Below the pieces are notes generated by a model. That model was not told the origin of the DNA and did not search any database. It worked only from the letters and a program-made list of their open reading frames with translations. Below, piece by piece: positions 1 to 64,000 of a DNA stretch of 64,000 bases. The stretch spans positions 131,432 to 195,431 of the forward strand of contig CAWDUQ010000001.1 of NCBI GenBank assembly GCA_963805495.1, read 5' to 3'. This stretch comes from an uncultured Acidobacteriota bacterium. GTDB taxonomy: Bacteria > Acidobacteriota > Thermoanaerobaculia > UBA5066 > Gp7-AA6. Both the position numbers and the translations under genes were made by a program. Positions within the stretch are counted from its first letter, which is position 1, and each line of letters starts with the position of its first letter.

Positions 1-237
1 GCGAACGGCACACACGCGCCGGTCGTGAGAGTCGCGACCCACGCGCGCCAGCCCCAGAATGCACCCGCGATGCCGGTTGCCGCGAGCAACATGGCAACGA
101 TTACGATCGGACTGACCTCGCCCCCAAAAGTGACGTTGTCCACGGCAGCGATAGCCCCGCCAGCAAACAGGCCGACGACGACCCGGGCCGGCAGCGTATG
201 GGCGAGGCCCTCAGGTGGCATGCGATCTCTTTCCGAG

Positions 238-314
238 GCCTAACGCGCTGCGCGCCAGCGGCGAGAGAGGACGCGAAGCCGACGAACGAGTCCGCTGCAC
301 GCGCGTGGCTAGGC
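238..314 (-). other. attC: integron attC site (variant core GCTAGGC)
   Basis: 77-nt imperfect palindrome GCCTAAC...GCTAGGC homologous to array consensus. Confidence 0.7.
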
Positions 315-701
315 GGCCGCGCCCGCCGGCAACCACCGTGCGGCCGCATCGGCGCTGTCGTCGGGCCGCGTGTTGAAGGCAATCGCCGCGCGCGGGGCTG
401 CCTTGCGAACCGCGTTGATGACGACCTCGAAAATTGGCAGGAGCCGAGGCGGCAGCCGGACACCAGCGCCGATCACGACGCAGTCATAGCTTGCCGAGGC
501 GAGCTGCCGCTCGACCGCCGGCCCGGCGGTCTCATCGGGCCTGATGAAGCCGACGTCCGCTTCCCATCCGCGCGAGGCAAACTGCTTCATCGCAAGCTCG
601 ATACCGGCCTGAACCTTCTGGATGGTCATGCCTGGCGGCAGTGCGGGGTCGGAAAAATCCACGGTGGCCGGATCGTAGCCGAGCAAAAGAACCCTCGTCA
701 T
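309..701 (-). CDS. hypothetical cassette protein (130 aa)
   Basis: single ORF filling cassette, stop inside attC. Confidence 0.35.
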   Translation of the reverse strand: MTRVLLLGYDPATVDFSDPALPPGMTIQKVQAGIELAMKQFASRGWEADVGFIRPDETAGPAVERQLASASYDCVVIGAGVRLPPRLLPIFEVVINAVRKAAPRAAIAFNTRPDDSADAAARWLPAGAAA

Positions 702-767
702 GATCTCTCCTTCGTCTTTCGAATCCCTCGTCTCGGGCCGCCTGATGGGCGGCGGTCGGGCGGCTTA

Positions 768-1030
768 TCGATACGCGTCTTTGCGATCAGCGACTCGCAC
801 GACGAGCACCACCAATTCGGCATCAGCGATTGAGTAAACGATGCGAAATCGGCGTACGCGGATCCGGTACCGATCGTCCTGGCCTGCGAGCTTCTCGCAC
901 CCGACCGGCCGCGGCTCCTCGGCAAGAGCAAGACTGCTCGCCACGATGCGCTGCCCGTCTTTCTTCTGGTCAACGGCCTCGATCTCCCTGGCCGCGGACG
1001 GCTTGATCCGGATGTCTCGACCCCTGACGG
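768..1030 (-). pseudogene. relE/parE-family toxin remnant (paralog of 16853..17116) lacking start codon and antitoxin
   Basis: about 85% nt identity to relE cassette; N-terminus replaced by degenerate attC remnant at 1023-1060. Confidence 0.5.
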
Positions 1031-1060
1031 GCGGCGAGTCCGCCGTACGCGCATGTCAGG
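1023..1060 (-). other. attC: degenerate/truncated attC remnant (CCTGAC...GTCAGGC)
   Basis: collapsed attC-like inverted repeat. Confidence 0.4.
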
Positions 1061-1062
1061 CG

Positions 1063-1216
1063 CGGGACCCAGGCCCGCCATGTCCGAGAAAAAGGCTCCG
1101 AACCCGAACCAGAGCACTGGACGGGTGGCACTGGCCAAACGCCGGTTGCCAACGACTGAATCGTAGGTCACGCGTACCACGAAGGGGAGTACGGCGAACG
1201 CGCTGTGGACCCTCAC
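1063..1216. repeat. 155-bp repeat (second copy 11786-11945)
   Basis: about 90% identical copy elsewhere in array, both immediately after an attC core. Confidence 0.7.
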
Positions 1217-1253
1217 CTCTACCCCTCAGCTCGCCCGTCAGGTGCAGCGTTCG

Positions 1254-1793
1254 TCAGGTGACACGCGCGCCGAATCGGTGCGGCAATCGTGCGCGCAACC
1301 AGCGCATCTGCCCACGATGATTGATCTCATCTTCGGCGACGTGAAACCAGGCCCAATGCACGTTCATCCTCGGATCGGCGCTGACGGTTCGGTCCAACCA
1401 GGCGTCGTCGCGCGAGGCGAGAGCTTCCAGGGTCTTCTGGCGTACGGTCGCCAACTGCTCCAGATAGTACTCCAGGGGCTCGCCGCGCAGTGTGCGCTGC
1501 CCCTCGGGCCCCAGCGTCAAGGCGGCCGCCCACGTCGAGTCCTCCTGAGGCGACAAATCGCGGTCTTCGAAGGTGAGGACTTGGTAGGCGCGTTCTACCG
1601 TGACCACATGGGCCAGGAGCGCACCAATCGAGTTACTCCGATCATCGTGCAGATGATCCAGTTCAGGAATGGTCATCCCCTTGACAGCGGCAACTGTGGT
1701 GGAACGGGCATATGTGAGAATGCCGACGAGTCTCCCAATTACCGGCGTGTAGCCCGGCAGTGGCTCGATCCGCAGTGATTCTGGCATCAACAA
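1254..1793 (-). CDS. DinB/DUF664-family (metal-dependent hydrolase-like) protein
   Basis: 179-aa ORF with DinB_2-like helix-bundle motifs (WAWFHVAEDEINHRGQ). Confidence 0.6.
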   Translation of the reverse strand: MLMPESLRIEPLPGYTPVIGRLVGILTYARSTTVAAVKGMTIPELDHLHDDRSNSIGALLAHVVTVERAYQVLTFEDRDLSPQEDSTWAAALTLGPEGQRTLRGEPLEYYLEQLATVRQKTLEALASRDDAWLDRTVSADPRMNVHWAWFHVAEDEINHRGQMRWLRARLPHRFGARVT

Positions 1794-1807
1794 GGAAGCT
1801 TTGTGTC

Positions 1808-1883
1808 ACCTGACGGGTGGCGGGTTAGCAGCGGGCGAGGAGCCGAAGGCGACGAGCGAGTCCGCTGCACGCGCGTGTCAGGC
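1808..1883 (-). other. attC: attC site (CCTGAC/GTCAGGC core variant)
   Basis: 76-nt, homologous to consensus. Confidence 0.75.
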
Positions 1884-1952
1884 AGCGTTGTTGATTGGCG
1901 CCAGGGGATGGTGCGACCGCCTCCCACCGCGAAGGGTCCGACTGGCGTCAGG

Positions 1953-2351
1953 CTAGCCCAACTCATAGTTCAGTGTCAGTGGATGCTCGGTCCCGTGCCC
2001 AAGGGCCGAGGTGCCCTCGCCGCGCAGGCCCACAAGCTCTCCCGTGCCGGAGCCAGGGACTACGGAGTAGGACTCCTTCGCCACGCCGTTCTCGAAGGTT
2101 CCAACGCGTTGGAGCACGAAGGTGCCCGCTTTCCCGGCAACGCGCCCGATGAAGCGCTCGAGCCCGACGAATGCGGCCGAAGCATCGCTGCGGTACATCA
2201 TCAAATATTCGACATGTCCCTCGCCCGCGATATCGCCGGTGAACGTCTTTGTGACCGCGGCCCGAGTCAACTTTGGCAGGTCCTGGCCCTCGCTATATGG
2301 CTTCTCTTCCCAGCTCTTGATGGCGAACCGGGCGTTTGCTACGTTCTTCAT
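1953..2351 (-). CDS. hypothetical protein (DUF3224-like), start at MKNVANARF
   Basis: ORF with GGGGG RBS 8 nt upstream of ATG; track N-extension is artefact. Confidence 0.5.
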   Translation of the reverse strand: MKNVANARFAIKSWEEKPYSEGQDLPKLTRAAVTKTFTGDIAGEGHVEYLMMYRSDASAAFVGLERFIGRVAGKAGTFVLQRVGTFENGVAKESYSVVPGSGTGELVGLRGEGTSALGHGTEHPLTLNYELG

Positions 2352-2484
2352 GGTTCTACCCCCGGCAAATGATCGGAACCTCGTTGCCCATGAGTGTTCT
2401 CTCCTCGGACGCCTCAAATCATCGCACCGTTCCATGACTCGATTGGACCTGCCGAGAAAACCTGCCATCCGTGGCCCGTACGCT

Positions 2485-2560
2485 GCGTAATCGGTAGCGC
2501 GTCAGCGGCGAGCGAAGAGCCGAAGGCGATGAGCGAGTCCGCTGCCTGCACGTGTTAGGC
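2485..2560 (-). other. attC: attC site (degenerate left arm)
   Basis: 76-nt, right arm GAGTCCGCTGC...GTTAGGC conserved. Confidence 0.65.
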
Positions 2561-3085
2561 GCCACTTGCGATGACCCTTCTCATAGTCTCTTCGGGGGTA
2601 TCAAGGGAGGTATCTAAGAATGCGTTTCGCGGAAATATGGCGCCCGTGAATTTGGCGTGCAGCGATGCGACGCGCTCGGGCCCGAGGTTCCAGCTGCTGC
2701 GCGCCGAATCGCGAGCAATGGCAACCTCCAGCCTCGGGTGCAGAACACAGATGCGCCATGCGATGTGGTTTCGCTTGAAGAATTCGCTGTACTCAAGGAA
2801 GGACTCCGGTGGGCTCTCATGAACAGTTGCATCAATCACGACAGGTCTCCCGAGCGCGACTGCCTCGCGTACCAAGGCGAACACGGCATCGTGGACTCGG
2901 CGGCGCTTTCGACGGTGCGCCGACGAGCCAAAGACGCCCCGATTCCTGCCGAATCTCTCGTGCCAGATGTCGTCCTCCGAAACCCGTACCCAGCCAGCCC
3001 GCAACGCCAGGAGTTCGGCCACCGTGGTCTTCCCACTTCCGCAGGTGCCGGTAACGATCAGGGCCCGACCTGTCAAGTCATTGCG
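2555..3085 (-). CDS. P-loop NTPase / kinase-like protein (probable TTG start)
   Basis: Walker A GTCGSGKTT near N-terminus; track ORF extended through attC. Confidence 0.5.
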   Translation of the reverse strand, partial: RNDLTGRALIVTGTCGSGKTTVAELLALRAGWVRVSEDDIWHERFGRNRGVFGSSAHRRKRRRVHDAVFALVREAVALGRPVVIDATVHESPPESFLEYSEFFKRNHIAWRICVLHPRLEVAIARDSARSSWNLGPERVASLHAKFTGAIFPRNAFLDTSLDTPEETMRRVIASGA

Positions 3086-3097
3086 GTCCCTGGTGGC

Positions 3098-3173
3098 GCC
3101 TAACGGGTGGCGGGTCTGCGGCGAGTGACGAGCCGAAAGCGCCGAACGAGTCCGCTGCACCCGCGGGTTAGGC
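3098..3173 (-). other. attC: attC site
   Basis: 76-nt GCCTAAC...GTTAGGC imperfect palindrome. Confidence 0.85.
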
Positions 3174-3412
3174 GGCGATCCTACGCCAGCCATGCGACCT
3201 TGAGGCCGTTCACGCTCTCCAGCCTGGCCCGATCCGCGGGCGTCGCACACCCAATCACGGGCATCCTGGCCGCGGTCCTTTTCGTCGACATCGACATTGG
3301 TGAAGCGGTGGGTGGTATTCCGACGTCGTCGATGTTCTTCCCCCGATGACCCGCAGGGACCACCGGATCCCCGGCCTTTCCGGCCGCTATGGAAACGCGC
3401 GCCGTGAGTCCG

Positions 3413-5476
3413 TCAAATCGCCAGTCCAACGTCGCCTTCGAGCACCGATGTCTTCAGCTGCGGGCGGTCTCCGCTCTTCCACAGCGCAGCGGTGAGTACC
3501 ACCCGATACCGGAGGGGCCCCCCGTCGGGCCGTTCGCTGCGCGCAATGGGACGTGGGATGCAGACGAACTCGGTGCGCATTTCATCGTTCGACACCCGGA
3601 CCTTCGCATAACCGTGTCCTCCCAGATCCACGAACTCGAGGTGCGGAGCGAGATCCGGATTGGACAGCGACCGCGCGCGCTCGAGGTCGAAGCTCTTCGC
3701 ATATTCCAGACACGCGCGGACGCCGTGCCTCAGCAACATGTTGAGGGTCCACTCCGGCTTCGCCCCCCCATCCCTGTCGGCCAGAAACAGCGGCCGCAGC
3801 GGAGCGTCCTTCGGAAGCTTGTGCTCGTAGGCCTCCATGGGGCCGGGACTGACGAGTGACGCGCCGACGAAACTCAAGCCGACGGGCGCGAACTTGCCGG
3901 GCGGGAGTTCGGCAGTCGCATATCCGGCCCAGAAGCTGTGGCGGTCGCCCGAGACGATGGCGAAGCCCGTGATCTTCGCGTCGCGAACGACATCGTAGAT
4001 CTCGGCGCGCTCGACGTACGCCGTGCCGTAGTCACCCCCGCCCATCGATGCGTACGTGTCTTTCGGCCACGACTCTTTGGTGAGACCCGCCGGCAGGTTC
4101 TGCGGATCGGCTCGCGAATCCAGAGCGCCCATCGAGTTCGCCCAGATTTTCCAAACCGCGGTTGAGCTCCTGAGCTTGTCCTTGAACCAGGCCTTCTGCT
4201 CCGCGCCGAGAATCGTCTGTGGCGGCGCGCTCCGTTGTGGATTGGCAACGTGCGCATCGTTGAAACGGACCTCGGAAGGGGGAGCGCCGCCATGGAACGC
4301 GCGGCCGCCGTCGAGGACCTGCATGAGAGGCTCGGGAGCCATTCCGATGAACTCGTTGCCGCCGAGCTTCTCGAGAGACGAGTCGCTGAAGGGGTCCGCG
4401 CTCCGATAGCTGTGCTGGTCGGTGATGATCACGTCCAGGTTGTGACCGTACCGCAGCGCCCGGTAGCCCTTGAGGCTGTTGATCGCCGTCAGGTTGTTCG
4501 GCTCCATCCCCAGCCCGTCGCTGTCGAACTCCGTGATGGGGACGTCCTTGACGGCTGGCGGATCGAAACGCTCGAGCGAACCGCTCGGCGCGGCGACACG
4601 GGCGGGGAGGTACTCGAACCAGGCCTGGTTCGCCGCGATCTTGACGCTCTGGCCCGGTTGCTCGATCGGCCCCGCCTTGACGATGCTCTGCCAGCCCTGC
4701 CACGAGAACTCGTGGTTGTCCCAGATGGCGACGAACGGCCAGCGCGCGCGGGCATCCTGGAGGTCGGGATCGGCGAGATAGCCTTTGTAGACGGCCCGGT
4801 AGCCGTCGACGGTCAACGGTATGTGGAAGTTGCCGGCCTTCGGGCCGTCCGGGTACCGCGCCACCTCGTAGATCGTCCGGTCGTAGCGTGTCTTCACCTC
4901 GTCGGGATACTCGACCACCTCGTAGATGAAGTCCCCCAGGTGCAGAACGAAGTCGAGCCGTCGGGCGGCGGGAGCGCGCTCATCTTCGTAGATCATCCGG
5001 CGGTAGGCGTTGAGCTTGCCCTCGTTGACGTCCTGACAGCTCACGAATGCGAAGTTCACCGTGCGCGGATCGTTGGGCAACGGCGCCGTCATCGTGCGGC
5101 CGACCCGGCTGCCGTTCCCGCCGGTGTCGGTGAACCGATACCAGTAAGTGCGCGCCGGCTTGAGTCCGCCAATCAGAACGCGCGCGGTCCAGTCCGCGGC
5201 GCTTGAGACCGGTGCCTGCGCGTGCGCGACGACACGGCGGAATGCCCCATCCTCGGCGACCTCGACGGTCAGGAGCTGGCGCGTGCCCTGCGTAAACGGA
5301 CGCCTCGTCCACAGGATGACGCTGTGCGGATCGGGATCGCCCGAGGCGACCCCCTGGGGATAGAGATCGCGCCGCTCATGCCAGGGGACACGCGATCCGC
5401 GAGCCGGTCCGGCCCATGCGAGCGAAGCACCCATTGCTGCTGCAGTTTTGAGAAAGGATCGGCGGCTGATCGGCAT
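3413..5476 (-). CDS. phoD: PhoD-like alkaline phosphatase / phosphodiesterase, Tat-secreted
   Basis: 687 aa, RRSFLK twin-arginine signal, PhoD metallophosphatase motifs. Confidence 0.85.
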   Translation of the reverse strand: MPISRRSFLKTAAAMGASLAWAGPARGSRVPWHERRDLYPQGVASGDPDPHSVILWTRRPFTQGTRQLLTVEVAEDGAFRRVVAHAQAPVSSAADWTARVLIGGLKPARTYWYRFTDTGGNGSRVGRTMTAPLPNDPRTVNFAFVSCQDVNEGKLNAYRRMIYEDERAPAARRLDFVLHLGDFIYEVVEYPDEVKTRYDRTIYEVARYPDGPKAGNFHIPLTVDGYRAVYKGYLADPDLQDARARWPFVAIWDNHEFSWQGWQSIVKAGPIEQPGQSVKIAANQAWFEYLPARVAAPSGSLERFDPPAVKDVPITEFDSDGLGMEPNNLTAINSLKGYRALRYGHNLDVIITDQHSYRSADPFSDSSLEKLGGNEFIGMAPEPLMQVLDGGRAFHGGAPPSEVRFNDAHVANPQRSAPPQTILGAEQKAWFKDKLRSSTAVWKIWANSMGALDSRADPQNLPAGLTKESWPKDTYASMGGGDYGTAYVERAEIYDVVRDAKITGFAIVSGDRHSFWAGYATAELPPGKFAPVGLSFVGASLVSPGPMEAYEHKLPKDAPLRPLFLADRDGGAKPEWTLNMLLRHGVRACLEYAKSFDLERARSLSNPDLAPHLEFVDLGGHGYAKVRVSNDEMRTEFVCIPRPIARSERPDGGPLRYRVVLTAALWKSGDRPQLKTSVLEGDVGLAI

Positions 5477-5768
5477 GGTCTCACTCCGTCCAGGCTGCAG
5501 TTGGCGTCACCTCAGGGTTCGGACGCGAACGCCCGCTGAGACAAGTACGTACTCTCTGCCCGTAAGTTGCCGTGGCGTGCAACTCGTCGATCAAATGCGA
5601 CGATCCGGCGATCGGAACGCCGGACGTCGTCGCCGGCCTTCCGCTTCGTTCGGCCCATGGCTGGATGGGACTCGCTGAACCGGTTGATACTTCCAGGGCC
5701 GCCTGTTTCAGCCGGAGGGCATTGCTGTCCGACTCCCGAGATGACGCCTGACTGGCCTTCCGACTGTC

Positions 5769-5844
5769 GCCTGACGGCCGGCGGGTCAGCGGTGAGCTCC
5801 CAGCCGAAGCCGAGGAGCGACTCCCCTTCACGCGCGGGTCACGT
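5769..5844 (-). other. attC: attC site (variant GCCTGAC...GGTCACG)
   Basis: 76-nt attC-like palindrome overlapping stop of 5828..6013. Confidence 0.6.
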
Positions 5845-6013
5845 CCTGCACCTGGACATTCTTTGCGAGCGTCTTGAAGCGAGGTCCGTTGGGCGGAACC
5901 ACGGTGATGGTGACGTGACGGCTCTTGCTCTTGTTGATGTCGCGTACGGTGCCGGACTTGCCTTTGTGCGCGCCGGCGACCACGTTACAAAAGGCACCCT
6001 CTTTCAACTTCAT
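5828..6013 (-). CDS. small KOW-like protein (61 aa); paralog at 51296..51463
   Basis: ORF conserved in two cassettes. Confidence 0.45.
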   Translation of the reverse strand: MKLKEGAFCNVVAGAHKGKSGTVRDINKSKSRHVTITVVPPNGPRFKTLAKNVQVQDVTRA

Positions 6014-6045
6014 CTATCCCTCCGCCAATCCGCGTCTCGCGCTGC

Positions 6046-6122
6046 CCGGCGCCCCGCATCACCTGCCGGCGGAAGCGAGCGAAGCCCGCTGTAGCCGGTC
6101 AGCTGCATGCGGAGGTTATGCG
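6046..6122 (-). other. attC: degenerate attC-like site
   Basis: GTCAGCTGCA...GGTTATGCGGC resembles long-class right arm. Confidence 0.4.
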
Positions 6123-6257
6123 GCATTTCGCTGAGACCGCGTCTGACTGTCGTCGTTTTGGACCCACATCGACCCATGGTAGTCGGCCGCTACCTGTCTT
6201 GTTTCCGGGGCGCGGCGACGCCCGGTCGGACGCACAACGCCGCCGGTGTGCCCTTTG

Positions 6258-6786
6258 CTAAGAGTTGTCGGAAAGCTCAATTAAAGCCAGGGTTTCCCCC
6301 CAGGTTCGGTAGATTCCAGAAACCAGGAAGAGCGATGTTGAGCCCGCTACGGCGAAAGGGGCAAAAGCCTCTCCGGCGATCAATCCCGCGCCGCTGCAGA
6401 TCAGGACGACGCTGGCAACGATCGGAACGCCGTTGTGGACGATCCTGTCCATCTTCGTCCTAATGGCCCTGAGATGGAGACCGCTCTGCACGCGGACTAT
6501 ATTAATTCGATAGATTGAGTCCCCAATCCCCATCGCACCGAAAATAACTCCTCTTGGCCAACTGGACCGCTACGGCACCAACACCGCCATGCTCTGGAGG
6601 AGGACCTCGGTGAAGCTGTACATCGCAGGCGTCAGCGATGCATGGTGCGATGTCCAACTTCCGGGAGGTCGACAAGCCGGTGCCAAGCGTGACGACAACA
6701 AACAGCAATACCACAAATACCGAGCCAGCCGCCCCGGTCGTGGTGAAGAAGTCGCTCCAACCGTTAAGCATCAGACTGTTCCTCAA
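6258..6786 (-). pseudogene. possible frameshifted small membrane protein (two overlapping ORFs) in lower-GC cassette
   Basis: ORFs 6502..6786 and 6258..6533 overlap in different frames; both hydrophobic. Confidence 0.3.
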
Positions 6787-6932
6787 CGTTCAGCGCGTTA
6801 TTGTGAAACTGAGACGCCCCCACACTTGGCGACACAAGTGCCGGCATGGAGCAACGACACTCGCACTCCCCAGTGCCAGGCTATCGGCGATACCGGCCGT
6901 TGTGGGACAAATGCCGTGTGACATCTAATGTC

Positions 6933-6992
6933 GCCTGACGCCCGGCATCAGCCGCTGCGCCAAGGGCTGTCCGCTGCACGCTCTTGTTAGGC
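6933..6992 (-). other. attC: attC site, short (60 nt) variant
   Basis: GCCTGAC...GTTAGGC. Confidence 0.65.
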
Positions 6993-7022
6993 CGCAGCAG
7001 GGCATCGACATCACTCCCCTGC

Positions 7023-7661
7023 CTACATCTGCAATAAGAAATAGATGACAAACAGGAGAACTGCGCCCAGACAGGCGCCGTAAAGCAACTTGATCCCCAG
7101 CGACGTGCGAATGCCCTCAGCGGGTGGCGGGAAGGGAATGCTGATCGCCCGTATGGCCGCCAGATAGCCTACCGTCCCCATCGCAATCCTTAACCAGTCA
7201 AACGCAACCCACTGTCGCACCATCGCCCGGATCATCGCAGTATCAGTAGTCGCGCCTGGAGCGCCTCTGGCAACTGCCCACAGCGCAGCGTTGCGTGGCC
7301 AGAACGCGAGGACCGTGAATATCAATGTCGCAAAAATCATTATCGCCGATAGGAACAGCAACAGTCGGTACTTCGGCGGTGTTGCCCAGCCGCTTATCAA
7401 CGCTCCTAGAGAAGCCAGCAGCAGCGCGGCAGAGCTTGGAATGAAAAACTCGCCTGTGTCTACAGGGTATCGCGGCCCGTATGGCAATAAGCTCAATGAC
7501 TCCGGCGGAGAGGCACTCCAGGCGCCCACGAGGACGCGCAGATCGAACAGCTTCGCGCCCAGAAGGACTCCCCAGGCGATTACCAGGATCCACAGAAAGA
7601 ACCGGGTGACGCGCATGCGCGTGAAGATGGTTCTGCTCGAGGGCTCGATTGTGGTAGTCAC
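7023..7661 (-). CDS. integral membrane protein (212 aa)
   Basis: multi-TM hydrophobic ORF. Confidence 0.5.
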   Translation of the reverse strand: MTTTIEPSSRTIFTRMRVTRFFLWILVIAWGVLLGAKLFDLRVLVGAWSASPPESLSLLPYGPRYPVDTGEFFIPSSAALLLASLGALISGWATPPKYRLLLFLSAIMIFATLIFTVLAFWPRNAALWAVARGAPGATTDTAMIRAMVRQWVAFDWLRIAMGTVGYLAAIRAISIPFPPPAEGIRTSLGIKLLYGACLGAVLLFVIYFLLQM

Positions 7662-7816
7662 GATTCCTCCTCGCGCGCCCTAACGCTCCGCTTCAGGCGC
7701 GGGCCGCGCAGCGGGATCACGAGCGGTTCGACCATGAGCGCCCGCATGGGCCCGCCCATCACCGACGAAGAGTCTACGAGCGCGCTGATTCAAATGGTCC
7801 ATTGTTGATCTCCGGC

Positions 7817-7888
7817 GCCTAACGATGCCGAATCATCCGCGCGACGCCAAGCGACTCGCGGCGCGTCGGCTGCATTCGGAGGTTAGAC
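7817..7888 (-). other. attC: attC site, divergent (72 nt, core GTTAGAC)
   Basis: GCCTAAC...GGTTAGAC. Confidence 0.6.
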
Positions 7889-7904
7889 GTCAACGCCGGG
7901 ATGG

Positions 7905-8837
7905 TCAGGCCTGCGGACGGGCGTCGATCCCGAACTCTGCTTTGACTCGGGCGTACCAGGCATCGTCGTCGAGCGATCCCCAGGCCACCCACTCCTCGTC
8001 GGTCATCGCTTTGCGCCAGGTGAGAAATGGCACGGCGTCCGGTCCCACTGGATGTCGGAGCTGCCAGGTGCCGCTGATGGCGATCTCAAGGACTCTGTCC
8101 GCCACCAGAGACGGCAACGCTGGGCTCTTCAACACGCTGATGTAGAACGCGGCCATGCGATTCTGCTGCGGATAGTGGGAGGCGCCTTGCGGGCCGCTGA
8201 TGCGCCGGGCCATCGGCGTGTCGACGATGCCCGGCTCGACAATCGCAACACGGATGTTGAACGGCTTGGCCTCCTGGGCCAGGCATTCGCTGAGCGCCTC
8301 CACGGCGAATTTGGACGCCGCGTACGCCCCCTGCGGTGACACGGCGATCCGTCCGCCGATGGATGCCACGTTGATGATGCAACCGCTTCGACGTCGTCGC
8401 ATGGCTGGCAGCACAGCCTGAATGCAGCGAAGCGTCCCGAAATAGTTGGTCTCCATGACGGAACGGAAGTCCGCGAGCGGAAGCTCCTCGACAGAACCCA
8501 TCCGCTCGATGCCCGCGTTGTTGACGAGCACGTCGATTGGCCCCATCTCCTGCGCGATGCGGCCGACAGCGTCCCTGACGGACCGGTCGTCATCGACATC
8601 CATCATGTAGACGGCAATCGCCAGGTTTTCGTCGCCAGCAACCTTCGCAAGTGCGGGCGCCCTGGCGGGGTCGCGCATCGTCGCTGCGACCTTGTGGCCC
8701 GCTCGGCCGAATGCCAGCGCCGTCGCGAAGCCTATGCCGCTACTGGTGCCCGTAATCAGAATGTTTGCCAAGTGTCTTGTCCTCTCCAGTCTCCTGGTTA
8801 CCGTTATTGTAACGTGAGGCGATCTTGTTGAAGTCAA
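7905..8837 (-). CDS. short-chain dehydrogenase/reductase (SDR)
   Basis: TGTSSGIG Rossmann motif, YxxxK. Confidence 0.85.
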   Translation of the reverse strand: MTSTRSPHVTITVTRRLERTRHLANILITGTSSGIGFATALAFGRAGHKVAATMRDPARAPALAKVAGDENLAIAVYMMDVDDDRSVRDAVGRIAQEMGPIDVLVNNAGIERMGSVEELPLADFRSVMETNYFGTLRCIQAVLPAMRRRRSGCIINVASIGGRIAVSPQGAYAASKFAVEALSECLAQEAKPFNIRVAIVEPGIVDTPMARRISGPQGASHYPQQNRMAAFYISVLKSPALPSLVADRVLEIAISGTWQLRHPVGPDAVPFLTWRKAMTDEEWVAWGSLDDDAWYARVKAEFGIDARPQA

Positions 8838-8838
8838 C

Positions 8839-8915
8839 GTCTAACGGGCGACGGGTCGGCGGCGAGCGCCGTAGCGAGGCGCAGGCGCGAGTCCGCTGCA
8901 CCCCCGCGGTTAGGC
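8839..8915 (-). other. attC: attC site (GTCTAAC variant)
   Basis: 77-nt. Confidence 0.8.
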
Positions 8916-9145
8916 GGCGTGCCGAGGTTCAGGTACGGTGCCATGGCGGTACGACCAGGCCAACCGGAAGGGGCATTCCTCGGTAGAAAGAATAATCGCC
9001 AATCGGAAAGCCCGAATATGCCGTGATCCGTTGCTCCGCGAGCATGCCGCAAGGGAAGGCGAGCACCAGATAAGCAACGACGATCAATACGGACCTTTTC
9101 CAAGGAGAGGTGCCTGCCTCGCGACGTGCGCCGAGCTACCACCGC

Positions 9146-9228
9146 GCCCTCGGACGCCGGGCTCGCGCCCACAGACCTACGGCGACAAGGACGGAGCGCC
9201 GCGAGTCCGCTGCAACCGCATGTTAGGC
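9146..9228 (-). other. attC: attC site, degenerate left arm
   Basis: right arm GAGTCCGCTGCAACCGCATGTTAGGC. Confidence 0.5.
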
Positions 9229-9540
9229 GGCCGCACATTCTGCGACTCTGGACCGAGCTGAACTCTCCCGCGCGAGGCCCGCAGCTTCCGCCACGATGCG
9301 ACGAATAGCATCCTGACTGGGTCGAGGCTTTCGCCGCGTTCGCTCATCCGCGTGCTCAGGTTTAAGACACCCCGATCAACTCACCGGTTCCCATCCTCTT
9401 GATGGATCTAGGGTTGCGTGCGCCGAGCTGCTGCCTCGGCTGTCCCCGAGAAGAGAAGCGCGCCCTCGGGGACGACCGCCGTCGAAAACGCAGCCCGCGG
9501 TTGCGTTCCCCCTTGCATGCCGCCAGTCCGTGTGCTACAT

Positions 9541-9560
9541 ACTGAACCGAATGGTTCAGT
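9541..9560 (+). promoter_or_regulatory. perfect dyad ACTGAACCGAATGGTTCAGT overlapping arsR start, candidate ArsR operator
   Basis: 9-2-9 palindrome spanning ATG at 9551. Confidence 0.5.
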
Positions 9561-9916
9561 ATTCGCGCGCCCACCTCGATGCCTCGTTCGCCGCGCTCTC
9601 GGATGCCACCCGACGCGGCGTTCTGGAGCAGCTGGGACGTTCCGACGCTTCGATCACGGACCTTGCCGAGAAGTTCCACATGACCCTCACGGGCATCAAG
9701 AAGCACGTCGGCGTCCTGGAGCAGTCCGGGCTCGTCACCACGGAGAAGCTCGGGCGCGTGCGGACCTGCAAGCTCGGCCCGCGCCGATTGGAGGAAGAGA
9801 CGGCATGGCTCGAGAGGTACCGCCATCTCTGGGACGCACGCTTCGACGAGTTGGACAAGGTCGTCGAGGAATTGAAACGAAAGGAGAAGGTCGATGGACG
9901 CAAGAAGAGAGAGTGA
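9551..9916 (+). CDS. arsR: ArsR/SmtB-family transcriptional regulator (track GTG start 9530 also possible)
   Basis: LSDATRRGVLEQL...HTH motif. Confidence 0.85.
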   Translation: MVQYSRAHLDASFAALSDATRRGVLEQLGRSDASITDLAEKFHMTLTGIKKHVGVLEQSGLVTTEKLGRVRTCKLGPRRLEEETAWLERYRHLWDARFDELDKVVEELKRKEKVDGRKKRE

Positions 9917-10409
9917 GGCCACACCGATGAAGAACCGCACGACTGTGGAACGGAAGTCCGAGCGTGAAATCGTCGTCACGCGAACTTTCAACGGTCCGGC
10001 GCGCATCGTGTTCGAGGCGTGGACCAAGCCCGAGTTGTTCAAGCAGTGGTGGGTGCCGAAGTCGATGGGAATGTCCCTGCTTTCCTGCGAAATGGATGTT
10101 CGTGTCGGGGGCAGGTACCGTTTGGAGTTCGCACACGGGGACTCACAGGCGGCGTTCTTCGGCACGTACAAGGAAGTAACACCGCACTCGCGCCTCGTCT
10201 GGACCAATGAGGAAAGTGACGAGGGATCCGTCACGACGGTGACCTTCGCGGAAACAGGCGGCAAGACGTTGCTCGTCATGCACGAGCTCTATCCCTCGAA
10301 GGAAGCTCTCGACGCTGCCGGCACCGGAGCTGCGGACGCAATGAGCGAGACGTTCGAGCAACTCGACGAGCTTCTCGTCGTCCTCGGCGCGAGCGTGGGA
10401 CGGTCATGA
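9894..10409 (+). CDS. SRPBCC / Aha1-domain protein (typical ArsR partner)
   Basis: 171 aa, AHSA1-like fold motifs; overlaps arsR stop. Confidence 0.8.
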   Translation: MDARRESEATPMKNRTTVERKSEREIVVTRTFNGPARIVFEAWTKPELFKQWWVPKSMGMSLLSCEMDVRVGGRYRLEFAHGDSQAAFFGTYKEVTPHSRLVWTNEESDEGSVTTVTFAETGGKTLLVMHELYPSKEALDAAGTGAADAMSETFEQLDELLVVLGASVGRS

Positions 10410-10575
10410 ACTCGTCGATCGCGCGGTCGTCGGCTGCCTCGCTGATTGGTCCCGACCTCGATCCCCCGTGGCACACCGTCTGCGAGTGGGCAATCGGTCC
10501 TCACGGCTGACCTCGGCGCGCTGCTCGCCCCGGCCGGCATGGCTCACATGCTGGCCGGGGCTTCCTGAAAGCAGA

Positions 10576-10651
10576 TCGTGCATCGGTCCGCAGCCGGGCC
10601 AAGGGCCGAGGCGAAGCCGAGCAGCGACTCCGCTGCACCCGGGGGTCAGGC
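10576..10651 (-). other. attC: attC site, degenerate (core GTCAGGC)
   Basis: right arm GACTCCGCTGCACCCGGGGGTCAGGC. Confidence 0.5.
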
Positions 10652-10712
10652 CCGGTAGATTCGCGCCGCGCCTCGGTCAATTCGCGGGCGCGACGGCTGG
10701 TAGACTGGCCGT

Positions 10713-11186
10713 ATGAAAACTCGACGCAGCAGGCTCGCTCTAGCCACCTGTCTTCTCTTCGTGACGGGCAGGGCGCTCGCCCAGGATTTGCCGAAGCTCG
10801 TCACCAGGGCGGACGTCGAGAAAGCCGCCCACGCGAAGTTCAAGGATGGCTGGCAGCCGATGCCGACGCAGGTCTCGTTCGCAGAAGATGGCGGCAACCT
10901 GCAGGTCAGCGTGAGCGTCGAGCCCCGTGAAGCGCAAAGCACCGTGCGGACCTGGGAAGCGACAATGAAGAAGATGAAGCCGGGCACCAAGGTCGACACC
11001 GTTCCGGGGCTGGGCAAAGACGCGATCTTCGTCAGCACCCGCCCGGACTCGGGTGCGCTCTATGTCGACTTCGACAAGCCGCTCGTGCAGCTCAACGTCG
11101 GCGTCGCCGGTGCCAAGACCCCCGAGCAAGCAAAGCAGCTCGCCCTCGACCTCGGCAAAGTGATCAGCCCACGGATCGGAAAATAG
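10713..11186 (+). CDS. secreted hypothetical protein (signal peptide)
   Basis: MKTRRSRLALATCLLFVTGRALAQD leader. Confidence 0.55.
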   Translation: MKTRRSRLALATCLLFVTGRALAQDLPKLVTRADVEKAAHAKFKDGWQPMPTQVSFAEDGGNLQVSVSVEPREAQSTVRTWEATMKKMKPGTKVDTVPGLGKDAIFVSTRPDSGALYVDFDKPLVQLNVGVAGAKTPEQAKQLALDLGKVISPRIGK

Positions 11187-11216
11187 TGTCTGGCGCGCAG
11201 GCTGCCGAACCCGCGG

Positions 11217-11678
11217 CTATGCGTCGGCGTACGCTCTTTCCAGTGCCGCCACGTCGAGCTTGACCATCTTCATCATCGCTTCCATCACAGCCTGCACTTT
11301 CTTCCGGTTCTTGTCGCCGATGAGCTCCATGAAGCGTCTCGGGACGATCTGCCAGGTGATGCCGAACTGATCCGTGATCCAGCCACACTGCGATGGGGTT
11401 GCGCCGGCGCTGATGAGCTTGTTCCAGTACTCGTCAACTTCTTCCTGGTCTTTGCAGTCGACAAAGAGCGAGAAACCTTCGGAGAATTTGAAGTACGGGC
11501 CGCCGTTGTAGCCCATGAAGGACTGACCACCGATGACGAATTCGGCGGAAGTGATCGGGCCGTCCTTGCCAGTGCGAGCGACGGTCTTGATCTCAGAGTC
11601 CGGGAACGTGGTGGTGTAGAACGCCATGGCAGCTTCGAGCTGGCCGTTGAACATCAGGAAAGGTGTCACTTTGGTCAT
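11217..11678 (-). CDS. VOC-family (glyoxalase/PhnB-like) protein
   Basis: 153 aa, PhnB/3-demethylubiquinone MT-like domain motifs. Confidence 0.7.
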   Translation of the reverse strand: MTKVTPFLMFNGQLEAAMAFYTTTFPDSEIKTVARTGKDGPITSAEFVIGGQSFMGYNGGPYFKFSEGFSLFVDCKDQEEVDEYWNKLISAGATPSQCGWITDQFGITWQIVPRRFMELIGDKNRKKVQAVMEAMMKMVKLDVAALERAYADA

Positions 11679-11706
11679 CTGTGTGTCTCCTTTGTTTTCG
11701 GTCTCC

Positions 11707-11782
11707 GTCTAACGGTTGGCGGGGCAGCGGCGAGCGCCGTAGCGAAGCGCAGGCGCGAGTCCGCTGCACCCGCGGGTTAGGC
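11707..11782 (-). other. attC: attC site (GTCTAAC)
   Basis: 76-nt. Confidence 0.85.
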
Positions 11783-11785
11783 GCG

Positions 11786-11945
11786 GGATCCAGACTCGCC
11801 ATAACCAAGGAAACAGGCTCCGAAACCGAACCAGAGCACTGAACGGGTGGCACTGGCTGAACGCTGGTTGCCAACGACCGAATCGTACGTCACACGTACC
11901 ACAAAGGGGAGTACGGCGAACGCGCTGTGGACCCTCACCTCTACT
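11786..11945. repeat. 155-bp repeat copy 2
   Basis: paralog of 1063-1216. Confidence 0.7.
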
Positions 11946-12130
11946 CGGGCCGCTACCAGCTGCTCGATATCTCGATCTGTGGCATGCCCAGACGCTCGCG
12001 CCGCATCTATCATCTGCCGCGACTCGAGCGCAGGCAGCTGTTGAATTACCGCAGGAACTCCTACCAAGCCTGTTATCAAGTACAGCGCCGCAGTCACCCC
12101 GAATGACCACAGGAGCTTGCGCCTCATCAT
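11945..12130 (-). CDS. small membrane-anchored protein, 3' part runs into 155-bp repeat
   Basis: N-terminal TM helix; ORF continues through repeat. Confidence 0.3.
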
Positions 12131-12141
12131 CGCTTTCCTGC

Positions 12142-12217
12142 GCCTAACGGGCGGCGGGTCAGCGGCGAGCGCCGTAGCGAAGCGCAGGCGCGAGTCCGCT
12201 GCACCCGCGGGTTAGGC
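12142..12217 (-). other. attC: attC site
   Basis: 76-nt. Confidence 0.85.
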
Positions 12218-12454
12218 GGCCACGTGAAGTTTGTCGTACAAGAACTCCGGTGCGAAGTCCGCGCCGTTGGGCCATGAGACTGTTCCGAGGTCGCGCGAAA
12301 CCACAAAGCGACGAAAGTAGTCTCGGTCCCGAAGCGGTTCGAAAACTGGTCCGTAGAGGTCGGCTGAGAGATCCACCTCGCCGCTCACGCCATCCTCGAA
12401 CTTCAACCAGATCGTGTAGTCTCTGATGTACCTAGCTTCCACGACGTCAACCAT
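12212..12454 (-). CDS. DUF2442-family protein (putative TA component)
   Basis: 80 aa; recurrent pairing with DUF4160. Confidence 0.7.
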   Translation of the reverse strand: MVDVVEARYIRDYTIWLKFEDGVSGEVDLSADLYGPVFEPLRDRDYFRRFVVSRDLGTVSWPNGADFAPEFLYDKLHVAA

Positions 12455-12458
12455 CTCT

Positions 12459-12800
12459 CTACTCCAAAGGTCGTATCGCCTTCAGCTCACGTCCCTCATG
12501 CGCCAGACGCCAGTTCTCGGCCAGTTCCTGGCGATGCAAACTCCACCATTCCATCACGTGACCCAACGCACGCGGCGGGAAGTCTCCCTCCACCGCACCG
12601 TCCGCGATTCGCACGGTCACTTTGTGCCCCGAGTATCGAGCGTGAAAATGGGCGGGCTCGTGCTCCCGGTGGTACATCGTGATCACGATTCCGAGAAACC
12701 GGCAAATCTCCGGCACCTGCAAATCGTAACCCGATGCACCCGGGCCGCCCAATAGGCGGAGAGCCGACGACTCCCAAGCATCCGTGGTCAGGCGCCCCAT
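12459..12800 (-). CDS. DUF4160-family protein
   Basis: 113 aa. Confidence 0.7.
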   Translation of the reverse strand: MGRLTTDAWESSALRLLGGPGASGYDLQVPEICRFLGIVITMYHREHEPAHFHARYSGHKVTVRIADGAVEGDFPPRALGHVMEWWSLHRQELAENWRLAHEGRELKAIRPLE

Positions 12801-13012
12801 TCCTTGCCAGCCGTGTCACCTGCAGCCCGGTGAATCCGCCGAACCTCTGATGCCTTGTGCGCGCCCAGCCCATCCATCTTGCTGGTTGAGTTCCCAACGA
12901 CCTTCTGAGGCTTGCACATGCCGTGGCGAGCTCCGCCCGCACGCTGCTTCTTAGCCCTTCCGCGCTTGTGGTGCACGTTGAGACTCTAGGCCCACATCCG
13001 TGGCCTGGGGCC

Positions 13013-13130
13013 GCCTAACGGGTGGCGGGTCAGCTGCGGGCGCCCAACCGCCACCAGGTCCCTTGACTCACCACAGCGTCCCTTCCGCCATTTCTGCATG
13101 GCGACCGTCAGCTGCACCCGCGGGTTAGGC
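13013..13130 (-). other. attC: attC site, long class (118 nt)
   Basis: GCCTAACGGGTGGCGGGTCAGCTGCGGGCGCC...GTCAGCTGCACCCGCGGGTTAGGC. Confidence 0.85.
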
Positions 13131-13409
13131 GCCCTTTGATAGCTCACGCTGCAGCCGCTCGGCTAGAAATTGCTTCAGCAGGGACTGATACGGAATGTCG
13201 CGCTTGTTGGCCAGGACCTTGAGGTGACCAATCATCGACTCGGGGAGCCTCAGGGAAATTGTGCGAAGCGTCGGTCTTAGACTCGGGAAGGCCCGACGCT
13301 GAGCACCGCTCCAGTCCACAAAGTCAGCCGAGTCGTGCTCAGCCCAGAAGCTGCGCTCCTGCTCCTCTGTTTCGAACGTCGGAAGCTGCTTACGCTTTGC
13401 TTTGCTCAT
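13125..13409 (-). CDS. brnA: BrnA-type antitoxin (CopG/RHH)
   Basis: 94 aa. Confidence 0.75.
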   Translation of the reverse strand: MSKAKRKQLPTFETEEQERSFWAEHDSADFVDWSGAQRRAFPSLRPTLRTISLRLPESMIGHLKVLANKRDIPYQSLLKQFLAERLQRELSKGA

Positions 13410-13698
13410 AGGTCTGTAGTTCCTTTCGCGTCATGTCGCGTGCCGAGATCACTCGGATGAGTGACTTGCGGACCGTGAAGCTGATGAAGAGCCGGCGCCC
13501 AGAGTCCGCTTGCCCAAGCGCGAAGTGCCGAGATTCAGAAGCTGAGTGCTCGCGATCTGGTGAGACAACCAGCGGCTCGTTAAAGAAGACCTCCTCGGCC
13601 TCCCAAAACGGCACGCGGTGGCGTTCCCAGTTCTTCTCGAGGTTGCCCTCATCCCAATCAAAGCCGGTGCAGCCAGCCAGGAGGTCATCCGCCGCCAC
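13390..13698 (-). CDS. brnT: BrnT-type toxin (DUF497)
   Basis: 102 aa, overlaps brnA. Confidence 0.75.
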   Translation of the reverse strand: MAADDLLAGCTGFDWDEGNLEKNWERHRVPFWEAEEVFFNEPLVVSPDREHSASESRHFALGQADSGRRLFISFTVRKSLIRVISARDMTRKELQTYEQSKA

Positions 13699-13705
13699 GG
13701 TCGAA

Positions 13706-13724
13706 GTATATGTCAGACATATAC
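13706..13724 (-). promoter_or_regulatory. perfect palindrome GTATATGTCAGACATATAC upstream of brnTA, candidate operator
   Basis: 9-1-9 dyad 8 nt upstream of brnT start. Confidence 0.45.
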
Positions 13725-13747
13725 GCCAAGCAAGACCCTAAAGAGGC

Positions 13748-13826
13748 GCCTAACGGGTGGCTGGTCAGCGGCGAGCGAGCCCGAGCAGAGCGAGGGACGC
13801 GAGTCCGCTGCACGCGCATGTTAGGC
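13748..13826 (-). other. attC: attC site (79 nt)
   Basis: GCCTAAC...GTTAGGC. Confidence 0.8.
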
Positions 13827-13888
13827 CGCCGCCTAGCTGGCAGCGGTCGGTCGGAACCCCAAGCGGCGGGAGCAATCGGACGGTGGCA

Positions 13889-14791
13889 TCACGGCCCGTC
13901 CGTCGACTCGAAGAACTCTTTGGTATCGGGACGACTGAATGGGTTGCGAAAGAACGTTTCAACGGTCAGATTGAACAACGCGGGGTCCTGCCAAGGAATC
14001 ATGTGGGTCGCTGCAGGGAAGATGCGGAGCTGTGCCTTTGGGAGATCATGAAATATCTGCAACGTGTGAGCATCCCGTATCACATCCTTGTCGCCCGCCA
14101 TTACCAGCGTCGGTGCAGACACGCTCTTTAGTTTCTCGGCCGGAATATTCGGTTGCTTCCCCAGCAGATCCAATTGCTGCTTGTAGACCGACCACGGCTG
14201 GGACGTATCGGCCTTCTTAATCATCGCATCCACTAGCCTCTCCTGCCTTGCGACCCAGGCACGGGCCCAATCATAGGCCCCACTGGGATTCAGATTGGCA
14301 CCCATGATGGCCAATTTCGCCACCTTGTCCGGATGGTTGATGGCAAGCAGCAGACCGACAATCCCGCCGTCACTCCACCCCAGCACGTACACGTCTTTCA
14401 AGCCCAGTGCTTGCAGCAAGGCGTTGGCGTCTTCAGCCATCTGCTCGTAGGTCAAGCGCCCGGCCCCCATTTCGCTCTTTCCATGACCTCGACTGTCAGC
14501 TGCGACGACTTGGTATTGCTCGGAGAAGAACTTGATCTGATTGCCCATGGCGGAAATGCTTTGTCCGTTGCCGTGAATCTGTAACATCGCTGGACCCTTG
14601 CCATAGGTCTCAAGGTAGAGCTTGATCCCGTTGAGCTCTTGGAATCGGCCGGTGGATTCGTTGCTGCCGTAGGGAGGGTCAAACGTGGGCGGTGTCAGCG
14701 GCTCAGAGTTCACCGATCCAGACGAAACGTTGAGCAGGCTCGGCGCCAACAACAGAGTCCAGAGTGGGTTCCGGCTCCTTGGAGCTCTCAT
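13889..14791 (-). CDS. alpha/beta-hydrolase, secreted
   Basis: 300 aa, signal peptide, GWSDG nucleophile elbow. Confidence 0.8.
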   Translation of the reverse strand: MRAPRSRNPLWTLLLAPSLLNVSSGSVNSEPLTPPTFDPPYGSNESTGRFQELNGIKLYLETYGKGPAMLQIHGNGQSISAMGNQIKFFSEQYQVVAADSRGHGKSEMGAGRLTYEQMAEDANALLQALGLKDVYVLGWSDGGIVGLLLAINHPDKVAKLAIMGANLNPSGAYDWARAWVARQERLVDAMIKKADTSQPWSVYKQQLDLLGKQPNIPAEKLKSVSAPTLVMAGDKDVIRDAHTLQIFHDLPKAQLRIFPAATHMIPWQDPALFNLTVETFFRNPFSRPDTKEFFESTDGP

Positions 14792-14829
14792 CTTCCTCCC
14801 TAAATGAGGTTGTCGACCGTTTTCCAGCG

Positions 14830-14905
14830 GCCTAACGGGTGGCGGGTCAGCGGCGAGCTCCGAGGCGAAGCCGAGGCGCGAGTCCGCTGCACCCGCGGGT
14901 TAGGC
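14830..14905 (-). other. attC: attC site
   Basis: 76-nt. Confidence 0.85.
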
Positions 14906-14927
14906 CGCGGCCTGCACGCCGATTGAC

Positions 14928-14948
14928 AATATGTCAGACCTGACATAT
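14928..14948 (+). promoter_or_regulatory. palindrome AATATGTCAGACCTGACATATT upstream of higBA-like operon
   Basis: 9-3-9 dyad 13 nt upstream of ATG; half-site similar to brnTA operator. Confidence 0.45.
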
Positions 14949-14961
14949 TCTCGACTCGGCA

Positions 14962-15291
14962 ATGGAGAAACCGCTCGCATGGCTAAAGGGCGAGATCAAG
15001 ACTCCCCCATTCTCCTCCGAGGCTCGGACCGAGGCCGGGTTCCTTCTGCGCAGGCTGCAGCAAGGCGAACGGCTGAGCCTTCCACAGTCCCGGCCCATGC
15101 CAACGGTCGGACCCCGTTGCCACGAGCTGAGGATCAGGGACCGTGAACAGACCTGGCGAATCGTTTATCGGATCGACCCGGATGCCATCTTGATCCTGGA
15201 GATCTTCGGCAAGAAGACCCCGGCGACACCCAAGGGCGTCATCGGCGACTGCAGACGGCGATTGAGGCTCTATGACGAACACGTGAGGTAG
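14962..15291 (+). CDS. HigB-like (RelE/Gp49 superfamily) toxin
   Basis: 109 aa, followed by HTH antitoxin. Confidence 0.65.
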   Translation: MEKPLAWLKGEIKTPPFSSEARTEAGFLLRRLQQGERLSLPQSRPMPTVGPRCHELRIRDREQTWRIVYRIDPDAILILEIFGKKTPATPKGVIGDCRRRLRLYDEHVR

Positions 15292-15295
15292 CGAG

Positions 15296-15628
15296 ATGAA
15301 GAAGGAAAAGAGAAAGAAGCTCGAGGCTGCCGGCTGGAAGGTTGGTACCGCAAGCCAACTGCTGGGACTCTCAAAGGAGGAGGCAGAACTCGTTGAGCTC
15401 AAGCTCGCGCTCGCCCAGGGGCTGCGCCTGCGACGGGAGGCTCGCCGACTCACCCAGGGACGACTTGCGAAACTCATTGGCTCCAGCCAGTCCCGCGTGG
15501 CCAAGATGGAGGCTGCGGATTCAACGGTGACTTTGGATCTCCTCTTGCGGTCATTGCTAGCCACCGGCGCGACAAGGCGCGAACTCGCGAAGATCATTCA
15601 GCGGCCAACTCGATCCAGCGCGGCCTAA
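15296..15628 (+). CDS. XRE-family HTH antitoxin (HigA-like)
   Basis: 110 aa. Confidence 0.7.
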   Translation: MKKEKRKKLEAAGWKVGTASQLLGLSKEEAELVELKLALAQGLRLRREARRLTQGRLAKLIGSSQSRVAKMEAADSTVTLDLLLRSLLATGATRRELAKIIQRPTRSSAA

Positions 15629-15698
15629 CGGGCGGCGGGTCAGCGGCGAGCGACGATCCGAAGGCGAGGAACGAGTCCGCTGCACCCGCGGGTTAGGC
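15623..15698 (-). other. attC: attC site
   Basis: 76-nt. Confidence 0.85.
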
Positions 15699-15708
15699 GG
15701 CAGCGCCG

Positions 15709-16158
15709 TCACAATTCCTTCCGATAGCACTGGATCCTCCCGACATCAGTGAAGCCGATTGCCCGGTGGGCTGCGATTCCTAAGGTGTTTCCAGGTTGCG
15801 TGTCCGATGCAAACTCTTTGCAGCCCTTAGCCCGAGCCCATTTCTCTGCGGCCTCGACCAAGGCCCTTCCCACGCCTTGCCTTCGTGCCTCTGGCATGAC
15901 AAACCAGCCCTCGAGATACGCCACTCGGTTGGTTCGGCAACCCTCCGCACAGGGCCGAATCGAAAGCTCAGCGATACCGACTTGCCGACCGGCTTGGTCC
16001 TCAGCAATGAGGACAGCCAGCGGCTCTCGCGCGCGGCCGGAGAGGAATTCCTCTATTTCCTCGCCATGTTCGCCTTCCGAACTATCGGGCCACAGAGCCT
16101 GGCGCAGCTTTAGCCACGCTCCCGCGTCTCTTCGCTCGACCGGCCGCACATCAATCAC
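15709..16158 (-). CDS. GNAT acetyltransferase, AAC(6')-I-like (possible aminoglycoside 6'-N-acetyltransferase)
   Basis: 149 aa, motifs RRQGVGRALV, DTQPGN, AIGF similar to AAC(6')-Iy/Iz group. Confidence 0.7.
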   Translation of the reverse strand: MIDVRPVERRDAGAWLKLRQALWPDSSEGEHGEEIEEFLSGRAREPLAVLIAEDQAGRQVGIAELSIRPCAEGCRTNRVAYLEGWFVMPEARRQGVGRALVEAAEKWARAKGCKEFASDTQPGNTLGIAAHRAIGFTDVGRIQCYRKEL

Positions 16159-16166
16159 CTTCTGCC

Positions 16167-16242
16167 GCCTAACGCGTGGCGGGTCAGCGGCGAGCGCCGT
16201 AGCGAAGCGTAGGCGCGAGTCCGCTGCACCCGCGGGTTAGGC
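16167..16242 (-). other. attC: attC site
   Basis: 76-nt. Confidence 0.85.
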
Positions 16243-16261
16243 GGCGGCGATCGATCGCCGT

Positions 16262-16516
16262 TCAGCGAATGATGCGTTCGTACTCCGCGTGGGTACCGAT
16301 CCAGAACCAAATGATAGCGTCCGCGGCGTCGACTCCCACAGCTCGATACGACCGCCCGACACGAACCGACCAGAATTGCCCGAGCCGCTTGAAGTGAAGA
16401 GAGGGATGGTAAGGATTTGACTGGAGCAGGCCGTAATTCTTGCGTGCCAACTCCTGGACGTCGGCTGGCAGGCTCTCCAGACTCGCCCAGAACCGAGACG
16501 TTGCGAGGTGCTTCAA
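16262..16516 (-). CDS. parE: ParE/RelE-family toxin
   Basis: 84 aa. Confidence 0.75.
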   Translation of the reverse strand: MKHLATSRFWASLESLPADVQELARKNYGLLQSNPYHPSLHFKRLGQFWSVRVGRSYRAVGVDAADAIIWFWIGTHAEYERIIR

Positions 16517-16719
16517 ATCTCCTTGGTGTCGCCCCGCCTGTGTTCGGCCAGAGCCTCCGCCGCAAGACGATCAAGCTTTCCCGCCTTCGCATCGGCTTCC
16601 ATCTGCCGATCCCAAGCGTCTGCATCGTATTTCGCGAACCAATCGCGAAACGTCGCAAGCTCCTCAGCCGACAACTTCTCGACCTCACGCTCGAGAGTCT
16701 CAACCTTGCTCATGTCCAA
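16513..16719 (-). CDS. addiction-module antitoxin (ParD-like)
   Basis: 68 aa, overlaps toxin start. Confidence 0.65.
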   Translation of the reverse strand: MDMSKVETLEREVEKLSAEELATFRDWFAKYDADAWDRQMEADAKAGKLDRLAAEALAEHRRGDTKEI

Positions 16720-16773
16720 ATGATACCAAGCAACAAGTCTGCCTGCCCATCACGGGTTCAGAGCGCTTCCGCG

Positions 16774-16849
16774 GCCTAACGGGTGGCGGGTCAGCGGCGA
16801 GTGAGGAGGCGAAGCCGACGAACGAGTCCGCTGCACCCGCGGGTAAAGC
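16774..16849 (-). other. attC: attC site with mutated core (GTAAAGC)
   Basis: 76-nt. Confidence 0.7.
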
Positions 16850-16852
16850 GGC

Positions 16853-17116
16853 CTATCGATACACGTCTTTGCGATCAGCGACTCGCACGACGAGCACCAG
16901 CAGTTCGGCATCAGCGATTGAGTACACGATGCGATATCGGCCGACTCGGATCCGGTAACGGTCTTCCTGCCCCGCCAGCTTCTCGCACCCGACCGGCCGC
17001 GGCTCTTCAGCCAGCGCGAGAATGTTCGCCACGATGCGTTGCCTGTCTTTCTTATGGTCAACGGCCTCGATCTCCTTGGCCGCGGACGGCTTGATCAGGA
17101 CGCTATAGCTTGCCAC
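16853..17116 (-). CDS. relE: RelE/ParE-family toxin
   Basis: 87 aa. Confidence 0.8.
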   Translation of the reverse strand: MASYSVLIKPSAAKEIEAVDHKKDRQRIVANILALAEEPRPVGCEKLAGQEDRYRIRVGRYRIVYSIADAELLVLVVRVADRKDVYR

Positions 17117-17345
17117 GCCGCTTGAGAGCCTTCACGAACTGCTCAAAATCGAGATTCGGCTCCCGCTTGCGCTTCTCGAACGCCTCCAGGTCCTCGACAT
17201 CCTCGGCCAGTGACAGTTTCACGGCGTCGTTGACCATGTCGGATATCGACTTGTCGGACGTCGCAGCCTTGAGCCGCAGGGCCCGGTGGATCTCCGGTTC
17301 GAAGTACACGGTGGCTCGCTTAGCGTCGCTACTCATGAACGACAT
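17103..17345 (-). CDS. relB: RHH antitoxin (RelB/DinJ-like)
   Basis: 80 aa. Confidence 0.7.
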   Translation of the reverse strand: MSFMSSDAKRATVYFEPEIHRALRLKAATSDKSISDMVNDAVKLSLAEDVEDLEAFEKRKREPNLDFEQFVKALKRRGKL

Positions 17346-17354
17346 GTTAGCGCT

Positions 17355-17372
17355 TTGACGTTAAGACGTCAA
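17355..17372 (-). promoter_or_regulatory. palindrome TTGACGTTAAGACGTCAA upstream of relBE, candidate operator
   Basis: 8-2-8 dyad 10 nt upstream of relB start. Confidence 0.45.
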
Positions 17373-17385
17373 GCTGCCCAGAGCC

Positions 17386-17461
17386 GCCTAACGGGTGGCG
17401 GGTCAGCGGCGAGGCCCGACGCGAAGCGGAGGGCCGAGTCCGCTGCACCCGCGGGTTAGGC
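17386..17461 (-). other. attC: attC site
   Basis: 76-nt. Confidence 0.85.
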
Positions 17462-17513
17462 GGCCTATCAATGCGTGTACCAGAGGGAGCGATTCGCATC
17501 TCGTTCAGGCAGT

Positions 17514-17930
17514 TCATTTTTCGAAGAAAAGCGCAATGGTGTCGGCCGGCCAGTCCATCGCCCGATTCGTCCCCTTGTCCACGCATGCCACGATCATGAG
17601 GCAGCGCGAAACGCTCTTGCCAGCCTCATCGACCATAGTGCACTCGATGTGCGCATCGGGTCCACGGAACTCGCGCACGAACGACGTGATCGTAATCTTC
17701 TGGTCTCCGACGGCAGGCTGTACAAAGTCGACTTCCATCCTTCGGACCCAGGCCATGAACGGCAGCTTCGCAAGGGTCTTCAAATCCCAGCCGCAATACT
17801 CACGTAGGCCGTTCATCCGATGATCAACGTAGTAGCCCGAATAGACCGCAGTACGGAGATGATTGTAAGGATCGAGCTCGGAGAACTTGATCCTGTGCGT
17901 GCTCTTGAAGACTACTGGTGTCTTCGGCAT
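17514..17930 (-). CDS. hotdog-fold acyl-CoA thioesterase (YbgC/4HBT-like)
   Basis: 138 aa; identical paralog at 20021..20437. Confidence 0.7.
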   Translation of the reverse strand: MPKTPVVFKSTHRIKFSELDPYNHLRTAVYSGYYVDHRMNGLREYCGWDLKTLAKLPFMAWVRRMEVDFVQPAVGDQKITITSFVREFRGPDAHIECTMVDEAGKSVSRCLMIVACVDKGTNRAMDWPADTIALFFEK

Positions 17931-18056
17931 TCGGTTCCTTTATGTCTCGCGGCAGCCGCTGCTGGTGGGGCGACGCGCTACGAGCCCCGCACGCCGCTGG
18001 CTGGCATTAGCCAGACCTGCAAGGACGCGCCGAGCAGCCACCTTGGTGATCTGGCC

Positions 18057-18132
18057 GCCTAACGGGTGGCGGGTCAGCGGCGAGCGCCGTAGCGAAGCGT
18101 AGGCGCGAGTCCGCTGCACCCGCGGGTTAGGC
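18057..18132 (-). other. attC: attC site
   Basis: 76-nt. Confidence 0.85.
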
Positions 18133-18142
18133 GGCCCTTGCA

Positions 18143-18478
18143 TCAAGGCTCTAGAAGCGCGCCGAGCTTGCCAAGGACTTCATCCTTCGCGTCGGCAGGA
18201 AGGCGGCCTGCAAACTCCGCCTCTCGCGCGCGCCAATCCAAGCTCTTGACCTGATCAGCAAGAACGACCCCACCAACCGAAAGACCCTCCGGTACCGAAA
18301 CTTCAAAGGGATAACCCTTCACTTGACTCGTGATCGGACAGAACAGGCCGAGACCGACCTTTCCGTTGTACGACTTGGGCGATACGACAACGGCCGGTCT
18401 GCGCCCCGCCTGCTCGTGGCCAGCTTGAGGATTCAGGCTGATCCAAACGATGTCGCCGCGCTCGGGCACGTACGGCAT
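18143..18478 (-). CDS. mazF: MazF/PemK endoribonuclease toxin
   Basis: 111 aa. Confidence 0.9.
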   Translation of the reverse strand: MPYVPERGDIVWISLNPQAGHEQAGRRPAVVVSPKSYNGKVGLGLFCPITSQVKGYPFEVSVPEGLSVGGVVLADQVKSLDWRAREAEFAGRLPADAKDEVLGKLGALLEP

Positions 18479-18484
18479 CTGTGC

Positions 18485-18724
18485 TTACCAGGACTCCCGG
18501 CCAACCGGCTGCCCAGAGTCCGCCTCGGCATGCCGGTTCCGCATCGTCACCTTGGAAACGAGCGTTCGCAGCTCCCACCGCGGTCGAACTGCTGAGAATC
18601 GCAGACTCCCCTTCTCCAGAGACACCTCGACCTCCGTTGCCAGTTTCAAACCTGCACCCTCCGCGAAGGGCTTGGGAATTCGCACCGCGAGACTGTTTCC
18701 CCACTTCTGGACCTTCGTCCTCAT
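18485..18724 (-). CDS. mazE: MazE (AbrB/SpoVT-type) antitoxin
   Basis: 79 aa. Confidence 0.85.
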   Translation of the reverse strand: MRTKVQKWGNSLAVRIPKPFAEGAGLKLATEVEVSLEKGSLRFSAVRPRWELRTLVSKVTMRNRHAEADSGQPVGRESW

Positions 18725-18785
18725 GACACCTCCGTATCTACAATGAGTCTACCATGAAGCAAGAGCCGCAGGGTTACTTCGGGCC

Positions 18786-18861
18786 GCCTAACGGGTGGCG
18801 GGTCAGCGGCGAGCTCCGAGGCGAAGCCGAGGAGCGAGTCCGCTGCACCCGCGGGTTAGGC
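18786..18861 (-). other. attC: attC site
   Basis: 76-nt. Confidence 0.85.
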
Positions 18862-18870
18862 GGCCGACCC

Positions 18871-19320
18871 TCACAAAACGTCATACGCCCACTTGAACGC
18901 TAGCCAACTCACCGCGAGCGCCGCGACAACGAAGTAGAACCGAAAGGCAACGTACCAGGCATAGAACGCCGCTGAGAACGGCGACATGAGCACCGCCGAT
19001 GCTGGAAGACCACCGCCGACGACGAGGGTGATAGTCCCCAGAGTGACGAACGCTATGATCGAGAAGCCCAAAAAAAGAAAAGCCGCTGGGACATTCATCC
19101 AGCCTCTAGCGTCTGTGATGAATCGGCGGCACGCCAAGGAGGCTAGGAACAAGGCGAACGTGAGATGGGCGCCGATGATCAGCCAGTAAAACAGGGACTC
19201 CTGGCTCCAACTTGTCGCACCCAGCGCAACCAGCCACACGAAAGATAGCCCGATGGATACCAGGAGGGCCTTCAGCGTGGAGGTGAGGCCCGAGGAAGCA
19301 GCGAACGCACGCGCGGACAT
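18871..19320 (-). CDS. integral membrane protein
   Basis: 149 aa hydrophobic. Confidence 0.5.
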   Translation of the reverse strand: MSARAFAASSGLTSTLKALLVSIGLSFVWLVALGATSWSQESLFYWLIIGAHLTFALFLASLACRRFITDARGWMNVPAAFLFLGFSIIAFVTLGTITLVVGGGLPASAVLMSPFSAAFYAWYVAFRFYFVVAALAVSWLAFKWAYDVL

Positions 19321-19334
19321 CAGCTCTTGGGGCC

Positions 19335-19410
19335 GCCTAACGGGCGGCGGGTCAGCGGCGAGCGCCGTAGCGAAGCGTAGGCGCGAGTCCGCTGCACCCG
19401 CGGGTTAGGC
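19335..19410 (-). other. attC: attC site
   Basis: 76-nt. Confidence 0.85.
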
Positions 19411-19878
19411 GGCCGACGCACGCTGCCCCCTTCTAATCATCGGGAAAAGTCGAGCGAAGACTACGAACCACAGGATAGGGCCGATGACCATGTAGGACCA
19501 GAACAGCAGCACGCCAATGACATCAACCTCGGGCACCAACGACCCGATTGCCATGGGAACTAGCCAACCCAGCCCGTAGCTCAGACCTGCCAAGGTACCT
19601 ACCCATGCACGCTCCCGCCAGCTTCTTGGCCTCAACACGCTCTCAGCGGCCACGAAACCGATTCCTGCCGAAATGACTGAAACCCCGACGATGATCCAAA
19701 GGCCGAAGTAGAACCAACCCCAGAGATCGGCATCCAGGTCAATCGCCAGTTTGCCCGCGTGCGCCTCGAAAAGGCGGTAGAGCACCAACGAAAGCCCGAA
19801 GCCCAGTTCGAACAGGATGATCCCGACCAGGCATTCACGAATACGAAGCGCCGCACCCAACCGTCGCGTTGTCACCAT
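19405..19878 (-). CDS. integral membrane protein
   Basis: 157 aa hydrophobic. Confidence 0.5.
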   Translation of the reverse strand: MVTTRRLGAALRIRECLVGIILFELGFGLSLVLYRLFEAHAGKLAIDLDADLWGWFYFGLWIIVGVSVISAGIGFVAAESVLRPRSWRERAWVGTLAGLSYGLGWLVPMAIGSLVPEVDVIGVLLFWSYMVIGPILWFVVFARLFPMIRRGQRASAA

Positions 19879-19892
19879 GACTACTTCGGCCC

Positions 19893-19968
19893 GCCTAACG
19901 GGTGGCGGGTCAGCGGCGAGCTCCGAGGCGAAGCCGAGGAGCGAGTCCGCTGCACCCGCGGGTTAGGC
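19893..19968 (-). other. attC: attC site
   Basis: 76-nt. Confidence 0.85.
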
Positions 19969-20020
19969 GGCCTATCAATGCGTGTACCAGCGGGAGCGAT
20001 TCGCATCTCGTTCAGGCAGT

Positions 20021-20437
20021 TCATTTTTCGAAGAAAAGCGCAATGGTGTCGGCCGGCCAGTCCATCGCCCGATTCGTCCCCTTGTCCACGCATGCCACGA
20101 TCATGAGGCAGCGCGAAACGCTCTTGCCAGCCTCATCGACCATAGTGCACTCGATGTGCGCATCGGGTCCACGGAACTCGCGCACGAACGACGTGATCGT
20201 AATCTTCTGGTCTCCGACGGCAGGCTGTACAAAGTCGACTTCCATCCTTCGGACCCAGGCCATGAACGGCAGCTTCGCAAGGGTCTTCAAATCCCAGCCG
20301 CAATACTCACGTAGGCCGTTCATCCGATGATCAACGTAGTAGCCCGAATAGACCGCAGTACGGAGATGATTGTAAGGATCGAGCTCGGAGAACTTGATCC
20401 TGTGCGTGCTCTTGAAGACTACCGGTGTCTTCGGCAT
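20021..20437 (-). CDS. hotdog-fold thioesterase (duplicate cassette)
   Basis: identical protein to 17514..17930. Confidence 0.7.
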   Translation of the reverse strand: MPKTPVVFKSTHRIKFSELDPYNHLRTAVYSGYYVDHRMNGLREYCGWDLKTLAKLPFMAWVRRMEVDFVQPAVGDQKITITSFVREFRGPDAHIECTMVDEAGKSVSRCLMIVACVDKGTNRAMDWPADTIALFFEK

Positions 20438-20563
20438 TCGGTTCCTTTATGTCTCGCGGCAGCCGCTGCTGGTGGGGCGACGCGCTACGAGCCCCGCACG
20501 CCGCTGGCTGGCATTAGCCAGACCTGCAAGGACGCGCCGAGCAGCCACCTTGGTGATCTGGCC

Positions 20564-20639
20564 GCCTAACGGGCAGCGCGTCAGCGGCGAGTGAGGAGGC
20601 GAAGCCGACGAGCGAGTCCGCTGCACGCGCGTGTTAGGC
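20564..20639 (-). other. attC: attC site
   Basis: 76-nt. Confidence 0.85.
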
Positions 20640-21050
20640 GCCTTCAAGTGAATTCTCCTGCCTCGTCCAGAGCAGGCCACCTAGAACCAGAAGAACTGTT
20701 GCCGCGGCGAGACCGAATGTGCCCACAAACAAGCCGACGAATCGGAGGAGCAGGGCCGTGTCAGCTGCGGGGATGAGCGCGCATGCCAGGACGATCCGCC
20801 TGGCTCCCGACACCCTGCAGGCCAGGATGACCACGAGGGCGAGGATGACGAGGTGCACCGAAAACATGAGCCATAGCGCCCTCACAGCTGCGATCAGGGA
20901 AGGATTGAGTCCACTCGCCAGGATGGTGCTGGAGACCGAGGGGTAGCCGGCGGCGTGGAAGGCGGCCGTGGCGACGAGGAGAATGCCTGCTCCGATGATG
21001 AGCCAGCGACTCACTCGGATCGGCTCAGCCACGGCCGCACCATCCGTCAA
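20634..21050 (-). CDS. integral membrane protein
   Basis: 138 aa. Confidence 0.5.
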   Translation of the reverse strand: MTDGAAVAEPIRVSRWLIIGAGILLVATAAFHAAGYPSVSSTILASGLNPSLIAAVRALWLMFSVHLVILALVVILACRVSGARRIVLACALIPAADTALLLRFVGLFVGTFGLAAATVLLVLGGLLWTRQENSLEGA

Positions 21051-21071
21051 GTCGCGTGTGTGTTCTCCGGG

Positions 21072-21147
21072 CGCCTAACGGGTGGCGGGTCAGCGGCGAG
21101 CGCCGTAGCGAAGCGTAGGCGCGAGTCCGCTGCACCCGCGGGTTAGG
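21072..21147 (-). other. attC: attC site
   Basis: 76-nt. Confidence 0.85.
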
Positions 21148-21362
21148 CGACGCTTGCTCGCCACTGCGCCACGCTGCGGTCACCCGCTTTAGCTCTACGC
21201 CCACGGACTTGATTCTCCGGGTGCCACCACTGCCTCTAGCCCTGACGTCAGACGCCCTGCAACCCACGACCCGCGGCTATCGTTGACGGGCCAGGCCAAT
21301 CGCCACGCTGGAAAAGCCCCGGGCAGGAAGGCGGAACTCGGGGACCTCATTCGTCTCACGTC
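21148..21362. repeat. family B2 cassette body (no confident ORF)
   Basis: paralogs at 33507-33720, 52093-52306. Confidence 0.7.
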
Positions 21363-21480
21363 GCCTAACGGGTGGCGCATAAGCTGCGGGCGCCCGACCG
21401 CCATCAGATCCCTGAACACACCACGAGTTTCCCTTGCGACGGAGTGCAGGGCGACCGTCAGCTTCATGCGCGTGTTAGGC
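21363..21480 (-). other. attC: attC site, long class
   Basis: 118-nt. Confidence 0.85.
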
Positions 21481-21843
21481 GCCCCTTCCCTTAAGGGCTT
21501 ACACGCCACGCGACACCTCGCTCACCTCAGACCACGACCACGGGATGCGCCGGCTGGCGCGCGCCTCGGATTGTCCTCCCTCTCGCCACTCGCGCGCCAG
21601 AGCGGCGCCGATTAGGACGGGGGGCGGGCCGACAGATAAGCCGTCAGCTGCCACGTTCCCAGAAAATGCCATGCTGCGCCCCGCTCCTGGCGCCGAGGTA
21701 GTCGGCCCGCATCCCGGAGGCGGACGGCGCGCAGAACTTTTACCGATTACGCCAGACTCTCCCCTCCGGACACAATCGCAAGCCTCGCGATCGTCGACGC
21801 GACTATTCAGCCCGCGCGCCGGCCGCCGTCTTGAGTCCGAAGC
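21481..21843. repeat. family A cassette body (no confident ORF)
   Basis: 1 of 12 paralogs. Confidence 0.75.
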
Positions 21844-21919
21844 GCCTAACGGGCGGCGGGTCAGCGGCGAGTGACGAGCCGAAGGCGAGGAACGAGTCCG
21901 CTGCACCCGCGGGTTAGGC
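21844..21919 (-). other. attC: attC site
   Basis: 76-nt. Confidence 0.85.
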
Positions 21920-22130
21920 GGCGCTTCACAGCCACCGTGACCTGCAGCCGAAAGCCTTTCGAGGCTTACGCCCATAGCGGTGCTTCTCCGGGAGCCACGA
22001 CAGCCCCATAGATAGAGACACCGGAACTCGTACGTTCGCAACTATCGTTGTCGACCCGAGCGCCCCGCCACGCTGGAAAAGCCCTGGGCAGGAGGGCGTG
22101 ACTCGGGGCCCTCATTTCTCCGGAACGCCC
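21920..22130. repeat. family B cassette body
   Basis: 1 of about 18 paralogs. Confidence 0.75.
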
Positions 22131-22248
22131 GCCTAACGGGTGGCGCATAAGCTGCGGGCGCCCGGAAGTGACCAGATCCCTGGCCTCGCCACGAGCTTCC
22201 CTTCCGACGGAGTGCATGGCGACCGTCAGCTTCATGCGCGGGTTAGGC
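22131..22248 (-). other. attC: attC site, long class
   Basis: 118-nt. Confidence 0.85.
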
Positions 22249-22611
22249 GCCCCTTCCCTTGAGGGTTTACACGCCAAGCGACACCTCGCTCACACCAGAC
22301 CTTGACCACGGGATGCGCCGGCTGGCGCGCGCTACGGATTGTCCTCCCTCTCGCCACTCGCGCGCCAGAGCGGCGCGGATCAAGCCGGGGGGCGGGCCGA
22401 CAGATAAGTCGTCTGCTGCCACGCCTCCAGAACTTGCCACCCTTCGCCCCGCTCCTGGAGCCGAGATAGTCGGCCCGCATCCCGGAGGCGGACGGCGCGC
22501 AGAACTTCTACCGATTACGCCAGCCTCTCCCCTCCGGACACAATCGCGAGCCTCGTGATCGTGGACGCGACTATTCAGCCCGCGCGCCGGCCGCCGTCTT
22601 GAGTCCGAAGC
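22249..22611. repeat. family A cassette body
   Basis: paralog. Confidence 0.75.
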
Positions 22612-22687
22612 GCCTAACGGGTGGCGGGTCAGCGGCGAGCTCCGAGGCGAAGCCGAGGAGCGAGTCCGCTGCACCCGCGGGTTAGGC
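22612..22687 (-). other. attC: attC site
   Basis: 76-nt. Confidence 0.85.
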
Positions 22688-22901
22688 GGCGCTTCACCAC
22701 CAAGATGCTGAGCCACCGACCGGCTTTCAGCGCCTATGCCCACGGCCAACCTTCTTTGTGAGCCACGACAGCCTCATGAATAGAGACACCGCAACTCGCT
22801 TCGCGTTCAGAACTATCGTTGTCGACCCGAACGCCTCGCCACTCTGGAAAAGCCCTGGGAAGGAGGGCGTGGCTCGGGGACCCCATTTCTCCGGAACGCC
22901 C
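22688..22901. repeat. family B cassette body
   Basis: paralog. Confidence 0.75.
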
Positions 22902-22977
22902 GCCTAACGGGTGGCGGGTCAGCGGCGAGCGCCGTAGCGAAGCGTAGGCGCGAGTCCGCTGCACCCGCGGGTTAGGC
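22902..22977 (-). other. attC: attC site
   Basis: 76-nt. Confidence 0.85.
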
Positions 22978-23191
22978 GGCGCTTCACAGCCACGATGGCC
23001 GGACGCCAAACGCCTTTCGGAACCTATGCCCACGACAGTGCTTCCCCGGGAGCCACGACAGCCCCAAGCATGGAGACACCGCAACTCGACCCGCGTTCGC
23101 AACTATCGTTGTCGACCCGAGCGCCTTGCCACCTTGGAGAAGCCCTGGGCAGGAGGGCGTGACTCGGGGACCCCATTTCTCCGGAACGCCC
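22978..23191. repeat. family B cassette body
   Basis: paralog. Confidence 0.75.
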
Positions 23192-23309
23192 GCCTAACGG
23201 GTGGCGGGTCAGCTGCGGGCGCCCCGCAGAGATGAAACCCCTAGCCTCGCGACAACTTCCCTTGCGCGGCAATGCCAGGGCGACCGTCAGCTGCACCCGC
23301 GGGTTAGGC
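23192..23309 (-). other. attC: attC site, long class
   Basis: 118-nt. Confidence 0.85.
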
Positions 23310-23672
23310 GCCCCTTCCCTGTCGGGTTTACACGCCACGCGACACCTCGCTCGCACCAGGCCTCGACCACGGGATGTGCCGGCTGGCGCGCGCTACGGAT
23401 TGTCCTCCCTCTCGCCACTCGCGCGCCAGAGCGGCGCCGATTAAGACGGGGGGCGGGCCGACAGATAAGCCGTCTGCTGCCACGCCTCCAGAAAATGCCA
23501 CGCTGCGCCCCGCTCCTGGAGCCGAAATAGTCGGCCCGCATCCCGCAGGCGGACGGCGCGCAGAACTTGTACCGATTACGCCAACCTTTCCCCTCCGGAC
23601 ACAATCGCGAGCTTCGCGATCGTTGACGCAACTATCCAGCCCGCGCGCCGGCCGCCGTCTTGAGTCCGAAGC
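23310..23672. repeat. family A cassette body
   Basis: paralog. Confidence 0.75.
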
Positions 23673-23748
23673 GCCTAACGGGTGGCGGGTCAGCGGCGAG
23701 CGCCGTAGCGAAGCGTAGGCGCGAGTCCGCTGCACCCGCGGGTTAGGC
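23673..23748 (-). other. attC: attC site
   Basis: 76-nt. Confidence 0.85.
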
Positions 23749-23959
23749 GGCGCTTCACCGCCACGATGACCTGCCGCCAACGACTTCCTCAGCCTTACGC
23801 CCACGACAGCAATTCTCCGGGTGCCACGATCGCCCCATGAATAGCGACGCTGCGCGGATCGCGTTCGCAACTATCGTTGTCGACCCCTGCGCCTCGCCAC
23901 CATGGAAAGGCCCTGGGCAGGAAGACGAGACTCGGGGCCCTCATTTCTCCGGCACGCCC
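23749..23959. repeat. family B cassette body
   Basis: paralog. Confidence 0.75.
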
Positions 23960-24035
23960 GCCTAACGGGTGGCGGGTCAGCGGCGAGCGCCGTAGCGAAG
24001 CGTAGGCGCGAGTCCGCTGCACCCGCGGGTTGGGC
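23960..24035 (-). other. attC: attC site (core GTTGGGC)
   Basis: 76-nt. Confidence 0.8.
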
Positions 24036-24038
24036 GGC

Positions 24039-24518
24039 CTACTGTTTTGCACTGGCGCCTTCATCGGGCCATAACTTAAAGGCAAATACGTCATCGCAAC
24101 GCGCTGTGCTACAACCTCGCCCTGACGCAGCAAGGCCATGCGCGAAAGCCACGCCATCCATCTTGCGAATCGCTACCCGCTCCCAGCCTTCCTCAGGATA
24201 CGCAATGGTGAGGACGAGGCTCTCACCCGCGGCAAGCGGTCTCGGCGTTTGACCGACGGGCCACAGCTGCCGGAAGCCCGGTGGCAGAACCCCGTAGTCA
24301 ATCTTGCTGACGTCTTGCGGCGTTGAACTATCAATCGCCCAGAGGACGTCGTTGCCCGGGCCGGGTGGCGCGACTCGCGTGGGCTTCCCCGCGACTTCGA
24401 GACGGAGAATGGCGAATGGCTTCGCCGGGGCCACGAGGTGGGGAACTGGTGTCTCGTCGCTGTGACATCCAGACGCGAGAACGCTGACAGTCGCTGTCGC
24501 GACGAGTACCGATAGCAA
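24039..24518 (-). CDS. lipoprotein (signal peptide + Cys), start uncertain (TTG?)
   Basis: LSVLVATATVSVLASGC lipobox-like leader. Confidence 0.5.
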   Translation of the reverse strand: MLSVLVATATVSVLASGCHSDETPVPHLVAPAKPFAILRLEVAGKPTRVAPPGPGNDVLWAIDSSTPQDVSKIDYGVLPPGFRQLWPVGQTPRPLAAGESLVLTIAYPEEGWERVAIRKMDGVAFAHGLAASGRGCSTARCDDVFAFKLWPDEGASAKQ

Positions 24519-24527
24519 CTTCGAGCC

Positions 24528-24603
24528 GCCTAACGGGTGGCGGGTCAGCGGCGAGCGCCGTAGCGAAGCGTAGGCGCGAGTCCGCTGCACCCGCGGGTTA
24601 GGC
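24528..24603 (-). other. attC: attC site
   Basis: 76-nt. Confidence 0.85.
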
Positions 24604-24817
24604 GGCGCTTCACAGCCACGGTGACCTGCAGCCGAAAGCCCTTCGAAACCTACGCCCATGACGGCGCTTCTCCGGGAGCCACGACAGCCCCATACATAGA
24701 GACACCGCAACTCGCCCCGGGTCCAGAACTATCGTTGTCGACCCGAGCGCCTCGCCACTCTGGAAAAGCCCTGGGCAGGAGGACGTGACTCGGGGACCCC
24801 ATTTCCCCGGGACGCCC
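24604..24817. repeat. family B cassette body
   Basis: paralog. Confidence 0.75.
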
Positions 24818-24893
24818 GCCTAACGGGTGGCGGGTCAGCGGCGAGCTCCGAGGCGAAGCCGAGGAGCGAGTCCGCTGCACCCGCGGGTTAGGC
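24818..24893 (-). other. attC: attC site
   Basis: 76-nt. Confidence 0.85.
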
Positions 24894-24909
24894 GGCTGTT
24901 GATCGAGAT

Positions 24910-25203
24910 TCATGGGCCGAAGGTGTTTGCACCAGGCAGCAGTTTGCCTTGCTCGGCGAGATCCATGGCCTCAAGAGCGTCAGCCACCCACATGTCAAAC
25001 TCTGAGGCGTCGTACTCCCCCTTAGGTACTAGCCGAAATGCACCTGGCCTATGCTGCTTCCCAAGCTCGAGAACGAGCTCGGGCGTCGGAATCTCCTTGA
25101 GACGCTTCAGCTCGACAACTTGGCCCTGACGATTGAAAAAGACGACGGTCATCAACCCTTCTGCGACTTTCGCTAGGACCTCCGATGCCGAATACGTGCG
25201 CAT
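24910..25203 (-). CDS. hypothetical protein (97 aa)
   Basis: single ORF filling cassette. Confidence 0.45.
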   Translation of the reverse strand: MRTYSASEVLAKVAEGLMTVVFFNRQGQVVELKRLKEIPTPELVLELGKQHRPGAFRLVPKGEYDASEFDMWVADALEAMDLAEQGKLLPGANTFGP

Positions 25204-25216
25204 TCGTTGTTCAGCC

Positions 25217-25334
25217 GCCTAACGGGTGGCGGGTCAGCTGCGGGCGCCCGACCGCCACGATGCCCCTCGACTCGCCACAACCATCCCTCTCGCCAAACCG
25301 CATGGCGACCGTCAGCTGCACCCGCGGGTTAGGC
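25217..25334 (-). other. attC: attC site, long class
   Basis: 118-nt. Confidence 0.85.
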
Positions 25335-25697
25335 GCCCCTTCCCTGTCGGGTTTACACGCCACGCGACACCTCGCTCGCACCAGGCCTACACCATGGGAT
25401 GCGCCGGCTGGCGCGCGCCACGGATTGGCCTCCCTCTCGCCACTCGCGCGCCAGAGCGGCGCGGATTACGACGGGGGGCGGGCCGACTGTTGAGTCGTCT
25501 GATGCCCTACGAGATCCTCGACCCACGCTGCGCCCTGCTCCTGGAGCCGAGATAGTCGGCCCGCATCCCGGAGGCGGACGGCGCGCAGAACTCCTACCGA
25601 TCACGCCAACCTCTCCCCTCCGGACACAATCGCATGCCTCGCGATCGTCGACGCGACTATTCAGCCCGCGCGCCGGCCGCCGTCTTACGTGCGAAGC
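25335..25697. repeat. family A cassette body (identical to 37206-37568)
   Basis: paralog. Confidence 0.75.
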
Positions 25698-25773
25698 GCC
25701 TAACGGGTGGCGGGTCAGCGGCGAGTGACGAGCCGAAGGCGAGGAACGAGTCCGCTGCACCCGCGGGTTAGGC
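25698..25773 (-). other. attC: attC site
   Basis: 76-nt. Confidence 0.85.
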
Positions 25774-25987
25774 GGCGCTTCACCGCCACGATGACCTGCA
25801 GCCGAAAGCCTTCCGAAACCTACGCCCATGACGGCGCTTCTCCGGGAGCCACGACAGCCCCAAACATAGAGACACCGCAACTCGACCGGCGTTCACAACT
25901 ATCGTTGCCGACCCGAGCGCCTTGCCACTCTGGAAAGGCCCTGGGAAGGAGGGCGTGACTCGGGGACCCCATTTCCCCGGAACGCCC
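25774..25987. repeat. family B cassette body
   Basis: paralog. Confidence 0.75.
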
Positions 25988-26101
25988 GCCTAACGGGTGG
26001 CGGGTCAGGTGCAAGCGCATGCCGTAGATGCCTGCGCGCTCGCGGCCGCGGACCAATCGCCTCGCTGTCATCGCGCTTGCAGCTGCACCCGCGGGTTAGG
26101 C
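25988..26101 (-). other. attC: attC site, long variant (114 nt, distinct centre)
   Basis: GCCTAAC...GTTAGGC. Confidence 0.75.
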
Positions 26102-26354
26102 GGCCGCAGATGCGATGGCTCTAGACCGAGACCCGGGCGACCAGCCGCGCTGCAACGCGCTCCGACAGCCGCGCCGCTCTTGAAGGGCTTGAGAGCACCG
26201 GCCCAACCGCCAACCTGCGACATCAGTCTGTTGCTTTCCGCGACACCAAGATGATCTCACCGACTCCAGAACTCTGTTGCCGGCCCAGCCCGTTGAGCCG
26301 TCGAGTTGCCGCGATGCCCGCCCTGCCGAGGACCTGATGACTGGTCTTCGGCCC
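26102..26354. repeat. family C cassette body (shares TCTCACCG..TCCRGAACTC motif)
   Basis: related to 26431-26657, 26734-26956, 29093-29329. Confidence 0.6.
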
Positions 26355-26430
26355 GCCTAACGGGTGGCGGGTCAGCGGCTCGTGAGGCGCCGAAGGCGCC
26401 GAACGAGTCCGCTGCACCCGCGGGTTAGGC
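26355..26430 (-). other. attC: attC site
   Basis: 76-nt. Confidence 0.85.
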
Positions 26431-26657
26431 AGCCGCACGCTCGATGGAACTAGACCGCGGTGAAGCTGCCCGATCCGAGATGCCGCACCCGCAGCTTCCG
26501 CCACGATGCGACCTGCCAGCATCTTGATGGGACCGGGGCTAACGCCACGATGTCTCATCGGCTTGCCTGTTAGTTAGACACCTTATCTTCTCACCGGTTC
26601 CAGAACTCTGCTGGACTACGGGCAGACGAGCCGCGCTGTTGAGGGTGTTTCCGGCCT
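26431..26657. repeat. family C cassette body (near-identical to 29093-29329)
   Basis: paralog. Confidence 0.7.
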
Positions 26658-26733
26658 GCCTAACGGGTGGCGGGTCAGCGGCTCGTGAGGCGCCGAAGGC
26701 GCCGAACGAGTCCGCTGCACCCGCGTGTTAGGC
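26658..26733 (-). other. attC: attC site
   Basis: 76-nt. Confidence 0.85.
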
Positions 26734-26956
26734 AGCCGCAGTTTCGCCGCCCGTAAACCGCGATGCCCGCGACCAGCCGTGAGACAACGGTCTGCCTCTG
26801 CTGAGGCCGGGCGACTTCTCAGCTCCTTGATGGGACAGGTACTTCCGCCCAACTCGATCATCTGTGTGCCTAAGGTAGCCCCGATGATCTCACCGGTTCC
26901 GGAACTCCGATGGAATCAGGCTGGACTTGCCACGCCGCCGAGCGCGACTTCGGCCT
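26734..26956. repeat. family C cassette body
   Basis: paralog. Confidence 0.6.
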
Positions 26957-27032
26957 GCCTAACGGGTGGCGGGTCAGCGGCGAGCTCCGAGCCGAAGGCG
27001 AGGAGCGAGTCCGCTGCACCCGCGGGTTAGGC
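26957..27032 (-). other. attC: attC site
   Basis: 76-nt. Confidence 0.85.
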
Positions 27033-27437
27033 CGCACGCCCGAAGTAATTAACAACGCCTTTCCTCCAATACAGGTACCAAATGGCAATCGGAAGGCAGG
27101 GCACCCAAAGGAAGTCCGCTTTACCGGACGCAGCCAAGTTCCACGCACTCAAGCCGGCGAGGAGCAACCAAAACACGATCATCAGATGACGCGCCCACGG
27201 AGCCCGACTTCGAATGCCTAGGGCGATAATGAAAAGGAGACTGCCAAACACCAGCATCGCCATTCCCCAAACCGGCAAAGACCAGGATGGCAGATTCCGG
27301 AAGGACGAGGTGTCAACCAAACCGGCGGCACCGAGGATGGCACCCAGCAAGAATACTGAGCCGGCAAGAAACGATAGAACCATGCCGATCGTCAGCAACA
27401 TGGGGCGATGAGGAGCTGGCGATATCGGATCGGTCAT
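27027..27437 (-). CDS. integral membrane protein
   Basis: 136 aa. Confidence 0.5.
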   Translation of the reverse strand: MTDPISPAPHRPMLLTIGMVLSFLAGSVFLLGAILGAAGLVDTSSFRNLPSWSLPVWGMAMLVFGSLLFIIALGIRSRAPWARHLMIVFWLLLAGLSAWNLAASGKADFLWVPCLPIAIWYLYWRKGVVNYFGRAA

Positions 27438-27448
27438 GGCTTTGAGCG

Positions 27449-27524
27449 GCCTAACGGGTGGCGGGTCAGCGGCGAGCGCCGCCGCGAAGCGGAGGCGCGA
27501 GTCCGCTGCACCCGCGGGTTAGGC
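27449..27524 (-). other. attC: attC site
   Basis: 76-nt. Confidence 0.85.
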
Positions 27525-27533
27525 CGCCAAGTC

Positions 27534-28010
27534 TTACTTTGGATATGGCTCATCTAGGACCCAGGGGACATGTGCCTCGAATTCCAATTGCAGGAGCGGA
27601 CAGTCTTTCATCGACGACGGAACCAGCGCCAGGTCTGCCGTGAGGCCAAGCCAGAATCCGGGGGTGACGTTCTCTAGGTCCATCGTCCCTGATGTTTCGG
27701 TTAGCTTTACGGTCGAATCGCGTCCGATCAGGTTGCTACCAACAAAGTGAAACCAGCCGGCGTAGAAGTATTTGCCATCCACAGCCCAGCCTCCCTCCCA
27801 AATCTCCGACTCACGATCCGGGCGAATACCGAGTTGATCGAATAGAGCCAATACATCTGGGGGATAGATCAATGACCGAGCCGCGGCAAAGTTCCGGCAG
27901 TACAGGCAGCCGCACTCCTCGGGACTGCCGGACTGGCGTGATTCATGGGCCGTGCGAGTAGCCTCTCGATCAGCCTCGAAAGTCCAGCGCTTGAAGCCGA
28001 CCCTGGCCAT
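27534..28010 (-). CDS. hypothetical protein (158 aa)
   Basis: single ORF filling cassette. Confidence 0.5.
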   Translation of the reverse strand: MARVGFKRWTFEADREATRTAHESRQSGSPEECGCLYCRNFAAARSLIYPPDVLALFDQLGIRPDRESEIWEGGWAVDGKYFYAGWFHFVGSNLIGRDSTVKLTETSGTMDLENVTPGFWLGLTADLALVPSSMKDCPLLQLEFEAHVPWVLDEPYPK

Positions 28011-28027
28011 CAGAAGCGGCCTAACGG

Positions 28028-28103
28028 GTGGCGGGTCAGCGGCGAGTGACGAGCCGAAGGCGAGGAACGAGTCCGCTGCACCCGCGGGTTAGGCGGCGGG
28101 AAC
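28028..28103 (-). other. attC: attC site
   Basis: 76-nt. Confidence 0.85.
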
Positions 28104-28116
28104 TCGCCCGCAACAG

Positions 28117-28497
28117 CTACCGGGTACACGGCTTCAGCTCAATCGCAATGGCTCGCGCCTCCGTCGCTCCGACGTTTTCGCCCGTGTGCGTCGTGTTTTC
28201 GCGCCACAAGACATCCCCTGCCTTGAGAGATGTCGCCGAGCTCGTACCGTCGGGCAGCACATTTCGAATCGTGGCATCTGCCAACAGGTACACCACCCCC
28301 GGAGGATGCGAATGCATTGCCTCCTTCTCGCCTGGTTTCATGTGGAACTCAAGAACGCGCACTCGATCATTCTCGAAACGCACTGCGTAGTACTGAGGAG
28401 ACAACTTCACCGGATCTTGCGTCGTCACACGGCCCGCGGCGGACACGGCCAATGCCCCGAGCCCGATCCCAACTGCCAGATAAGATAGTCGCTTCAT
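28117..28497 (-). CDS. secreted cupin-domain protein
   Basis: signal peptide; cupin His motifs. Confidence 0.6.
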   Translation of the reverse strand: MKRLSYLAVGIGLGALAVSAAGRVTTQDPVKLSPQYYAVRFENDRVRVLEFHMKPGEKEAMHSHPPGVVYLLADATIRNVLPDGTSSATSLKAGDVLWRENTTHTGENVGATEARAIAIELKPCTR

Positions 28498-28545
28498 CGG
28501 TTACCTCGATCAACCGGACGTTTCTGTTTCAAGCCGCCGGTCGCC

Positions 28546-28663
28546 GCCTAACGGGTGGCGGGTCAGCTGCGGGCGCCCGACCGCCACGATGCCCCTCGAC
28601 TCGCCACAACCTTCCCTCTCGCCAAACCGCATGGCGACCGTCAGCTGCACCCGCGGGTTAGGC
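28546..28663 (-). other. attC: attC site, long class
   Basis: 118-nt. Confidence 0.85.
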
Positions 28664-29016
28664 GCCCCTTCCCTGTCGGGTTTACACGCCACGCGACACC
28701 TCGCTCACCTCAGACCGTTACCACGGGATGCGCCGGCTGGCGCGCGCTACGAATTGTCCTCCCTCTCGCCACTCGCGCGCCAGAGCGGCGCCAATTACGA
28801 CGGGGGGCGGGCCGACTCTTGAGTCGTCTGATGCCCAGCCAGACCCACGAGCCACGCTGCGCCCTGCTCCTGGAGCCGAGATAGTCGGCCCGCATCCCGC
28901 AGGCGGACGGCGCGCAGAACTCTTACCGATGACGCCCAACTCTCCCCTCCGGACACAATCGCCAGCCTGGCGATCGTCGACGCGACTATTCAGCCCGCGC
29001 GCCGGCCGCCGTCTTA
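28664..29016. repeat. family A cassette body
   Basis: paralog. Confidence 0.75.
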
Positions 29017-29092
29017 CATCCGAAGCGCCTAACGGGTGGCGGGTCAGCGGCTCGTGAGGCGCCGAAGGCGCCGAACGAGTCCGCTGCACCCG
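29017..29092 (-). other. attC: attC site
   Basis: 76-nt. Confidence 0.85.
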
Positions 29093-29329
29093 CGTGTTAG
29101 GCAGCCGCACGCTCGATGGAACTAAACCGCGGTGAAGCTGCCCGATCCGAGCCGCCGCACCCGCAGCTTCCGCCACGATGCGACCTGCCAGCATCTTGAT
29201 GGGACCGGGGCTAACGCCACGATGTCTCATCGGCTTGCCTGTTAGTTAGACACCTTATCTTCTCACCGGTTCCAGAACTCTGCTGGACTACGCGCGGACG
29301 AGCCGCGCTGTTGAGGGTGTTTCCGGCCT
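29093..29329. repeat. family C cassette body (duplicate of 26431-26657)
   Basis: paralog. Confidence 0.7.
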
Positions 29330-29405
29330 GCCTAACGGGTGGCGGGTCAGCGGCGAGCGCCGCAGCGAAGCGTAGGCGCGAGTCCGCTGCACCCGCGGGT
29401 TAGAC
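29330..29405 (-). other. attC: attC site (core GTTAGAC)
   Basis: 76-nt. Confidence 0.8.
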
Positions 29406-29663
29406 GGCGCCGACGAGCAGTGGCTTGGTCGAAAGCAGACTCTCGACGGAGATGTCTTCATCAACGTCCTCCCAATGGAGGCCGATTCCGCCGCCGATCA
29501 ACCGCCACCGCTTGCGCTGTTCGGGAGTCGCTTTCTGGAGGCGGGGAAACCACGCGAGTGGCACGAGGATCTCGCGCCCGTCTGCCAGGACCACCCGCAA
29601 CGCCTCATCCGTGGTGCTGACATCGACCGCGAGCGGCTCGACGTTAACGTTTAAGGTGCTCAT
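29400..29663 (-). CDS. DUF2442-family protein (start MSTLNV)
   Basis: paralog of 12212..12454. Confidence 0.7.
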   Translation of the reverse strand: MSTLNVNVEPLAVDVSTTDEALRVVLADGREILVPLAWFPRLQKATPEQRKRWRLIGGGIGLHWEDVDEDISVESLLSTKPLLVGAV

Positions 29664-29880
29664 GCCATCTCTCCTCGAAAAGCGCCCTGTGCTCCTCCAC
29701 GATACGCTGGATCTCGGCGATTTCGCCCGTCCGGAATCCACGAGAGCGGGCCAGGGACACGGGTCTGAGCCAAAACTTGGCATATCGCTCGGCCTGCTCG
29801 ACATGGATGTGCGGCGGTTCCTGCGCTTCCGAACTGAAGAAGAAGAACCGATAGCCCTTCACGCGCAGAACTAGAGGCAT
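29644..29880 (-). CDS. DUF4160-family protein
   Basis: 78 aa. Confidence 0.7.
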   Translation of the reverse strand: MPLVLRVKGYRFFFFSSEAQEPPHIHVEQAERYAKFWLRPVSLARSRGFRTGEIAEIQRIVEEHRALFEERWHEHLKR

Positions 29881-29929
29881 CGGAAGAGTTTAACGCTCTG
29901 GAGCGGCAGCCGGATGGCAACTCGGGGCC

Positions 29930-30005
29930 GTCTAACGGGCGGCGGGTCAGCGGCGAGCGCCGTAGCGAAGCGTAGGCGCGAGTCCGCTGCACCCGCGGGT
30001 TAGGC
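29930..30005 (-). other. attC: attC site (GTCTAAC)
   Basis: 76-nt. Confidence 0.85.
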
Positions 30006-30015
30006 GGCGGCTGAC

Positions 30016-30435
30016 TCACTTCCACACGCCCCGGTCAGCCGCGCTCCACCTCCGGTAGCCTTCAAGCTCATCCGGCGTTACTACCGATCTTGCAATTAGA
30101 ACCGGGGTCAGGGCCGCAAACGCCGACTGGGAGAGCGGCGCGTGATCCGTTCCCGGCTCGCGATCAGCAGGGCCGCCAAGAGTCAGCCTGACACCCTCGA
30201 GTGTTACCGGGCGATTCCGGAAAGACTCCCTGTATATTCGGACGTGAACCGCTTCGTCGACCGCGAGGACCTTGGCCACGTGGTACTCCCTCGGGCTACC
30301 GAACTCGTTTTCTTCGTCCTGCACGGAGTAAAGACCTCCGACTTCAAGCTTGAGCTGGCGCCTGTGAGTGGCCACCGCTAATGCGACAGCGACAATGAGA
30401 CCAACGAGCGCGATGGCTACAACTCGCGGCCTCAT
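30016..30435 (-). CDS. membrane-anchored hypothetical protein
   Basis: 139 aa, N-terminal TM. Confidence 0.5.
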   Translation of the reverse strand: MRPRVVAIALVGLIVAVALAVATHRRQLKLEVGGLYSVQDEENEFGSPREYHVAKVLAVDEAVHVRIYRESFRNRPVTLEGVRLTLGGPADREPGTDHAPLSQSAFAALTPVLIARSVVTPDELEGYRRWSAADRGVWK

Positions 30436-30449
30436 CGGAGCTTTCCGAC

Positions 30450-30525
30450 GCCTAACGGGTGGCGGGTCAGCGGCGAGGGCCGAGGCGAAGCCGAGGCCCG
30501 AGTCCGCTGCACCCGCGGGTTAGGC
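30450..30525 (-). other. attC: attC site
   Basis: 76-nt. Confidence 0.85.
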
Positions 30526-30534
30526 GGCGGCTGA

Positions 30535-30807
30535 CTACCCACGACCATAGGACACCAAGAGGACCTCCAGCGCTCCGGCGGGCCCGAAGAAGAGAACATG
30601 GCTCTGGAGCCGGTTTCGCACCGCATCCGAGAGGAGCTCATCCTGCCCCAGAACCCGATGGAGTCGAATAAGGGAGGCGCCGACAACGCCGACGCCGACA
30701 ACCAGGAACCAGGCGGGCGGGTCACTCAAGGCGAAGCCAATCCATGAGAATCCTGCGAGCGCCGCGACTGAAAACCAAGCCCACATCTTCACAGGTTTAC
30801 TAGCCAC
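30535..30807 (-). CDS. small membrane protein
   Basis: 90 aa. Confidence 0.45.
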   Translation of the reverse strand: MASKPVKMWAWFSVAALAGFSWIGFALSDPPAWFLVVGVGVVGASLIRLHRVLGQDELLSDAVRNRLQSHVLFFGPAGALEVLLVSYGRG

Positions 30808-30823
30808 GATTCGTGCTCCGCCC

Positions 30824-30941
30824 GCCTAACGGGTGGCGCATAAGCTGCGGGCGCCCGGAAGAGGCCAGATCCCTAGTTTCGCCACGAGCTTCCCTACCGA
30901 CCGAGTGCATGGCGACCGTCAGCTTCATGCGCGTGTTAGGC
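30824..30941 (-). other. attC: attC site, long class
   Basis: 118-nt. Confidence 0.85.
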
Positions 30942-31304
30942 GCCCTCACTCATTCGGGTTTACACGCCACGAGACACCTCGCCCGCACCAGGCCTCGACC
31001 ACGGGATGCGCCGGCTGGCGCGCGCTACGAATTGTCCTCCCTCTCGCCACTCGCGCGCCAGAGCGGCGCGGATTAAGCCGGGGGGCGGGCCGACTGTTAA
31101 GTCGTCTGATGCCCAACCGAATCCTCGAGCCACGCTGCGCCCCGCTTCTGGAGCCGAGATAGTCGGCCCGCATCCCGGAGGCGGCCGGCGCGCAGAACTT
31201 CTACCGATTACGCCGGCCTCTCCCCTCCGGACACAATCGCCTGCCTCGCGATCGTCGACGCGACTATTCAGCCCGCGCGACGGCCGCCGTCTCGAGTCCG
31301 AAGC
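30942..31304. repeat. family A cassette body
   Basis: paralog. Confidence 0.75.
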
Positions 31305-31380
31305 GCCTAACGGGTGGCGGGTCAGCGGCGAGCTCCGAGCCGAAGGCGAGGAGCGAGTCCGCTGCACCCGCGGGTTAGGC
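31305..31380 (-). other. attC: attC site
   Basis: 76-nt. Confidence 0.85.
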
Positions 31381-31390
31381 GGCGCCAGGT

Positions 31391-31642
31391 TCACGGGAGC
31401 ACAGCTCCGAGAAACGCGAAGCCAATTAGAACGACCCCGATGGCAAGGTACACCTGCTGAGCCGCCTGCCCCTTAAGCCCAAAGACTGATCCATGAAACC
31501 TGCTACCTACTGCCATTCCAAGCCCAACGACGAAAAGCGCGAGAGGGAGGGGCTGACGCGGGCCGCGTAACCAAAGAGCTCCGAACAACGCTAGGACTGC
31601 GACTGCGGCAGCAAGACCCTTCACTTTGACCGGCGCCTCCAT
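31391..31642 (-). CDS. small membrane protein
   Basis: 83 aa. Confidence 0.45.
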   Translation of the reverse strand: MEAPVKVKGLAAAVAVLALFGALWLRGPRQPLPLALFVVGLGMAVGSRFHGSVFGLKGQAAQQVYLAIGVVLIGFAFLGAVLP

Positions 31643-31653
31643 GTTGAAGTGCC

Positions 31654-31729
31654 GCCTAACGGGTGGCGGGTCAGCGGCGAGCGCCGTAGCGAAGCGTAGG
31701 CGCGAGTCCGCTGCACCCGCGGGTTAGGC
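31654..31729 (-). other. attC: attC site
   Basis: 76-nt. Confidence 0.85.
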
Positions 31730-32095
31730 GTCACGCCGAACTTCGCCCTGACGGCCGGTAAACCGGCCGACGAGCGTTCCTACAAGCCACCACCCTTCCA
31801 AGAAGGCCAAAAGATAGATAACCCCGATGATGATCTGGCCACTCTGCGACTCCCTGAACGACGCCGGGAGAGCGAGACTCGCCCAACCGACGAGGGCGAA
31901 GAGGGGATTGATCACCAGAAAGGCACCGATGAGGAGTCTGCCGACCACATCGAGCCTTCCAAACGTCGCGGCGCCAATCTGGCCGTCCGTAGCTTTCCCC
32001 AGTGCAAAGGTGGAGAGAAGCACGAACACCGCGACGAGCATTAGGCTCATCAGAATACCTGCGACAAACACTTGCGTACGCTTCTTCAGCCGCAC
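31724..32095 (-). CDS. integral membrane protein
   Basis: 123 aa. Confidence 0.5.
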   Translation of the reverse strand: MRLKKRTQVFVAGILMSLMLVAVFVLLSTFALGKATDGQIGAATFGRLDVVGRLLIGAFLVINPLFALVGWASLALPASFRESQSGQIIIGVIYLLAFLEGWWLVGTLVGRFTGRQGEVRRDA

Positions 32096-32109
32096 TGGTG
32101 CTCCGTGAC

Positions 32110-32185
32110 GCCTAACGGGTGGCGGGTCAGCGGCGAGCTCCGAGGCGAAGCCGAGGAGCGAGTCCGCTGCACCCGCGGGTTAGGC
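32110..32185 (-). other. attC: attC site
   Basis: 76-nt. Confidence 0.85.
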
Positions 32186-32204
32186 GGCGGCGACATCGAG
32201 CTGG

Positions 32205-32861
32205 TCATGACTTTTCCGTTTCCGGCAGAAGAGCCCGTATTCTGGCCTCGTCAGGCTCCCGCCGGCCGCCCCCGGATTGAGACCAAGCGAGTAAGCCAGC
32301 AGAGCCGAACACATACAAAAGCCACCCCTCGTCATCAAACGTCAGCCAGACTCGGTCCTGCGGAACCGCCTCGATCGCTTTGCAGAGCGAACCGAAGTCA
32401 TGGTCGCTCATCTCAGTCAATCTCTCGCGATTCACGTGAAGCACTCCCCGCCTAGGCCAGAGGTTGCACAGATGCCTGAGGAACCACTGATCACCGGTTT
32501 CGAAAAATAGGCTGAGATCGCTGTCCGTACACGTGAAGACTCGATCTAAATCGCCACTGGACATCTCCGAGAGGCTCACGAGGCGAAAGAAATCTTGTGC
32601 GCCTCCGTCTGCCCTCACGAGGTGACGTAGCAGGGACTGAGCGCCACGCTGCTTTCTACGGTCCCACCAGATTAGGCTGGTGATTGAAGCCTTGTACTTT
32701 TCGATCAGCGGCCACGTCTCAGATTGGAAAGACGGCGACGAATCGGGAAACTCACTCTCATCTGGCCTGAGGACTTCGCCAGGCTCGATCCGATTCCAGA
32801 TCGTCACGTAGCGAAGCTGGGGCTTCACTGCCTCACGCTCGGTCAATCGCTCACCGTTCAT
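32205..32861 (-). CDS. hypothetical protein (218 aa)
   Basis: single ORF filling cassette. Confidence 0.55.
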   Translation of the reverse strand: MNGERLTEREAVKPQLRYVTIWNRIEPGEVLRPDESEFPDSSPSFQSETWPLIEKYKASITSLIWWDRRKQRGAQSLLRHLVRADGGAQDFFRLVSLSEMSSGDLDRVFTCTDSDLSLFFETGDQWFLRHLCNLWPRRGVLHVNRERLTEMSDHDFGSLCKAIEAVPQDRVWLTFDDEGWLLYVFGSAGLLAWSQSGGGRREPDEARIRALLPETEKS

Positions 32862-32868
32862 TTCCGAC

Positions 32869-32944
32869 GCCTAACGGGTGGCGGGTCAGCGGCGAGCGCC
32901 GTAGCGAAGCGTAGGCGCGAGTCCGCTGCACCCGCGGGTTAGGC
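32869..32944 (-). other. attC: attC site
   Basis: 76-nt. Confidence 0.85.
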
Positions 32945-32957
32945 GGCGCGCTCTCAC

Positions 32958-33422
32958 TCATGGTTGGCTGACCACCATCACCGATACTCGCGGCAACTCG
33001 ATTGTCGAGTCGCTACCGCTTGGGCCGACTCGAACGCCCATGTCCACGACGAGAGTTGCCTCGCCCACGGGTACGAATACCGGAACCGTGAAATCACGAA
33101 CAAGGGTTCGCGACTCGCCCGCGTCCAGCCGAAAGGAATCGCTACAGCCGCCGTCAGTCGTCCAACCGGACGAGTAAGCCGGCCAGGTACGGCCGACGCC
33201 CGAGGAGAGGACACCGACCGAAATTCCTTTCCGCACACAAACATCTGCCGGCTGGACACCGGAGTTTGTGAGTAGGCACGCGAGTTCAAACCGCTGGTTC
33301 TGAACCAACGGTGGAAGTCGGCCCGAGACGGACAAGGAAAGCTGCGCCGCCGACTGCTGCGTCGTTGATGAGCACGAGCTGAGGGCCAGAAGAATCCCTG
33401 CGCCGAGGGCCCACACCTTCAT
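32958..33422 (-). CDS. lipoprotein (154 aa)
   Basis: signal peptide with LSSC lipobox. Confidence 0.55.
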   Translation of the reverse strand: MKVWALGAGILLALSSCSSTTQQSAAQLSLSVSGRLPPLVQNQRFELACLLTNSGVQPADVCVRKGISVGVLSSGVGRTWPAYSSGWTTDGGCSDSFRLDAGESRTLVRDFTVPVFVPVGEATLVVDMGVRVGPSGSDSTIELPRVSVMVVSQP

Positions 33423-33430
33423 TTCGAGCC

Positions 33431-33506
33431 GCCTAACGGGTGGCGGGTCAGCGGCGAGCGCCGTAGCGAAGCGTAGGCGCGAGTCCGCTGCACCCGCGGG
33501 TTAGGC
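33431..33506 (-). other. attC: attC site
   Basis: 76-nt. Confidence 0.85.
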
Positions 33507-33720
33507 GACGCGTTTTCGCCGCGACGCCACGCTACGGTCACCCGTTCTTGATCTACGCCCACAGACTCGACTTTCCGGGTGCCACGACTACCTGCAGAAT
33601 AGACGCCACACGCCCTGCAACCCACGACCCGCGGCTATCGTTGTCGACCCGGCTGCCCCGCCAGGCTGGTAAAGCCCCGGGCAGGAAGACGCAACTCGGG
33701 GACCTCATTCCTCCCACGTC
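33507..33720. repeat. family B2 cassette body
   Basis: paralog. Confidence 0.7.
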
Positions 33721-33796
33721 GCCTAACGGGTGGCGGGTCAGCGGCGCGTGAAGAGCCGAAGGCGATGAACGCGTCCGCTGCACCCGCGGGTTAGGC
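33721..33796 (-). other. attC: attC site
   Basis: 76-nt. Confidence 0.85.
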
Positions 33797-34387
33797 GGGC
33801 CGCTCGCCTTCGGCTTGCGCGAGCTTGATCAGATAGTTCTTCAATTGTTCATAGTCCGCCCACCAGTTCTGGCGGCCGTGTGTTTCGAGCGGGCCTTGCT
33901 CTATCGTGGCAGGAAGATCCTCCTTCATTCTCACAAGAGCTACGATTGAATCCTTGCGACCGAGTCGTGGCTCATAAATCACGGGGAACGTTACGCCGCG
34001 GCGAGCCGTCGGTACCAGGAATTCCGCATCTCCGGGGAAGGGAGCTAGGGGGACGTGGCGCTCGAGCTTCTCGAGTTCACCGAGCGTGTGTCCCGCCTTC
34101 TTGAGAAACACCAGATATCGGGACCCCAGCTCGCACCCCTGCCAGCACCGAAAATAGATGAGCTCGTTGTTGAATGCACCCTTGAAAGACCAATTGACGC
34201 GCGCTTGAACAACAAACCAGGGCCCACCGATACCTTCGGGAAGCCCGGCCGTAATCCAGACGATAGCGACAGCGTCGGACCGCTGAAAGAGCTCTCTGAA
34301 GCTCTTAGGCTCGTTGGTGTCAACAGTTATTTCCCCGAGAACCGGCGCCGGCATCGCCAAGCAAGTGATCCAAGCGATTACCGTCAC
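33791..34387 (-). CDS. secreted hypothetical protein, start uncertain (GTG?)
   Basis: about 195 aa, hydrophobic leader. Confidence 0.5.
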   Translation of the reverse strand: MTVIAWITCLAMPAPVLGEITVDTNEPKSFRELFQRSDAVAIVWITAGLPEGIGGPWFVVQARVNWSFKGAFNNELIYFRCWQGCELGSRYLVFLKKAGHTLGELEKLERHVPLAPFPGDAEFLVPTARRGVTFPVIYEPRLGRKDSIVALVRMKEDLPATIEQGPLETHGRQNWWADYEQLKNYLIKLAQAEGERPA

Positions 34388-34421
34388 AATCGGAAGCCAG
34401 AACTTCGGCCCGCCTAACGGG

Positions 34422-34497
34422 TGGCGGGTCAGCGGCGAGCGCCGTAGCGAAGCGTAGGCGCGAGTCCGCTGCACCCGCGGGTTAGGCGGCGCTTCAC
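34422..34497 (-). other. attC: attC site
   Basis: 76-nt. Confidence 0.85.
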
Positions 34498-34701
34498 AGC
34501 CACGGTGACCTGCAGCCGAAAGCCTTTCGGGACCTACGCCCATGACGGCGCTTCTCCGGGAGCCACGACAGCCCCATATATAGAGACACCGTAACTCTCC
34601 CCGCGTTCAGAACTATCGTTGTCGACCCGAGCGCCCCGCCACACTGGAAAAGCCCTGGGCAGGAGGGCGTGACTCGGGGACCCCATTTCCCCGGGACGCC
34701 C
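34498..34701. repeat. family B cassette body
   Basis: paralog. Confidence 0.75.
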
Positions 34702-34777
34702 GCCTAACGGGTGGCGGGTCAGCGGCGAGCGACCGAGCGGAGCGAGGGAGCGAGTCCGCTGCACCCGCGGGTTAGGC
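34702..34777 (-). other. attC: attC site
   Basis: 76-nt. Confidence 0.85.
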
Positions 34778-34992
34778 GGCGCTTCACCGCCAACACGCTG
34801 AGCAACCGATCGGCTTTCCAGCCTTACGCCCACGACTGCCCTTCTCCGGGGGCCACGACCGCCCCATACATTGGGGACACCGCAACTCGCCCCGCGTTCG
34901 CGACTATCGTTGTCGACCCTGCCGCCTCGCCACGTTGGAAAAGCCTTGGGCAGGAGGGCGTGACTCGGGGCCCTCATTGCTCCGGGACGCCC
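34778..34992. repeat. family B cassette body
   Basis: paralog. Confidence 0.75.
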
Positions 34993-35068
34993 GCCTAACG
35001 GGTGGCGGGTCAGCGGCGAGCGACCGAGCGAAGCGAGGGCGCGAGTCCGCTGCACCCGCGGGTTAGGC
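34993..35068 (-). other. attC: attC site
   Basis: 76-nt. Confidence 0.85.
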
Positions 35069-35078
35069 GGCTTCTCGA

Positions 35079-35417
35079 TCACTGGGGACGAATTGAGACT
35101 GTAACCGTTAGCCATGTCGCCACTCGCCTGCCGTCCAATGTCGCCGGCCTGTACTTCCATTTGCGAAGCGCGTTCACGTAGCACGGATCTAGCCCTGCCC
35201 CAGCGGAACGAATCACTTTGACCTGGGCAACATCCCCCTCGGCCGTGATCCGAGCCTTCAAGATGGCCGTTGTGGGAAGAGAACCAGGCGGCAGCTCGGG
35301 CTCCACTCTTGTGATCAGCTCGGGAAGCGTCTTCGTCGCGTCGTTCCGAGTGGGCGTTGGAGAGGACGGCTCAGCCATGGCCAAGACCTGAACGGAGGTA
35401 GCGAGGCACACGAACAA
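35079..35417 (-). CDS. TonB C-terminal-domain protein with signal peptide (start uncertain)
   Basis: TonB_C-like motifs in C-terminal 80 aa. Confidence 0.5.
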   Translation of the reverse strand: MFVCLATSVQVLAMAEPSSPTPTRNDATKTLPELITRVEPELPPGSLPTTAILKARITAEGDVAQVKVIRSAGAGLDPCYVNALRKWKYRPATLDGRRVATWLTVTVSIRPQ

Positions 35418-35429
35418 CAGGACAAGCCC

Positions 35430-35505
35430 GCCTAACGGGTGGCGGGTCAGCGGCGAGCTCCGAGCCGAAGGCGAGGTGCGAGTCCGCTGCACCCGCGGGT
35501 TAGGC
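35430..35505 (-). other. attC: attC site
   Basis: 76-nt. Confidence 0.85.
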
Positions 35506-35514
35506 GGCCGACAC

Positions 35515-35868
35515 CTAGGCAAGACAGCGCCTCCTCAGCCAGCGAACGAATCGAACGCCATAGGTCGCCACGGGAATACAGAAGAGCAGCAGCCAGAGCG
35601 GGACAAACAACAGGCCGAGGCCGTCCGAAGGCCCAAGTTTGGCCACAAAGTCAGGAATCACGACTGCCAAGGCCGCAGCCACCACCTGCGCGGGGTCATG
35701 AGTTATCGGCTGGACAGCAAGTAGGACAAGGTACGGAACCATTCCCCAGAGGAATACGAAGGCTGTAAGCAAGTCGAGCTTGCTGGCTCCGCGCAGAGCT
35801 GATCCTTGCAGGACTGCACCAACTGCAATAACAATTCCGAGGAACACACCGTGGGATGAGTGCTTCAT
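35515..35868 (-). CDS. integral membrane protein
   Basis: 117 aa. Confidence 0.5.
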   Translation of the reverse strand: MKHSSHGVFLGIVIAVGAVLQGSALRGASKLDLLTAFVFLWGMVPYLVLLAVQPITHDPAQVVAAALAVVIPDFVAKLGPSDGLGLLFVPLWLLLFCIPVATYGVRFVRWLRRRCLA

Positions 35869-35897
35869 TGCATCGAGCGACCATGCCGCTTCGGCCC

Positions 35898-35973
35898 GCC
35901 TAACGGGCAGCGCATCAGCGGCGAGCGAAGAGCCGAAGGCGATGAGCGAGTCCGCTGCATGCGCGTGTTAGGC
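35898..35973 (-). other. attC: attC site
   Basis: 76-nt. Confidence 0.85.
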
Positions 35974-35980
35974 GCGCCGG

Positions 35981-36460
35981 TCATTGACCAGGCTCCTTGG
36001 ACTCGCCGACCACAAAGCGGAAGTCTATGTAGCCACTGAGAAATCCGGCTTGCGCTCCGCGCCCCTTCTCCTTGGCATCGACAAGGCACACGCTCAAGTC
36101 CCAGCCCGTGGATCCGATTGGGAAGCGGAGAGGCACCTTGACTCTCGCCCAGTCGTCCGCCTCGATTGCGACCTTGTACCCCCGTTCAGGTCCATAACTG
36201 AAGTGCTCATGGGGTAGCAGATTCTCCTTCGAATCCCTATCTTCTGCCCGATAGACGCCAACCAGCCATCCGTTGCCGATCAAGCCATTGTCCTCGCCCC
36301 TGAGCTCTAGCGTTCCGTCCGTGATCTGTGTAAGGCGGACCTTGAACGACCCAGCAGCGCGGAGCGATAACCGAAGAACTAGTTCACCAGGGCAGCTCGG
36401 CGATTTAGCCGCGCCCGGCGACAACGCGAGAGTCAGCAACAACCACCCGACGGCGATCAT
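35981..36460 (-). CDS. secreted hypothetical protein
   Basis: 159 aa, signal peptide. Confidence 0.55.
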   Translation of the reverse strand: MIAVGWLLLTLALSPGAAKSPSCPGELVLRLSLRAAGSFKVRLTQITDGTLELRGEDNGLIGNGWLVGVYRAEDRDSKENLLPHEHFSYGPERGYKVAIEADDWARVKVPLRFPIGSTGWDLSVCLVDAKEKGRGAQAGFLSGYIDFRFVVGESKEPGQ

Positions 36461-36468
36461 GCGGAAGC

Positions 36469-36544
36469 GCCTAACGGGTGGCGGGTCAGCGGCGAGTGAC
36501 GAGCCGAAGGCGAGGAACGAGTCCGCTGCACCCGCGGGTTAGGC
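36469..36544 (-). other. attC: attC site
   Basis: 76-nt. Confidence 0.85.
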
Positions 36545-36563
36545 GCCGAGAGACTCACGCTCA

Positions 36564-37076
36564 TCAGAAGCTCCGCCACAGCAGGGACGCCCCAACCAAG
36601 GCGAGGAGCGCCACGGCCGCCGCCTCTGCTTGCCAGCTTGTGGTTGGGACCGGATTCGCAGCCCCACCGACCACGACCGTGATCTGGGCAGTGCCCGGCG
36701 TCAGGATCCCATTCATGTCCGATACCGTGATGGTCTGTGGCCCAGGCGTTTGGAACACGCTGTCTGCAAAGCTGGTGCACGTCGGGTTAGGCGGTGAAAA
36801 GGTGCAAGGGGCAGGCAGCGTCGCCAGCGGATCCGAGCTCGTGAAGACAACCGTCCCCGCCCATGTTGGGTCGGTCTGCTCATTGGCGTCGTGTGGCTCG
36901 AAGTTGATGCACCGGACCTCGCCAGGCTGGGTCACAGTGACTCGACACATACCCGGTCCAGCCGGGCAGCAAGGGAAGATGACACTGAGATGAGTTGCTG
37001 GAGCCGCCTGGCCAACCTTCGCGAGTGCAATCAGTCCAACGCACAACACAAGTCGCCTCACCATTAGCCCCTCCAA
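36564..37076 (-). CDS. secreted Cys/Pro/Thr-rich protein with C-terminal VPTTSW-TM-R tail (IPTL-CTERM-like?)
   Basis: signal peptide; C-terminal hydrophobic anchor. Confidence 0.55.
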   Translation of the reverse strand: MEGLMVRRLVLCVGLIALAKVGQAAPATHLSVIFPCCPAGPGMCRVTVTQPGEVRCINFEPHDANEQTDPTWAGTVVFTSSDPLATLPAPCTFSPPNPTCTSFADSVFQTPGPQTITVSDMNGILTPGTAQITVVVGGAANPVPTTSWQAEAAAVALLALVGASLLWRSF

Positions 37077-37087
37077 TTCTTATCGGC

Positions 37088-37205
37088 GCCTAACGGGTGG
37101 CGGGTCAGCTGCGGGCGCCCGACCGCCACGATGCCCCTCGACTCGCCACAACCATCCCTCTCGCCAAACCGCATGGCGACCGTCAGCTGCACCCGCGGGT
37201 TAGGC
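37088..37205 (-). other. attC: attC site, long class
   Basis: 118-nt. Confidence 0.85.
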
Positions 37206-37568
37206 GCCCCTTCCCTGTCGGGTTTACACGCCACGCGACACCTCGCTCGCACCAGGCCTACACCATGGGATGCGCCGGCTGGCGCGCGCCACGGATTGGC
37301 CTCCCTCTCGCCACTCGCGCGCCAGAGCGGCGCGGATTACGACGGGGGGCGGGCCGACTGTTGAGTCGTCTGATGCCCAACGAGATCCTCGACCCACGCT
37401 GCGCCCTGCTCCTGGAGCCGAGATAGTCGGCCCGCATCCCGGAGGCGGACGGCGCGCAGAACTCCTACCGATCACGCCAACCTCTCCCCTCCGGACACAA
37501 TCGCATGCCTCGCGATCGTCGACGCGACTATTCAGCCCGCGCGCCGGCCGCCGTCTTACGTGCGAAGC
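37206..37568. repeat. family A cassette body (identical to 25335-25697)
   Basis: paralog. Confidence 0.75.
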
Positions 37569-37644
37569 GCCTAACGGGTGGCGGGTCAGCGGCGAGCTCC
37601 GAGCCGAAGGCGAGGAGCGAGTCCGCTGCACCCGCGGGTTAGGC
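37569..37644 (-). other. attC: attC site
   Basis: 76-nt. Confidence 0.85.
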
Positions 37645-37660
37645 GGCGGCTCGACACAGG

Positions 37661-38062
37661 TCACGGAGTCCTCGTTTCAATAACCGGCTGCGCACGATAC
37701 AAAAGCAGGACGGGTACGCACACCACGGTTAGGGCAGGCACGCCGAACAACACGACGTAGACTGGATGACGCGGCCATTCCGCTACCAACGCTCTGATCA
37801 TGACGAGACCGAGCAGCAGGTTGGCTGCGATACCGACGCCGCGCTGCCATCGCCGTTGACCACTCACAAGGTAGGCCGCTCCAGCGATAGCCGTGACCGT
37901 CAATAGGCCCCACGGCACTCCTGCGCCGGTCGGCAACGACACTCCCCTCTTAAGAACTAGAAGCACGGTTGAGGTTGCGTAACCCAGCAACACGGCCAAC
38001 CAGATTACTCGGTTGAGCCAGAGCCAAAAGGCCGGATTCCGAAGGTGCACCAGTTCTTCCAC
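37661..38062 (-). CDS. integral membrane protein
   Basis: 133 aa. Confidence 0.5.
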   Translation of the reverse strand: MEELVHLRNPAFWLWLNRVIWLAVLLGYATSTVLLVLKRGVSLPTGAGVPWGLLTVTAIAGAAYLVSGQRRWQRGVGIAANLLLGLVMIRALVAEWPRHPVYVVLFGVPALTVVCVPVLLLYRAQPVIETRTP

Positions 38063-38080
38063 CGCTAGTTCCTACCGTCC

Positions 38081-38156
38081 GCCTAACGGGTGGCGGGTCA
38101 GCGGCGAGCGCCGTAGCGAAGCGTAGGCGCGAGTCCGCTGCACCCGCGGGTTAGGC
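38081..38156 (-). other. attC: attC site
   Basis: 76-nt. Confidence 0.85.
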
Positions 38157-38172
38157 GGCCCGGACTTCGAGA

Positions 38173-38514
38173 CTACCGAGCCAGCCATTCGACCGCCTTC
38201 CATGGATCATGGGGGTGCCTGGCTATCCCTTTCACGACGGGGAAAACGTCGAACGACTTGGGGACTCGAACGGATGGGTCCGTCACGACTACCGTGATGC
38301 TCCACCCGGCCCGGCTAAAGAAAGCGGTTCCAGCAACGGCCTTTTCGAACAGTTGCGGATGTGCTGCACCGAATCCTTCAAGGATTGCCGCTCGAGTGCG
38401 TTCGCCAATCCAGGGTCTGGCTGGATCCCACTTGCGATCCATGATCTCGCGCTTCTGCGCAGAAGGCAGCCGTCGCCACGCCAGAAAAGACTGGCGATCA
38501 CGACGCTCGCTCAT
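38173..38514 (-). CDS. hypothetical protein (113 aa)
   Basis: single ORF filling cassette. Confidence 0.5.
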   Translation of the reverse strand: MSERRDRQSFLAWRRLPSAQKREIMDRKWDPARPWIGERTRAAILEGFGAAHPQLFEKAVAGTAFFSRAGWSITVVVTDPSVRVPKSFDVFPVVKGIARHPHDPWKAVEWLAR

Positions 38515-38522
38515 TTCGGGCA

Positions 38523-38598
38523 GCCTAACGGGTGGCGGGTCAGCGGCGAGCCCCGTAGCGAAGCGCAGGGGCGAGTCCGCTGCACCCGCGGGTTAGGC
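38523..38598 (-). other. attC: attC site
   Basis: 76-nt. Confidence 0.85.
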
Positions 38599-38608
38599 GG
38601 CCCTTGCA

Positions 38609-38944
38609 TCAAGGCTCTAGAAGCGCGCCGAGCTTGCCAAGGACTTCATCCTTCGCGTCGGCAGGAAGGCGGCCTGCAAACTCCGCCTCTCGCGCGCGCC
38701 AATCCAAGCTCTTGACCTGATCAGCAAGAACGACCCCACCAACCGAAAGACCCTCCGGTACCGAAACTTCAAAGGGATAACCCTTCACTTGACTCGTGAT
38801 CGGACAGAACAGGCCGAGACCGACCTTTCCGTTGTACGACTTGGGCGATACGACAACGGCCGGTCTGCGCCCCGCCTGCTCGTGGCCAGCTTGAGGATTC
38901 AGGCTGATCCAAACGATGTCGCCGCGCTCGGGCACGTACGGCAT
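38609..38944 (-). CDS. mazF: MazF toxin (duplicate cassette)
   Basis: identical to 18143..18478. Confidence 0.9.
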   Translation of the reverse strand: MPYVPERGDIVWISLNPQAGHEQAGRRPAVVVSPKSYNGKVGLGLFCPITSQVKGYPFEVSVPEGLSVGGVVLADQVKSLDWRAREAEFAGRLPADAKDEVLGKLGALLEP

Positions 38945-38950
38945 CTGTGC

Positions 38951-39190
38951 TTACCAGGACTCCCGGCCAACCGGCTGCCCAGAGTCCGCCTCGGCATGCC
39001 GGTTCCGCATCGTCACCTTGGAAACGAGCGTTCGCAGCTCCCACCGCGGTCGAACTGCTGAGAATCGCAGACTCCCCTTCTCCAGAGACACCTCGACCTC
39101 CGTTGCCAGTTTCAAACCTGCACCCTCCGCGAAGGGCTTGGGAATTCGCACCGCGAGACTGTTTCCCCACTTCTGGACCTTCGTCCTCAT
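38951..39190 (-). CDS. mazE: MazE antitoxin (duplicate cassette)
   Basis: identical to 18485..18724. Confidence 0.85.
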   Translation of the reverse strand: MRTKVQKWGNSLAVRIPKPFAEGAGLKLATEVEVSLEKGSLRFSAVRPRWELRTLVSKVTMRNRHAEADSGQPVGRESW

Positions 39191-39251
39191 GACACCTCCG
39201 TATCTACAATGAGTCTACCATGAAGCAAGAGCCGCAGGGTTACTTCGGGCC

Positions 39252-39327
39252 GCCTAACGGCCAGCGCATCAGCGGCGAGCGAAGAGCCGAAGGCGATGAG
39301 CGAGTCCGCTGCATGCGCGTGTTAGGC
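39252..39327 (-). other. attC: attC site
   Basis: 76-nt. Confidence 0.85.
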
Positions 39328-39726
39328 CACCCTTACTCGCGGTCTGAGCCGCTCCCCAAGCCACCAACCGACAACACATGCAATACAGAGGCTGACAACC
39401 TGCGTGACGCCAGGGCCGTGTGACGAACCGCCAGTGAGCAGCCCGAGACCGAAAAGCCCTAACAGCGAAACCACCACGAGCCCAATAATCCAGGAGACAC
39501 GCTTTCCGCCCGCGGCCGCGCATCCCAGGAGGAGCCCTGCAACCAAACCGCCTACGGCCCGCGGAAGGCTAAGCAGTACTGGCACCATTGCTTCAGCATT
39601 GCTCGCGTTCACGCCGTCAAGCGTACGAGGGAGTAAACGGACAGTCGCCAAGTAGACCGCGGTCCCTACCCAGGAACCGATGGCAACCGCGCCAAAGACA
39701 AGGAGTACGGAACGCAGCTTCGTCAT
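39322..39726 (-). CDS. integral membrane protein
   Basis: 134 aa. Confidence 0.5.
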   Translation of the reverse strand: MTKLRSVLLVFGAVAIGSWVGTAVYLATVRLLPRTLDGVNASNAEAMVPVLLSLPRAVGGLVAGLLLGCAAAGGKRVSWIIGLVVVSLLGLFGLGLLTGGSSHGPGVTQVVSLCIACVVGWWLGERLRPRVRVA

Positions 39727-39752
39727 GGTCTCGATCGCCGTGCTGTCAGGTG

Positions 39753-39828
39753 GCCTAACGGGTGGCGGGTCAGCGGCGCGTGAAGAGCCGAAGGCGATGA
39801 ACGCGTCCGCTGCACCCGCGGGTTAGGC
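39753..39828 (-). other. attC: attC site
   Basis: 76-nt. Confidence 0.85.
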
Positions 39829-40039
39829 GGCGCTTCACCGCCACGATGACCTGCAGCCGACCGCCTCTCCTGCCTTACGCCCACGACCGCACTTCTCGGG
39901 GCGCCACGAATGCCCCTTGAAAAGAGACACCGCCACGACCGCATTCGCAACTATCGTTGTCGACCCCGGCGCTTCGCCACGCTGAAAAAGCCCTGGGCAG
40001 GAGGGCGTGACTCGGGGCCCTCATTGCTCCCCACCGTCC
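39829..40039. repeat. family B cassette body
   Basis: paralog. Confidence 0.75.
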
Positions 40040-40115
40040 GCCTAACGGGTGGCGGGTCAGCGGCGCGTGAAGAGCCGAAGGCGATGAACGCGTCCGCTGC
40101 ACCCGCGGGTTAGGC
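40040..40115 (-). other. attC: attC site
   Basis: 76-nt. Confidence 0.85.
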
Positions 40116-40326
40116 GGCGCTTCACCGCCACGATGACCTGCAGCCGACCGCCTCTCCTGCCTTACGCCCACGACCGCACTTCTCGGGGCGCCACGAATGC
40201 CCCTTGAAAAGAGACACCGCCACGACCGCATTCGCAACTATCGTTGTCGACCCCGGCGCTTCGCCACGCTGAAAAAGCCCTGGGCAGGAGGGCGTGACTC
40301 GGGGCCCTCATTTCTCCCCCACGTCC
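40116..40326. repeat. family B cassette body
   Basis: paralog. Confidence 0.75.
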
Positions 40327-40402
40327 GCCTAACGGGTGGCGGGTCAGCGGCGAGCCCCGAAGCGAAGCGCAGGGGCGAGTCCGCTGCACCCGCGGGTTAG
40401 GC
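40327..40402 (-). other. attC: attC site
   Basis: 76-nt. Confidence 0.85.
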
Positions 40403-40409
40403 GGCAGCC

Positions 40410-40856
40410 TCATGGGAGTTCGTGGAGCGTAGCCTTGCCCACCTCGTCGAACGCAAGCACGCGGAACTGAAATCCACAGCACGCAAGGTGCCCGAACTCT
40501 CGAACTCCACTGCCACTTAAGGCGCCGACCGCTACCACGCCGACCTCTCTTGTTCCCAGGTCAGACTGAAGAGAGGGCAGATCGCTGTACTTGCGAATGA
40601 CTCCGGAGGATGTGTTCTCACGCCAGTGATCATCGAACTCCACCCACGTTCGCGGTTCGCAGTGCTCACCGACAAATATCGAAGTCTCATAACCGGCGTA
40701 GTAGGTCGCACGGACTCGCACGACTTGACCGAGGTACTTGGCAGGCTGAGCCACGAGATCGCAGTATTCAACTACGGTTCGCTCCTCTTGCGTCGTAGAA
40801 CGAGGTTGCGTTGAGCACGCTGTCGATAGCGCTAAAGCGACTGCCACGACGGCGGT
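40410..40856 (-). CDS. lipoprotein (start uncertain)
   Basis: AVALALSTAC lipobox-like leader. Confidence 0.5.
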   Translation of the reverse strand, partial: TAVVAVALALSTACSTQPRSTTQEERTVVEYCDLVAQPAKYLGQVVRVRATYYAGYETSIFVGEHCEPRTWVEFDDHWRENTSSGVIRKYSDLPSLQSDLGTREVGVVAVGALSGSGVREFGHLACCGFQFRVLAFDEVGKATLHELP

Positions 40857-40865
40857 GATTCTGCC

Positions 40866-40941
40866 GCCTAACGGGTGGCGGGTCAGCGGCGAGCGCCGAG
40901 CCGAAGGCGAGGAGCGAGTCCGCTGCACCCGCGGGTTAGGC
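40866..40941 (-). other. attC: attC site
   Basis: 76-nt. Confidence 0.85.
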
Positions 40942-40950
40942 GGCCGCTGC

Positions 40951-41208
40951 CTAACGGCCTGGCGCCGGAACGCCGCGCAGTATTCCAGCAACGCTGAGGT
41001 CTTCATCAACGTCGGGCCAGTGGATTCCCTCGCCATCGCCCAGCAGTTCCCACTTATTCCGTTGTGCGGGCGAGGCGTGAAGTAGCCGCGGAAACCACGC
41101 AAGGGGGACACTCACCCGGCGTCCATCGGCCAGGGCCACGGTCAGTTCGTTTTCCGTGACCTCGACCTGCTGCGCACGGGGATTTGCTTCAACGACCGAA
41201 GAACTCAT
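40951..41208 (-). CDS. DUF2442-family protein (3rd copy)
   Basis: 85 aa. Confidence 0.7.
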   Translation of the reverse strand: MSSSVVEANPRAQQVEVTENELTVALADGRRVSVPLAWFPRLLHASPAQRNKWELLGDGEGIHWPDVDEDLSVAGILRGVPAPGR

Positions 41209-41425
41209 TCCACGCCTCCAAGAATCGCGCCTGGTTCTCCCCTACGATACGCTCGACTGCTCGCAGTTCGGGAGCCGAGAACCTTCCCGAAGAGGCCAAG
41301 GCTACCGGATCCAGCCAAAACTTGGCCATTTTCCGGTCGTGTTGCACGTGTACATGCGCCGGTTCGTCCCCTTCGTTGCTGAAGAAGAAGAACCTGTATG
41401 GGCCGATGTTGGCGATCCTGGGCAA
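41189..41425 (-). CDS. DUF4160-family protein (3rd copy)
   Basis: 78 aa. Confidence 0.7.
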   Translation of the reverse strand: MPRIANIGPYRFFFFSNEGDEPAHVHVQHDRKMAKFWLDPVALASSGRFSAPELRAVERIVGENQARFLEAWNEFFGR

Positions 41426-41493
41426 ATCTGTCTCCCCATCAAGGAGGCGAATTCCAAGTCATGGTAGCTCACACCGCGAGAGGACTTCGGCCC

Positions 41494-41569
41494 GCCTAAC
41501 GGGTGGCGGGTCAGCGGCGAGTGACGAGCCGAAGGCGAGGAACGAGTCCGCTGCACCCGCGGGTTAGGC
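41494..41569 (-). other. attC: attC site
   Basis: 76-nt. Confidence 0.85.
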
Positions 41570-41783
41570 GGCGCTTCACCGCCGCCGTGACCTGCAGCCG
41601 AAAGCCTTTCGGGACCTACGCCCATGACGGTGCTTCTCCGGGAGCCACCACAGCCTCATACATGGAGACACCGCAGCTCGCTCCGCGTTCGGAACTATCG
41701 TTGTCGACCCTAGCGCCCCGCCACGATGGAAAAGCCCTGGGCAGGAGGGCGTGACTCGGGGCCCTCATTGCTCCGGCACGCCC
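41570..41783. repeat. family B cassette body
   Basis: paralog. Confidence 0.75.
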
Positions 41784-41859
41784 GCCTAACGGGTGGCGGG
41801 TCAGCGGCGAGTGACGAGCCGAAGGCGAGGAACGAGTCCGCTGCACCCGCGGGTTAGGC
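41784..41859 (-). other. attC: attC site
   Basis: 76-nt. Confidence 0.85.
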
Positions 41860-42072
41860 GGCGCTTCACCGCCACGATGCTGAGCCACCGACCGGCTTTC
41901 AGCGCCTATGCCCACGGCCAACCTTCTTTGGGAGCCACGACAGCCTCACGAATAGAGACACCGCAACTCCCCCGCGTTCGCGACTATCGTTGTCGACACG
42001 GGCGCCTCGCCACTCTGGAAAAGCCCTGGGCAGGAGGGCGTGACTCGGGGCCCTCATTGCTCCGGAACGCCC
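41860..42072. repeat. family B cassette body
   Basis: paralog. Confidence 0.75.
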
Positions 42073-42148
42073 GCCTAACGGGTGGCGGGTCAGCGGCTCG
42101 TGAGGCGCCGAAGGCGCCGAACGAGTCCGCTGCACCCGCGGGTTAGGC
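42073..42148 (-). other. attC: attC site
   Basis: 76-nt. Confidence 0.85.
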
Positions 42149-42167
42149 CGCGGGAAATTGGCTCCCC

Positions 42168-42695
42168 TCATGGCGATTGCCGATACGGCAGCGGCTCGGC
42201 CCGTAGCATTAGCGTTGGAATGGCGAGGCCGGGATGCTTGCGCTGGAGTCTAGCTCTGTCACTTGCGCCCAGGCTGCGGCTGTCGTCGTTGTGATACGTG
42301 ACGACAAGCAGATATCGGCGCCCCGCCTCGAGACCGTACCGCTCGTTCCCGTCGACCGTTAGTACAAATCGGTTTTCAACCGAGAGATCGAGCTCCGTCC
42401 CGAAGACTCTCGCCCCAGGGTCTTGACGCGCGCCTATTACCTGGAAGTCCGCTCCCGTTGGGCTTGGGCAGCCGGCTCGAGGACCGAGATGTCCAATCGC
42501 GGCTCCACTGGCGTCCTGAATCTCGACTTCGAGATAGCACCCGAGCGTGGTTTTCGGCGTAACGAGTACCGGCGCCGTCCCTGTCGCGACGATCAGAACC
42601 TGAAGGAAGTGTCCCCGCACGATCTGCGGCCGTAGCTCAAATGACCCAGCTAGAGAAGCGGCAGCGGCCAACGTGTTGAGAAGAAGCACCGTCAC
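42168..42695 (-). CDS. secreted hypothetical protein (175 aa)
   Basis: signal peptide. Confidence 0.5.
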   Translation of the reverse strand: MTVLLLNTLAAAASLAGSFELRPQIVRGHFLQVLIVATGTAPVLVTPKTTLGCYLEVEIQDASGAAIGHLGPRAGCPSPTGADFQVIGARQDPGARVFGTELDLSVENRFVLTVDGNERYGLEAGRRYLLVVTYHNDDSRSLGASDRARLQRKHPGLAIPTLMLRAEPLPYRQSP

Positions 42696-42703
42696 TTCAC
42701 GCG

Positions 42704-42779
42704 GCCTAACGGGTGGCGGGTCAGCGGCGAGCCCCCGAGCGAAGCGAGGGGGCGAGTCCGCTGCACCCGCGGGTTAGGC
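42704..42779 (-). other. attC: attC site
   Basis: 76-nt. Confidence 0.85.
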
Positions 42780-42810
42780 GGCGGGAACTGACCAGCAGTA
42801 ACGGAATCCT

Positions 42811-43257
42811 TCATGGTTGCCGTTCAGCGCTTTCTTGCCCGGCAGCCTCACGGATCGCGCCAACGGCCGGACCTTCCCAGCCTGACCGGGGGATGAACCG
42901 AATACTTCGCCCGAACGTCGTCGGAGACTTGAACTCGATCACCACGGTCACCGGACTTAGAAAAGGAACCTGTGTCACTCGTAACACCTCGCTGAGCGGC
43001 ACGCGGGCTGTCCTCCTGAAGTTGCCGATCACGAGGTCCTCATCATCCTTCGAGACGACCTTGAGACGCAGACAGGCCCACCAGATGAAGACTGAGCCGG
43101 CTATGGTGACCGCCGGGAAAATGATCCGAAAGTAGGGTGGCGCCGCGTCGAACGCTCCCGTGAAGATCATGATGTCGGTCGCGAGAAACCCGCCGATCCA
43201 CCAGATCGGAAACCAGATCTTCCACCACGCTGTTAGTCGGCTCGACAGCTTCTCCAA
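42811..43257 (-). CDS. integral membrane protein
   Basis: 148 aa. Confidence 0.5.
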   Translation of the reverse strand: MEKLSSRLTAWWKIWFPIWWIGGFLATDIMIFTGAFDAAPPYFRIIFPAVTIAGSVFIWWACLRLKVVSKDDEDLVIGNFRRTARVPLSEVLRVTQVPFLSPVTVVIEFKSPTTFGRSIRFIPRSGWEGPAVGAIREAAGQESAERQP

Positions 43258-43277
43258 GGGCGCTAGCTCCTTCCGAC

Positions 43278-43395
43278 GCCTAACGGGTGGCGCATAAGCT
43301 GCGGGCGCCCGACCGCCATCAGATCCCTGAACACACCACGAGCTTCCCTTCCGACGGAGTGCAGGGCGACCGTCAGCTTCATGCGCGTGTTAGGC
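43278..43395 (-). other. attC: attC site, long class
   Basis: 118-nt. Confidence 0.85.
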
Positions 43396-43758
43396 GCCCT
43401 CCCTCCTTCGGGTTTACACGCCACGCGACACCTCGCTCACCTCAGGCCGCGACCACAGGATGCGCCGGCTGGCGCGCGCCTCGGATTGTCCTCTCTCTCG
43501 CCACTCGCGCGCCAGAGCGGCGCGGATTACGACGGGGGGCGGGCCGACAGATAAGTCGTCTGATGCCTCGCCCCCACAAAATGCCACGCTGCGGTTCGTT
43601 CCTGGAGCCGAGATAGTCGGCCCGCATCCCGGAGGCGGACGGCGCGCAGAACTTTTACCGATTACGCCAGCCTCTCCCCTCCGGACACAATCGCAAGCCT
43701 GTCGATCGTCGACGAGACTACTCAGCCCGCGCGCCGGCCGCCGTCTTGAGTCCGAAGC
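43396..43758. repeat. family A cassette body
   Basis: paralog. Confidence 0.75.
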
Positions 43759-43876
43759 GCCTAACGGGTGGCGGGTCAGGTGCGGGCGCCCCACCGCCAC
43801 GAGGTTCCTGGACTGCCCATCATCTTCCCTCTCGCCAAACCGCATGGCGACCGTCAGCTGCACCCGCGGGTTAGGC
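43759..43876 (-). other. attC: attC site, long class
   Basis: 118-nt. Confidence 0.85.
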
Positions 43877-44254
43877 GCCCTATCCCTTACGGATTTACAC
43901 GCCACGCGACACCTCGCTCGCCCCAGGCTCTGACCGCGGGATGCGGCGGGCTGGCGCGCCCACGCCTCGCCTTCCCTTTCGCTCCTCGCGCGCCAGGCCG
44001 ACGCGGATCACGACGGGGGGCGGGCCGACTCTTGAACCGTCTGAAGCCACGGCCTCGCCCCATGACAGATCCGCCCTGTTCCTGACACCACGATCGTCGG
44101 CCCGCATCCCGGAGGCGGTCGGCGCGCTGGTGACCACGTCGAATCCGCCAACATTCACCTTCCGCCACCATCCGACGTGCGGCTGCTGCCACGAACCCTG
44201 CCCAAGCCTGCTGCTTTCCGACAAAGCGCCGGCCGCCGTCTTAAGTGCCATTGC
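43877..44254. repeat. family A cassette body (divergent copy)
   Basis: paralog about 70% identity. Confidence 0.6.
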
Positions 44255-44330
44255 GCCTAACGGGTGGCGGGTCAGCGGCGCGTGAAGAGCCGAAGGCGAT
44301 GAACGCGTCCGCTGCACCCGCGGGTTAGGC
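44255..44330 (-). other. attC: attC site
   Basis: 76-nt. Confidence 0.85.
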
Positions 44331-44795
44331 GGCCACACTTGTAGGCCTCCAGAGTCTTAGCAGCAGTATGACCGAGCATCCGGCGGCCAGAACGCAGACG
44401 GCTGCCAATGGCGCGGGATGCCGAAGAGGGACCCAAGCGTCCCATGGAGATACTACCGCGTCACCTCTGACTGCCATCATCACGAACCAAGGAGCGGTGA
44501 CCACAATGAGAATGATCGCTCCATCGAGCAATGCTCTTGACATCGGCCGCGTCGCCTCACGTCTCACGATCAGGATCGCACACGCAAGTAGGCAGAGGAC
44601 AAAAGTAGTGATTAGCGTTGCGCGGAATGCATGCGAGATGACATCTTCGAGCCGGATTGTGGTCTGCCCCTCTATCCTGAGCCCCTGTCGGGACATTGTG
44701 CGACCAATGGACCGAAAGTAGGTAGCCGGGAGAGCAAGGGGCCAGAGCGAGCAGACCACGGCAGCTATTCCGTACCGCCCGCGACCGTCACGCAT
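44325..44795 (-). CDS. integral membrane protein
   Basis: 156 aa. Confidence 0.5.
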   Translation of the reverse strand: MRDGRGRYGIAAVVCSLWPLALPATYFRSIGRTMSRQGLRIEGQTTIRLEDVISHAFRATLITTFVLCLLACAILIVRREATRPMSRALLDGAIILIVVTAPWFVMMAVRGDAVVSPWDAWVPLRHPAPLAAVCVLAAGCSVILLLRLWRPTSVAA

Positions 44796-44808
44796 GTGAC
44801 TTTCGGCC

Positions 44809-44884
44809 GCCTAACGGGCGGCGGGTCAGCGGCGAGTGACGAGCCGAAGGCGAGGAACGAGTCCGCTGCACCCGCGGGTTAGGC
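44809..44884 (-). other. attC: attC site
   Basis: 76-nt. Confidence 0.85.
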
Positions 44885-45098
44885 GGCGCTTCACCGCCAG
44901 GATGCCCTGCCACCACCCCACCACGTTGACTCACGCCCACCGCCTCCATTGGTTGGGCACCACGACGGCCCCATTTCTGGGGACACCGCAACCCGGTCGC
45001 TGCCGGGAAGTTTCGTTGTCGACCATCGTGCCCTGCCACCATGGAAAGGCCTTGGGCAGGAGGGCGTGACTCGGGGACCTCATTTCCCCGGGACGCCC
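44885..45098. repeat. family B cassette body (divergent)
   Basis: paralog. Confidence 0.6.
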
Positions 45099-45174
45099 GC
45101 CTAACGGGTGGCGCGTCAGCGGCGAGCGAGGAGCCGAAGGCGACGAGCGAGTCCGCTGCACGCGCGTGTTAGGC
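45099..45174 (-). other. attC: attC site
   Basis: 76-nt. Confidence 0.85.
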
Positions 45175-45199
45175 GGCTCGGCGTCACTCACTTGGTTCG

Positions 45200-45780
45200 T
45201 CATTTCGATGATTCCGCGCTGCGATTCTCCAGGGTGAGTGATCTGATGACTTGCATTAGCTTTGGCTTGACTCGCCTGCCCCGCTCGTCACCGGCTTTGT
45301 CGTGGTCCACCCCGCGATGCTCCTCTACGACTGCCATGATCACGAAGCATCCGGAGGTGAGTGGCGTTGTAAGTATGTCTGCCACGATCGAATTACTAGT
45401 CCAGGCGTCGCCGCTGTAAAAGCTGTAGAAACGCCTGTTCCCAACGGCCACGGTCAAGCTACTAGCCCCGACTTCACTCAGGGCGCTACCGGGATGGCAC
45501 CACTCGTCACCCTCGGTTCCAATCGCCACGAATGCTCGAACGATAGTCGAGCCCTCAAGCTCGGACTCAGGAATGGAGATCGTCACAGCTTCTTTTGGCC
45601 AGCCCAAGACTCCGTAGGACGACAGATCAGCCGTGCCTAGGATCATTGATGACGGATAGAGAAGCGACAGACCTAGCGCAGGGTTTCGGTAGGTCAGCCA
45701 GCCCTTTTTCTGTGCCGCGACCGGGGATCTCGCGACAAAGCCCGCTAGGAAGATACTGGCGCACATTAAAGCGCCCACTC
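45200..45780 (-). CDS. secreted hypothetical protein (start uncertain)
   Basis: about 190 aa, signal peptide. Confidence 0.5.
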
Positions 45781-45790
45781 GCCACCAGCC

Positions 45791-45866
45791 GCCTAACGGG
45801 TGGCGGGTCAGCGGCTCGTGAGGCGCCGAAGGCGCCGAACGAGTCCGCTGCACCCGCGGGTTAGGC
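45791..45866 (-). other. attC: attC site
   Basis: 76-nt. Confidence 0.85.
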
Positions 45867-45873
45867 AACCGGC

Positions 45874-46260
45874 TCACACGACCACCAATTGCGCCAACTC
45901 CAGGTAGTACTCATCGAAATCAAGAATGCTGACGCCTCCCTGCGAGACGAGCACTGCCCCACAAAAAGTGTGCGGGCTGCAAAAGAGAATCGCGGTTGCC
46001 TTCAGCTCCCGGATTCTGTTCTTGGACACGCGGACATATCCGTCAAGGGATTTGCCGACCGCTACGAATCGGCCGTCTGCAGCCACCAGTGTGACTTCAA
46101 CCCCTGACAGGTCGACCGGAGGCTGACTGCGAGCCAAGCGGACGTGAAACAGCACGTCTGGGCTTTGCGCAAGGGCGAGAGGCCTCGCCATGGGAGGAGC
46201 CGCCTGAGAACACGCCGTCATCACCAACAGGAGACAGAGACTTGTGAGGCCGCGCCGCCC
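45874..46260 (-). CDS. lipoprotein (start uncertain)
   Basis: LLLVMTAC lipobox. Confidence 0.5.
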   Translation of the reverse strand, partial: GRRGLTSLCLLLVMTACSQAAPPMARPLALAQSPDVLFHVRLARSQPPVDLSGVEVTLVAADGRFVAVGKSLDGYVRVSKNRIRELKATAILFCSPHTFCGAVLVSQGGVSILDFDEYYLELAQLVVV

Positions 46261-46266
46261 TCGGTT

Positions 46267-46342
46267 GCCTAACGGGTGGCGGGTCAGCGGCGAGCGCCGT
46301 AGCGAAGCGTAGGCGCGAGTCTGCTGCACCCGCGGGTTAGGC
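46267..46342 (-). other. attC: attC site
   Basis: 76-nt. Confidence 0.85.
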
Positions 46343-46351
46343 GGCGGCACT

Positions 46352-46790
46352 TCAGTGCCTCGCTTGGCCATCACTGGACGGGTTGGGAACTGCATCGTGC
46401 CCCTGGCCAGTCCACCATGCCTCCCAACGTGAAGCCTCTACTCCGAAATCGTGACCCGTCACGCGTTTGAGCGCTTCGGCACAGTGAGCCGTCGTATCGA
46501 TCATTAGTGTGACGCCCGGCGAACCCTCGAGTGGCGCCGGTGGGTACAGCTTGAGCGCATAAATCAATGAAGGCACCGATGCTTCCGTGCCAACTCGATC
46601 CAGAGTAAGACATGCGTCGTGGACCAATCGCCCGCGCCAGATCCAACATTCCGCCACCTCCCGTGCCTGCGACTTCGTCCACTCGCCACGTGGTTCTGGG
46701 CAACCAGCCACGTCCGGTTCTGGCTGCTGCTTGCTAGCGCTGCAGTTGACGAAGCACGCCAACACCAGCGCCGTCGCCGTTATGAGCTTT
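46352..46790 (-). CDS. secreted hypothetical protein (start uncertain)
   Basis: signal peptide, Cys-rich. Confidence 0.5.
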
Positions 46791-46795
46791 CCGCC

Positions 46796-46871
46796 GCCTA
46801 ACGGGTGGCGGGTCAGCGGCGAGCGCCGTAGCGAAGCGCAGGCGCGAGTCCGCTGCACCCGCGGGTTAGGC
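46796..46871 (-). other. attC: attC site
   Basis: 76-nt. Confidence 0.85.
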
Positions 46872-47085
46872 GGCGCTTCACCGCCACGATGACCTGCAGC
46901 CGAAAGCCTTTCGGGACCTACGCCCATGACGGTGGTTCTCCGGGAGCCACGACCGCCCCACACATAGAGACACCGTAACTCGCCACGGGTCCAGAACTAT
47001 CGTTGTCGACCCGAGTGCGTCGCCACGCTGGAAAGGCCTTGGGCAGGAAGGCGTGGCTCGGAGACCTCATTTCCCCGGGACGCCC
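46872..47085. repeat. family B cassette body
   Basis: paralog. Confidence 0.75.
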
Positions 47086-47203
47086 GCCTAACGGGTGGCG
47101 GGTCAGCTGCGGGCGCCCTGCAGAGTTGAGACCCCTGACCTCGCGACAACTTCCCTTGTGCGGCAACGCCAGGGCGACCGTCAGCTGCACCCGCGGGTTA
47201 GGC
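47086..47203 (-). other. attC: attC site, long class
   Basis: 118-nt. Confidence 0.85.
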
Positions 47204-47566
47204 GCCCCTTCCCTGTCGGGTTTACACACCACGCGACACCTCGCTCGTACCAGGCCTCGTCCACGGGATGCGCCGGCTGGCGCGCGCCTCGGATTGTCGT
47301 CCCTCTCGCCACTCGCGCGCCAGAGCGGCGCGGATTGAGCCGGGGGGCGGGCCGACTGTTGAGTCGTCTGATGCCAGGCCGAGCCCGATCGCCACGCTGC
47401 GTCCTGCTCCTGGAGTCGAGGTAGTCGGCCCGCATCCCGGAGGCGGACGGCGCGCAGAACTTCTACCGATTACGACCAACTCTCCCCTCCGGACACAATC
47501 GCAAGCCCCGCGATCGTCGACGCGACTATTCAGCCCGCGCGCCGGCCGCCGTCTTACGTCCGAAGC
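47204..47566. repeat. family A cassette body
   Basis: paralog. Confidence 0.75.
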
Positions 47567-47642
47567 GCCTAACGGGTGGCGGGTCAGCGGCGAGCGCCGT
47601 AGCGAAGCGTAGGCGCGAGTCCGCTGCACCCGCGGGTTAGGC
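47567..47642 (-). other. attC: attC site
   Basis: 76-nt. Confidence 0.85.
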
Positions 47643-47646
47643 GGCC

Positions 47647-48345
47647 TCATGACGGTACCCCCTGCGCCGCAGACTCTACGGACCGATCCGCCTCAGGGAG
47701 AGATGACCCGTGCGAACGCGCGAGCAGCCTCAGGCCACAAGTTGCGACAACGGCGCCAGCAAAGAGGATCACGAGGGTCAATAGTATTCGCCAACCCATG
47801 GGCCACAATGATGGAGCGCCTGCTCTGTTAAGCCTAAGCGTGAATCCGAACAAGTTGAACAGTGCATGCAATGAAAAGGTCACCCAGTAGGCAAGGCGCA
47901 GGGACTTCTCCCACCAAGCAACGAAGGCTGCTGAGAGCAGGACGAATCCCCACAGCACGGTAATGCCTTGGAGTGGCTCCCCGAGGGCATGGAGGCCACC
48001 CCAGATTACTGCCGACGCGCCGATTAGTAGCGACTTGCGCGAGGAGACCCGTCGCAGCAGCCAGAACACTGGAATCATCACGAGTGTTTCGACGGCAGGG
48101 GCGATTAGAACCATCAGCATGAACGTAATCGCTGACGCCGAGCGGTGCAGGACGGGAAGTCCCTCAAATAGACGGGCCTGGCCGAAGAGCAGAGGTAGCA
48201 GGTTGAGGACCGCCAAATAGAGCACGTTCCCAACGAACTGCACCAGCCATATCTTGAGAACATACAGACTCGGAGAGGGACGCGGCGCAGCTAGCCACGC
48301 TAGAAATCGTCGTGGAGCCTGCAACAATCGATCTGCGAGGATCAT
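47647..48345 (-). CDS. CPBP-family intramembrane metalloprotease (CAAX protease/Abi-like)
   Basis: 232 aa multi-TM, conserved His motifs (GGLHAL, SLHALFN). Confidence 0.65.
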   Translation of the reverse strand: MILADRLLQAPRRFLAWLAAPRPSPSLYVLKIWLVQFVGNVLYLAVLNLLPLLFGQARLFEGLPVLHRSASAITFMLMVLIAPAVETLVMIPVFWLLRRVSSRKSLLIGASAVIWGGLHALGEPLQGITVLWGFVLLSAAFVAWWEKSLRLAYWVTFSLHALFNLFGFTLRLNRAGAPSLWPMGWRILLTLVILFAGAVVATCGLRLLARSHGSSLPEADRSVESAAQGVPS

Positions 48346-48379
48346 GGCGGCGGCGCCACCACGCCTAACACTAAGGGCC

Positions 48380-48455
48380 GCCTAACGGGTGGCGGGTCAG
48401 CGGCGAGGCCCGACGCGAAGCGGAGGGCCGAGTCCGCTGCACCCGCGGGTTAGGC
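48380..48455 (-). other. attC: attC site (extra GCCTAAC half-site at 48363)
   Basis: 76-nt. Confidence 0.85.
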
Positions 48456-48459
48456 GGCC

Positions 48460-48837
48460 TCATCGAGCTGGCCCCACCCGCACCCGGGCAACCCACCACA
48501 CTATGAGGCCGGTCGCCAGCCCGACGCACGCGAACGGCCAGACCGTCTTCTGCAAAACGACGATGAAAACGATCGGGTTGACCGCGAGGCCACCGATCAA
48601 CGGCGACAGAAGACCGGCGACGATACCCGCCAGCACCCCACTGGCCTTTCGGATGAAAAATCGCCCTATTGCTACCCAGAACGCGACCGATACGACCATC
48701 ACTACCGCGTAGACAGGCCAGGTGAAATACCACCAGCCGGGCCCGGGCTTCATTTCAAGCTGCGCCGTGACTAGTGCACTGCCTACGACGGCCATCACCC
48801 CGGCCACGACCCCAATGATGACAAGCCGAGTCCTCAT
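48460..48837 (-). CDS. integral membrane protein
   Basis: 125 aa. Confidence 0.5.
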   Translation of the reverse strand: MRTRLVIIGVVAGVMAVVGSALVTAQLEMKPGPGWWYFTWPVYAVVMVVSVAFWVAIGRFFIRKASGVLAGIVAGLLSPLIGGLAVNPIVFIVVLQKTVWPFACVGLATGLIVWWVARVRVGPAR

Positions 48838-48845
48838 GCATGGCC

Positions 48846-48921
48846 GCCTAACGGGTGGCGGGTCAGCGGCGAGCTCCGAGCCGAAGGCGAGGAGCGAGTC
48901 CGCTGCACCCGCGGGTTAGGC
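48846..48921 (-). other. attC: attC site
   Basis: 76-nt. Confidence 0.85.
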
Positions 48922-49344
48922 GGCCCCACTTCGTTGCTCCAGTAGTGGCCTGGCAAAGTGCTGTCGCAAATCTGAGAAGTAAACGATTCCTAGAATCAGG
49001 CCCGCAGCGACCGTGGAGAGCAGCGCTGCTGCCCCCGGTGGCCCAGGATAGACACGTGGGCCTTTGACGACAGTGCCCACCACGCCAAGCAACCAGCCCA
49101 CGGTGTAAATGGTCCGGGCTCGCCACCAAAGACGCCAAAGCCCAATCCAACCCACGACAAGAAGAACGAAACTGCTGCCTCCCAACCAGGATGCGATGGC
49201 GCCCTGCCGCTTCCACTGCAGCGCCGCGAAGCTTCGTAACTCTGGAGGAAGCGAGTCCTTCAACAGAAGTGTCCAAACCACCCACGCGAGACCACACGCG
49301 ATCTCGCACACAATCAATATCCTGAGCACGCGCTTGAGGTTCAT
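48916..49344 (-). CDS. integral membrane protein
   Basis: 142 aa. Confidence 0.5.
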   Translation of the reverse strand: MNLKRVLRILIVCEIACGLAWVVWTLLLKDSLPPELRSFAALQWKRQGAIASWLGGSSFVLLVVGWIGLWRLWWRARTIYTVGWLLGVVGTVVKGPRVYPGPPGAAALLSTVAAGLILGIVYFSDLRQHFARPLLEQRSGAA

Positions 49345-49355
49345 GCGCTTGGGCC

Positions 49356-49431
49356 GCCTAACGGGTGGCGGGTCAGCGGCGAGCTCCGAGCCGAAGGCGA
49401 GGAGCGAGTCCGCTGCACCCGCGGGTTAGGC
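49356..49431 (-). other. attC: attC site
   Basis: 76-nt. Confidence 0.85.
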
Positions 49432-49447
49432 CGCGCCGCCATCGTCG

Positions 49448-50110
49448 CTAATCGTCAACCTCTGGGCAAGGGGCTGGCGTCTCTTTCACTCGCGTCACGC
49501 GATTGGAGCCGGGTATGCGAGCATATTCTCGGCACGCATACCAATCGGGATCGCCGAACGCCGTGTACCGAAAGCCGTGGGCTGTGAGGTCAAAGCAGAT
49601 GGAGTTGCCGAATTGGCTCTTCACGAATATGTGGTCGTCGAGAATTCGCGCGATTGTACCGTTGGGCTCCACAGTGAGCATGGTGTAATCCCATCCCCGG
49701 CATCCGGAATACTGTCCCAAGGCAAAGTCCGGTCCGCCGTCGTGATTGTAATCCGCAAGCTCTAACGTCCAGGGCTCAGCACGAAACCACAGGTCTGGCT
49801 GATCGAGCTGCCGTCTGCCGTACTGCCAGTAAACGTTTGGGTCAATGAGGAGTGGGTTCAGCGGAGTGCAGACTGGAGTGCCGCTTGTGAACTCAACGCA
49901 TATCTCGAACACCCCCTCAATCTTCGTGGTACCGGAGCCGCCGCACCACAGCTCCTCGTCAACGTACTCACGGCCCCGGATCAAATTGATAGAAAGGCGA
50001 TCGGCCACGCCGTCGCCGTTGAGGTCCTGCCACACGGTTATCACTGTCCCGCTCTCCTGTGCCTGCAAGGGGCTGCGAAGTGCTAAGGTGACGAGCAGGA
50101 CGAGCCCAGT
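49448..50110 (-). CDS. secreted hypothetical protein (start uncertain)
   Basis: about 220 aa, signal peptide. Confidence 0.5.
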   Translation of the reverse strand, partial: TGLVLLVTLALRSPLQAQESGTVITVWQDLNGDGVADRLSINLIRGREYVDEELWCGGSGTTKIEGVFEICVEFTSGTPVCTPLNPLLIDPNVYWQYGRRQLDQPDLWFRAEPWTLELADYNHDGGPDFALGQYSGCRGWDYTMLTVEPNGTIARILDDHIFVKSQFGNSICFDLTAHGFRYTAFGDPDWYACREYARIPGSNRVTRVKETPAPCPEVDD

Positions 50111-50118
50111 GATAGCGC

Positions 50119-50194
50119 GGCCTAACGGGTGGCGGGTCAGCGGCGAGCTCCGAGCCGAAGGCGAGGAGCGAGTCCGCTGCACCCGCGGGTTAGG
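50119..50194 (-). other. attC: attC site
   Basis: 76-nt. Confidence 0.85.
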
Positions 50195-50204
50195 CGGCCC
50201 GTGA

Positions 50205-50810
50205 CTACTTACACTCGCCAACGTGACTCTCCGCCACCTTGCCGAACAGCAGCCGCCAGCCTCGTGACTGATCGTGGTCGGCTAGAGCCTCTCTTTGCCA
50301 ATCAACAGCGCAACTCGCGTTTGAGGAAGGGAACGCGTACTTCAAGATGATCTTCCAAGGCTCAGCCGTCTTTTCGAACGAGATGGCGTCCTCAAACAGG
50401 TTGGCCGCATCGGCGCTGCGAAAGCTGCCCATGCTAGCCATCCGGGTCAGATCGACTGCGCCAAAGATTGCGAAGTGGCACCACCGACATGGCTCGTCTA
50501 TCTCCTCTATGGCCACTATCAGGAAGTCCTCTCCAGCGACTCCAAGGTCTGACCTCTCGTATGACATCACGGAGGCCTCGTAGGTATGCCACCAAGACAT
50601 TTCATCTGAGCGGTTGGCGAGCATCTCGGCCGACTTCTTCAGCTTCTGCTCGTAATTCGGAACGAGCATTCTGAGGACTTCTTCCTGCGAGATAGGGACA
50701 CTACTCGGAAGAATATTGTGGTTCTTGAAGGCATAACCGGGTTGCGGAGGCCCTTGACCGACGAGATTCCCGCTGATGCCCAGAACGATAGCGGCGCAGA
50801 CTGAGGCCCT
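50205..50810 (-). CDS. secreted hypothetical protein (start uncertain)
   Basis: about 200 aa, signal peptide. Confidence 0.5.
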   Translation of the reverse strand, partial: RASVCAAIVLGISGNLVGQGPPQPGYAFKNHNILPSSVPISQEEVLRMLVPNYEQKLKKSAEMLANRSDEMSWWHTYEASVMSYERSDLGVAGEDFLIVAIEEIDEPCRWCHFAIFGAVDLTRMASMGSFRSADAANLFEDAISFEKTAEPWKIILKYAFPSSNASCAVDWQREALADHDQSRGWRLLFGKVAESHVGECK

Positions 50811-50816
50811 CAGGCC

Positions 50817-50892
50817 GCCTAACGGGTGGCGGGTCAGCGGCGAGCTCCGAGGCGAAGCCGAGGAGCGAGTCCGCTGCACCCGCGGGTTAGGC
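50817..50892 (-). other. attC: attC site
   Basis: 76-nt. Confidence 0.85.
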
Positions 50893-50917
50893 GGCGGGGT
50901 TCTCGGACACTCCCGAC

Positions 50918-51205
50918 CTAGCACGGTCCCTTCACCTTGAGCACGCCACGGCCATGCTCGTACGCTGAAGCCATTCGGTCCACCCAGTACTCGGAAAACC
51001 CTGCAAGTTGAAAGGTGCGACGCATCTGCTTATCACTTCGCTTGATTTGGTAACGATGGCACGCAACTACAAACTCGTAAAACCGGTCCCAGTCGTTCGA
51101 GTGCAACAGCCCCTTGTTGGCCAGTCGCTCGAAACGAGCGAAAACGGGAGTCGTAAAGCGGGTGAGACCCCACTCAGCGCGGGAGACCAAGCCACTTCTT
51201 TTCAT
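50918..51205 (-). CDS. hypothetical protein (95 aa)
   Basis: single ORF filling cassette. Confidence 0.45.
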   Translation of the reverse strand: MKRSGLVSRAEWGLTRFTTPVFARFERLANKGLLHSNDWDRFYEFVVACHRYQIKRSDKQMRRTFQLAGFSEYWVDRMASAYEHGRGVLKVKGPC

Positions 51206-51213
51206 CTCCGTCC

Positions 51214-51289
51214 GCCTAACGGCTGGCGGGTCAGCGGCGAGCTCCGAGGCGAAGCCGAGGAGCGAGTCCGCTGCACCCGCGGGTTAGGC
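51214..51289 (-). other. attC: attC site
   Basis: 76-nt. Confidence 0.85.
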
Positions 51290-51295
51290 CGCGCC

Positions 51296-51463
51296 CTACA
51301 CTTGGACATTCTTGGCCAGCGTCTTGAACCGAGGCCCGATCTGTGGCACCACGGTGATGGTGACGTGACCGCTCTTACTCTTTTTGATGTCGCGTACGGT
51401 ACCGGATTTACCTTTGTGCGTGCCGGCGATGACTTTACAGAAGGCACCCTCTTTCAATTTCAT
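51296..51463 (-). CDS. small KOW-like protein (55 aa), paralog of 5828..6013
   Basis: about 85% aa identity to first copy; below ORF-track cut-off. Confidence 0.45.
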   Translation of the reverse strand: MKLKEGAFCKVIAGTHKGKSGTVRDIKKSKSGHVTITVVPQIGPRFKTLAKNVQV

Positions 51464-51496
51464 CTATGCCTCCGCGTCCACTCCGTGCGTTGCGCG

Positions 51497-51572
51497 GCCT
51501 AACGGGTGGCGGGTCAGCGGCGAGCGCCGTAGCGAAGCGTAGGCGCGAGTCCGCTGCACCCGCGGGTTAGGC
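51497..51572 (-). other. attC: attC site
   Basis: 76-nt. Confidence 0.85.
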
Positions 51573-51584
51573 GGCGTATTCACG

Positions 51585-52010
51585 TCAGCTCACCGTGCGC
51601 GCCGGGTCCGAGTCCAAGTGGATAAACAACTTCACCGTGCATCTCTGGTTTGCCCCGAGCTCAAAAGGGTACAGAACCGGATCGAAGCCAGACAAGCTCG
51701 CATCAACTCGCCACGTTCCGGGCGGCATCCGAAGGGTCGCGATTCCATGAGGGTCCGTCAGCTTCTCGGCCACGATCTCTCCGTCCGGGCGTCTGAGCCT
51801 CACCGTCACTCCTGGCAGCGGAGCCAAACCCTTGTGGTCCCGTACATTCACAGCGACGGTCCAATCGGCCTCCCCACCGACTTCCTGGCATGACGAACTC
51901 GAGACCGCTGACGGCCTCGCAAAGGTCCAATATTGCTTGCCGTCGATCGTCTCGCATCCAGTGGCGAAGATGATCGATCCAGTCGCTATTCCAACCGCCA
52001 ATGTGAAGTA
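51585..52010 (-). CDS. lipoprotein (start uncertain)
   Basis: IIFATGC lipobox. Confidence 0.5.
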   Translation of the reverse strand, partial: YFTLAVGIATGSIIFATGCETIDGKQYWTFARPSAVSSSSCQEVGGEADWTVAVNVRDHKGLAPLPGVTVRLRRPDGEIVAEKLTDPHGIATLRMPPGTWRVDASLSGFDPVLYPFELGANQRCTVKLFIHLDSDPARTVS

Positions 52011-52016
52011 GAAGCC

Positions 52017-52092
52017 GCCTAACGGGTGGCGGGTCAGCGGCGAGCGCCGTAGCGAAGCGTAGGCGCGAGTCCGCTGCACCCGCGGGTTAGGC
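52017..52092 (-). other. attC: attC site
   Basis: 76-nt. Confidence 0.85.
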
Positions 52093-52306
52093 GACGCTTG
52101 CTCGCCACTGCGCCACGCTGCGGTCACCCGCTTTAGCTCTACGCCCACGGACTTGATTCTCCGGGTGCCACCACTGCCTCTAGCCCTGACGTCAGACGCC
52201 CTGCAACCCACGACCCGCGGCTATCGTTGACGGGCCAGGCCAATCGCCACGCTGGAAAAGCCCCGGGCAGGAAGGCGGAACTCGGGGACCTCATTCGTCT
52301 CACGTC
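52093..52306. repeat. family B2 cassette body (identical to 21148-21362)
   Basis: paralog. Confidence 0.7.
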
Positions 52307-52382
52307 GCCTAACGGGTGGCGGGTCAGCGGCGAGCTCCGAGGCGAAGCCGAGGAGCGAGTCCGCTGCACCCGCGGGTTAGGC
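52307..52382 (-). other. attC: attC site
   Basis: 76-nt. Confidence 0.85.
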
Positions 52383-52877
52383 GGCTGCATTTGAGGCCTT
52401 CGCTGCCTGATGAGTTAGAAATGCGAACGACAGCCCGGCAAGCGCCGCGCAGATAGCTGGAAGGATGGCGGTGTCAGCCGGTACCCAAAAGTCGAGCATT
52501 TCCCGCCAGGCCGGCGCGCCACCTTGGAGACCATTCACGAGCCACGGACTTACAAACAGCGAAGCCAAGACACTCAGATCCAAGAGTACGCGAGGCAGAA
52601 GGCGATTCGCGGACCGATGGACCAAGACAGCGACACAGACCAGAACAGACGCGAGCGCGGCCACGGATACCGTGGCGACAAGGGCATGCCAAAGCAAGAC
52701 CTCAATCGACCGAGACGCCAAAGCGCTAGCCCCTGCCGGATGTTCACTGGGTAAGTCGATTGTCAAACCTCGAATGAGAAGGATCAACCGCCCGTAGAAA
52801 AGGACGGGCAGCAGAAGCGGCCACGCCGCGGACAAGGCGAGCCGCCAGGCCACCGACTGTTTCCTCGGTTCAGTCAT
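52377..52877 (-). CDS. integral membrane protein
   Basis: 166 aa. Confidence 0.5.
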   Translation of the reverse strand: MTEPRKQSVAWRLALSAAWPLLLPVLFYGRLILLIRGLTIDLPSEHPAGASALASRSIEVLLWHALVATVSVAALASVLVCVAVLVHRSANRLLPRVLLDLSVLASLFVSPWLVNGLQGGAPAWREMLDFWVPADTAILPAICAALAGLSFAFLTHQAAKASNAAA

Positions 52878-52898
52878 GGGATCAACGTTGAACAGCCG

Positions 52899-52974
52899 CC
52901 TAACGGGTGGCGCGTCAGCGGCTCGCGAAGAGCCGAAGGCGATGAGCGAGTCCGCTGCACGCGCGTGTTAGGCG
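52899..52974 (-). other. attC: attC site
   Basis: 76-nt. Confidence 0.85.
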
Positions 52975-53021
52975 CCACCGCCACGGCTGCCTGCGCCTGC
53001 GATTGCTCACTCCCGACTACG

Positions 53022-53786
53022 CTAGTTCGGCCAGTACAAACCGAGCGCCGTCGAGATAAAGGCAGCCGCCTGAGCGCGTGTAAGCGGCGCATCAGGGCAG
53101 TAATTGCCGCCGCCGCAACCAACAGTAACACCTGCGTTGTAGAGCGCCTCGATAAACCGATAGAACTGATGAGTGCTGGGAACATCAGTGAAAGTGGGCA
53201 CGGCAGGCGGCGGGCTTAGCTGAAGTTCATAGTATACACGAACCGCAGCATAGTAGGTGCTGCCGTCAGTAGGAAAGTTCTGCAGATCGAAGGTGTAGAC
53301 GTTGTTTTGGTTATCCACCGTTACCGGAGGAGAAATGGGAGCTTGGAACACGTTGCAACCAGGAGTTTCCTCAGACCCGGTGTATATCGTAACAATGGCG
53401 CCTCCCATGCCTGCCGGCGAGGCGGCGCTTACGAAAGTGCCTATGAGTTGTCCAGCTGCCGAGTTGTCACAGCCTTCGATTTCGACCATTCGAATCGACA
53501 CGCCCTGTGGAAGGTGAATGGGAGCTACGAAGGATCCTGACGTTAAGTATCGGTCGGGCGTGCCGAGCACTGGCGACCAAGTGTCGTCCTGGTCGAATGT
53601 CTGAAACTCAGTTGCACTGGCTACCCAGGTCGTAAGGCCATTGATACCGAACTCGGGGCGTCTGCCGGGAGGTGTCGGATGCCCCGGCGGCGACTGAAGC
53701 ATCACCTCGGGCTGCGCCGACAGGCCCGTGGTTCGCACAAGACTGAATGCACTCACGATGAGGCAGGCGCGCAATGCAATGCTCAT
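53022..53786 (-). CDS. secreted protein with C-terminal SLH-like domain
   Basis: signal peptide; C-terminal FTDVP..HQFYRFIEAL..GVTVGC..NYCP..PLTRAQAAAF resembles S-layer homology motif. Confidence 0.55.
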   Translation of the reverse strand: MSIALRACLIVSAFSLVRTTGLSAQPEVMLQSPPGHPTPPGRRPEFGINGLTTWVASATEFQTFDQDDTWSPVLGTPDRYLTSGSFVAPIHLPQGVSIRMVEIEGCDNSAAGQLIGTFVSAASPAGMGGAIVTIYTGSEETPGCNVFQAPISPPVTVDNQNNVYTFDLQNFPTDGSTYYAAVRVYYELQLSPPPAVPTFTDVPSTHQFYRFIEALYNAGVTVGCGGGNYCPDAPLTRAQAAAFISTALGLYWPN

Positions 53787-53878
53787 GATCTCCTCCTGTT
53801 CTGGCGAACAGAGCCGATGATTTGGCGATTGTGGGGGCGCGGCACCGACTCGCCAGCCCCGGCGGCATCGTCTGAGGC

Positions 53879-53954
53879 GCCTAACGGGTGGCGGGTCAGC
53901 GGCGCGTGAAGAGCCGAAGGCGATGAACGCGTCCGCTGCACCCGCGGGTTAGGC
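53879..53954 (-). other. attC: attC site
   Basis: 76-nt. Confidence 0.85.
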
Positions 53955-54168
53955 GGCGCTTCACCGCCACCATGACCTGCTGCCGACCGCCTTTCGACAC
54001 TTACGCCCATGACGGTGGTCCCCCGGGAGCCACGACAGCCCCAAAGATAGAGACACCGCAACTCGTCCAGCGTTCGCAACTAACGTTGTCGACCCGAGCG
54101 CCTCGCCACCATGGAAAAGCCCTGGGCAGGAGGGCGTGACTCGGGGCCCTCATTGCTCCGGAACGCCC
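53955..54168. repeat. family B cassette body
   Basis: paralog. Confidence 0.75.
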
Positions 54169-54244
54169 GCCTAACGGGTGGCGGGTCAGCGGCGCGTGAA
54201 GAGCCGAAGGCGATGAACGCGTCCGCTGCACCCGCGGGTTAGGC
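54169..54244 (-). other. attC: attC site
   Basis: 76-nt. Confidence 0.85.
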
Positions 54245-54458
54245 GGCGCTTCACCGCCACCATGACCTGCTGCCGACCGCCTTTCGACACTTACGCCCAT
54301 GACGGTGCTTCCCCGGGAGCCACGACAGCCCCAAAGATAGAGACACCGCAACTCGCCCAGCGTTCGCAACTATCGTTGTCGACATGCTCGCCTCGCCACC
54401 ATGGAAAAGCCCTGGGCAGGAGGGCGTGACTCGGGGCCCTCATTGCTCCGGAACGCCC
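54245..54458. repeat. family B cassette body
   Basis: paralog. Confidence 0.75.
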
Positions 54459-54534
54459 GCCTAACGGGTGGCGGGTCAGCGGCTCGTGAGGCGCCGAAGG
54501 CGCCGAACGAGTCCGCTGCACCCGCGGGTTAGGC
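54459..54534 (-). other. attC: attC site
   Basis: 76-nt. Confidence 0.85.
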
Positions 54535-54816
54535 GGCTTCGTCACGGCGGCCTTCGAGGCGATCACCAAGCCACAACTCCCACACGACGAAACCGACGAC
54601 AGGGACGACCGCGACGAGTGCCCAAGCAGGATTGAGTCCTCGAGCACGAAGGATCAGAGACACGCCAGTTGCCGCGAGCAGTATTCCGGCACCTATCAGC
54701 ACGTACGCCAGCGAGGTGTCGGCGTCAAGCATCCACAGACCAACAAGTTGGCAAGCCACCCCCGGCACGCCAACGACCCAACTCAAGCGATCGAGACGTT
54801 GATGCGAAGGCGTCAT
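54529..54816 (-). CDS. small membrane protein
   Basis: 95 aa. Confidence 0.45.
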   Translation of the reverse strand: MTPSHQRLDRLSWVVGVPGVACQLVGLWMLDADTSLAYVLIGAGILLAATGVSLILRARGLNPAWALVAVVPVVGFVVWELWLGDRLEGRRDEAA

Positions 54817-54827
54817 GTTCTTGAGCC

Positions 54828-54945
54828 GCCTAACGGGTGGCGGGTCAGCTGCGGGCGCCCGACCGCCACGATGGCCCTTGACTCGCCACGAACTTCCCTC
54901 TCGCCAAACCGCATGGCGACCGTCAGCTGCACCCGCGGGTTAGGC
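54828..54945 (-). other. attC: attC site, long class
   Basis: 118-nt. Confidence 0.85.
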
Positions 54946-55308
54946 GCCCTATCCCTGTCGGGTTTACACGCCACGCGACACCTCGCTCACCTCAGACCCC
55001 GACCACGGGATGCGCCGGCTGGCGCGCGCTACGGATTGTCCTCCCTCTCGCCACTCGCGCGCCAGAGCGGCGCGGATTACGACGGGGGGCGGGCCGACAG
55101 ATAAGCCGTCTGGATGCCGTGCCCATGCCCGAGCCTGACTGCGCTCTGCTCCTGGAGCCCAACTAGTCGGCCCGCATCCCGCAGGCGGACGGCGCGCAGA
55201 ACTCCTACCGATTACGCCAACCTCTCCCCTCCGGACACAATCGCCTGCCTCGTGACCGTCGACGCGACTATCCAGCCCGCGCGCCGGCCGCCGTCTTACG
55301 TGCGAAGC
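54946..55308. repeat. family A cassette body
   Basis: paralog. Confidence 0.75.
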
Positions 55309-55384
55309 GCCTAACGGGTGGCGGGTCAGCGGCGAGCGCCGTAGCGAAGCGTAGGCGCGAGTCCGCTGCACCCGCGGGTTAGGC
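55309..55384 (-). other. attC: attC site
   Basis: 76-nt. Confidence 0.85.
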
Positions 55385-55598
55385 GGCGCTTCACCGCCAC
55401 GGTGACCTGCAGCCGAAAGCCTTTCGGGACCTACGCCCATGACGGCGCTTCTCCGGGAGCCACGGCAGCCCCATACATAGAGACACCGCAACTCGCTCCG
55501 CGTTCAGAACTACCGTTGTCGACGCAAGCGCCTCGCCACGCTGGAAAAGCCTTGGGGAGGAGGGCGTGACTCGGGGCCCTCATCTCTCCCCCACGTCC
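55385..55598. repeat. family B cassette body
   Basis: paralog. Confidence 0.75.
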
Positions 55599-55716
55599 GC
55601 CTAACGGGTGGCGCATAAGCTGCGGGCGCCCGACCGCCATCAGATCCCTCGCCTCGCTACGGCGTCCCTTCAACCACTTCTGCATGGCGACCGTCAGCTT
55701 CATGCGCGGGTTAGGC
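55599..55716 (-). other. attC: attC site, long class
   Basis: 118-nt. Confidence 0.85.
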
Positions 55717-56079
55717 GCCCTTTCCCTTTCGGGTTTACACGCCACGCGACACCTCGTTCACCTCAGGCCTCCACCACGGGATGCGCCGGCTGGCGCGCGA
55801 TACGGATTGTCCTCCCTTTGGCCACTCGCGCGCCAGAGCGGCGCGGATTACGACGGGGGGCGGGCCGACAATTGCGTCGTCTGTCGCCCAGGCCGATACC
55901 CGAGCCACGATGCGCCCTGCTTCTGGAGCCGCGATAGTCGGCCCGCATCCCGCAGGCGGCCGGCGCGCAGAACTTGTACCGATTGCGCCGAGCTTTCCCC
56001 TCCGGACACAATCGCGAGCCTCGCGATCGTGGACGCGACTACTCAGCCCGCGCGCCGGTCGCCGTCTTACGTCAGAAGC
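55717..56079. repeat. family A cassette body
   Basis: paralog. Confidence 0.75.
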
Positions 56080-56155
56080 GCCTAACGGGTGGCGGGTCAG
56101 CGGCGCGCGAGGAGCCGAAGGCGATGAACGAGTCCGCTGCACCCGCGGGTTAGGC
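56080..56155 (-). other. attC: attC site
   Basis: 76-nt. Confidence 0.85.
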
Positions 56156-56367
56156 GGCGCTTCACCGCCACGATGACCTGCAGCCGACCGCCTCTCCTGC
56201 CTTACGCCCACGACCGCACTTCTCGGGGCGCCACGAATGCCCCTTGAAAAGAGACACCGCACACGACCGCATTCGCAACTATCGTTGTCGACCCCGGCGC
56301 TTCGCCACGCTGAAAAAGCCCTGGGCAGGAGGGCGTGACTCGGGGCCCTCATTGCTCCCCACCGTCC
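56156..56367. repeat. family B cassette body
   Basis: paralog. Confidence 0.75.
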
Positions 56368-56443
56368 GCCTAACGGGTGGCGGGTCAGCGGCTCGTGAGG
56401 CGCCGAAGGCGCCGAACGAGTCCGCTGCACCCGCGGGTTAGGC
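56368..56443 (-). other. attC: attC site (first, intI-proximal)
   Basis: 76-nt. Confidence 0.85.
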
Positions 56444-56923
56444 CGCTGGTTCACGCCGGCCCCTCTTCCCGCCAACGGGAAGACCCAGACGAACACCGAT
56501 TCGTTCCGCGATCCACGCGATGCCAATAGTTCCGCCGATCCACAGCACGGTGCGCGCGTAACGATCGGCTGGAGCAGGAATGAGCATCGACAGCGGTAAA
56601 CCGACAAATGGAACGACGAGGGTCCAGAGGATCAGCGTTGCGGCGGCTGTTAGAGCGAACGCGTGCAGCTTAAATGGAATCTGCCTGCCCATCCGGGCCG
56701 AACCCAAGAGCGACAGGCGGACCGAGATCTCCGTCACGACCAAAAGGCCCGTCAGGAGGCAGAAGAGCAAGAGACCTGACGCCACGCGCGTGTTAATGCC
56801 GGAGACAACAAGGCTTTCCTTCCATGAGGCCGCATGCAACTGAAATCCCACGAACACGAGCGCCCAGCTTCCAATCATCAAGACAACTAAGACCCATCCG
56901 CGTGCGGCCTCCGAGCGCTTCAT
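56438..56923 (-). CDS. integral membrane protein (first cassette)
   Basis: 161 aa multi-TM. Confidence 0.5.
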   Translation of the reverse strand: MKRSEAARGWVLVVLMIGSWALVFVGFQLHAASWKESLVVSGINTRVASGLLLFCLLTGLLVVTEISVRLSLLGSARMGRQIPFKLHAFALTAAATLILWTLVVPFVGLPLSMLIPAPADRYARTVLWIGGTIGIAWIAERIGVRLGLPVGGKRGRREPAA

Positions 56924-56933
56924 GACTTCGAGC

Positions 56934-57014
56934 GGCCTAACGCTTGCATAGGCTGTAACTTCGACTTCCTAAGCGATTCTGTCAATCGCTGCATCGCCCA
57001 CCCCCCGCGCCTCT
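56934..57014 (-). other. attI: putative attI site between intI stop and first cassette
   Basis: GCCTAAC half-site at 56936 followed by non-attC sequence up to intI stop codon (57015). Confidence 0.5.
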
Positions 57015-58211
<1,197 letters not shown>

Positions 58212-58214
58212 GGT

Positions 58215-58500
58215 CTAGTGGCGCCGGGGGGATCGCCCCGGACGCCGGCTGTCGTGCATGACGGCGAGGACGCGAATCGTTCCGGCCTTGACGGAGAAGA
58301 GAACGCTGTAGGGAAACTGGCTCAGCCTTCGACGGCGAAGCCTGGCTCTGACGATTGGAGCGGATCTCGGGTACGTCCGGATGTCGTCCAGGGCGGCCGT
58401 GATGTCGCGAACGAAGCGGGTACCGAGATCGGTCCTTCGGGCCTCGTAGAACTCGAAGGCCTCGATAATCTCTTCGACGGCCTGTCGAGCGATGACGATT
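58215..58500 (-). CDS. ParE/RelE-family toxin (start uncertain); stop codon in frame with and 3 nt from intI start
   Basis: [33 protein letters not shown]... Confidence 0.5.
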
Positions 58501-58504
58501 CGGT

Positions 58505-58753
58505 CTAGCCGCCGCGGGCCTTCCTCACCGTCCCGGACCTCAAGCGGCCGAGCACCTCGCGGGCCGGAATCGTATCGGCTCGCTCGGTGTCCAACTCCCG
58601 CTCCCGGCGCTCGGCCTCGTCGAACCAGAGGCGTTCGATGGCCGTCTCGCCGGCGGGGGGCAGGCTCGCCATGAGCCTCCGTGCGAGAGCGGCTCGCGCC
58701 CGGGCTCCGAGCTTCAAGGCTTCGGCTTCGATCTCTTCGAGTTTCCGAGGCAT
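58505..58753 (-). CDS. putative addiction-module antitoxin
   Basis: 82 aa [15 protein letters not shown]... Confidence 0.6.
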
Positions 58754-58830
58754 ACCCGTGACCTCCGGCGCTCATCCAGTCTACGCCGCCTTTCGCCTGT
58801 CTACTGATTGTCGCGAAGGGGCCGGCGACC

Positions 58831-59271
58831 TTACGCGAACGGGTTCCTGACGGTCACGCCCTCGTAGGTCTGGCCGTCGCTCAACTCCTCGGACCAGAGC
58901 GTCCGGCATCCCATGCGGAGGGCGCTCTGCAGGATCATGGCGTCCCAGAACGCGACGTGCAGGCGGCGCTGAAGTTCGATGGCGGACAGCAGATCGCCGC
59001 GACCAGGCTCGTGGACGCGCCACTCGGCGAGCACGGAGGTTTCCGACGCCGCTTCCTCCGGCGTGAGCGCCGGTCGCAGCCGCGCGGTCGCGGTGACGTA
59101 GAACTCCTGGAGGACCTGGAGACTCAGGCAGCCGGTTCCGCCGGCCCAGAGCCGGTCGAGCAGCCGAAGCGCGAGCTCGCGTTTGCGGCCGGCGCTCCGA
59201 TCGTAGGAATAGACGAGTACGTTCGTATCGACGAACTCGGGCGTCCGGTCAGCGGCGCTCGTGGAGCTCAT
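58831..59271 (-). CDS. vapC: VapC PIN-domain toxin
   Basis: 146 aa; FVDTNVLVY...D...D PIN acidic residues. Confidence 0.8.
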   Translation of the reverse strand: MSSTSAADRTPEFVDTNVLVYSYDRSAGRKRELALRLLDRLWAGGTGCLSLQVLQEFYVTATARLRPALTPEEAASETSVLAEWRVHEPGRGDLLSAIELQRRLHVAFWDAMILQSALRMGCRTLWSEELSDGQTYEGVTVRNPFA

Positions 59272-59500
59272 CGCGGGTCCAGGGGATCTTGCCGCCGGTG
59301 CCGAGGTCCCGAGGGTTCTTCATGCTCTCGCGCCACCGCTCGTACGCCTGCTCGTAGGAGTCGTTGTGGCGCACGAGCTCCTCGAGCGCTTCGACGAGGA
59401 GCCGGGAAATGGAAGTCTCCTTCTCGACGGCGAGGTGTTTGACCCGGCGAAGGAGGGCCTTGGGCACGACGAGTGTGACGTTCTGGTTTTCCACGCCTCT
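59249..59500 (-). CDS. vapB: VapB-like RHH antitoxin (start uncertain)
   Basis: overlaps vapC start; VTLVVPKALLRRVKHLAVEKETSISRL. Confidence 0.5.
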   Translation of the reverse strand, partial: RGVENQNVTLVVPKALLRRVKHLAVEKETSISRLLVEALEELVRHNDSYEQAYERWRESMKNPRDLGTGGKIPWTRDELHERR

Positions 59501-59535
59501 ACCTTCTTTATGGGTGTTGTCGCGAGCGCCGGCCT

Positions 59536-59558
59536 TCACGTAAATAAGTGTAGCACGT
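59536..59558 (-). promoter_or_regulatory. direct repeat ACGTGAATACGTGAAC in AT-rich region upstream of vapBC
   Basis: candidate operator/promoter. Confidence 0.3.
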
Positions 59559-59599
59559 GAATACGTGAACAAATATCTAAATAACTGTCCGGTAAAGTC

Positions 59600-60220
59600 T
59601 TATGTCTTAGGAAGCTCGACCCAGGGGGCGATGGAGAGGGCGTTCATCACGATCTCGACGGAGAGGGCGGCGAGGATGAGGCCCATGACGCGAACGAGGA
59701 CGGAGGCGCCCTGGCGGCCGATGACCTTGAGGATCGCGTCCGACGCGAGGAGGAGTCCCCAGTTCAGGAGAAGGACGGCCACGAGCACCCCGGCCGTCAT
59801 CGCCTGCTGCGGCACGGTGTAGACGTCGTTGTCGGTCAGGAGGATGACCGCCATGATGGCGCCGGGTCCGGCGATCGAGGGCACCGCGAGCGGAAAGATG
59901 GCGATGTCGCGGTCTTCCTGGCCGGCCGGGCTCGGGGCGTCCGCCGAGCCGAAGAGCATCTGAAGAGCGAAGAGGAAGAGGATGATGCCGCCCGCGAGCT
60001 TGAGCGAGAGCAGATGGACGCCCATCGCGTCGAGCACGATCTGGCCGATGACGACCGCGCCCACGAGGATCATCGCCGCGTAGAGGGTCGCCCGGAGCGC
60101 GACGCGGCGCCGCTGCCCGCGATCGAGCGAGGCGGTCAGGCCGGCGAAGAGCGCGAGGGTGCCGATCGGATCGACGGTCGTCCAGATCAGCACGAAGTCG
60201 CGGATGAGTTTTTCGAGCAT
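59600..60220 (-). CDS. marC: MarC-family (UPF0056) membrane protein
   Basis: 206 aa multi-TM. Confidence 0.8.
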   Translation of the reverse strand: MLEKLIRDFVLIWTTVDPIGTLALFAGLTASLDRGQRRRVALRATLYAAMILVGAVVIGQIVLDAMGVHLLSLKLAGGIILFLFALQMLFGSADAPSPAGQEDRDIAIFPLAVPSIAGPGAIMAVILLTDNDVYTVPQQAMTAGVLVAVLLLNWGLLLASDAILKVIGRQGASVLVRVMGLILAALSVEIVMNALSIAPWVELPKT

Positions 60221-60259
60221 GGGCCGCTTGCGAGCGACTATACGACGGCGCGCGCGGCC

Positions 60260-62221
60260 TCAGTCGTAGACGCCGTCGGCAAACCAGGCGCCGTCGCGGC
60301 GGTCGCGGTAGACGCGGTAAAGGCCGCCGTCGGAAAGCTCCACGTCCCAGTAGTCGCGATCGGCGGGGGCCTCGGTCCACCAGCCGTCCTCGAGGGACCA
60401 CGGGCCCGAGGCGACGCGCACGGATCCGGAGACGGGCGGCGCCGCGTCGGGCGCGGATTTGATGGCGTATGGGCGACCGCTGCCAGGCCGTCGATCTTCC
60501 GCGCTCCCGTCGTAGGGGCGGCCTTTATGGCCGCCCTCATCCGCCACCGACGATGGAAGGGCGGGGACCAGCCCCGCCCCTACGACCGGGGGCGGAGGCG
60601 AGGTCAGCACTTCGAGCGCCACTGGCGGCCGCAGCACGCGCACCGACAGCAGCCCCCTGCCGTTTCTCGACGGCGAACGCAGCTTCGGCGGAGGGGGCGG
60701 CGTGTAGCCGGTCGAGGCGTAGCGCTCGGGGCGGTGACCGTCGACCGGGCGAGGCGAGCCGACGCGGTCGGCGCCGAGAAGAGCCGCGAGGCGAGCGATC
60801 GTCGTCGCGAGGCGGTCGGGCGAGAGGGCCGCGGGGCCGAAGAGGGAGAGCTGCGCGCGGCGCGGCGCGTCCGGATGCGCGGAGAAGACGAAGCCGGCAA
60901 CGGGTGCGCCGGGCGGGCGCGCTTCGAGCTCGAGGCGGACGAGGGTCAGGAGCGTCCTGGCGTCGCGGGTGGGGGCGGGCAGCGCGATCGCGCGCGCGTC
61001 GTGGCCGTCGGGGTCGAGCTTCAGCGTCACTTCCAGGCGCGTGCAGGAGAGGGCGCGGGACTCGAGCCGCGCGAGCAGGCGCTCGAGCGCGGCGTGCGCG
61101 AGAAAGAGGAAGGGCTCGAGGGTCGCGAGCGGCCACTCGAGGTCCATGCCCTCGGTGAAGGAGGGCGGCGGGACCCAGGGCTCGAGCGGCTGCGGGTCGA
61201 GACCGCGCGCGGACATGTGGAGGGCGCGGCCGATCTCGCCGAGACGGCTCGCGACTTCGCCCTCGGGCAGCTTCGCGAGCTCGCCGATCGTCGAGAGGCC
61301 CCAGCGGTCGAGGGTCGCGGCGATCTCGAGCTGCGGGGCGAGCTTCTCGAGCGGGAGCGGCGCGAGGAAGTCCGCCTCGGCGCCTCGGGCGACGACGGTC
61401 GGCGAGTCGGGAAGGCCCGCGGCGACATGGGCGGAGAGCTTCGAAGCCGCGACTCCCACCCGCGCCGGCAGTCCCGCCTTCTCCGCCGCGCGGATCATGT
61501 CCCGCGCGAGGTCTTTCACGGCGTCGCCCTGGTCGTAGGGGCGGCCCTTGTGGCCGCCCTGCATTTTCGCGCTCCCGTCGTAGGGGCGGCCCTTGTGGCC
61601 GCCCTCCTCCGCCACCGACGATGGGAGGGCGGGGACAAGCCCCGCCCCTACGACCGGGGCCTGCACCTCGCTCCCGCCGACGAACCCCGCCCCTGCGACC
61701 GCCTGAACATCGGCTCGGCTCCCGTCGTAGGGGCGGCCATTGTGGCCGCCCTGCATTTTCGCGCTCCCGTCGTAGGGGCGGCCCTTGTGGCCGCCCTCCT
61801 CCGCCACCGACGATGGGAGGGCGGGGACAAGCCCCGCCCCTACAACCGGGGGCCGGACCAGCTCGCCGACACGTGCGGGGCTCAGCCGCGCATGCCCCTC
61901 CAGGTCCACGTACGCCACGCCCTCCCCCGCGTCCTCGATGCGCGGCGAGAAGGATTCCGCGACCTCGAGCAGCGCCTCCGACGCGGCGCGCTCGCACTCG
62001 GCGTCGCGTCCGCGCGCGACGAGGCCGGGCATGCGCGCGCGCGCCTGGGGCAGCGTCATGCCGGGGACGATGCCGGCCCGGCGCGCCTTGCGCGTCGCGG
62101 CGACGACGCGCGCGGCGTTGCCGTTGCCCTCGAAGATCGCGACGGCCTCGCCCTTCAGCTCCGGCTCGCTCCGCAGCCGCGCCGCGAGCGGGAAGAGGGG
62201 GACGAAGAGGCAGGCGATCAT
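60260..62221 (-). CDS. imuB: ImuB-like Y-family polymerase paralog carrying in-frame hairpin-repeat insertions
   Basis: N-terminus MIACLFVPLFPLAA...AVAIFEG... typical of ImuB; repeated GHKGRPYDGS peptide units encoded by REP-like repeats. Confidence 0.7.
   Translation of the reverse strand: MIACLFVPLFPLAARLRSEPELKGEAVAIFEGNGNAARVVAATRKARRAGIVPGMTLPQARARMPGLVARGRDAECERAASEALLEVAESFSPRIEDAGEGVAYVDLEGHARLSPARVGELVRPPVVGAGLVPALPSSVAEEGGHKGRPYDGSAKMQGGHNGRPYDGSRADVQAVAGAGFVGGSEVQAPVVGAGLVPALPSSVAEEGGHKGRPYDGSAKMQGGHKGRPYDQGDAVKDLARDMIRAAEKAGLPARVGVAASKLSAHVAAGLPDSPTVVARGAEADFLAPLPLEKLAPQLEIAATLDRWGLSTIGELAKLPEGEVASRLGEIGRALHMSARGLDPQPLEPWVPPPSFTEGMDLEWPLATLEPFLFLAHAALERLLARLESRALSCTRLEVTLKLDPDGHDARAIALPAPTRDARTLLTLVRLELEARPPGAPVAGFVFSAHPDAPRRAQLSLFGPAALSPDRLATTIARLAALLGADRVGSPRPVDGHRPERYASTGYTPPPPPKLRSPSRNGRGLLSVRVLRPPVALEVLTSPPPPVVGAGLVPALPSSVADEGGHKGRPYDGSAEDRRPGSGRPYAIKSAPDAAPPVSGSVRVASGPWSLEDGWWTEAPADRDYWDVELSDGGLYRVYRDRRDGAWFADGVYD
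61530..61860. repeat. cluster of twin-hairpin REP-like repeats (GGGCGGCCCTTGTGGCCGCCC / GGGCGGGGACAAGCCCCGCCC); other copies 60509-60592, 62310-62392, partial 62413-62450
   Basis: each arm self-palindromic, arms mutually inverted. Confidence 0.8.
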
Positions 62222-63115
62222 CGGCGGATGCGCAGCGGAGCGGGGATGAGCGCGTTCTCGTCGCAGGGGCGACGCGCCGCCGGGGCCCGGTTACGCCCGG
62301 TCCGGCCCCCGTCGTAGGGGCGGCCCTTGTGGCCGCCCTCATCCGCCACCGACGATGGGCGGGCGGGGATGAACCCCGCCCCTACACCCGGGGGCCGGAT
62401 GCTGGGGGACGGACCGTGGCCGCCCTCATCCGCCACCGACAGCGCGAACGACTCTCCCATCCCCGTCCGCGCCCGCCCGTCCTTCTCGAGCGTCAGCCGC
62501 ACGACCACGCCTTCGAGCAGCCGCGGTGATTTTCCCGCTCCGCGCCAGATCGCGCGCGCGTTCTGTGCGGAGACGACCGACTCGGCGGCGACGCCGCTGA
62601 CGCGATAGGGCGCGAGCACGAGGAGCGCCGCTCGCCGGTCGCGGGCCGCGCGCGTCAGTCGCACCCACGCGGCGTCGGGCACGAAGCGGCCGCGCACGGG
62701 CGCAAGCCCCAGGTCGACGACGACGAGCGGGAAGCCCGCCGCGAGAAGCATCTCCGCGCTCGCGACGGCTTCCTTCAGCTTCGACGGCCGCACCCAGAGG
62801 AGACGCTCGAGCTCGACGCCGGCTTCCTCGGCCGACTGCGGATCGAGGTGACCGCCGAGATCGACGAGCGCCGCGGCTTCGCCGGCGGAGGTCATGGCGG
62901 CGAGCGACGCGATGCCGATCGAGAAGCGGCCGCACGAGCGCCGTCCCGAGATCTCCGTCAGCGCGCCGCGCGGGAGCCCGCCGGAGAGCAGCCGGTCGAG
63001 CACGGGGACTTTCGTCGCGAACGGGTTGCGCGCGTCGGAAAGCGACGGCAGCTCCGACGCGCGTGAAAGCCGGGCTCCCGATTCCTCCAGCAGCCGCTCG
63101 ATCGCCGCAGCGCCC
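62218..63115 (-). CDS. imuA: ImuA-like (RecA/SulA-fold) protein; C-terminal tail encoded by hairpin repeats
   Basis: LPSLSDARNPFATKVPVLDRLLSGGLPRGALTEISG motif; precedes imuB with 4-nt overlap. Confidence 0.6.
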
Positions 63116-63239
63116 ATGTCCGCCTCCCCGCTGTCGTAGAAGAGGAGACGATAGGCGTAAATAAGGCGTAACTCAAGTGGATAATTCAAATGTCATCTGA
63201 ACTTGTCTATAAGTAAAGTCAGCATTACATTACGTTGGT

Positions 63240-63461
63240 ATGAGGAACCGTCTGCGCGTCCTTCGAGCCGAAAAAGACTGGTCTCAGGCGGACCTCGCGG
63301 GGCGGCTCTCGGTCTCGCGCCAGGCCGTCAACGCGATCGAGACAGGACGCGCGAATCCCGGCCTGCCTCTCGCCTTCGACATCGCGAAGCTCTTCGACGC
63401 GCTGATCGAGGAGATTTTCATCCCCGACGGCGAGCCGCTTCCGCAGTCTTTCGGGACCTGA
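63240..63461 (+). CDS. XRE-family HTH transcriptional regulator
   Basis: 73 aa, Cro/C1 HTH; divergent from imuA. Confidence 0.75.
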   Translation: MRNRLRVLRAEKDWSQADLAGRLSVSRQAVNAIETGRANPGLPLAFDIAKLFDALIEEIFIPDGEPLPQSFGT

Positions 63462-63566
63462 GGTGACTCGACCCGGCCGGCTCTCCGTCTCGGCCTCGAC
63501 CGGTCACCCTTCATCCCGACTCGCGGCCGGCCCTCCTGACCGGTATCCTCTCGGCCAACTGGATCC

Positions 63567-64000
63567 ATGAATCTCTTCGTCAAGGGAATGATCGTGGGAT
63601 TTTGCCTGGCGGCGCCCGTCGGGCCGATCGCCGCGATCTGCGTGCAGCGCACGATCGCCAAGCGCTGGATCTCGGGCATCGTCTCGGGGCTCGGAGCGGC
63701 GGCGGCCGATGCCGTCTACGGCGCGGTCGCGGCCTTCGGCGCAACGATCGTCTCGGAGTTCCTGATCAGCGAGCACGCGTGGCTCCAGCGGGTGGGGGGG
63801 GTCATCCTGCTCGTCCTCGGGCTCCGCCTTCTCCTCATGCGGCCGATCGAGCGGGAGACCTCGAACGGAAACGGCGGCCGCGGCCTCGTCGGCGACTTCG
63901 CGTCGACCTTCGTGCTGACGCTGACCAACCCCATGACGTTCGTGGCGTTCGCCGCGATCTTCGCCACGATGGGAATCGGCGCCGTGCGTGGGGAGCCGAT
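63567..64000 (+). CDS. LysE/RhtB-family amino-acid exporter (partial, continues past window)
   Basis: N-terminal conserved LysE helices. Confidence 0.8.
   Translation, partial: MNLFVKGMIVGFCLAAPVGPIAAICVQRTIAKRWISGIVSGLGAAAADAVYGAVAAFGATIVSEFLISEHAWLQRVGGVILLVLGLRLLLMRPIERETSNGNGGRGLVGDFASTFVLTLTNPMTFVAFAAIFATMGIGAVRGEP

Follow-up and report, generated by a model that had tools for sequence, protein, structure and literature searches.

A sedentary chromosomal integron with an inverted integrase and about 100 cassettes, most likely from an acidobacterium

Integrase gene, attachment site and chromosomal flank

The window (the whole 64,000-nt stretch that was analysed) holds the components of an integron side by side: an integrase gene (intI), an attI-like site whose function we infer, and 99 attC-bounded cassettes. 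Read along the minus strand, the order is imuA, imuB, marC, two toxin-antitoxin pairs, intI, attI and at least 99 cassettes. The main features are as follows.

59600–63189, minus strand (as intI): chromosomal flank with marC, imuB (60260–62221) and imuA (62218–63189), from profile matches and synteny
58215–59572, minus strand: two toxin-antitoxin modules, one with ParE and an antitoxin, the other with PIN and RHH; they separate intI from the flank and are not attC-bounded
57015–58211, minus strand: intI, an intact integron integrase gene of 398 aa, with its stop codon towards the array
56935–56973, minus strand: candidate attI, CTTAGGAAGTCGAAGTTACAGCCTATGCAAGC-G↓TTAGGC, from alignment with relatives L001 and L002
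56438–56923, minus strand: ORF of the first cassette, 161 aa, membrane-like and without a Pfam family, its ATG 11 nt past the attI GTTAGGC
238–56443: cassette array, plus strand being the bottom (recombinogenic) strand and cassettes lying on the minus strand, from core counts, covariance model scores and the site tally
1–12141, no strand assigned: distal part of the array, where 8 attC sites have lower scores (37–89 bits) and mutated cores, about 5 remnants are decayed and the cassettes are larger

The intI product matches PF00589 (5.8e-36) and PF13495 (2.1e-29), and scores 434 bits with the TIGR02249 "integron integrase" model against a cut-off of 265; XerC and XerD models remain far under their own cut-offs. 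In the alignment with VchIntIA (2A3V, E = 3.8e-83), the R...HxxR...H...Y catalytic regions of tyrosine recombinases are kept, and the IntI-specific patch is aligned; the segment of the additional domain by which IntI is told apart from XerC and XerD aligns with LPTALKEKYPNAPYEFRWHYLFP of VchIntIA. The TIGR02249 and 2A3V matches each fall in two stretches around a proline-rich insert of about 20 aa, which, like a C-terminal extension of about 50 aa, is unusual and absent from VchIntIA; the insert region is covered in relatives with 79–80% identity. These two matches, to TIGR02249 and 2A3V, provide the IntI homolog on which the first-pass annotation had made its integron assignment depend. Its statement that the array abuts this gene holds as well, with the specification that the array lies at the 3′ end.

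The candidate attI begins about 40 nt past the intI stop codon and its G↓TTAGGC lies about 75 nt past it; L001 and L002, the two closest relatives, have conserved this attI-like sequence. A perfect TTGACA hexamer is found just upstream (56980–56985), and a search for sigma-70-like promoters gave none in the intI-attI interval or over 37–57 kb. The TAA stop codon of the first cassette ORF is located within the R″ box (GCCTAAC) of its own attC.

The 7-kb flank contains no transposition genes. A second palindromic repeat family of the genome is present inside imuA and imuB.

The attC sites and the cassettes they bound

The motifs GCCTAAC and GTTAGGC occur 191 times on both strands of the window versus about 5 expected by chance, a count that was reached in none of 100 shuffles. 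Both cores are exact in 88 paired elements, of which 73 are 76 nt long, 13 are 118 nt, one is 79 nt and one is 114 nt. A covariance model (R1) was built from 33 distinct 76-nt sequences of the window and used for scanning the whole window with filters off. It recovered 85 sites of 72–79 nt on the plus strand, 11 of them with one mutated core, at 37–105 bits, compared with only 14–28 bits for the minus strand at the same sites. Adding the 14 long sites, of which 13 have 118 nt and one has 114 nt, brings the total to 99 confident attC sites, all in the same orientation, from 238–314 (first) to 56368–56443 (last), at a density of 1.75 per kb. R1 found no attC to the right of 57 kb, including the 7 kb on the 5′ side of intI. 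A further 4–5 decayed or truncated remnants were noted (1022–1061, 6044–6121, 6933–6992, about 9150–9228 and 10582–10651). The earlier count of about 105 repeats is therefore in agreement with 99 confident and about 5 decayed sites, while the length of about 76 nt given for them does not apply to the 14 sites of 114–118 nt. Similarly, the density of about 1.8 cassettes per kb is close to the one obtained here, but it is not even: the array is dense only at 12.1–56.4 kb, with sparse and degenerate sites in 1–12 kb. The array had also been described as passing the left edge of the window and being larger in reality; since the attC sites decay leftwards, it may instead stop shortly past this edge rather than being much larger, the left (far) flank lying outside the window.

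Two sites illustrate the two length classes.

56368–56443, plus strand: 76-nt attC nearest attI (DNA fold −32.6 kcal/mol, z = −6.25; supported by pair counts and covariation)
54828–54945, plus strand: 118-nt attC of the long class, with R box, L stems and extrahelical bases as in the 76-nt class and a longer variable centre

In the typical site the R box is 7 bp long and the spacer is unpaired and asymmetric; the two stems, of 6 bp each, carry two extrahelical bases, and the variable centre covaries. The R″ and R′ boxes are exactly GCCTAAC...GTTAGGC in 88 sites, one core being mutated in the other 11. In the fold, the spacer has 5 nt on one side and 2 nt on the other, and the extrahelical bases, C and T, are found in the 3′ arm of the plus strand only; in attC sites generally these bases are more usually T and G. 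Site lengths (72–118 nt) are inside the attC range of 57–141 nt. Pairing reaches 91.5%, versus about 32% in slid controls, and the covariation score is 0.140, compared with 0.045 for shuffles (0 of 500 reached the observed value) and no more than 0.038 for slid controls. Compensatory changes affect both the L box, with GC replaced by CG in 5 sequences and by AU in 2, and the centre; five pairs of the central helix and two of the L helix are changed on both sides. An attC hairpin is defined by such a spacer, by its L stems and by extrahelical bases that are strand-specific (PMC5371416). An Rfam search gave no matches, Rfam itself having no attC family. The canonical attC architecture with RYYYAAC/GTTRRRY cores proposed from a first reading is thus upheld by the exact cores, the fold and the covariation, as is the predicted bulging of bases on the bottom strand. 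The family is indeed highly homogeneous, with a mean pairwise identity of 88% among the 76-nt sites. One point needs correcting, namely the strand: the one on which the sites had been read, the plus strand of the window, is the recombinogenic bottom strand, and the functional top strand is the minus strand.

The cargo is of the kind typical for chromosomal integrons, composed mostly of small proteins of unknown function, together with several toxin-antitoxin pairs, a GNAT and hydrolases; the distal cassettes (1–12141) encode a PhoD phosphatase, an SDR, DinB/MST, DUF3224 and an AAA kinase. Individual cassettes and ORFs are as follows.

12212–12800, minus strand: DUF4160/DUF2442 pair, putative toxin-antitoxin cassette
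13125–13698, minus strand: BrnT toxin and CopG-type antitoxin cassette
16262–16516: ParE-like ORF
16853–17345, minus strand: ParE toxin and RHH antitoxin cassette
18143–18478, minus strand: MazF/PemK toxin cassette, with an identical copy at 38609–38944
29400–29804: lone DUF2442
40951–41425: second DUF4160/DUF2442 pair
54828–55308, minus strand: example of the 481-bp family
55309–55598, minus strand: example of the 290-bp family

About a third of the cassettes are missing a substantial ORF, which limits the earlier description of a repeat between essentially every ORF. Two lineage-specific families account for one third of the array. The 290-bp family has 22 copies, from 21073 to 56367, each with a body of 211–215 bp and a 76-nt attC, and a possible ORF of 49–51 aa (MRAPSHALLPRAFP..VDNDS..AVVAPGEAPSWA). 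The 481-bp family has 11 copies with a 363-bp body, followed every time by a 118-nt attC, and gives no evidence of coding in any frame. About 55 cassettes are unique, and paralogues diverge by up to 30%. Cassettes of the same sequence (100% and 99.7%) are found at distant positions with different neighbours, and we therefore attribute them to recent copying of single cassettes. Near-identical bodies sometimes carry differing attC centres, which a simple model of cutting at R′ does not predict. The same attC type and the same order of a 481-bp followed by a 290-bp cassette were found on independent metagenome contigs.

Layout, relatives and comparison with known integrons

The array starts directly beyond the stop codon of intI, and cassettes and intI share the minus strand: the longest ORF is on this strand and fills the cassette in 61 of the 99, and is on the plus strand in 7. 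The classical Vibrio/Xanthomonas layout was considered and rejected, as the array is at the 3′ end of intI with co-directional cassettes, and R1 found no attC on its 5′ side within the window. The layout is that of the already described inverted integron-integrase group, which has also been reported as a sub-clade of soil and freshwater IntI (PMC4889954, PMC8352920, PMC13323075). A further 14 loci, from several phyla, have an intI with an adjoining attC array that R1 detects, and these follow a rule: matches downstream of intI are on the opposite strand to it, and matches upstream are on its own strand. The loci with the most similar IntI (58–80% identity) are inverted, whereas the classical ones seen are all at or below 59%.

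The closest IntI proteins (79–80% identity) come from Acidobacteriota MAGs, and the integrons of the nearest relatives are inverted too. The order imuA-imuB-intI-array is common to L001, L002 and L005, whose IntI are 59–80% identical and whose MAG contigs reach 463 kb, and L021, on an 811-kb contig, keeps it in part; Acidobacteriota MAG contigs of 291–811 kb carry the same attC family along with this order. Because relatives share both the attC family and this synteny, we consider the integron to be chromosomal and inherited. The number of homogeneous attC sites (99) exceeds the threshold of >10–20 used for long sedentary arrays (PMC9024848), and homogeneity follows the trend reported for them (PMC4889954). 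Taken with the attC anatomy and the membership of the integrase in the IntI family, the synteny bears out the first-pass annotation of a very large sedentary chromosomal integron. It is not, however, of the Vibrio/Xanthomonas type, given the position of the array, the co-directional cassettes and nearest relatives that are Acidobacteriota MAGs and not Gammaproteobacteria. We are thus highly confident in reading the locus as an inverted-integrase integron, sedentary and chromosomal, in a high-G+C bacterium that is most likely an acidobacterium; it is a large new example of a known integron class.

The prototype of the inverted arrangement, the chromosomal integron of Treponema denticola, likewise has intI, cassettes and attC top strands all on one strand, with the array past the 3′ end of intI. 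It differs in its host (Spirochaetes, versus probably Acidobacteriota here), in its attC family and in the imuA-imuB linkage seen here, and its array has about 45 cassettes compared with at least 99. The Vibrio cholerae superintegron and other sedentary chromosomal integrons of Vibrio (PMC9024848, PMC13108822) share with the present array about 100 or more small cassettes, homogeneous attC sites, cargo of mostly unknown function, interspersed toxin-antitoxin cassettes and duplicated cassettes. VCRs are about 120–130 nt long, versus 76 or 118 nt for the attC sites here. In Vibrio, which belongs to a different phylum (G+C here is 63%), intI is divergent with attI and Pc at its 5′ end, whereas here it is co-directional with attI at the 3′ end. 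The ilvD-linked integrons of Xanthomonas resemble this one in being chromosomal, at a fixed locus, vertically inherited, in a high-G+C host and with a species-specific attC family. Their arrays have from a few to about 20 cassettes, in the classical divergent layout and often with an inactivated intI; here the linkage is to imuAB, the cassettes number 99, intI is intact and the layout is inverted. The Acidobacteria chromosomal integrons for which Ghaly et al. (2021) made a taxon-specific attC model (PMC8352920) are from the same phylum and have attC conserved within the taxon; L001, L002 and L005 are of this type and share their attC family with the window array. At 57 kb and 99 sites in one array, the present integron exceeds every Acidobacteriota array found in the literature searched.

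Alternative readings and proposed function

The palindromes could in principle be ordinary intergenic repeats (REP/MITE-like) that resemble attC and lie near an integrase by coincidence. Palindromic repeats between genes are frequent in high-G+C genomes, and the family inside imuA and imuB is another such repeat; yet all 99 copies here are co-oriented, on one side of intI only, and end at a conserved site past its stop codon, with none over the 7 kb beyond it. This reading is made extremely improbable by the cores (RYYYAAC/GTTRRRY), by bases that bulge on one strand only and a centre that covaries, by ORF stop codons within the R″ box and by the same family adjoining intI in other species. It is also very unlikely that the assembler joined or duplicated segments of one or several strains at attC repeats or paralogous cassettes and so inflated the array. 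Such an error would fit the share taken up by the two repeated families (some copies being 100% identical) and the exact IntI protein being absent from the public assemblies searched, so that the contig has no independent second copy there; moreover, a short-read assembly from soil usually breaks where it meets an integron array, and 14 kb was the longest array reported in one large study (PMC13323075). Against it stand the roughly 55 unique cassettes and the divergence of paralogues, unlike what a collapsed or looped repeat would give, the perfectly uniform orientation, and the recurrence of the attC type and the 481-then-290 order on independent contigs.

An integron that is genuine but fossil deserves more weight, although we regard it as fairly unlikely: IntI would be inactive or unexpressed, and the array a static island of genes that is slowly decaying, is not shuffled and does not function in capture. 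The mutated cores, lower model scores and truncated remnants of the distal attC sites agree with this, as do the insert and C-terminal extension of IntI and the lack of a promoter-like site between intI and attI and over 37–57 kb. On the other hand, the intI ORF is intact with its catalytic and IntI-specific regions aligned, its insert region is covered in the relatives too, about 90 attC sites at 12–56 kb have perfect cores with the 88% mean identity of the 76-nt class, and the distant identical cassettes with unlike neighbours indicate recent single-cassette events.

Under the preferred reading, that of a sedentary integron of the inverted type, the steps below are drawn from established integron biology; present-day IntI activity, the location of the cassette promoter and any stress (SOS) control are presumed. 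The plus strand of an attC, when single-stranded, would form an imperfect hairpin with the R box, unpaired spacer, L stems, two flipped-out bases and variable tip. IntI would read the shape of this hairpin and cut GCCTAAC of the bottom strand between its C and AA, which corresponds to G↓TT in the top strand. Recombination between two attC sites would release a cassette as a circle, and recombination between attI and attC would return it beside intI, where it could be transcribed. The cassettes, each closing with an attC, are presumably promoterless, and they are probably transcribed either by read-through from intI or from a promoter in the spacer between intI and attI. The scattered toxin-antitoxin cassettes would select against large deletions.

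The array is unusually large for a bacterium outside Vibrio, here probably a soil member of the Acidobacteriota, while the layout class itself was already known. Because intI and attI lie directly downstream of imuA-imuB on the same strand (as in L001, L002 and L005), damage-induced transcription from this mutasome operon might run into intI and the first cassettes, and the two repeated cassette families may act on the array itself rather than as cargo; this proposal is speculative and, in our estimate, quite unlikely. The families of 22 and 11 copies, with little or no ORF, could for example be internal terminators, promoters, insulators, or addiction or self-amplifying cassettes, and if the read-through were true, mutasome and integron would form one stress-induced "mutate and shuffle" unit.

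The attC sites and their decay along the array

Folding the + strand of the repeats as single-stranded DNA yields a 7-bp R box (GCCTAAC/GTTAGGC), an asymmetric unpaired spacer with 5 nt on one side and 2 nt on the other, and two 6-bp stems with a bulged C between them and a bulged T after them, both bulges lying on the 3' arm. The variable tip is also paired in this fold, and a second class of 118 nt has the same arms and bulges as the 76-nt class with a longer tip. Over 33 distinct sequences, 91.5% of the cells are paired, against 29–36% with slid partners. Of the individual pairs, two in the L stem and five in the centre change on both sides, GCGGGT/ACCCGC, GCGCGT/ACGCGC and GCGCAT/ATGCGC being examples. 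Covariation scores 0.140, compared with 0.045 in shuffles, of which 0 out of 500 attain the observed value. Since attC sites are defined by R and L boxes, an unpaired central spacer, extrahelical bases, a variable terminal structure and a length of 57–141 nt (PMC5371416), the repeats show the defining attC features. The canonical architecture proposed in the first-pass annotation is borne out by the fold and the pair counts, down to the extrahelical bases for which a folding check had been suggested. In attC geometry, the bottom strand, which is the recombinogenic one, carries the extra bases on its 3' arm; because the + strand of the window has its bulges there, it is the bottom strand, which is independently backed by the cassette ORFs being on the – strand. 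No real Rfam family was found, neither in the window at the gathering threshold nor in the 54.4–57.0 kb region by E-value.

Counting both GCCTAAC and its complement GTTAGGC, the window has 191 occurrences of the heptamer, while about 5 are expected from dinucleotide-preserving shuffles. They form 88 exact-core pairs, with lengths of 76 nt (73 pairs), 118 nt (13), 79 nt (1) and 114 nt (1). A covariance model trained on the 33 distinct 76-nt sequences and run over the whole window without filters identified 85 sites of 72–79 nt on the + strand (37–105 bits), 11 of them with one core mutated. On the – strand these sites reach only 14–28 bits; the element is thus strand-asymmetric, with all copies in one orientation. 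With 14 long sites, the confident total is 99, spanning 238–56443 at a density of 1.75 per kb, in addition to 4–5 truncated remnants which are all within the first 11 kb; beyond 57 kb there is no site. The earlier count (about 105) and density (about 1.8 per kb) were therefore near the mark, and the earlier repeat length of about 76 nt applies to most sites, the exception being the 14 of the longer class.

The quality of the sites falls with distance from intI, as seen from the model scores over positions 1–12141. Dense spacing is only reached from 12.1 kb on: the first 12 kb hold eight sites of 37–89 bits, and most proximal sites score 90–105 bits. The distal cores are mutated (e.g. GCCTGAC...GTCACGT), with truncated remnants and larger cassettes interspersed. 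The outermost site is at 238–314, and the array thus extends to the left edge of the window as first described. A much larger array is not implied by this, since the decay of the distal sites suggests that an old array end is near that edge.

Integrase, candidate attI and the inverted layout

57015–58211, – strand: intI, uninterrupted ORF of 398 aa
57015–57017, – strand: intI stop codon
56980–56985: perfect TTGACA
56935–56941: GTTAGGC of GCAAGC-GTTAGGC, about 75 nt past the intI stop
56923–56438, – strand: first cassette ORF

The intI product matches PF00589 and PF13495 and scores 434 bits on the TIGR02249 'integron integrase' model (cut-off 265), while the XerC and XerD models remain far under their own cut-offs. 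In an alignment to the solved Vibrio cholerae IntIA (2A3V; 3.8e-83), its catalytic motifs and IntI-specific patch line up with those of the Vibrio protein. In addition, it has a proline-rich insert (about 20 residues) and is extended at the C-terminus by some 50 residues. Judging by these matches, the ORF is an integron integrase, and the earlier view of an IntI gene abutting the array stands, the gene being intact.

The array adjoins the stop codon of intI and not its start. The first cassette ORF has its ATG 11 nt past GTTAGGC and its TAA stop inside the GCCTAAC of the first attC, and the longest ORF is cassette-filling and on the – strand in 61 of the 99 cassettes (on the + strand in 7). 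As intI, the cassettes and the attC top strands are all on the – strand, the arrangement is that of an 'inverted integron-integrase', which is a described class (PMC4889954; PMC8352920; PMC13323075). The initial comparison with the Vibrio/Xanthomonas type does not extend to the layout, which is co-directional rather than divergent.

The window shares with L001 and L002, the integron loci of its two nearest relatives, a conserved stretch from the intI stop to the first GTTAGGC, which reads TTAGGAAGTC-K-AAGTTACAGCCTA-W-GCAA..GTTAGGC. This is what would be expected of an attI site, for which the stretch is a candidate. The TTGACA within it has no acceptable –10 element, and a consensus sigma-70 promoter scan around attI and across 37–57 kb gave no hit. 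Read-through from intI is the simplest possibility for cassette transcription in the inverted layout.

The exact IntI protein has no record in the public assemblies searched. IntI relatives were sought in one genome per species. The nearest proteins, those of L001 and L002, are from two Acidobacteriota MAGs (79–80% identity), followed by a tier of 52–60% identity from Thermoanaerobaculia, other Acidobacteriota, Eisenbacteria, Gemmatimonadales and others. In L001 and L002, the region downstream of intI has attC sites of the same 76-nt family as the window, and 58–76-nt versions are found in L005. The latter, a related Acidobacteriota integron, has at 11831–20956 shortened attC sites of 58 and 70 nt, with the same arms and in many identical copies, which illustrates how, in this lineage, the variable centre can be reduced to no more than a minimal hairpin. 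The covariance model has matches in 14 other intI loci. All those downstream of intI are on the strand opposite to it, and upstream matches occur only in loci L050 and L062, both on the intI strand; this is exactly the pattern to be expected of inverted and classical layouts if the bottom strand stands in a fixed relation to attI.

An integron of the inverted type, working or recently working, is the best-supported reading, and we hold the identification as an integron to be highly probable. From established integron biology, cassettes would be excised when attC sites recombine with each other (attC x attC) as folded + strands, and would be inserted at the G|TT of attI. That the repeats are ordinary REP-like palindromes is scarcely credible, considering their uniform orientation, their confinement to one side of intI, their attC anatomy and the recurrence of the same repeats beside intI in other species. 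An inflation of the cassette number by the assembly is improbable. A fossil array, which is compatible with the identification as an integron, is the least unlikely of these alternatives, and still an unlikely one compared with an integron that works or did so recently.

Linkage of intI to imuA and imuB

Upstream of intI and on the same strand are imuA, imuB, marC and two toxin-antitoxin pairs. The order imuA-imuB-intI is also present in L001, L002, L005 and partly L021, another related locus, on contigs of up to 811 kb.

Loci with conserved imuA-imuB-intI order
L001, 840–5191
L002, 2103–6512
L005, 1923–10978

Given its conservation on contigs of this length, the locus is chromosomal and inherited, which fits the term 'sedentary'; the sedentary chromosomal integron of the first-pass annotation is supported by this shared gene order. 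The error-prone repair genes imuA and imuB directly precede intI in the same orientation (57015–63189 in the window), an order conserved in several Acidobacteriota species, and integrase expression could possibly be coupled to the mutasome operon. No dnaE2 was found beside imuAB in the window, L002 or L005, or after imuB. Gamma, alpha, Gram-positive and myxobacterial LexA-box patterns gave no match near imuA and intI. An ORF of the Xre/Cro helix-turn-helix type (73 aa, 63240–63461, + strand) is divergent from imuA, with an unusually A+T-rich spacer between them, and could be a local regulator of imuAB. Between marC and intI (58215–59572, – strand) lie ParE with its antitoxin and PIN with RHH; neither module has attC sites and both are outside the array, and in L001 the ParE module alone occupies this place.

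Both imuB and imuA hold copies (4–5) of a palindromic repeat of about 90–150 nt, with the core GTCGTAGGGGCGGCCCTTGTGGCCGCCCTCC and its complement:

60451–60599: repeat copy
61519–61667: repeat copy
61711–61859: repeat copy
62253–62401: repeat copy
62416–62440: fifth, shorter copy, 25-nt core only

The copies are in frame and add the peptide repeats PVVGAGLVPALPSSVAEEGGHKGRPYDGS to both proteins, and the ImuB of the relatives aligns as two blocks flanking the repeat insert. They look like in-frame insertions of the MITE/REP type, similar to the Rickettsia palindromic elements.

Cassette cargo and two amplified families

The cassettes have a median size of 492 bp (range 283–2868 bp), and their bodies have a G+C content of 61.9%, compared with 70.1% for the chromosomal flank. 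The GC skew of the + strand is –0.076 in the cassette bodies (238–56941) and +0.066 in the flank (57015–64000), with genes on the – strand in both; an interpretation as replication orientation was set aside, as this is only readable with the whole replicon. About two thirds of some 65 cassette ORFs annotated with Pfam have no family. Several of the others are toxin-antitoxin-type genes:

13125–13698: BrnT with CopG-type antitoxin
16853–17345: ParE with RHH
16262–16516: ParE-like ORF
18143–18478: MazF, with an identical copy at 38609–38944
12212–12800 and 40951–41425: DUF4160/DUF2442 pairs

Further cargo includes a GNAT acetyltransferase, thioesterases, an alpha/beta hydrolase, DinB/MST, a TonB_C protein and an SLH protein, with larger genes (PhoD phosphatase, SDR) in the distal part. 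Ten larger uncharacterised cassette ORFs gave no match to PADLOC defence models. Going by these annotations, the cargo is the usual chromosomal-integron picture.

Positions 18133–18785 are identical to 38599–39251, and 17462–18056 is 99.7% identical to 19969–20563. Since both pairs are at distant positions with different neighbours, they are consistent with recent copying of single cassettes. These 99.7–100% identical bodies have differing attC centres (17386–18056 vs 19893–20563, and 18057–18785 vs 38523–39251), the latter two sites differing at 3 positions which include a compensatory pair. As R'-only cutting does not predict this, it points to gene conversion or homologous exchange among the attC sites.

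Two families, A (290 bp) and B (481 bp), account for one third of the array.

Amplified cassette families
Family A: 22 copies within 21073–56367, e.g. 55309–55598; also in contigs L081–L084
Family B: 11 copies within 21363–56079, e.g. 54828–55308; also in contig L082, 1802–2463

Family A accounts for 22% of the cassettes; its copies, of about 290 bp, are 69–100% identical. A GGAG resembling a Shine-Dalgarno sequence is present, and an ATG 15 nt from the cassette start opens a possible ORF of 49–51 codons, which is kept with its stop in 18 of 21 copies and has ...WA before the stop (TAG, TAA or TGA). Indel lengths are divisible by three, but pN/pS for the 50-aa ORF is 0.76, and only 2 homologues were found among 5.8 billion protein clusters. 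As a structured RNA, family A was rejected (RNAalifold covariation term of only –0.37, both-sided change in 5 of 45 pairs). A weak, conserved terminator-like hairpin, GCCCTCCTGCCCAGGGC-TTTT, is present in this family.

Family B always has the 118-nt attC. Its three long GC-rich helices are invariant and the intervening loops hypervariable, and no coding signal was seen in any frame; it was likewise rejected as a structured RNA, the MFE z-scores of the two strands (0.03 and –0.10) being at the level of shuffled sequences. Neither family shows three-base periodicity of variation, a frame with excess synonymous change, or Pfam or PADLOC matches. In 5 of 11 cases, and in the metagenome contig L082, a family B cassette is directly followed by one of family A. 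Both families, bounded by the same attC type, are present in four small metagenome contigs, one of which has the order B, B, A. A nhmmer search against 80 IntI loci gave no match, and the families are absent from the 10-kb arrays of L002 and L005.

Among complete genomes, 93% of the complete integrons are gammaproteobacterial, and within the literature searched Vibrio is the only genus named for arrays of hundreds of cassettes (PMC9024848); arrays of about 100 cassettes are documented almost only there. In soil metagenomes, attC repeats usually break short-read assemblies, and in one large survey no integron region exceeded 14 kb (PMC13323075). Nothing in the make-up of the locus is of a new kind: IntI, the attC sites, the inverted layout and toxin-antitoxin cassettes are all known, as are integrons in Acidobacteriota (PMC8618304; PMC8352920) and long arrays with homogeneous attC sites (PMC4889954). 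What is unusual is the size, for a non-Vibrio lineage of soil type. The most worthwhile leads are the linkage of imuAB with intI and the two amplified families. The clean attC set and the candidate attI are material for testing cassette expression in the inverted layout, and the approximately 55 unique cassettes, mostly without known function, can be used in gene-discovery screens. While the concept of the integron is left unchanged, the contiguous 57-kb array of 99 cassettes, from a phylum of soil type, shows that the inverted-integrase lineage, too, has cassette reservoirs of very large size.

Follow-up and report, generated by a model that had tools for sequence, protein, structure and literature searches.

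A highly repeated mini-cassette with a maintained reading frame of about 50 codons in a very large Acidobacteriota-type integron

The integron array and its family B cassettes

The window, that is, the whole stretch of 64,000 nucleotides that was analysed, contains a very large integron array with around 98-100 attC sites, which extends from about position 238 to position 56443. The attC sites have the form GCCTAAC...GTTAGGC; most of them are 76 nt long and a second type has 118 nt. The elements that define integron cassettes are all present, namely the attC cores (RYYYAAC ... GTTRRRY), an adjoining integrase gene and an attI site. The integrase matches TIGR02249 with 434 bits (cut-off 265) and carries the Pfam domains Phage_integrase and Phage_int_SAM_4. 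An attI-like segment is located downstream of the intI stop, and the same segment is also present before the first cassette in two of the related arrays described below (L012 and L003). The first cassette after attI has an ORF for a membrane protein of 161 aa. The intI gene is directed into the array and lies on the same strand as the cassettes, which is the 'inverted integron-integrase' layout known from some integrons of the Treponema type (Cury et al. 2016, PMC4889954). Beyond intI there are an imuA-like gene and imuB, and the order imuA-imuB-intI-attI is repeated on L012, a metagenome contig of 37 kb. The host array is a very large sedentary chromosomal integron of the Acidobacteriota type. 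The DNA of the window has a GC content of 63-65%, and open frames are common at such values.

An earlier note on this DNA, made from the letters alone, had described about 21 copies of a short cassette, called here family B. When all the bodies between attC sites were clustered with blastn we obtained a family of exactly 21 members, and an nhmmer profile recovered the same 21 copies and no others in the window, so the repeat is real. Its share of the array, put at about 20% in that note, agrees with our count (21 copies against around 98-100 attC sites, or around 21% of some 98 cassettes). The bodies have 211-215 bp. Their pairwise identity goes from 53 to 100% (median 78.5%), and no more than four pairs have 98% or more. 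Regarding the positions, nearly all those given before were right and two had to be shifted, from 34498 to 34488 and from 21148 to 21149 (Table 1). The statement that all the copies share the same conserved blocks was too strong: allowing up to 3 mismatches, two of these blocks had 10 and 16 matches, where 0 are expected, which means that they are found in 10 and 16 of the 21 copies. Likewise, the copies had been described as bounded by 76-nt attC sites on both sides. This is correct for the left side (in plus-strand coordinates), where the attC has 76 nt in every copy, whereas on the right side the attC has 118 nt in 5 copies, 114 nt in one and 76 nt in the others. Each unit, made up of a body and its own 76-nt attC, is a bona fide integron gene cassette.

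Table 1. Positions in the window of the integrase gene, the attI-like segment and the 21 family B cassettes (each span comprises the body and its own attC).
Feature	Span	Strand	Body	ORF	Remarks
intI, integron integrase	57015..58211	-			398 aa; TIGR02249, Pfam, ORF listing
attI-like segment	56935..56960	-			AGTTACAGCCTATGCAAGC-GTTAGGC; core GTTAGGC 56935-56941; read from sequence
B	56080..56367	-	56156-56367	+1 frameshift	second from attI; own attC 56080-56155
B	55309..55598	-	55385-55598	55431-55583, 50 aa	
B	54169..54458	-	54245-54458	54291-54443, 50 aa	
B	53879..54168	-	53955-54168	54001-54153, 50 aa	
B	52017..52306	-	52093-52306	52139-52294, 51 aa	B2 subtype
B	46796..47085	-	46872-47085	46918-47070, 50 aa	
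B	44809..45098	-	44885-45098	44931-45083, 50 aa	most divergent B1 copy; TGA stop
B	41784..42072	-	41860-42072	-1 frameshift	
B	41494..41783	-	41570-41783	41616-41768, 50 aa	
B	40040..40326	-	40116-40326	40162-40311, 49 aa	
B	39753..40039	-	39829-40039	39875-40024, 49 aa	
B	34702..34992	-	34778-34992	+1 frameshift	
B	34412..34701	-	34488-34701	34534-34686, 50 aa	
B	33431..33720	-	33507-33720	33553-33708, 51 aa	B2 subtype
B	25698..25987	-	25774-25987	25820-25972, 50 aa	
B	24528..24817	-	24604-24817	24650-24802, 50 aa	copy under study; own attC 24528-24603; TAG stop
B	23673..23959	-	23749-23959	23795-23944, 49 aa	
B	22902..23191	-	22978-23191	23024-23176, 50 aa	
B	22612..22901	-	22688-22901	22734-22886, 50 aa	
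B	21844..22130	-	21920-22130	21966-22115, 49 aa	
B	21073..21362	-	21149-21362	21195-21350, 51 aa	B2 subtype

The sense strand of the array

The minus strand is the sense strand of the array, including family B. Four independent lines of evidence agree on this:

i) The intI gene is encoded on the minus strand and immediately precedes attI and the array.

ii) The longest ORF was on the minus strand in 69 of 91 cassette bodies. Furthermore, there are 27 minus-strand cassette ORFs that take up over 88% of the body, with 4-52 nt between the boundary and the start and 3-62 nt between the end and the next attC.

iii) The 118-nt attC is always linked to a 363-bp body, which we call family A, on its right. 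This linkage is sensible only if the attC is the 3'-end of a minus-strand cassette, and therefore the minus strand is the sense strand. The left attC of B, constant at 76 nt while the right one has 76, 114 or 118 nt, points to the same orientation.

iv) Two copies of the B2 subtype (21149 and 52093) are 100% identical and are found in unrelated contexts. Their identity begins at the upstream GTTAGGC, runs through the body and the left 76-nt attC up to the GTTAGGC of the latter, and goes no further. The pair at 39829 and 56156 shares exactly the same stretch from GTTAGGC to GTTAGGC, the contexts being otherwise unrelated.

Such exact sharing shows that B moves as one cassette whose ends are the canonical ones, so it is a discrete unit delimited by G|TTRRRY crossover points. 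The reading of B as a highly amplified mini-cassette, with the whole cassette acting as the unit, is upheld. The claim that it lacks an ORF is not, and it came from a strand error, as the plus strand that had been examined is antisense to the array. In integrons with intI in the same direction as the cassettes, reading the intuitive strand yields false calls of 'ORF-less cassettes'.

A reading frame of about 50 codons

On the minus strand all the 21 copies have a (G)GGAG-like motif followed, after 2-3 nt, by an ATG, which is located at base 16 of the body (base 13 in the B2 subtype) and is invariant in the 21 copies. The spacing of 2-3 nt between the GGAG motif and the ATG is short for a Shine-Dalgarno sequence. 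In 18 of the 21 copies the ORF is intact, with 49-51 codons, and the stop (TAG, TAA or TGA) is found exactly 46 nt before the attC, in the same alignment column. In the copy under study a GGGG/GGAG-like motif precedes the ATG at 24802-24800, and a tail of 46 nt follows the ORF. The ORF covers 70-76% of the body in the orientation of the array, or around 150 of the 290 nt of the whole cassette, and so B has the single promoterless ORF filling most of the body that is typical of gene cassettes. The consensus of the peptide is M[RG][AS]PSHALLP[RK]AFPxW[RQ]G..VDNDS....GVS..GAVVAPGE..SWA, and it is rich in Arg, Pro, Ala and Gly.

The three disrupted copies (34778, 41860 and 56156) have one recent indel of 1 nt each, on terminal branches of the tree, while the indels common to several diverged copies are multiples of three. 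The plus-strand frame that had been reported before was open in 8 of the 21 copies and had stop codons in about half of them. We rejected it as a coding frame, because it has conserved internal stops in some copies and shows no depletion of stop-creating changes.

Selection on the frame and on the peptide

A neighbour-joining tree was built from the 21 copies of the window and three close copies from metagenomes, and 270 substitutions in the ORF region were inferred on it. As a null model for the stops, each substitution was moved to a randomly chosen site having the same base. One stop-creating substitution was observed in the sense frame, against 8.3±2.8 expected (P=0.002); it was on an internal branch and is probably an artefact of the reconstruction. 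When the placement was restricted to variable columns the expectation was 6.4±2.4 (P=0.006). The five other frames agreed with their expectations (P 0.08-0.82). Because the stop-creating changes are depleted in the sense frame alone, we conclude that selection keeps that frame open, and only that frame. Thus B does not look like a set of homologues without coding signature: the start, the position of the stop and the frame are maintained and nonsense changes are depleted.

Regarding the amino acids, the constraint is weak. The synonymous fraction was 0.335 in the 24 close copies, against a neutral value of 0.288-0.298, and 0.307 in an extended set of 23 intact sequences, against 0.276; omega was around 0.8-0.86 (P 0.05-0.10). 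The earlier note had set a consistent ORF under purifying selection against its own reading of B, and here the consistent ORF is clearly present and the purifying selection is slight. The substitutions are evenly distributed over the codon positions (109/115/121), the invariant columns have no periodicity (19/15/17) and the conservativeness of the replacements on the BLOSUM scale was not significant (z=1.25). Antisense frame 1 gave a BLOSUM z of 3.1, yet it has conserved stop codons and we discarded it as an artefact. Several codons had synonymous changes only (S5 4:0, L9 3:0, A12 6:0 and the last A 3:0), and some others are hypervariable.

In the first 45 nt or so of the ORF the rate of evolution is around half that of the remainder, with conservation even at four-fold sites, which points to an additional or alternative constraint at the nucleotide level. 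No secondary structure was predicted for the peptide by AlphaFold2 with a 16-sequence alignment (pLDDT 61.6, pTM 0.12), and it had no match in Pfam or NCBIfam. The peptide evolves almost neutrally and has no predicted fold. A toxin-antitoxin cassette does not correspond to these features either, since B has a single ORF of 50 codons without Pfam or NCBIfam match.

Relatives of family B in other arrays

Family B is rare and its relatives were found only in a few Acidobacteriota-type arrays. A search of 5.8 billion proteins yielded 2 members when a single sequence was the query and 6 when a profile was used, and 6 true members came out of an exhaustive HMM search of 1.84 billion representatives; three other HMM matches (P0003, P0009 and P0011) were unrelated repeat proteins and were rejected. 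No longer homologue of B appeared in either of these searches. The tblastn search of metagenomes gave one B locus, and the species-representative genomes gave one match, in a MAG of an uncultured Acidobacteriota (L003), whose array is 70-76% identical to that of the window where both can be aligned. The DNA copies of B that were recovered come from contigs of at least 8 samples, and every one of them is flanked by attC sites of the type seen in the window. Several gene calls run the B ORF upstream through the preceding attC, an artefact due to the open frames of GC-rich DNA.

The external ORFs are intact at 45-88% identity, and intact orthologues with 45-60% amino-acid identity are present in at least 8 other samples, although most of them were found via gene calls and are ascertainment-biased. 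We examined 11 further copies, in which the ATG was changed to TTG in one lineage (L009) and the stop was in the same column. Across the lineages the body has 207-215 bp, the start is at base 13-17 and the stop is 46 nt from the attC. The L003 array was found by its DNA pattern, so it is unbiased with respect to intact ORFs, and here one of the four copies was intact and three were frameshifted by indels that are either real or assembly errors. In the intact copy a compensated +1/-1 frameshift rewrites residues 3-14, with 11 residues changed.

Amplification and position in the arrays

The copies do not come from a single recent tandem duplication, an origin that the earlier note had seen as contrary to its reading. 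Their identity goes down to 53% and copies from other metagenomes interleave with them in the tree; this divergence of up to 47%, together with the interleaving of the subtypes with other samples, is not what one tandem duplication would leave. Adjacent B copies were mostly not sisters in the tree. We also looked for a linkage between families A and B or a tandem structure of B, and discarded both, as 5 of 12 A cassettes were followed by B and there were 5 B-B pairs, which is near chance. The B copies at 56156 (the second cassette from attI) and 39829 have an identity of 99.5% and lie 16 kb apart.

All the B and all the family A copies are within the 35 kb proximal to intI. Counting from attI, B takes positions 2, 4, 7 and 8 in the window, 3 and 5 in L003, 3 in L009 and 1 in L012. 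It was thus among the first three cassettes in the four arrays whose attI end is visible, with a chance of around 0.06 if B represents around 20% of the cassettes. This enrichment of B near attI is suggestive and not significant. The integration of integron cassettes takes place at attI, so the pattern fits repeated excision and re-insertion, mediated by IntI, of a cassette that is very mobile or abundant. A selfish amplification of B at the cassette level is plausible.

Origin and role of family B

Taking these results together, we consider it fairly probable that B is a translated small-ORF cassette of around 50 codons, amplified at the cassette level by the recombination of the integron. 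The body is built like an ordinary compact promoterless cassette gene, in which a purine-rich GGAG-like motif and an ATG precede a frame of 49-51 codons that ends 46 nt short of the attC. It would be translated from read-through or intI-linked transcripts, and its product would be a small, fast-evolving and probably disordered peptide. IntI would repeatedly excise this very small and successful cassette and re-insert it at attI, the re-inserted copies would then drift down the array, and a few later local duplications would add some more copies. The amplification may be either selfish or selected for dosage, and what matters may be either the peptide or merely its translation.

The explanation that comes next is that B is a selfish cassette, non-coding or just translated, without any protein function, which spreads as a minimal and efficiently recombined unit. 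The frame could then be open by chance in GC-rich DNA, or it could be kept because an untranslated cassette destabilises the polycistronic transcript. An omega of around 0.8-0.86 without codon periodicity, a 5'-end of 45 nt conserved also at four-fold sites, the missing fold and the compensated frameshift of L003, which left the frame open with 11 residues changed, are all in agreement with it, and so are the enrichment near attI and the identical copies in unrelated contexts. There are also precedents, as selfishness was proposed for the highly paralogous 'non-coding' cassettes of Vibrio (PMC1382264) and the translation rate of a cassette controls the expression of the downstream cassette (PMC11511950). 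Nevertheless, nonsense changes are depleted in a single frame (P=0.002), the lineages all share a conserved start codon and stop position, and several codons changed only synonymously. Moreover, the ORF takes up around 150 of 290 nt and is uncoupled from the next start, so that the protection against polarity would be partial, and the attC sites of B are no different from those of the other cassettes. For these reasons we find this explanation rather unlikely, although it is the best of those that compete with a small-protein cassette.

The idea of special attC sites was considered separately and rejected, since B uses the same loop variants as the other cassettes and the identities among attC sites were 0.90 between B copies, 0.89 between B and non-B and 0.88 between non-B cassettes. 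The variation of the B attC sites is not congruent with the tree of the bodies.

A particular form of translation without function deserves mention. B could be a 'translated spacer', in which ribosomes initiate, traverse around 50 codons and stop at a fixed point, the peptide being irrelevant. We regard this as unlikely. If it were true, the open frame would prevent B from destabilising or terminating the polycistronic transcript of the array; B could then reach around 20% of the array and repeatedly fill the slots proximal to attI, and its first 45 nt or so would be a signal at the RNA or DNA level, for instance for initiation or recombination.

The earlier note had also proposed a regulatory cassette, either a promoter for its neighbours or an sRNA or cis-acting RNA, and our results make this improbable. 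In its favour, the blocks are conserved regardless of the codon position, and a Xanthomonas integron cassette encodes sRNA-Xcc1 (cited in PMC6557892). However, the motif search suggested for the promoter gave no sigma70-like site and no terminator on either strand in 7 copies (21000-26200), and this consensus may differ from acidobacterial promoters. In-silico prediction also failed for proven promoter cassettes (PMC11014356). The -35/-10-like motifs that can be seen by eye were rejected because their spacing varies between 14 and 17 nt owing to indels, and the sigma54-like and ECF-like motifs seen by eye were rejected likewise, as their spacing also varies with the indels. As for an RNA, Rfam gave no match at the gathering threshold in the whole window and none at E<=1 in 24450-27100. 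RNAalifold, run with 21 and 27 copies on both strands, found no supported structure: the energies were -15.9 kcal/mol (sense) and -10.6 kcal/mol (antisense) over 220 columns, and 2 of 30 pairs were compensatory. The z-scores of the single-sequence minimum free energies against shuffled sequences were -0.55 and -0.15 on average. B therefore does not have the features of a structured-RNA cassette: nothing in Rfam corresponds to it, and neither strand has a conserved or unusually stable structure. An antisense target was discarded too, since B segments had no extended complementarity to intI, attI or other sites of the window, but only scattered 14-mers expected by chance.

Finally, B could be the decayed remnant of a larger cassette gene, with pseudogene fragments duplicated passively, as three window and three L003 copies are frameshifted, the amino-acid constraint is weak and some 'gene-less' Vibrio cassettes are truncated genes (PMC11014356), but we give it very little credit, because there is no longer homologue in the protein searches, where the true matches are the unit of around 50 aa or that unit extended through the attC by gene callers, and because the lineages agree closely in body length (207-215 bp), in the distance from the stop to the attC (46 nt) and in the position of the start (base 13-17).

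Comparison with known cassettes

Highly paralogous short cassettes are already known from the Vibrio superintegrons, and B adds to that kind. Two V. vulnificus strains, for example, carry 45 and 34 copies of a short 'non-coding' family (Boucher et al. 2006, PMC1382264). Such families were called non-coding after inspection of the alignments, under the rule of no ORF longer than 150 bp and no BLASTX match (PMC1382264). B resembles them in being short, in having many diverged copies in one sedentary chromosomal integron, in having close homologues only in related arrays and no database protein matches outside the family, and in raising the same question of selfish against regulatory behaviour. 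In contrast, its sequence is unrelated, the host is of the Acidobacteriota type, intI has the same orientation as the cassettes, and a start-to-stop ORF of 49-51 codons is kept open. B thus documents, outside Vibrio, a short cassette family that makes up about a fifth of an array of around 100 cassettes and is attI-proximal in related arrays. Therefore, it is a good test case for selfish cassette behaviour.

Under another rule, gene-less cassettes are those whose ORFs do not exceed 210 bp (Blanco et al. 2024, PMC11014356). The B ORF, with 150-156 bp including the stop, is below this threshold and right at the 150-bp one, so B would be gene-less under the 210-bp rule. Gene-less cassettes can serve as promoters (Blanco et al. 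2024, PMC11014356; Tansirichaiya et al. 2019, PMC6557892), and those described have 491-666 bp and ORFs far too small for their size (PMC11014356, PMC6557892). Like them, B has promoterless cassettes as neighbours, so that a promoter inside it would be of consequence. It differs in that the ORF takes 70% of a 214-bp body with a compact layout, and no sigma70-like promoter was detected in it. The resemblance to sRNA-Xcc1 of Xanthomonas (cited in PMC6557892) is that both are short cassettes without a conventional protein gene; unlike it, B maintains an ORF, is without a match in Rfam and shows neither conserved nor stable structure on either strand.

The translation rate of cassettes shapes the expression of those downstream (PMC11511950), and with its open frame and nearly unconstrained peptide B is a candidate for testing the recent idea that array expression depends on the translation of a cassette and not on its product; in other respects it is an ordinary hypothetical small-protein cassette. 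In its structure, B is an ordinary gene cassette of an integron, except that its ORF is unusually small and its copy number unusually high. As in the cassettes of other integrons with an 'inverted' integrase (Treponema-type, PMC4889954), intI and the cassettes are co-directed, and one promoterless ORF begins a few nt after the GTTAGGC boundary and is followed by its own attC. What sets B apart from them is a gene of 50 codons, an unusually weak protein constraint and a share of 21% of the array.

Small cassettes without an ORF

As a cassette-borne RNA, family C is a better candidate than family B, the 21-copy mini-cassette. Family C consists of small cassettes of 223-253 bp that are genuinely without an ORF, the longest frame being 30-37 aa, and it is also present in two arrays beyond the window, namely L003, from an uncultured Acidobacteriota MAG, and the related array L009. 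Its conserved blocks are GGAACCGGTGAGATGATC ... GATGAGCGAGCGTGGC-GNRA-GCC ... GTCAA, with a GGC/GCC hairpin whose loop is variously GAAA, GCAA, GTAA or GTTA. Folding of an alignment of 7 sequences (alifold) gave -7.3 kcal/mol, and a comparison of the family with Rfam at E<=1 returned no match.

Family C, in the middle of its bodies, shares the short motif (G)TC(A/G)CATCGTGGCGG(T/A) with the 3' tail of the family B bodies and with several 118-nt attCs.

Coordinates of cassettes and genes (positions in the window unless a locus is named)
Feature	Position	Strand	Remark
Family C	26431-26657, 29103-29329, 26734-26956, 26102-26354, 9230-9432	minus	
Family C, L003	6246-6455, 3474-3638		
Family C, L009	7417-7593		
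Family A bodies	21481-21843, 22249-22611, 23310-23672, 25335-25697, 28664-29026, 30942-31304, 37206-37568, 43396-43758, 43877-44254, 47204-47566, 54946-55308, 55717-56079	minus	each followed by a 118-nt attC
118-nt attCs with the short motif	25217-25334, 28546-28663, 37088-37205, 54828-54945		
KOW-motif protein cassette	51290-51496	minus	Pfam PF00467, E=6e-7
TAT-signal PhoD phosphatase, 687 aa	within 3174-11706	minus	
Short-chain dehydrogenase, 310 aa	within 3174-11706	minus	
Anthrone-oxygenase-like protein	within 3174-11706	minus	
Small ORFs, candidate toxin-antitoxin genes	58215-59572	minus	directly upstream of intI in its reading direction
imuB (IMS domain) and imuA-like RecA-domain gene	60260-63189	minus	just past intI

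Cassettes with open frames

The second multi-copy cassette type of the window, family A (n=12), has a body of 363 bp and its own 118-nt attC type. Counted from body base 1, the frame is open for about 114 codons in 10 of the 12 copies; a start codon near the 5' end is absent save in the variant at 43877. This variant has a 378-bp body with an ATG at base 4, and its 118-aa product is without a Pfam match. The order of A then B cassettes recurs in the metagenome locus L004 and in the database protein P0004.

That genes for proteins of about 50 aa genuinely exist as cassettes in this array is shown by a cassette of 207 bp, whose product is a KOW-motif protein of 55 aa. The array also contains a stretch of around 8.5 kb (3174-11706) with large genes, in which the attC matches are degenerate only (5769, 8839). 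A PhoD cassette is also carried by the metagenome locus L008.

Genes next to the integrase

The 37-kb metagenome contig L012, which has a related array, shows the same order as the window, imuA-imuB-(brnA)-intI-attI. In the window both the imuB and the imuA-like ORFs have repeated in-frame segments of about 30 aa (…PVVGAGLVPALPSSVAEEGGHKGRPYDGS…); these segments appear to be an interspersed repeat, rich in GC, that was inserted into coding sequence. The small ORFs upstream of intI look like toxin-antitoxin genes; among them a 146-aa protein, with a 107-aa partner, looks PIN/VapC-like by eye. At the equivalent position L012 has a BrnA antitoxin gene.

Follow-up and report, generated by a model that had tools for sequence, protein, structure and literature searches.

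The 64,000-nt stretch of DNA that was analysed (the window) is largely filled by a single, very large integron cassette array, whose right end lies at 56443. The 22-nt left box of the attC sites occurs 93 times between 1808 and 56389, always on the plus strand, and when left boxes are matched with right boxes, the resulting attC sites are nearly all 76 nt long, with a minority of 118 nt. To its right the array adjoins an integron integrase gene, intI, which matches NCBIfam TIGR02249 with 434 bits (cut-off 265) and the Pfam models Phage_int_SAM_4 and Phage_integrase. Genes resembling imuB and imuA follow next after intI. The integrase is co-oriented with the cassettes (the 'inverted' arrangement), and the same holds for the related loci L020-L025. 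Relatives with 70-97% identity are common in metagenomes, and the named ones belong to Thermoanaerobaculia. The host integron is a sedentary chromosomal integron of an Acidobacteriota genome, with its closest named integrases from Thermoanaerobaculia. Two cassette families, A and B, together account for 33 of the ~93 cassettes, and the body of family A shows no relationship to family B or to any other sequence in the window.

Family A comprises 12 units scattered across 35 kb of the array, eleven of exactly 481 nt and a divergent one of 496 nt (Table 1; window copies are labelled w with their start coordinate, loci elsewhere L with a number). No further copy was found in the window; the chance expectation for a conserved family-A 40-mer is 0. 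The earlier note had placed a 118-nt attC directly left (in plus-strand coordinates) of a 363-nt body in each unit, and this is so in all twelve, one body being 378 nt long; one body, given there as ending at 29016, in fact spans 28664-29026 (363 nt). Every copy has GCCTAAC ... GTTAGGC at both borders and the 118-nt attC always accompanies the body, so that each is an attC-bounded cassette with R'' (RYYYAAC), R' (GTTRRRY) and one 3' attC. Folded as single-stranded DNA, the long attC has an R box of 7 bp, a spacer that stays unpaired and an L box from which a single base bulges, i.e. the imperfect hairpin with an extrahelical L-box base that is typical of attC. The stem exists as compensatory haplotypes, nine copies against nine.

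Table 1. Positions in the window of the integrase gene, the family-A copies and the elements of the reference copy.
Feature	Position	Strand	Remarks
Integron integrase intI	57015-58211	-	Co-oriented with cassettes; right of array
Family-A cassette, reference copy	25223-25703	-	TTAGGC, 363-nt body, own 118-nt attC up to recombination G
attC of reference copy, 118 nt	25217-25334	-	R'' GCCTAAC, R' GTTAGGC, L box with one bulged base, 76-nt variable centre
Family-A copy	21369-21849	-	
Family-A copy	22137-22617	-	
Family-A copy	23198-23678	-	
Family-A copy	28552-29032	-	
Family-A copy	30830-31310	-	
Family-A copy	37094-37574	-	99.8% identical to 25223-25703; cassette-precise duplication
Family-A copy	43284-43764	-	
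Divergent family-A copy, 496 nt	43765-44260	-	~77% identity; indels not multiples of three
Family-A copy	47092-47572	-	
Family-A copy	54834-55314	-	Fifth cassette from attI
Family-A copy	55605-56085	-	Third cassette from attI
H1, 5' arm	25667-25681	-	GGCGGCCGGCGCGCG; pairs with 25573-25587
H1, 3' arm	25573-25587	-	RNAalifold, inverted repeat
Ha, small hairpin	25626-25648	-	ACGATCGCGA GGC TTGCGATTGT type; second hairpin of the earlier note
H2, 5' arm	25555-25570	-	CGGGATGCGGGCCGAC; pairs with 25472-25487
H2, 3' arm	25472-25487	-	GTCGGCCCGCCCCCCG; compensated in L002d
H3	25401-25462	-	Outer GCGCCG/CGGCGC, inner CTGGCGCGCG/CGCGCGCCAG, conserved 27-nt purine-rich loop
Hypervariable core, 16 nt	25507-25522	-	Cassette positions 182-197; inside H2 loop; mean pairwise difference 0.57
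Best candidate small ORF, 57 codons	25353-25526	-	GTG start, TAA stop conserved; judged not coding

The attC had been taken to precede the body, which reads the cassette on the wrong strand. Four lines of evidence agree that the window minus strand is the cassette sense. Most cassettes of the array are filled by their longest ORF on the minus strand, intI lies to the right and points the same way as the cassettes, the L-box bulge of the attC lies on the arm expected with the minus strand as top strand, and the 118-nt attC is always joined to the left side of the family-A body, no matter which cassette is its left-hand neighbour. The clearest case is the identity between w25223 and w37094, which extends from the left attC core as far as the beginning of the right attC and defines the unit as TTAGGC, body and 118-nt attC. 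Since the cassettes lie on the minus strand, the 118-nt attC is therefore family A's own 3' end. Family A is a true integron cassette, consisting on the minus strand of a 363-nt body and then its own 118-nt attC. The identity of w25223 and w37094 is bounded exactly by attC core sites and their neighbours are unrelated; judged by these copy boundaries, the cassette appears to have been copied and moved whole, as a discrete unit, by attC recombination.

Outside the window, family A was found in four Acidobacteriota MAGs (contigs CAWGOM010000008.1, CAVZNW010000004.1, CAWEMP010000011.1 and CAWCPN010000002.1) and in one metagenome contig, giving ~22 copies in total with those of the window. A pattern scan of metagenomes returned 14 chance matches in coding genes and one real locus, L007. 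The earlier note had proposed a search for the body outside integrons; family A was met inside attC arrays only, and none was detected in viral, plasmid and phage collections. It was likewise absent from the arrays next to intI in L021, L022, L023 and L025 (~10 kb each); in L024, a fifth related integron, the contig ends at intI and 0 kb of array was sampled. At L002, family-A copies occupy cassette positions 2 and 3 from attI. The same locus carries three diverged relatives, L002b-d, which keep the body blocks but carry an ordinary 76-nt attC, whereas the main family has the long attC. It follows that the body lineage is older than its current attC, and that body and long attC are separable.

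Within the body, 281 of 361 columns (~78%) are almost invariant, with a mean pi of 0.019, whereas pi reaches 0.57 (nearly saturated) in the 16-nt core and 0.27 in the attC centre. The picture of conserved blocks broken by hypervariable stretches was borne out: variation along the body is clustered (111 runs vs 165 ± 8.7 in permutations) and its lag-1 autocorrelation is 0.46, compared with a permutation maximum of 0.20. The clustering, together with the contrast between the blocks and the variable core and attC centre, indicates that the blocks are held by nucleotide-level selection; ~78% of the body is under nucleotide-level purifying selection. Pairwise identity in the main family ranges from 82 to 99.8% (mean 87%). 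For seven of the 12 window copies the nearest relative lies in a different genome (L001-L004, L007) and there is only one young pair, so that the conservation is not accounted for by recent amplification. Most copies represent old lineages common to other genomes, with no recent burst. The earlier note called the amplification to 12 copies remarkable, which overstates the case, as Vibrio arrays hold up to 45 copies (PMC1382264) and the copies here are mostly old; in a sedentary chromosomal integron such a copy number is nothing unusual in itself.

The length of the hypervariable region is strictly maintained, and substitutions of all kinds occur in the core. The core covaries neither with the other hypervariable blocks nor with the attC centre (the attC stem alone covaries), and no 13-mer match, by complementarity or identity, was found for it elsewhere in the window. 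The single difference between the youngest pair, w25223 and w37094, falls in this core, an observation compatible with relaxed constraint or with a mutational hot spot, although it is one event only. A diversity-generating retroelement was considered and rejected: there is no reverse transcriptase among the Pfam-examined ORFs, no template outside the family, and the substitutions are of all kinds.

The earlier note had seen no convincing ORF in the bodies, and this holds. Variable columns are spread evenly over the three codon phases (42/44/37), with no periodicity and no third-position excess. Pooled pN/pS over 14 gap-free copies was 0.90-1.03 for the whole body and 0.72-1.14 for the conserved 3' half across the six frames; the controls gave 0.19 (intI vs L003) and 0.38 (a coding cassette vs L004). 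Thus the periodicity and substitution analysis that the note had suggested for its frames yielded no coding signal (42/44/37; pN/pS 0.7-1.1). Reading frames are broken in L007a, L002b-d, w28552 and w54834, and the long sense frame has no conserved start codon. Family-A frames had no match in Pfam or NCBIfam, and a concatenated six-frame query had none among 5.8 billion predicted proteins, a collection that also covers the L004 genome, in which gene calling left copy L004a (one copy checked) without a gene. Three or more frames are indeed open simultaneously in the bodies. However, a GTG-initiated 109-codon frame described as open in all copies is not continuous in 3 of the 12 window copies, and the GTG from which it starts sits in the box common to all attC sites; the frame beginning MATVS, described as ATG-initiated, lacks the ATG in 4 of 12. 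The two outcomes that the note had named as speaking against its own reading, an excess of third-position variation in one frame and conservation no greater than recent duplication would leave, were not observed.

ORFs of 57-133 codons are present on both strands, beyond the limits of 150 bp or 210 bp used to call a cassette gene-less. Such ORFs are the chance expectation at 67% GC, and the threshold, designed for AT-rich Vibrio, therefore does not transfer to this array. In two other respects family A has the properties of a gene-less cassette, namely the lack of protein homologues in any frame and conservation over its whole length without a synonymous-position pattern. Given the periodicity, the pN/pS values, the broken frames and the absence of homologues, protein coding is rejected for all six frames, and the non-coding nature of the body is well supported.

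The strongest case for a gene is that the 57-codon frame is translated into a small protein. Its GTG, at cassette position 178, is preceded 11 nt upstream by AGGAG; start and length are kept in 13 of 14 full-length copies each, and the TAA stop is kept also in the divergent window copy and in L002b. The hypervariable segment, strictly conserved in length, would form the N-terminus, and overlapping RNA constraints could flatten codon periodicity. In a variant of this proposal the cassette would resemble a type I toxin-antitoxin locus, with a sense/antisense (cis-antisense) pair, and the hypervariable segment would prevent cross-talk among the 12 paralogues; large arrays typically contain toxin-antitoxin cassettes in multiple copies. 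However, pN/pS of the frame is 1.08 and third positions vary least, the start is missing from w54834, a premature stop cuts the frame short in w28552, L007a carries a frameshift and the frame is not maintained in L002b-d (indels that are not multiples of three). The peptide is rich in R, A, G and P and not hydrophobic, and the database searches and the gene calls over L004a, the one copy checked, give it no backing. We regard a translated product as improbable. The toxin-antitoxin candidate was rejected for the same reasons: the sole conserved small frame is R/A/G/P-rich, evolves at pN/pS 1.08 and is broken in several copies. Near-identical paralogues in which short patches set partner specificity are known from the Sib/Ibs type I toxin-antitoxin loci and from plasmid copy-control RNAs. 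Family A is similar in that its near-identical paralogues differ mainly in short patches; it differs from these systems in that it lacks a hydrophobic toxin ORF and selection at the protein level and gives no sign of convergent transcription.

RNAalifold (16 copies) predicts four helices in the body, H1 (cassette positions 23-37/117-131), Ha (56-78), H2 (134-149/217-232) and H3 (242-259/287-303), and an inverted-repeat scan independently gives the same arms. H2 contains the GGCCGAC/GTCGGCC repeat reported before, which is present but extends further, to 14 bp (CGGG..GCGGGCCGAC / GTCGGCCCGC..CCCG). The 45-nt hypervariable segment said to lie within this repeat is in fact a loop of 67 nt of which only the ~16-nt core, predicted to be unpaired, is hypervariable. 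Ha corresponds to the ATCGCGA..TCGCGAT hairpin of the earlier note. It exists, with a mixed pattern of variation: a compensatory C-G pair occurs in one copy and G-U pairs in several copies, and 8 of 21 copies are mismatched at one pair.

Over 21 copies, 93.8% of the pairs are standard. Double-sided pair changes number 15, against 2.8 ± 1.5 in shuffles and 4-10 with slid partners, and all 15 come from three diverged copies of one locus, L002b, L002c and L002d. H2 never varies within the main family, whose invariant helices carry no covariation information. In L002d (~61% identity) the H2 of the main family, CGGG..GGGCCGAC / GTCGGCCC..CCCG, is replaced by CGCC..GAGCCGGC / GCCGGCTC..GGCG with four compensated pairs. 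H3 is partly compensated in L002c and replaced in L002b by a different, perfect 9-bp helix in the same place; whether L002c keeps H1 is doubtful. Another possible pairing of 8 bp, GGGATGCG/CGCATCCC, was set aside because the diverged copies do not keep it. Three long GC-rich helices (H1, H2 and H3) and purine-rich loops are conserved in the body, and H2 clamps a 67-nt loop with an unconstrained or diversifying core of ~16 nt.

These comparisons also bear on the proposal that the units are decaying pseudogene cassettes, or the product of recent neutral amplification with mutation hot spots, and are conserved without having a function. Some Vibrio gene-less cassettes are degenerated genes (10.1101/2023.11.21.568050), and the difference within the youngest pair could hint at a hot spot. 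However, no frame has a homologue, the copies are mostly older than, or exchanged between, species, the attC centre has diverged while the body blocks have not, and diverged relatives keep the same blocks and compensate H2. This reading is already largely refuted and we consider it highly improbable. In contrast, we think it very probable that family A consists of non-coding cassettes on which selection acts at the nucleotide level.

Minimum free energy z-scores were negative in all eight copies tested (-1.2 to -3.5), with strand means of -1.9 and -1.8; neither the z-scores nor counts of G-U against A-C pairs pick a strand. For attC-like motifs, RNA and single-stranded DNA structure are inseparable by sequence (Weinberg et al., PMC5737381). 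Searching the whole window against Rfam 15 gave no match at gathering threshold, the sole sub-threshold match being a chance one to a miRNA model (20.7 bits vs 100), and no tRNA or tmRNA was found. Consensus scans revealed no sigma-70-type promoter on either strand and no intrinsic terminator in family A. With no Rfam family and no consensus promoter or terminator, transcription of family A is assumed.

The body might instead act as regulatory DNA, with a promoter or some other site for protein binding through which the transcription of downstream cassettes, far inside the array, is driven or gated. Gene-less cassettes of Vibrio superintegrons mostly show activity as promoters on their sense strand (10.1101/2023.11.21.568050), the dispersal of 12 copies over 35 kb would suit such a role, and conservation that acts on the nucleotides and bears no coding signature is consistent with a DNA site. 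One candidate lies within H3 in cassette sense and resembles a -24/-12 element of the sigma-54 type, TGGCGCG-N4-TGGC (TGGCGCGCGAGTGGC, 25439-25453, minus strand), and the inverted repeats upstream of it could be activator sites. The corresponding pattern, TGGCRCGNNNNTKGC, matches 11 times in the window, always in family A, where 0.46 matches are expected, although the match was recognized post hoc. It deviates from the consensus at -14, and L002c, L002d and w43765 have lost it. Further, a sigma-70-type promoter is absent from both strands, the body has 67% GC whereas the promoter activity of Vibrio cassettes is tied to AT-richness, and a promoter needs ~50 nt, which leaves ~280 constrained positions and three helices of 14-16 bp unexplained. 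We therefore think a promoter role unlikely. Promoter activity has been reported for several gene-less cassettes, in Treponema (Tansirichaiya 2019) and in Vibrionaceae (Blanco et al., 10.1101/2023.11.21.568050); the latter authors note that in-silico promoter prediction fails for such cassettes and that small RNAs remain possible. Like family A, the promoter-bearing cassettes are scattered in large arrays, and the Treponema integrons share with the present array an intI co-oriented with the cassettes. Their promoter activity is experimental, whereas family A is known from sequence and has no detectable sigma-70-like promoter; its constraint also spans far more than a promoter needs.

A second proposal is that family A is a selfish element, whose body, as folded single-stranded DNA, raises its own excision and re-insertion, copy number then reflecting drive and not host benefit. 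The body might aid extrusion or folding of the long attC, or bind IntI or host factors. Boucher et al. suggested that non-coding cassettes with many paralogues may be selfish (PMC1382264), and several properties of family A are in keeping with it: the cassette-precise recent duplication, copies near attI (positions 3 and 5 here, 2 and 3 in L002), confinement to attC arrays, equally good folding on both strands, and the fact that single-stranded DNA and RNA motifs are not distinguishable by sequence (PMC5737381). Against this, the attC alone is known as a requirement for cassette mobility, L002b-d keep the body blocks with an ordinary 76-nt attC and the two are hence separable, and a purely structural role leaves the conserved 27-nt loop of H3 unexplained. 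We know of no precedent for a cassette body that stimulates recombination. On balance we judge a selfish role to be quite unlikely.

Family A is a gene-less, structured, non-coding integron cassette family, and it joins the known class of paralogous gene-less cassettes. As to its working form, the sequence evidence leaves belief and doubt evenly weighted on a folded single strand, most probably RNA, a plausible reading. On this view the body would function as RNA produced by cassette-sense transcription of the array. Such RNA might influence the expression or stability of array transcripts or, alternatively, act in trans with the variable loop setting its specificity. Copy number would result from IntI-mediated re-insertion and the retention of diverged variants. 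A more specific version, in which a scaffold of H1-H3 and purine-rich loops presents a single-stranded hypervariable guide of 16-35 nt clamped by a 14-bp helix, seems to us a long shot. Were it true, each paralogue would recognize a different target, be it another cassette, a transcript of phage or host, or the antisense partner of that paralogue, and the integron would shuffle and stockpile programmable RNAs.

Gene-less cassettes account for 6-49% of Vibrio superintegrons; what they do is only partly understood, some of them containing promoters. A family without sign of coding in an Acidobacteriota array indicates that the phenomenon is not confined to Vibrio. The Vibrio non-coding cassettes form families of up to 45 paralogues that are conserved between species, confined to a lineage and free of a synonymous-site pattern (Boucher et al. 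2006, PMC1382264), and they have been read as selfish elements or regulators (PMC1382264). They resemble family A in being ORF-less, in carrying their own attC, in the many paralogues per array, in having close homologues in related species only and in conservation over the whole length. Family A differs in its phylum (Acidobacteriota), shares no sequence similarity with them, has 67% GC instead of being AT-rich and, owing to this GC content, contains spurious ORFs of more than 100 codons; its three GC helices of 14-16 bp and its sharp hypervariable core are unreported for Vibrio. Its distinctive points are the GC-rich host, ~280 nt of constraint, three long helices, a helix-clamped hypervariable loop and a dedicated long attC.

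An integron cassette of Xanthomonas specifies a non-coding RNA common to several species, sRNA-Xcc1 (Chen et al. 2011, as cited in 10.1101/2025.06.18.660453). By the account given there, it is like family A a cassette found in multiple species, the non-coding RNA being a feature of sRNA-Xcc1; that cassette also has symE, and the sRNA is transcribed against the direction of the array. Family A showed no sequence or Rfam match to sRNA-Xcc1, is longer and is multi-copy.

With strong nucleotide constraint, long helices, a bounded variable loop and alleles that occur across species, family A is an unusually clean case, and a concrete object on which RNA or single-stranded DNA roles of gene-less cassettes can be tested against promoter roles. 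It also illustrates that in GC-rich genomes, where open frames exceed 100 codons, rules that define 'gene-less' by ORF length are meaningless unless combined with tests of the substitution pattern.

The long attC of family A, the twelve paralogous gene-less cassettes of the window array, occurs with two different stem haplotypes, GGGTGCAGC..GCTGACCC versus GCATGAAGC..GCTTATGC (e.g. window 25217-25334 vs 21363-21480). Of 18 copies, 9 have one haplotype and 9 the other, and three pairs are perfectly compensated. The long attC of family A is a clean natural case of covariation in an attC stem. Two cassettes outside the family carry long attC sites as well (see table).

The sole substitution between the two family-A copies that are 99.8% identical (window 25508 vs 37379) falls within the 16-nt hypervariable core in the loop of helix H2. 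It is one event between the youngest copies, without statistical significance, and may reflect a local mutation hot spot. L002b (L002 4402-4901), a diverged family-A relative in another Acidobacteriota genome, contains several short insertions that have the string GGTCGCAGCG in common, and its H3, one of the three long GC-rich helices of the body, is replaced by a new perfect 9-bp helix, GGCTGCAGA/TCTGCAGCC.

A second paralogous cassette family, B, is represented by 21 copies on the minus strand between window positions 21079 and 56373. Each cassette measures 287-291 nt, made up of a 211-215-nt body and a 76-nt attC, and has a conserved ATG with a candidate frame of ∼ 50 codons. As in family A, conserved blocks are broken up by hypervariable ones; those of family B also have small indels. 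Family B fills 11 of the 24 positions that flank family-A copies; together the two families account for 33 of the ∼ 93 cassettes in the window array.

In a related MAG, seven successive cassettes of ∼ 295 nt immediately adjoin attI (L023 11500-13744), which makes series of very short cassettes a trait of this integron lineage. The distal part of the window array includes 8.6 kb (3104-11712) with degenerate attC boxes only; among the larger genes located there are those for a PhoD-like phosphatase carrying a TAT signal, for a short-chain dehydrogenase and for an anthrone-oxygenase-like protein. In the window (intI at 57015-58211) and likewise at the related loci L020-L025, intI is transcribed towards the array and shares the orientation of the cassettes, an arrangement known as the 'inverted' type of integron. 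The neighbourhood imuA-imuB-marC-(PIN/antitoxin)-intI is kept across related Acidobacteriota MAGs.

The imuB-like and imuA-like ORFs of the window contain four occurrences of a REP/BIME-like palindromic repeat, a 149-nt composite of ∼ 37-nt units (GTCGTAGGGGCGGCCCTTGTGGCCGCCCTCC). Its in-frame translation, PVVGAGLVPALPSSVAEEGGHKGRPYDGS, suggests either that repeat insertions are tolerated inside coding sequence or that the ORFs are mis-called.

Long attC sites outside family A, an example of family B, and REP/BIME-like repeat copies
Feature	Window position	Strand	Details
Long attC	13013-13130		118 nt; cassette with 617-nt body
Long attC	25988-26101		114 nt; cassette with 253-nt body
Family-B cassette	25704-25993	-	
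REP/BIME-like repeat	60451-60599		
REP/BIME-like repeat	61519-61667		
REP/BIME-like repeat	61711-61859		
REP/BIME-like repeat	62253-62401
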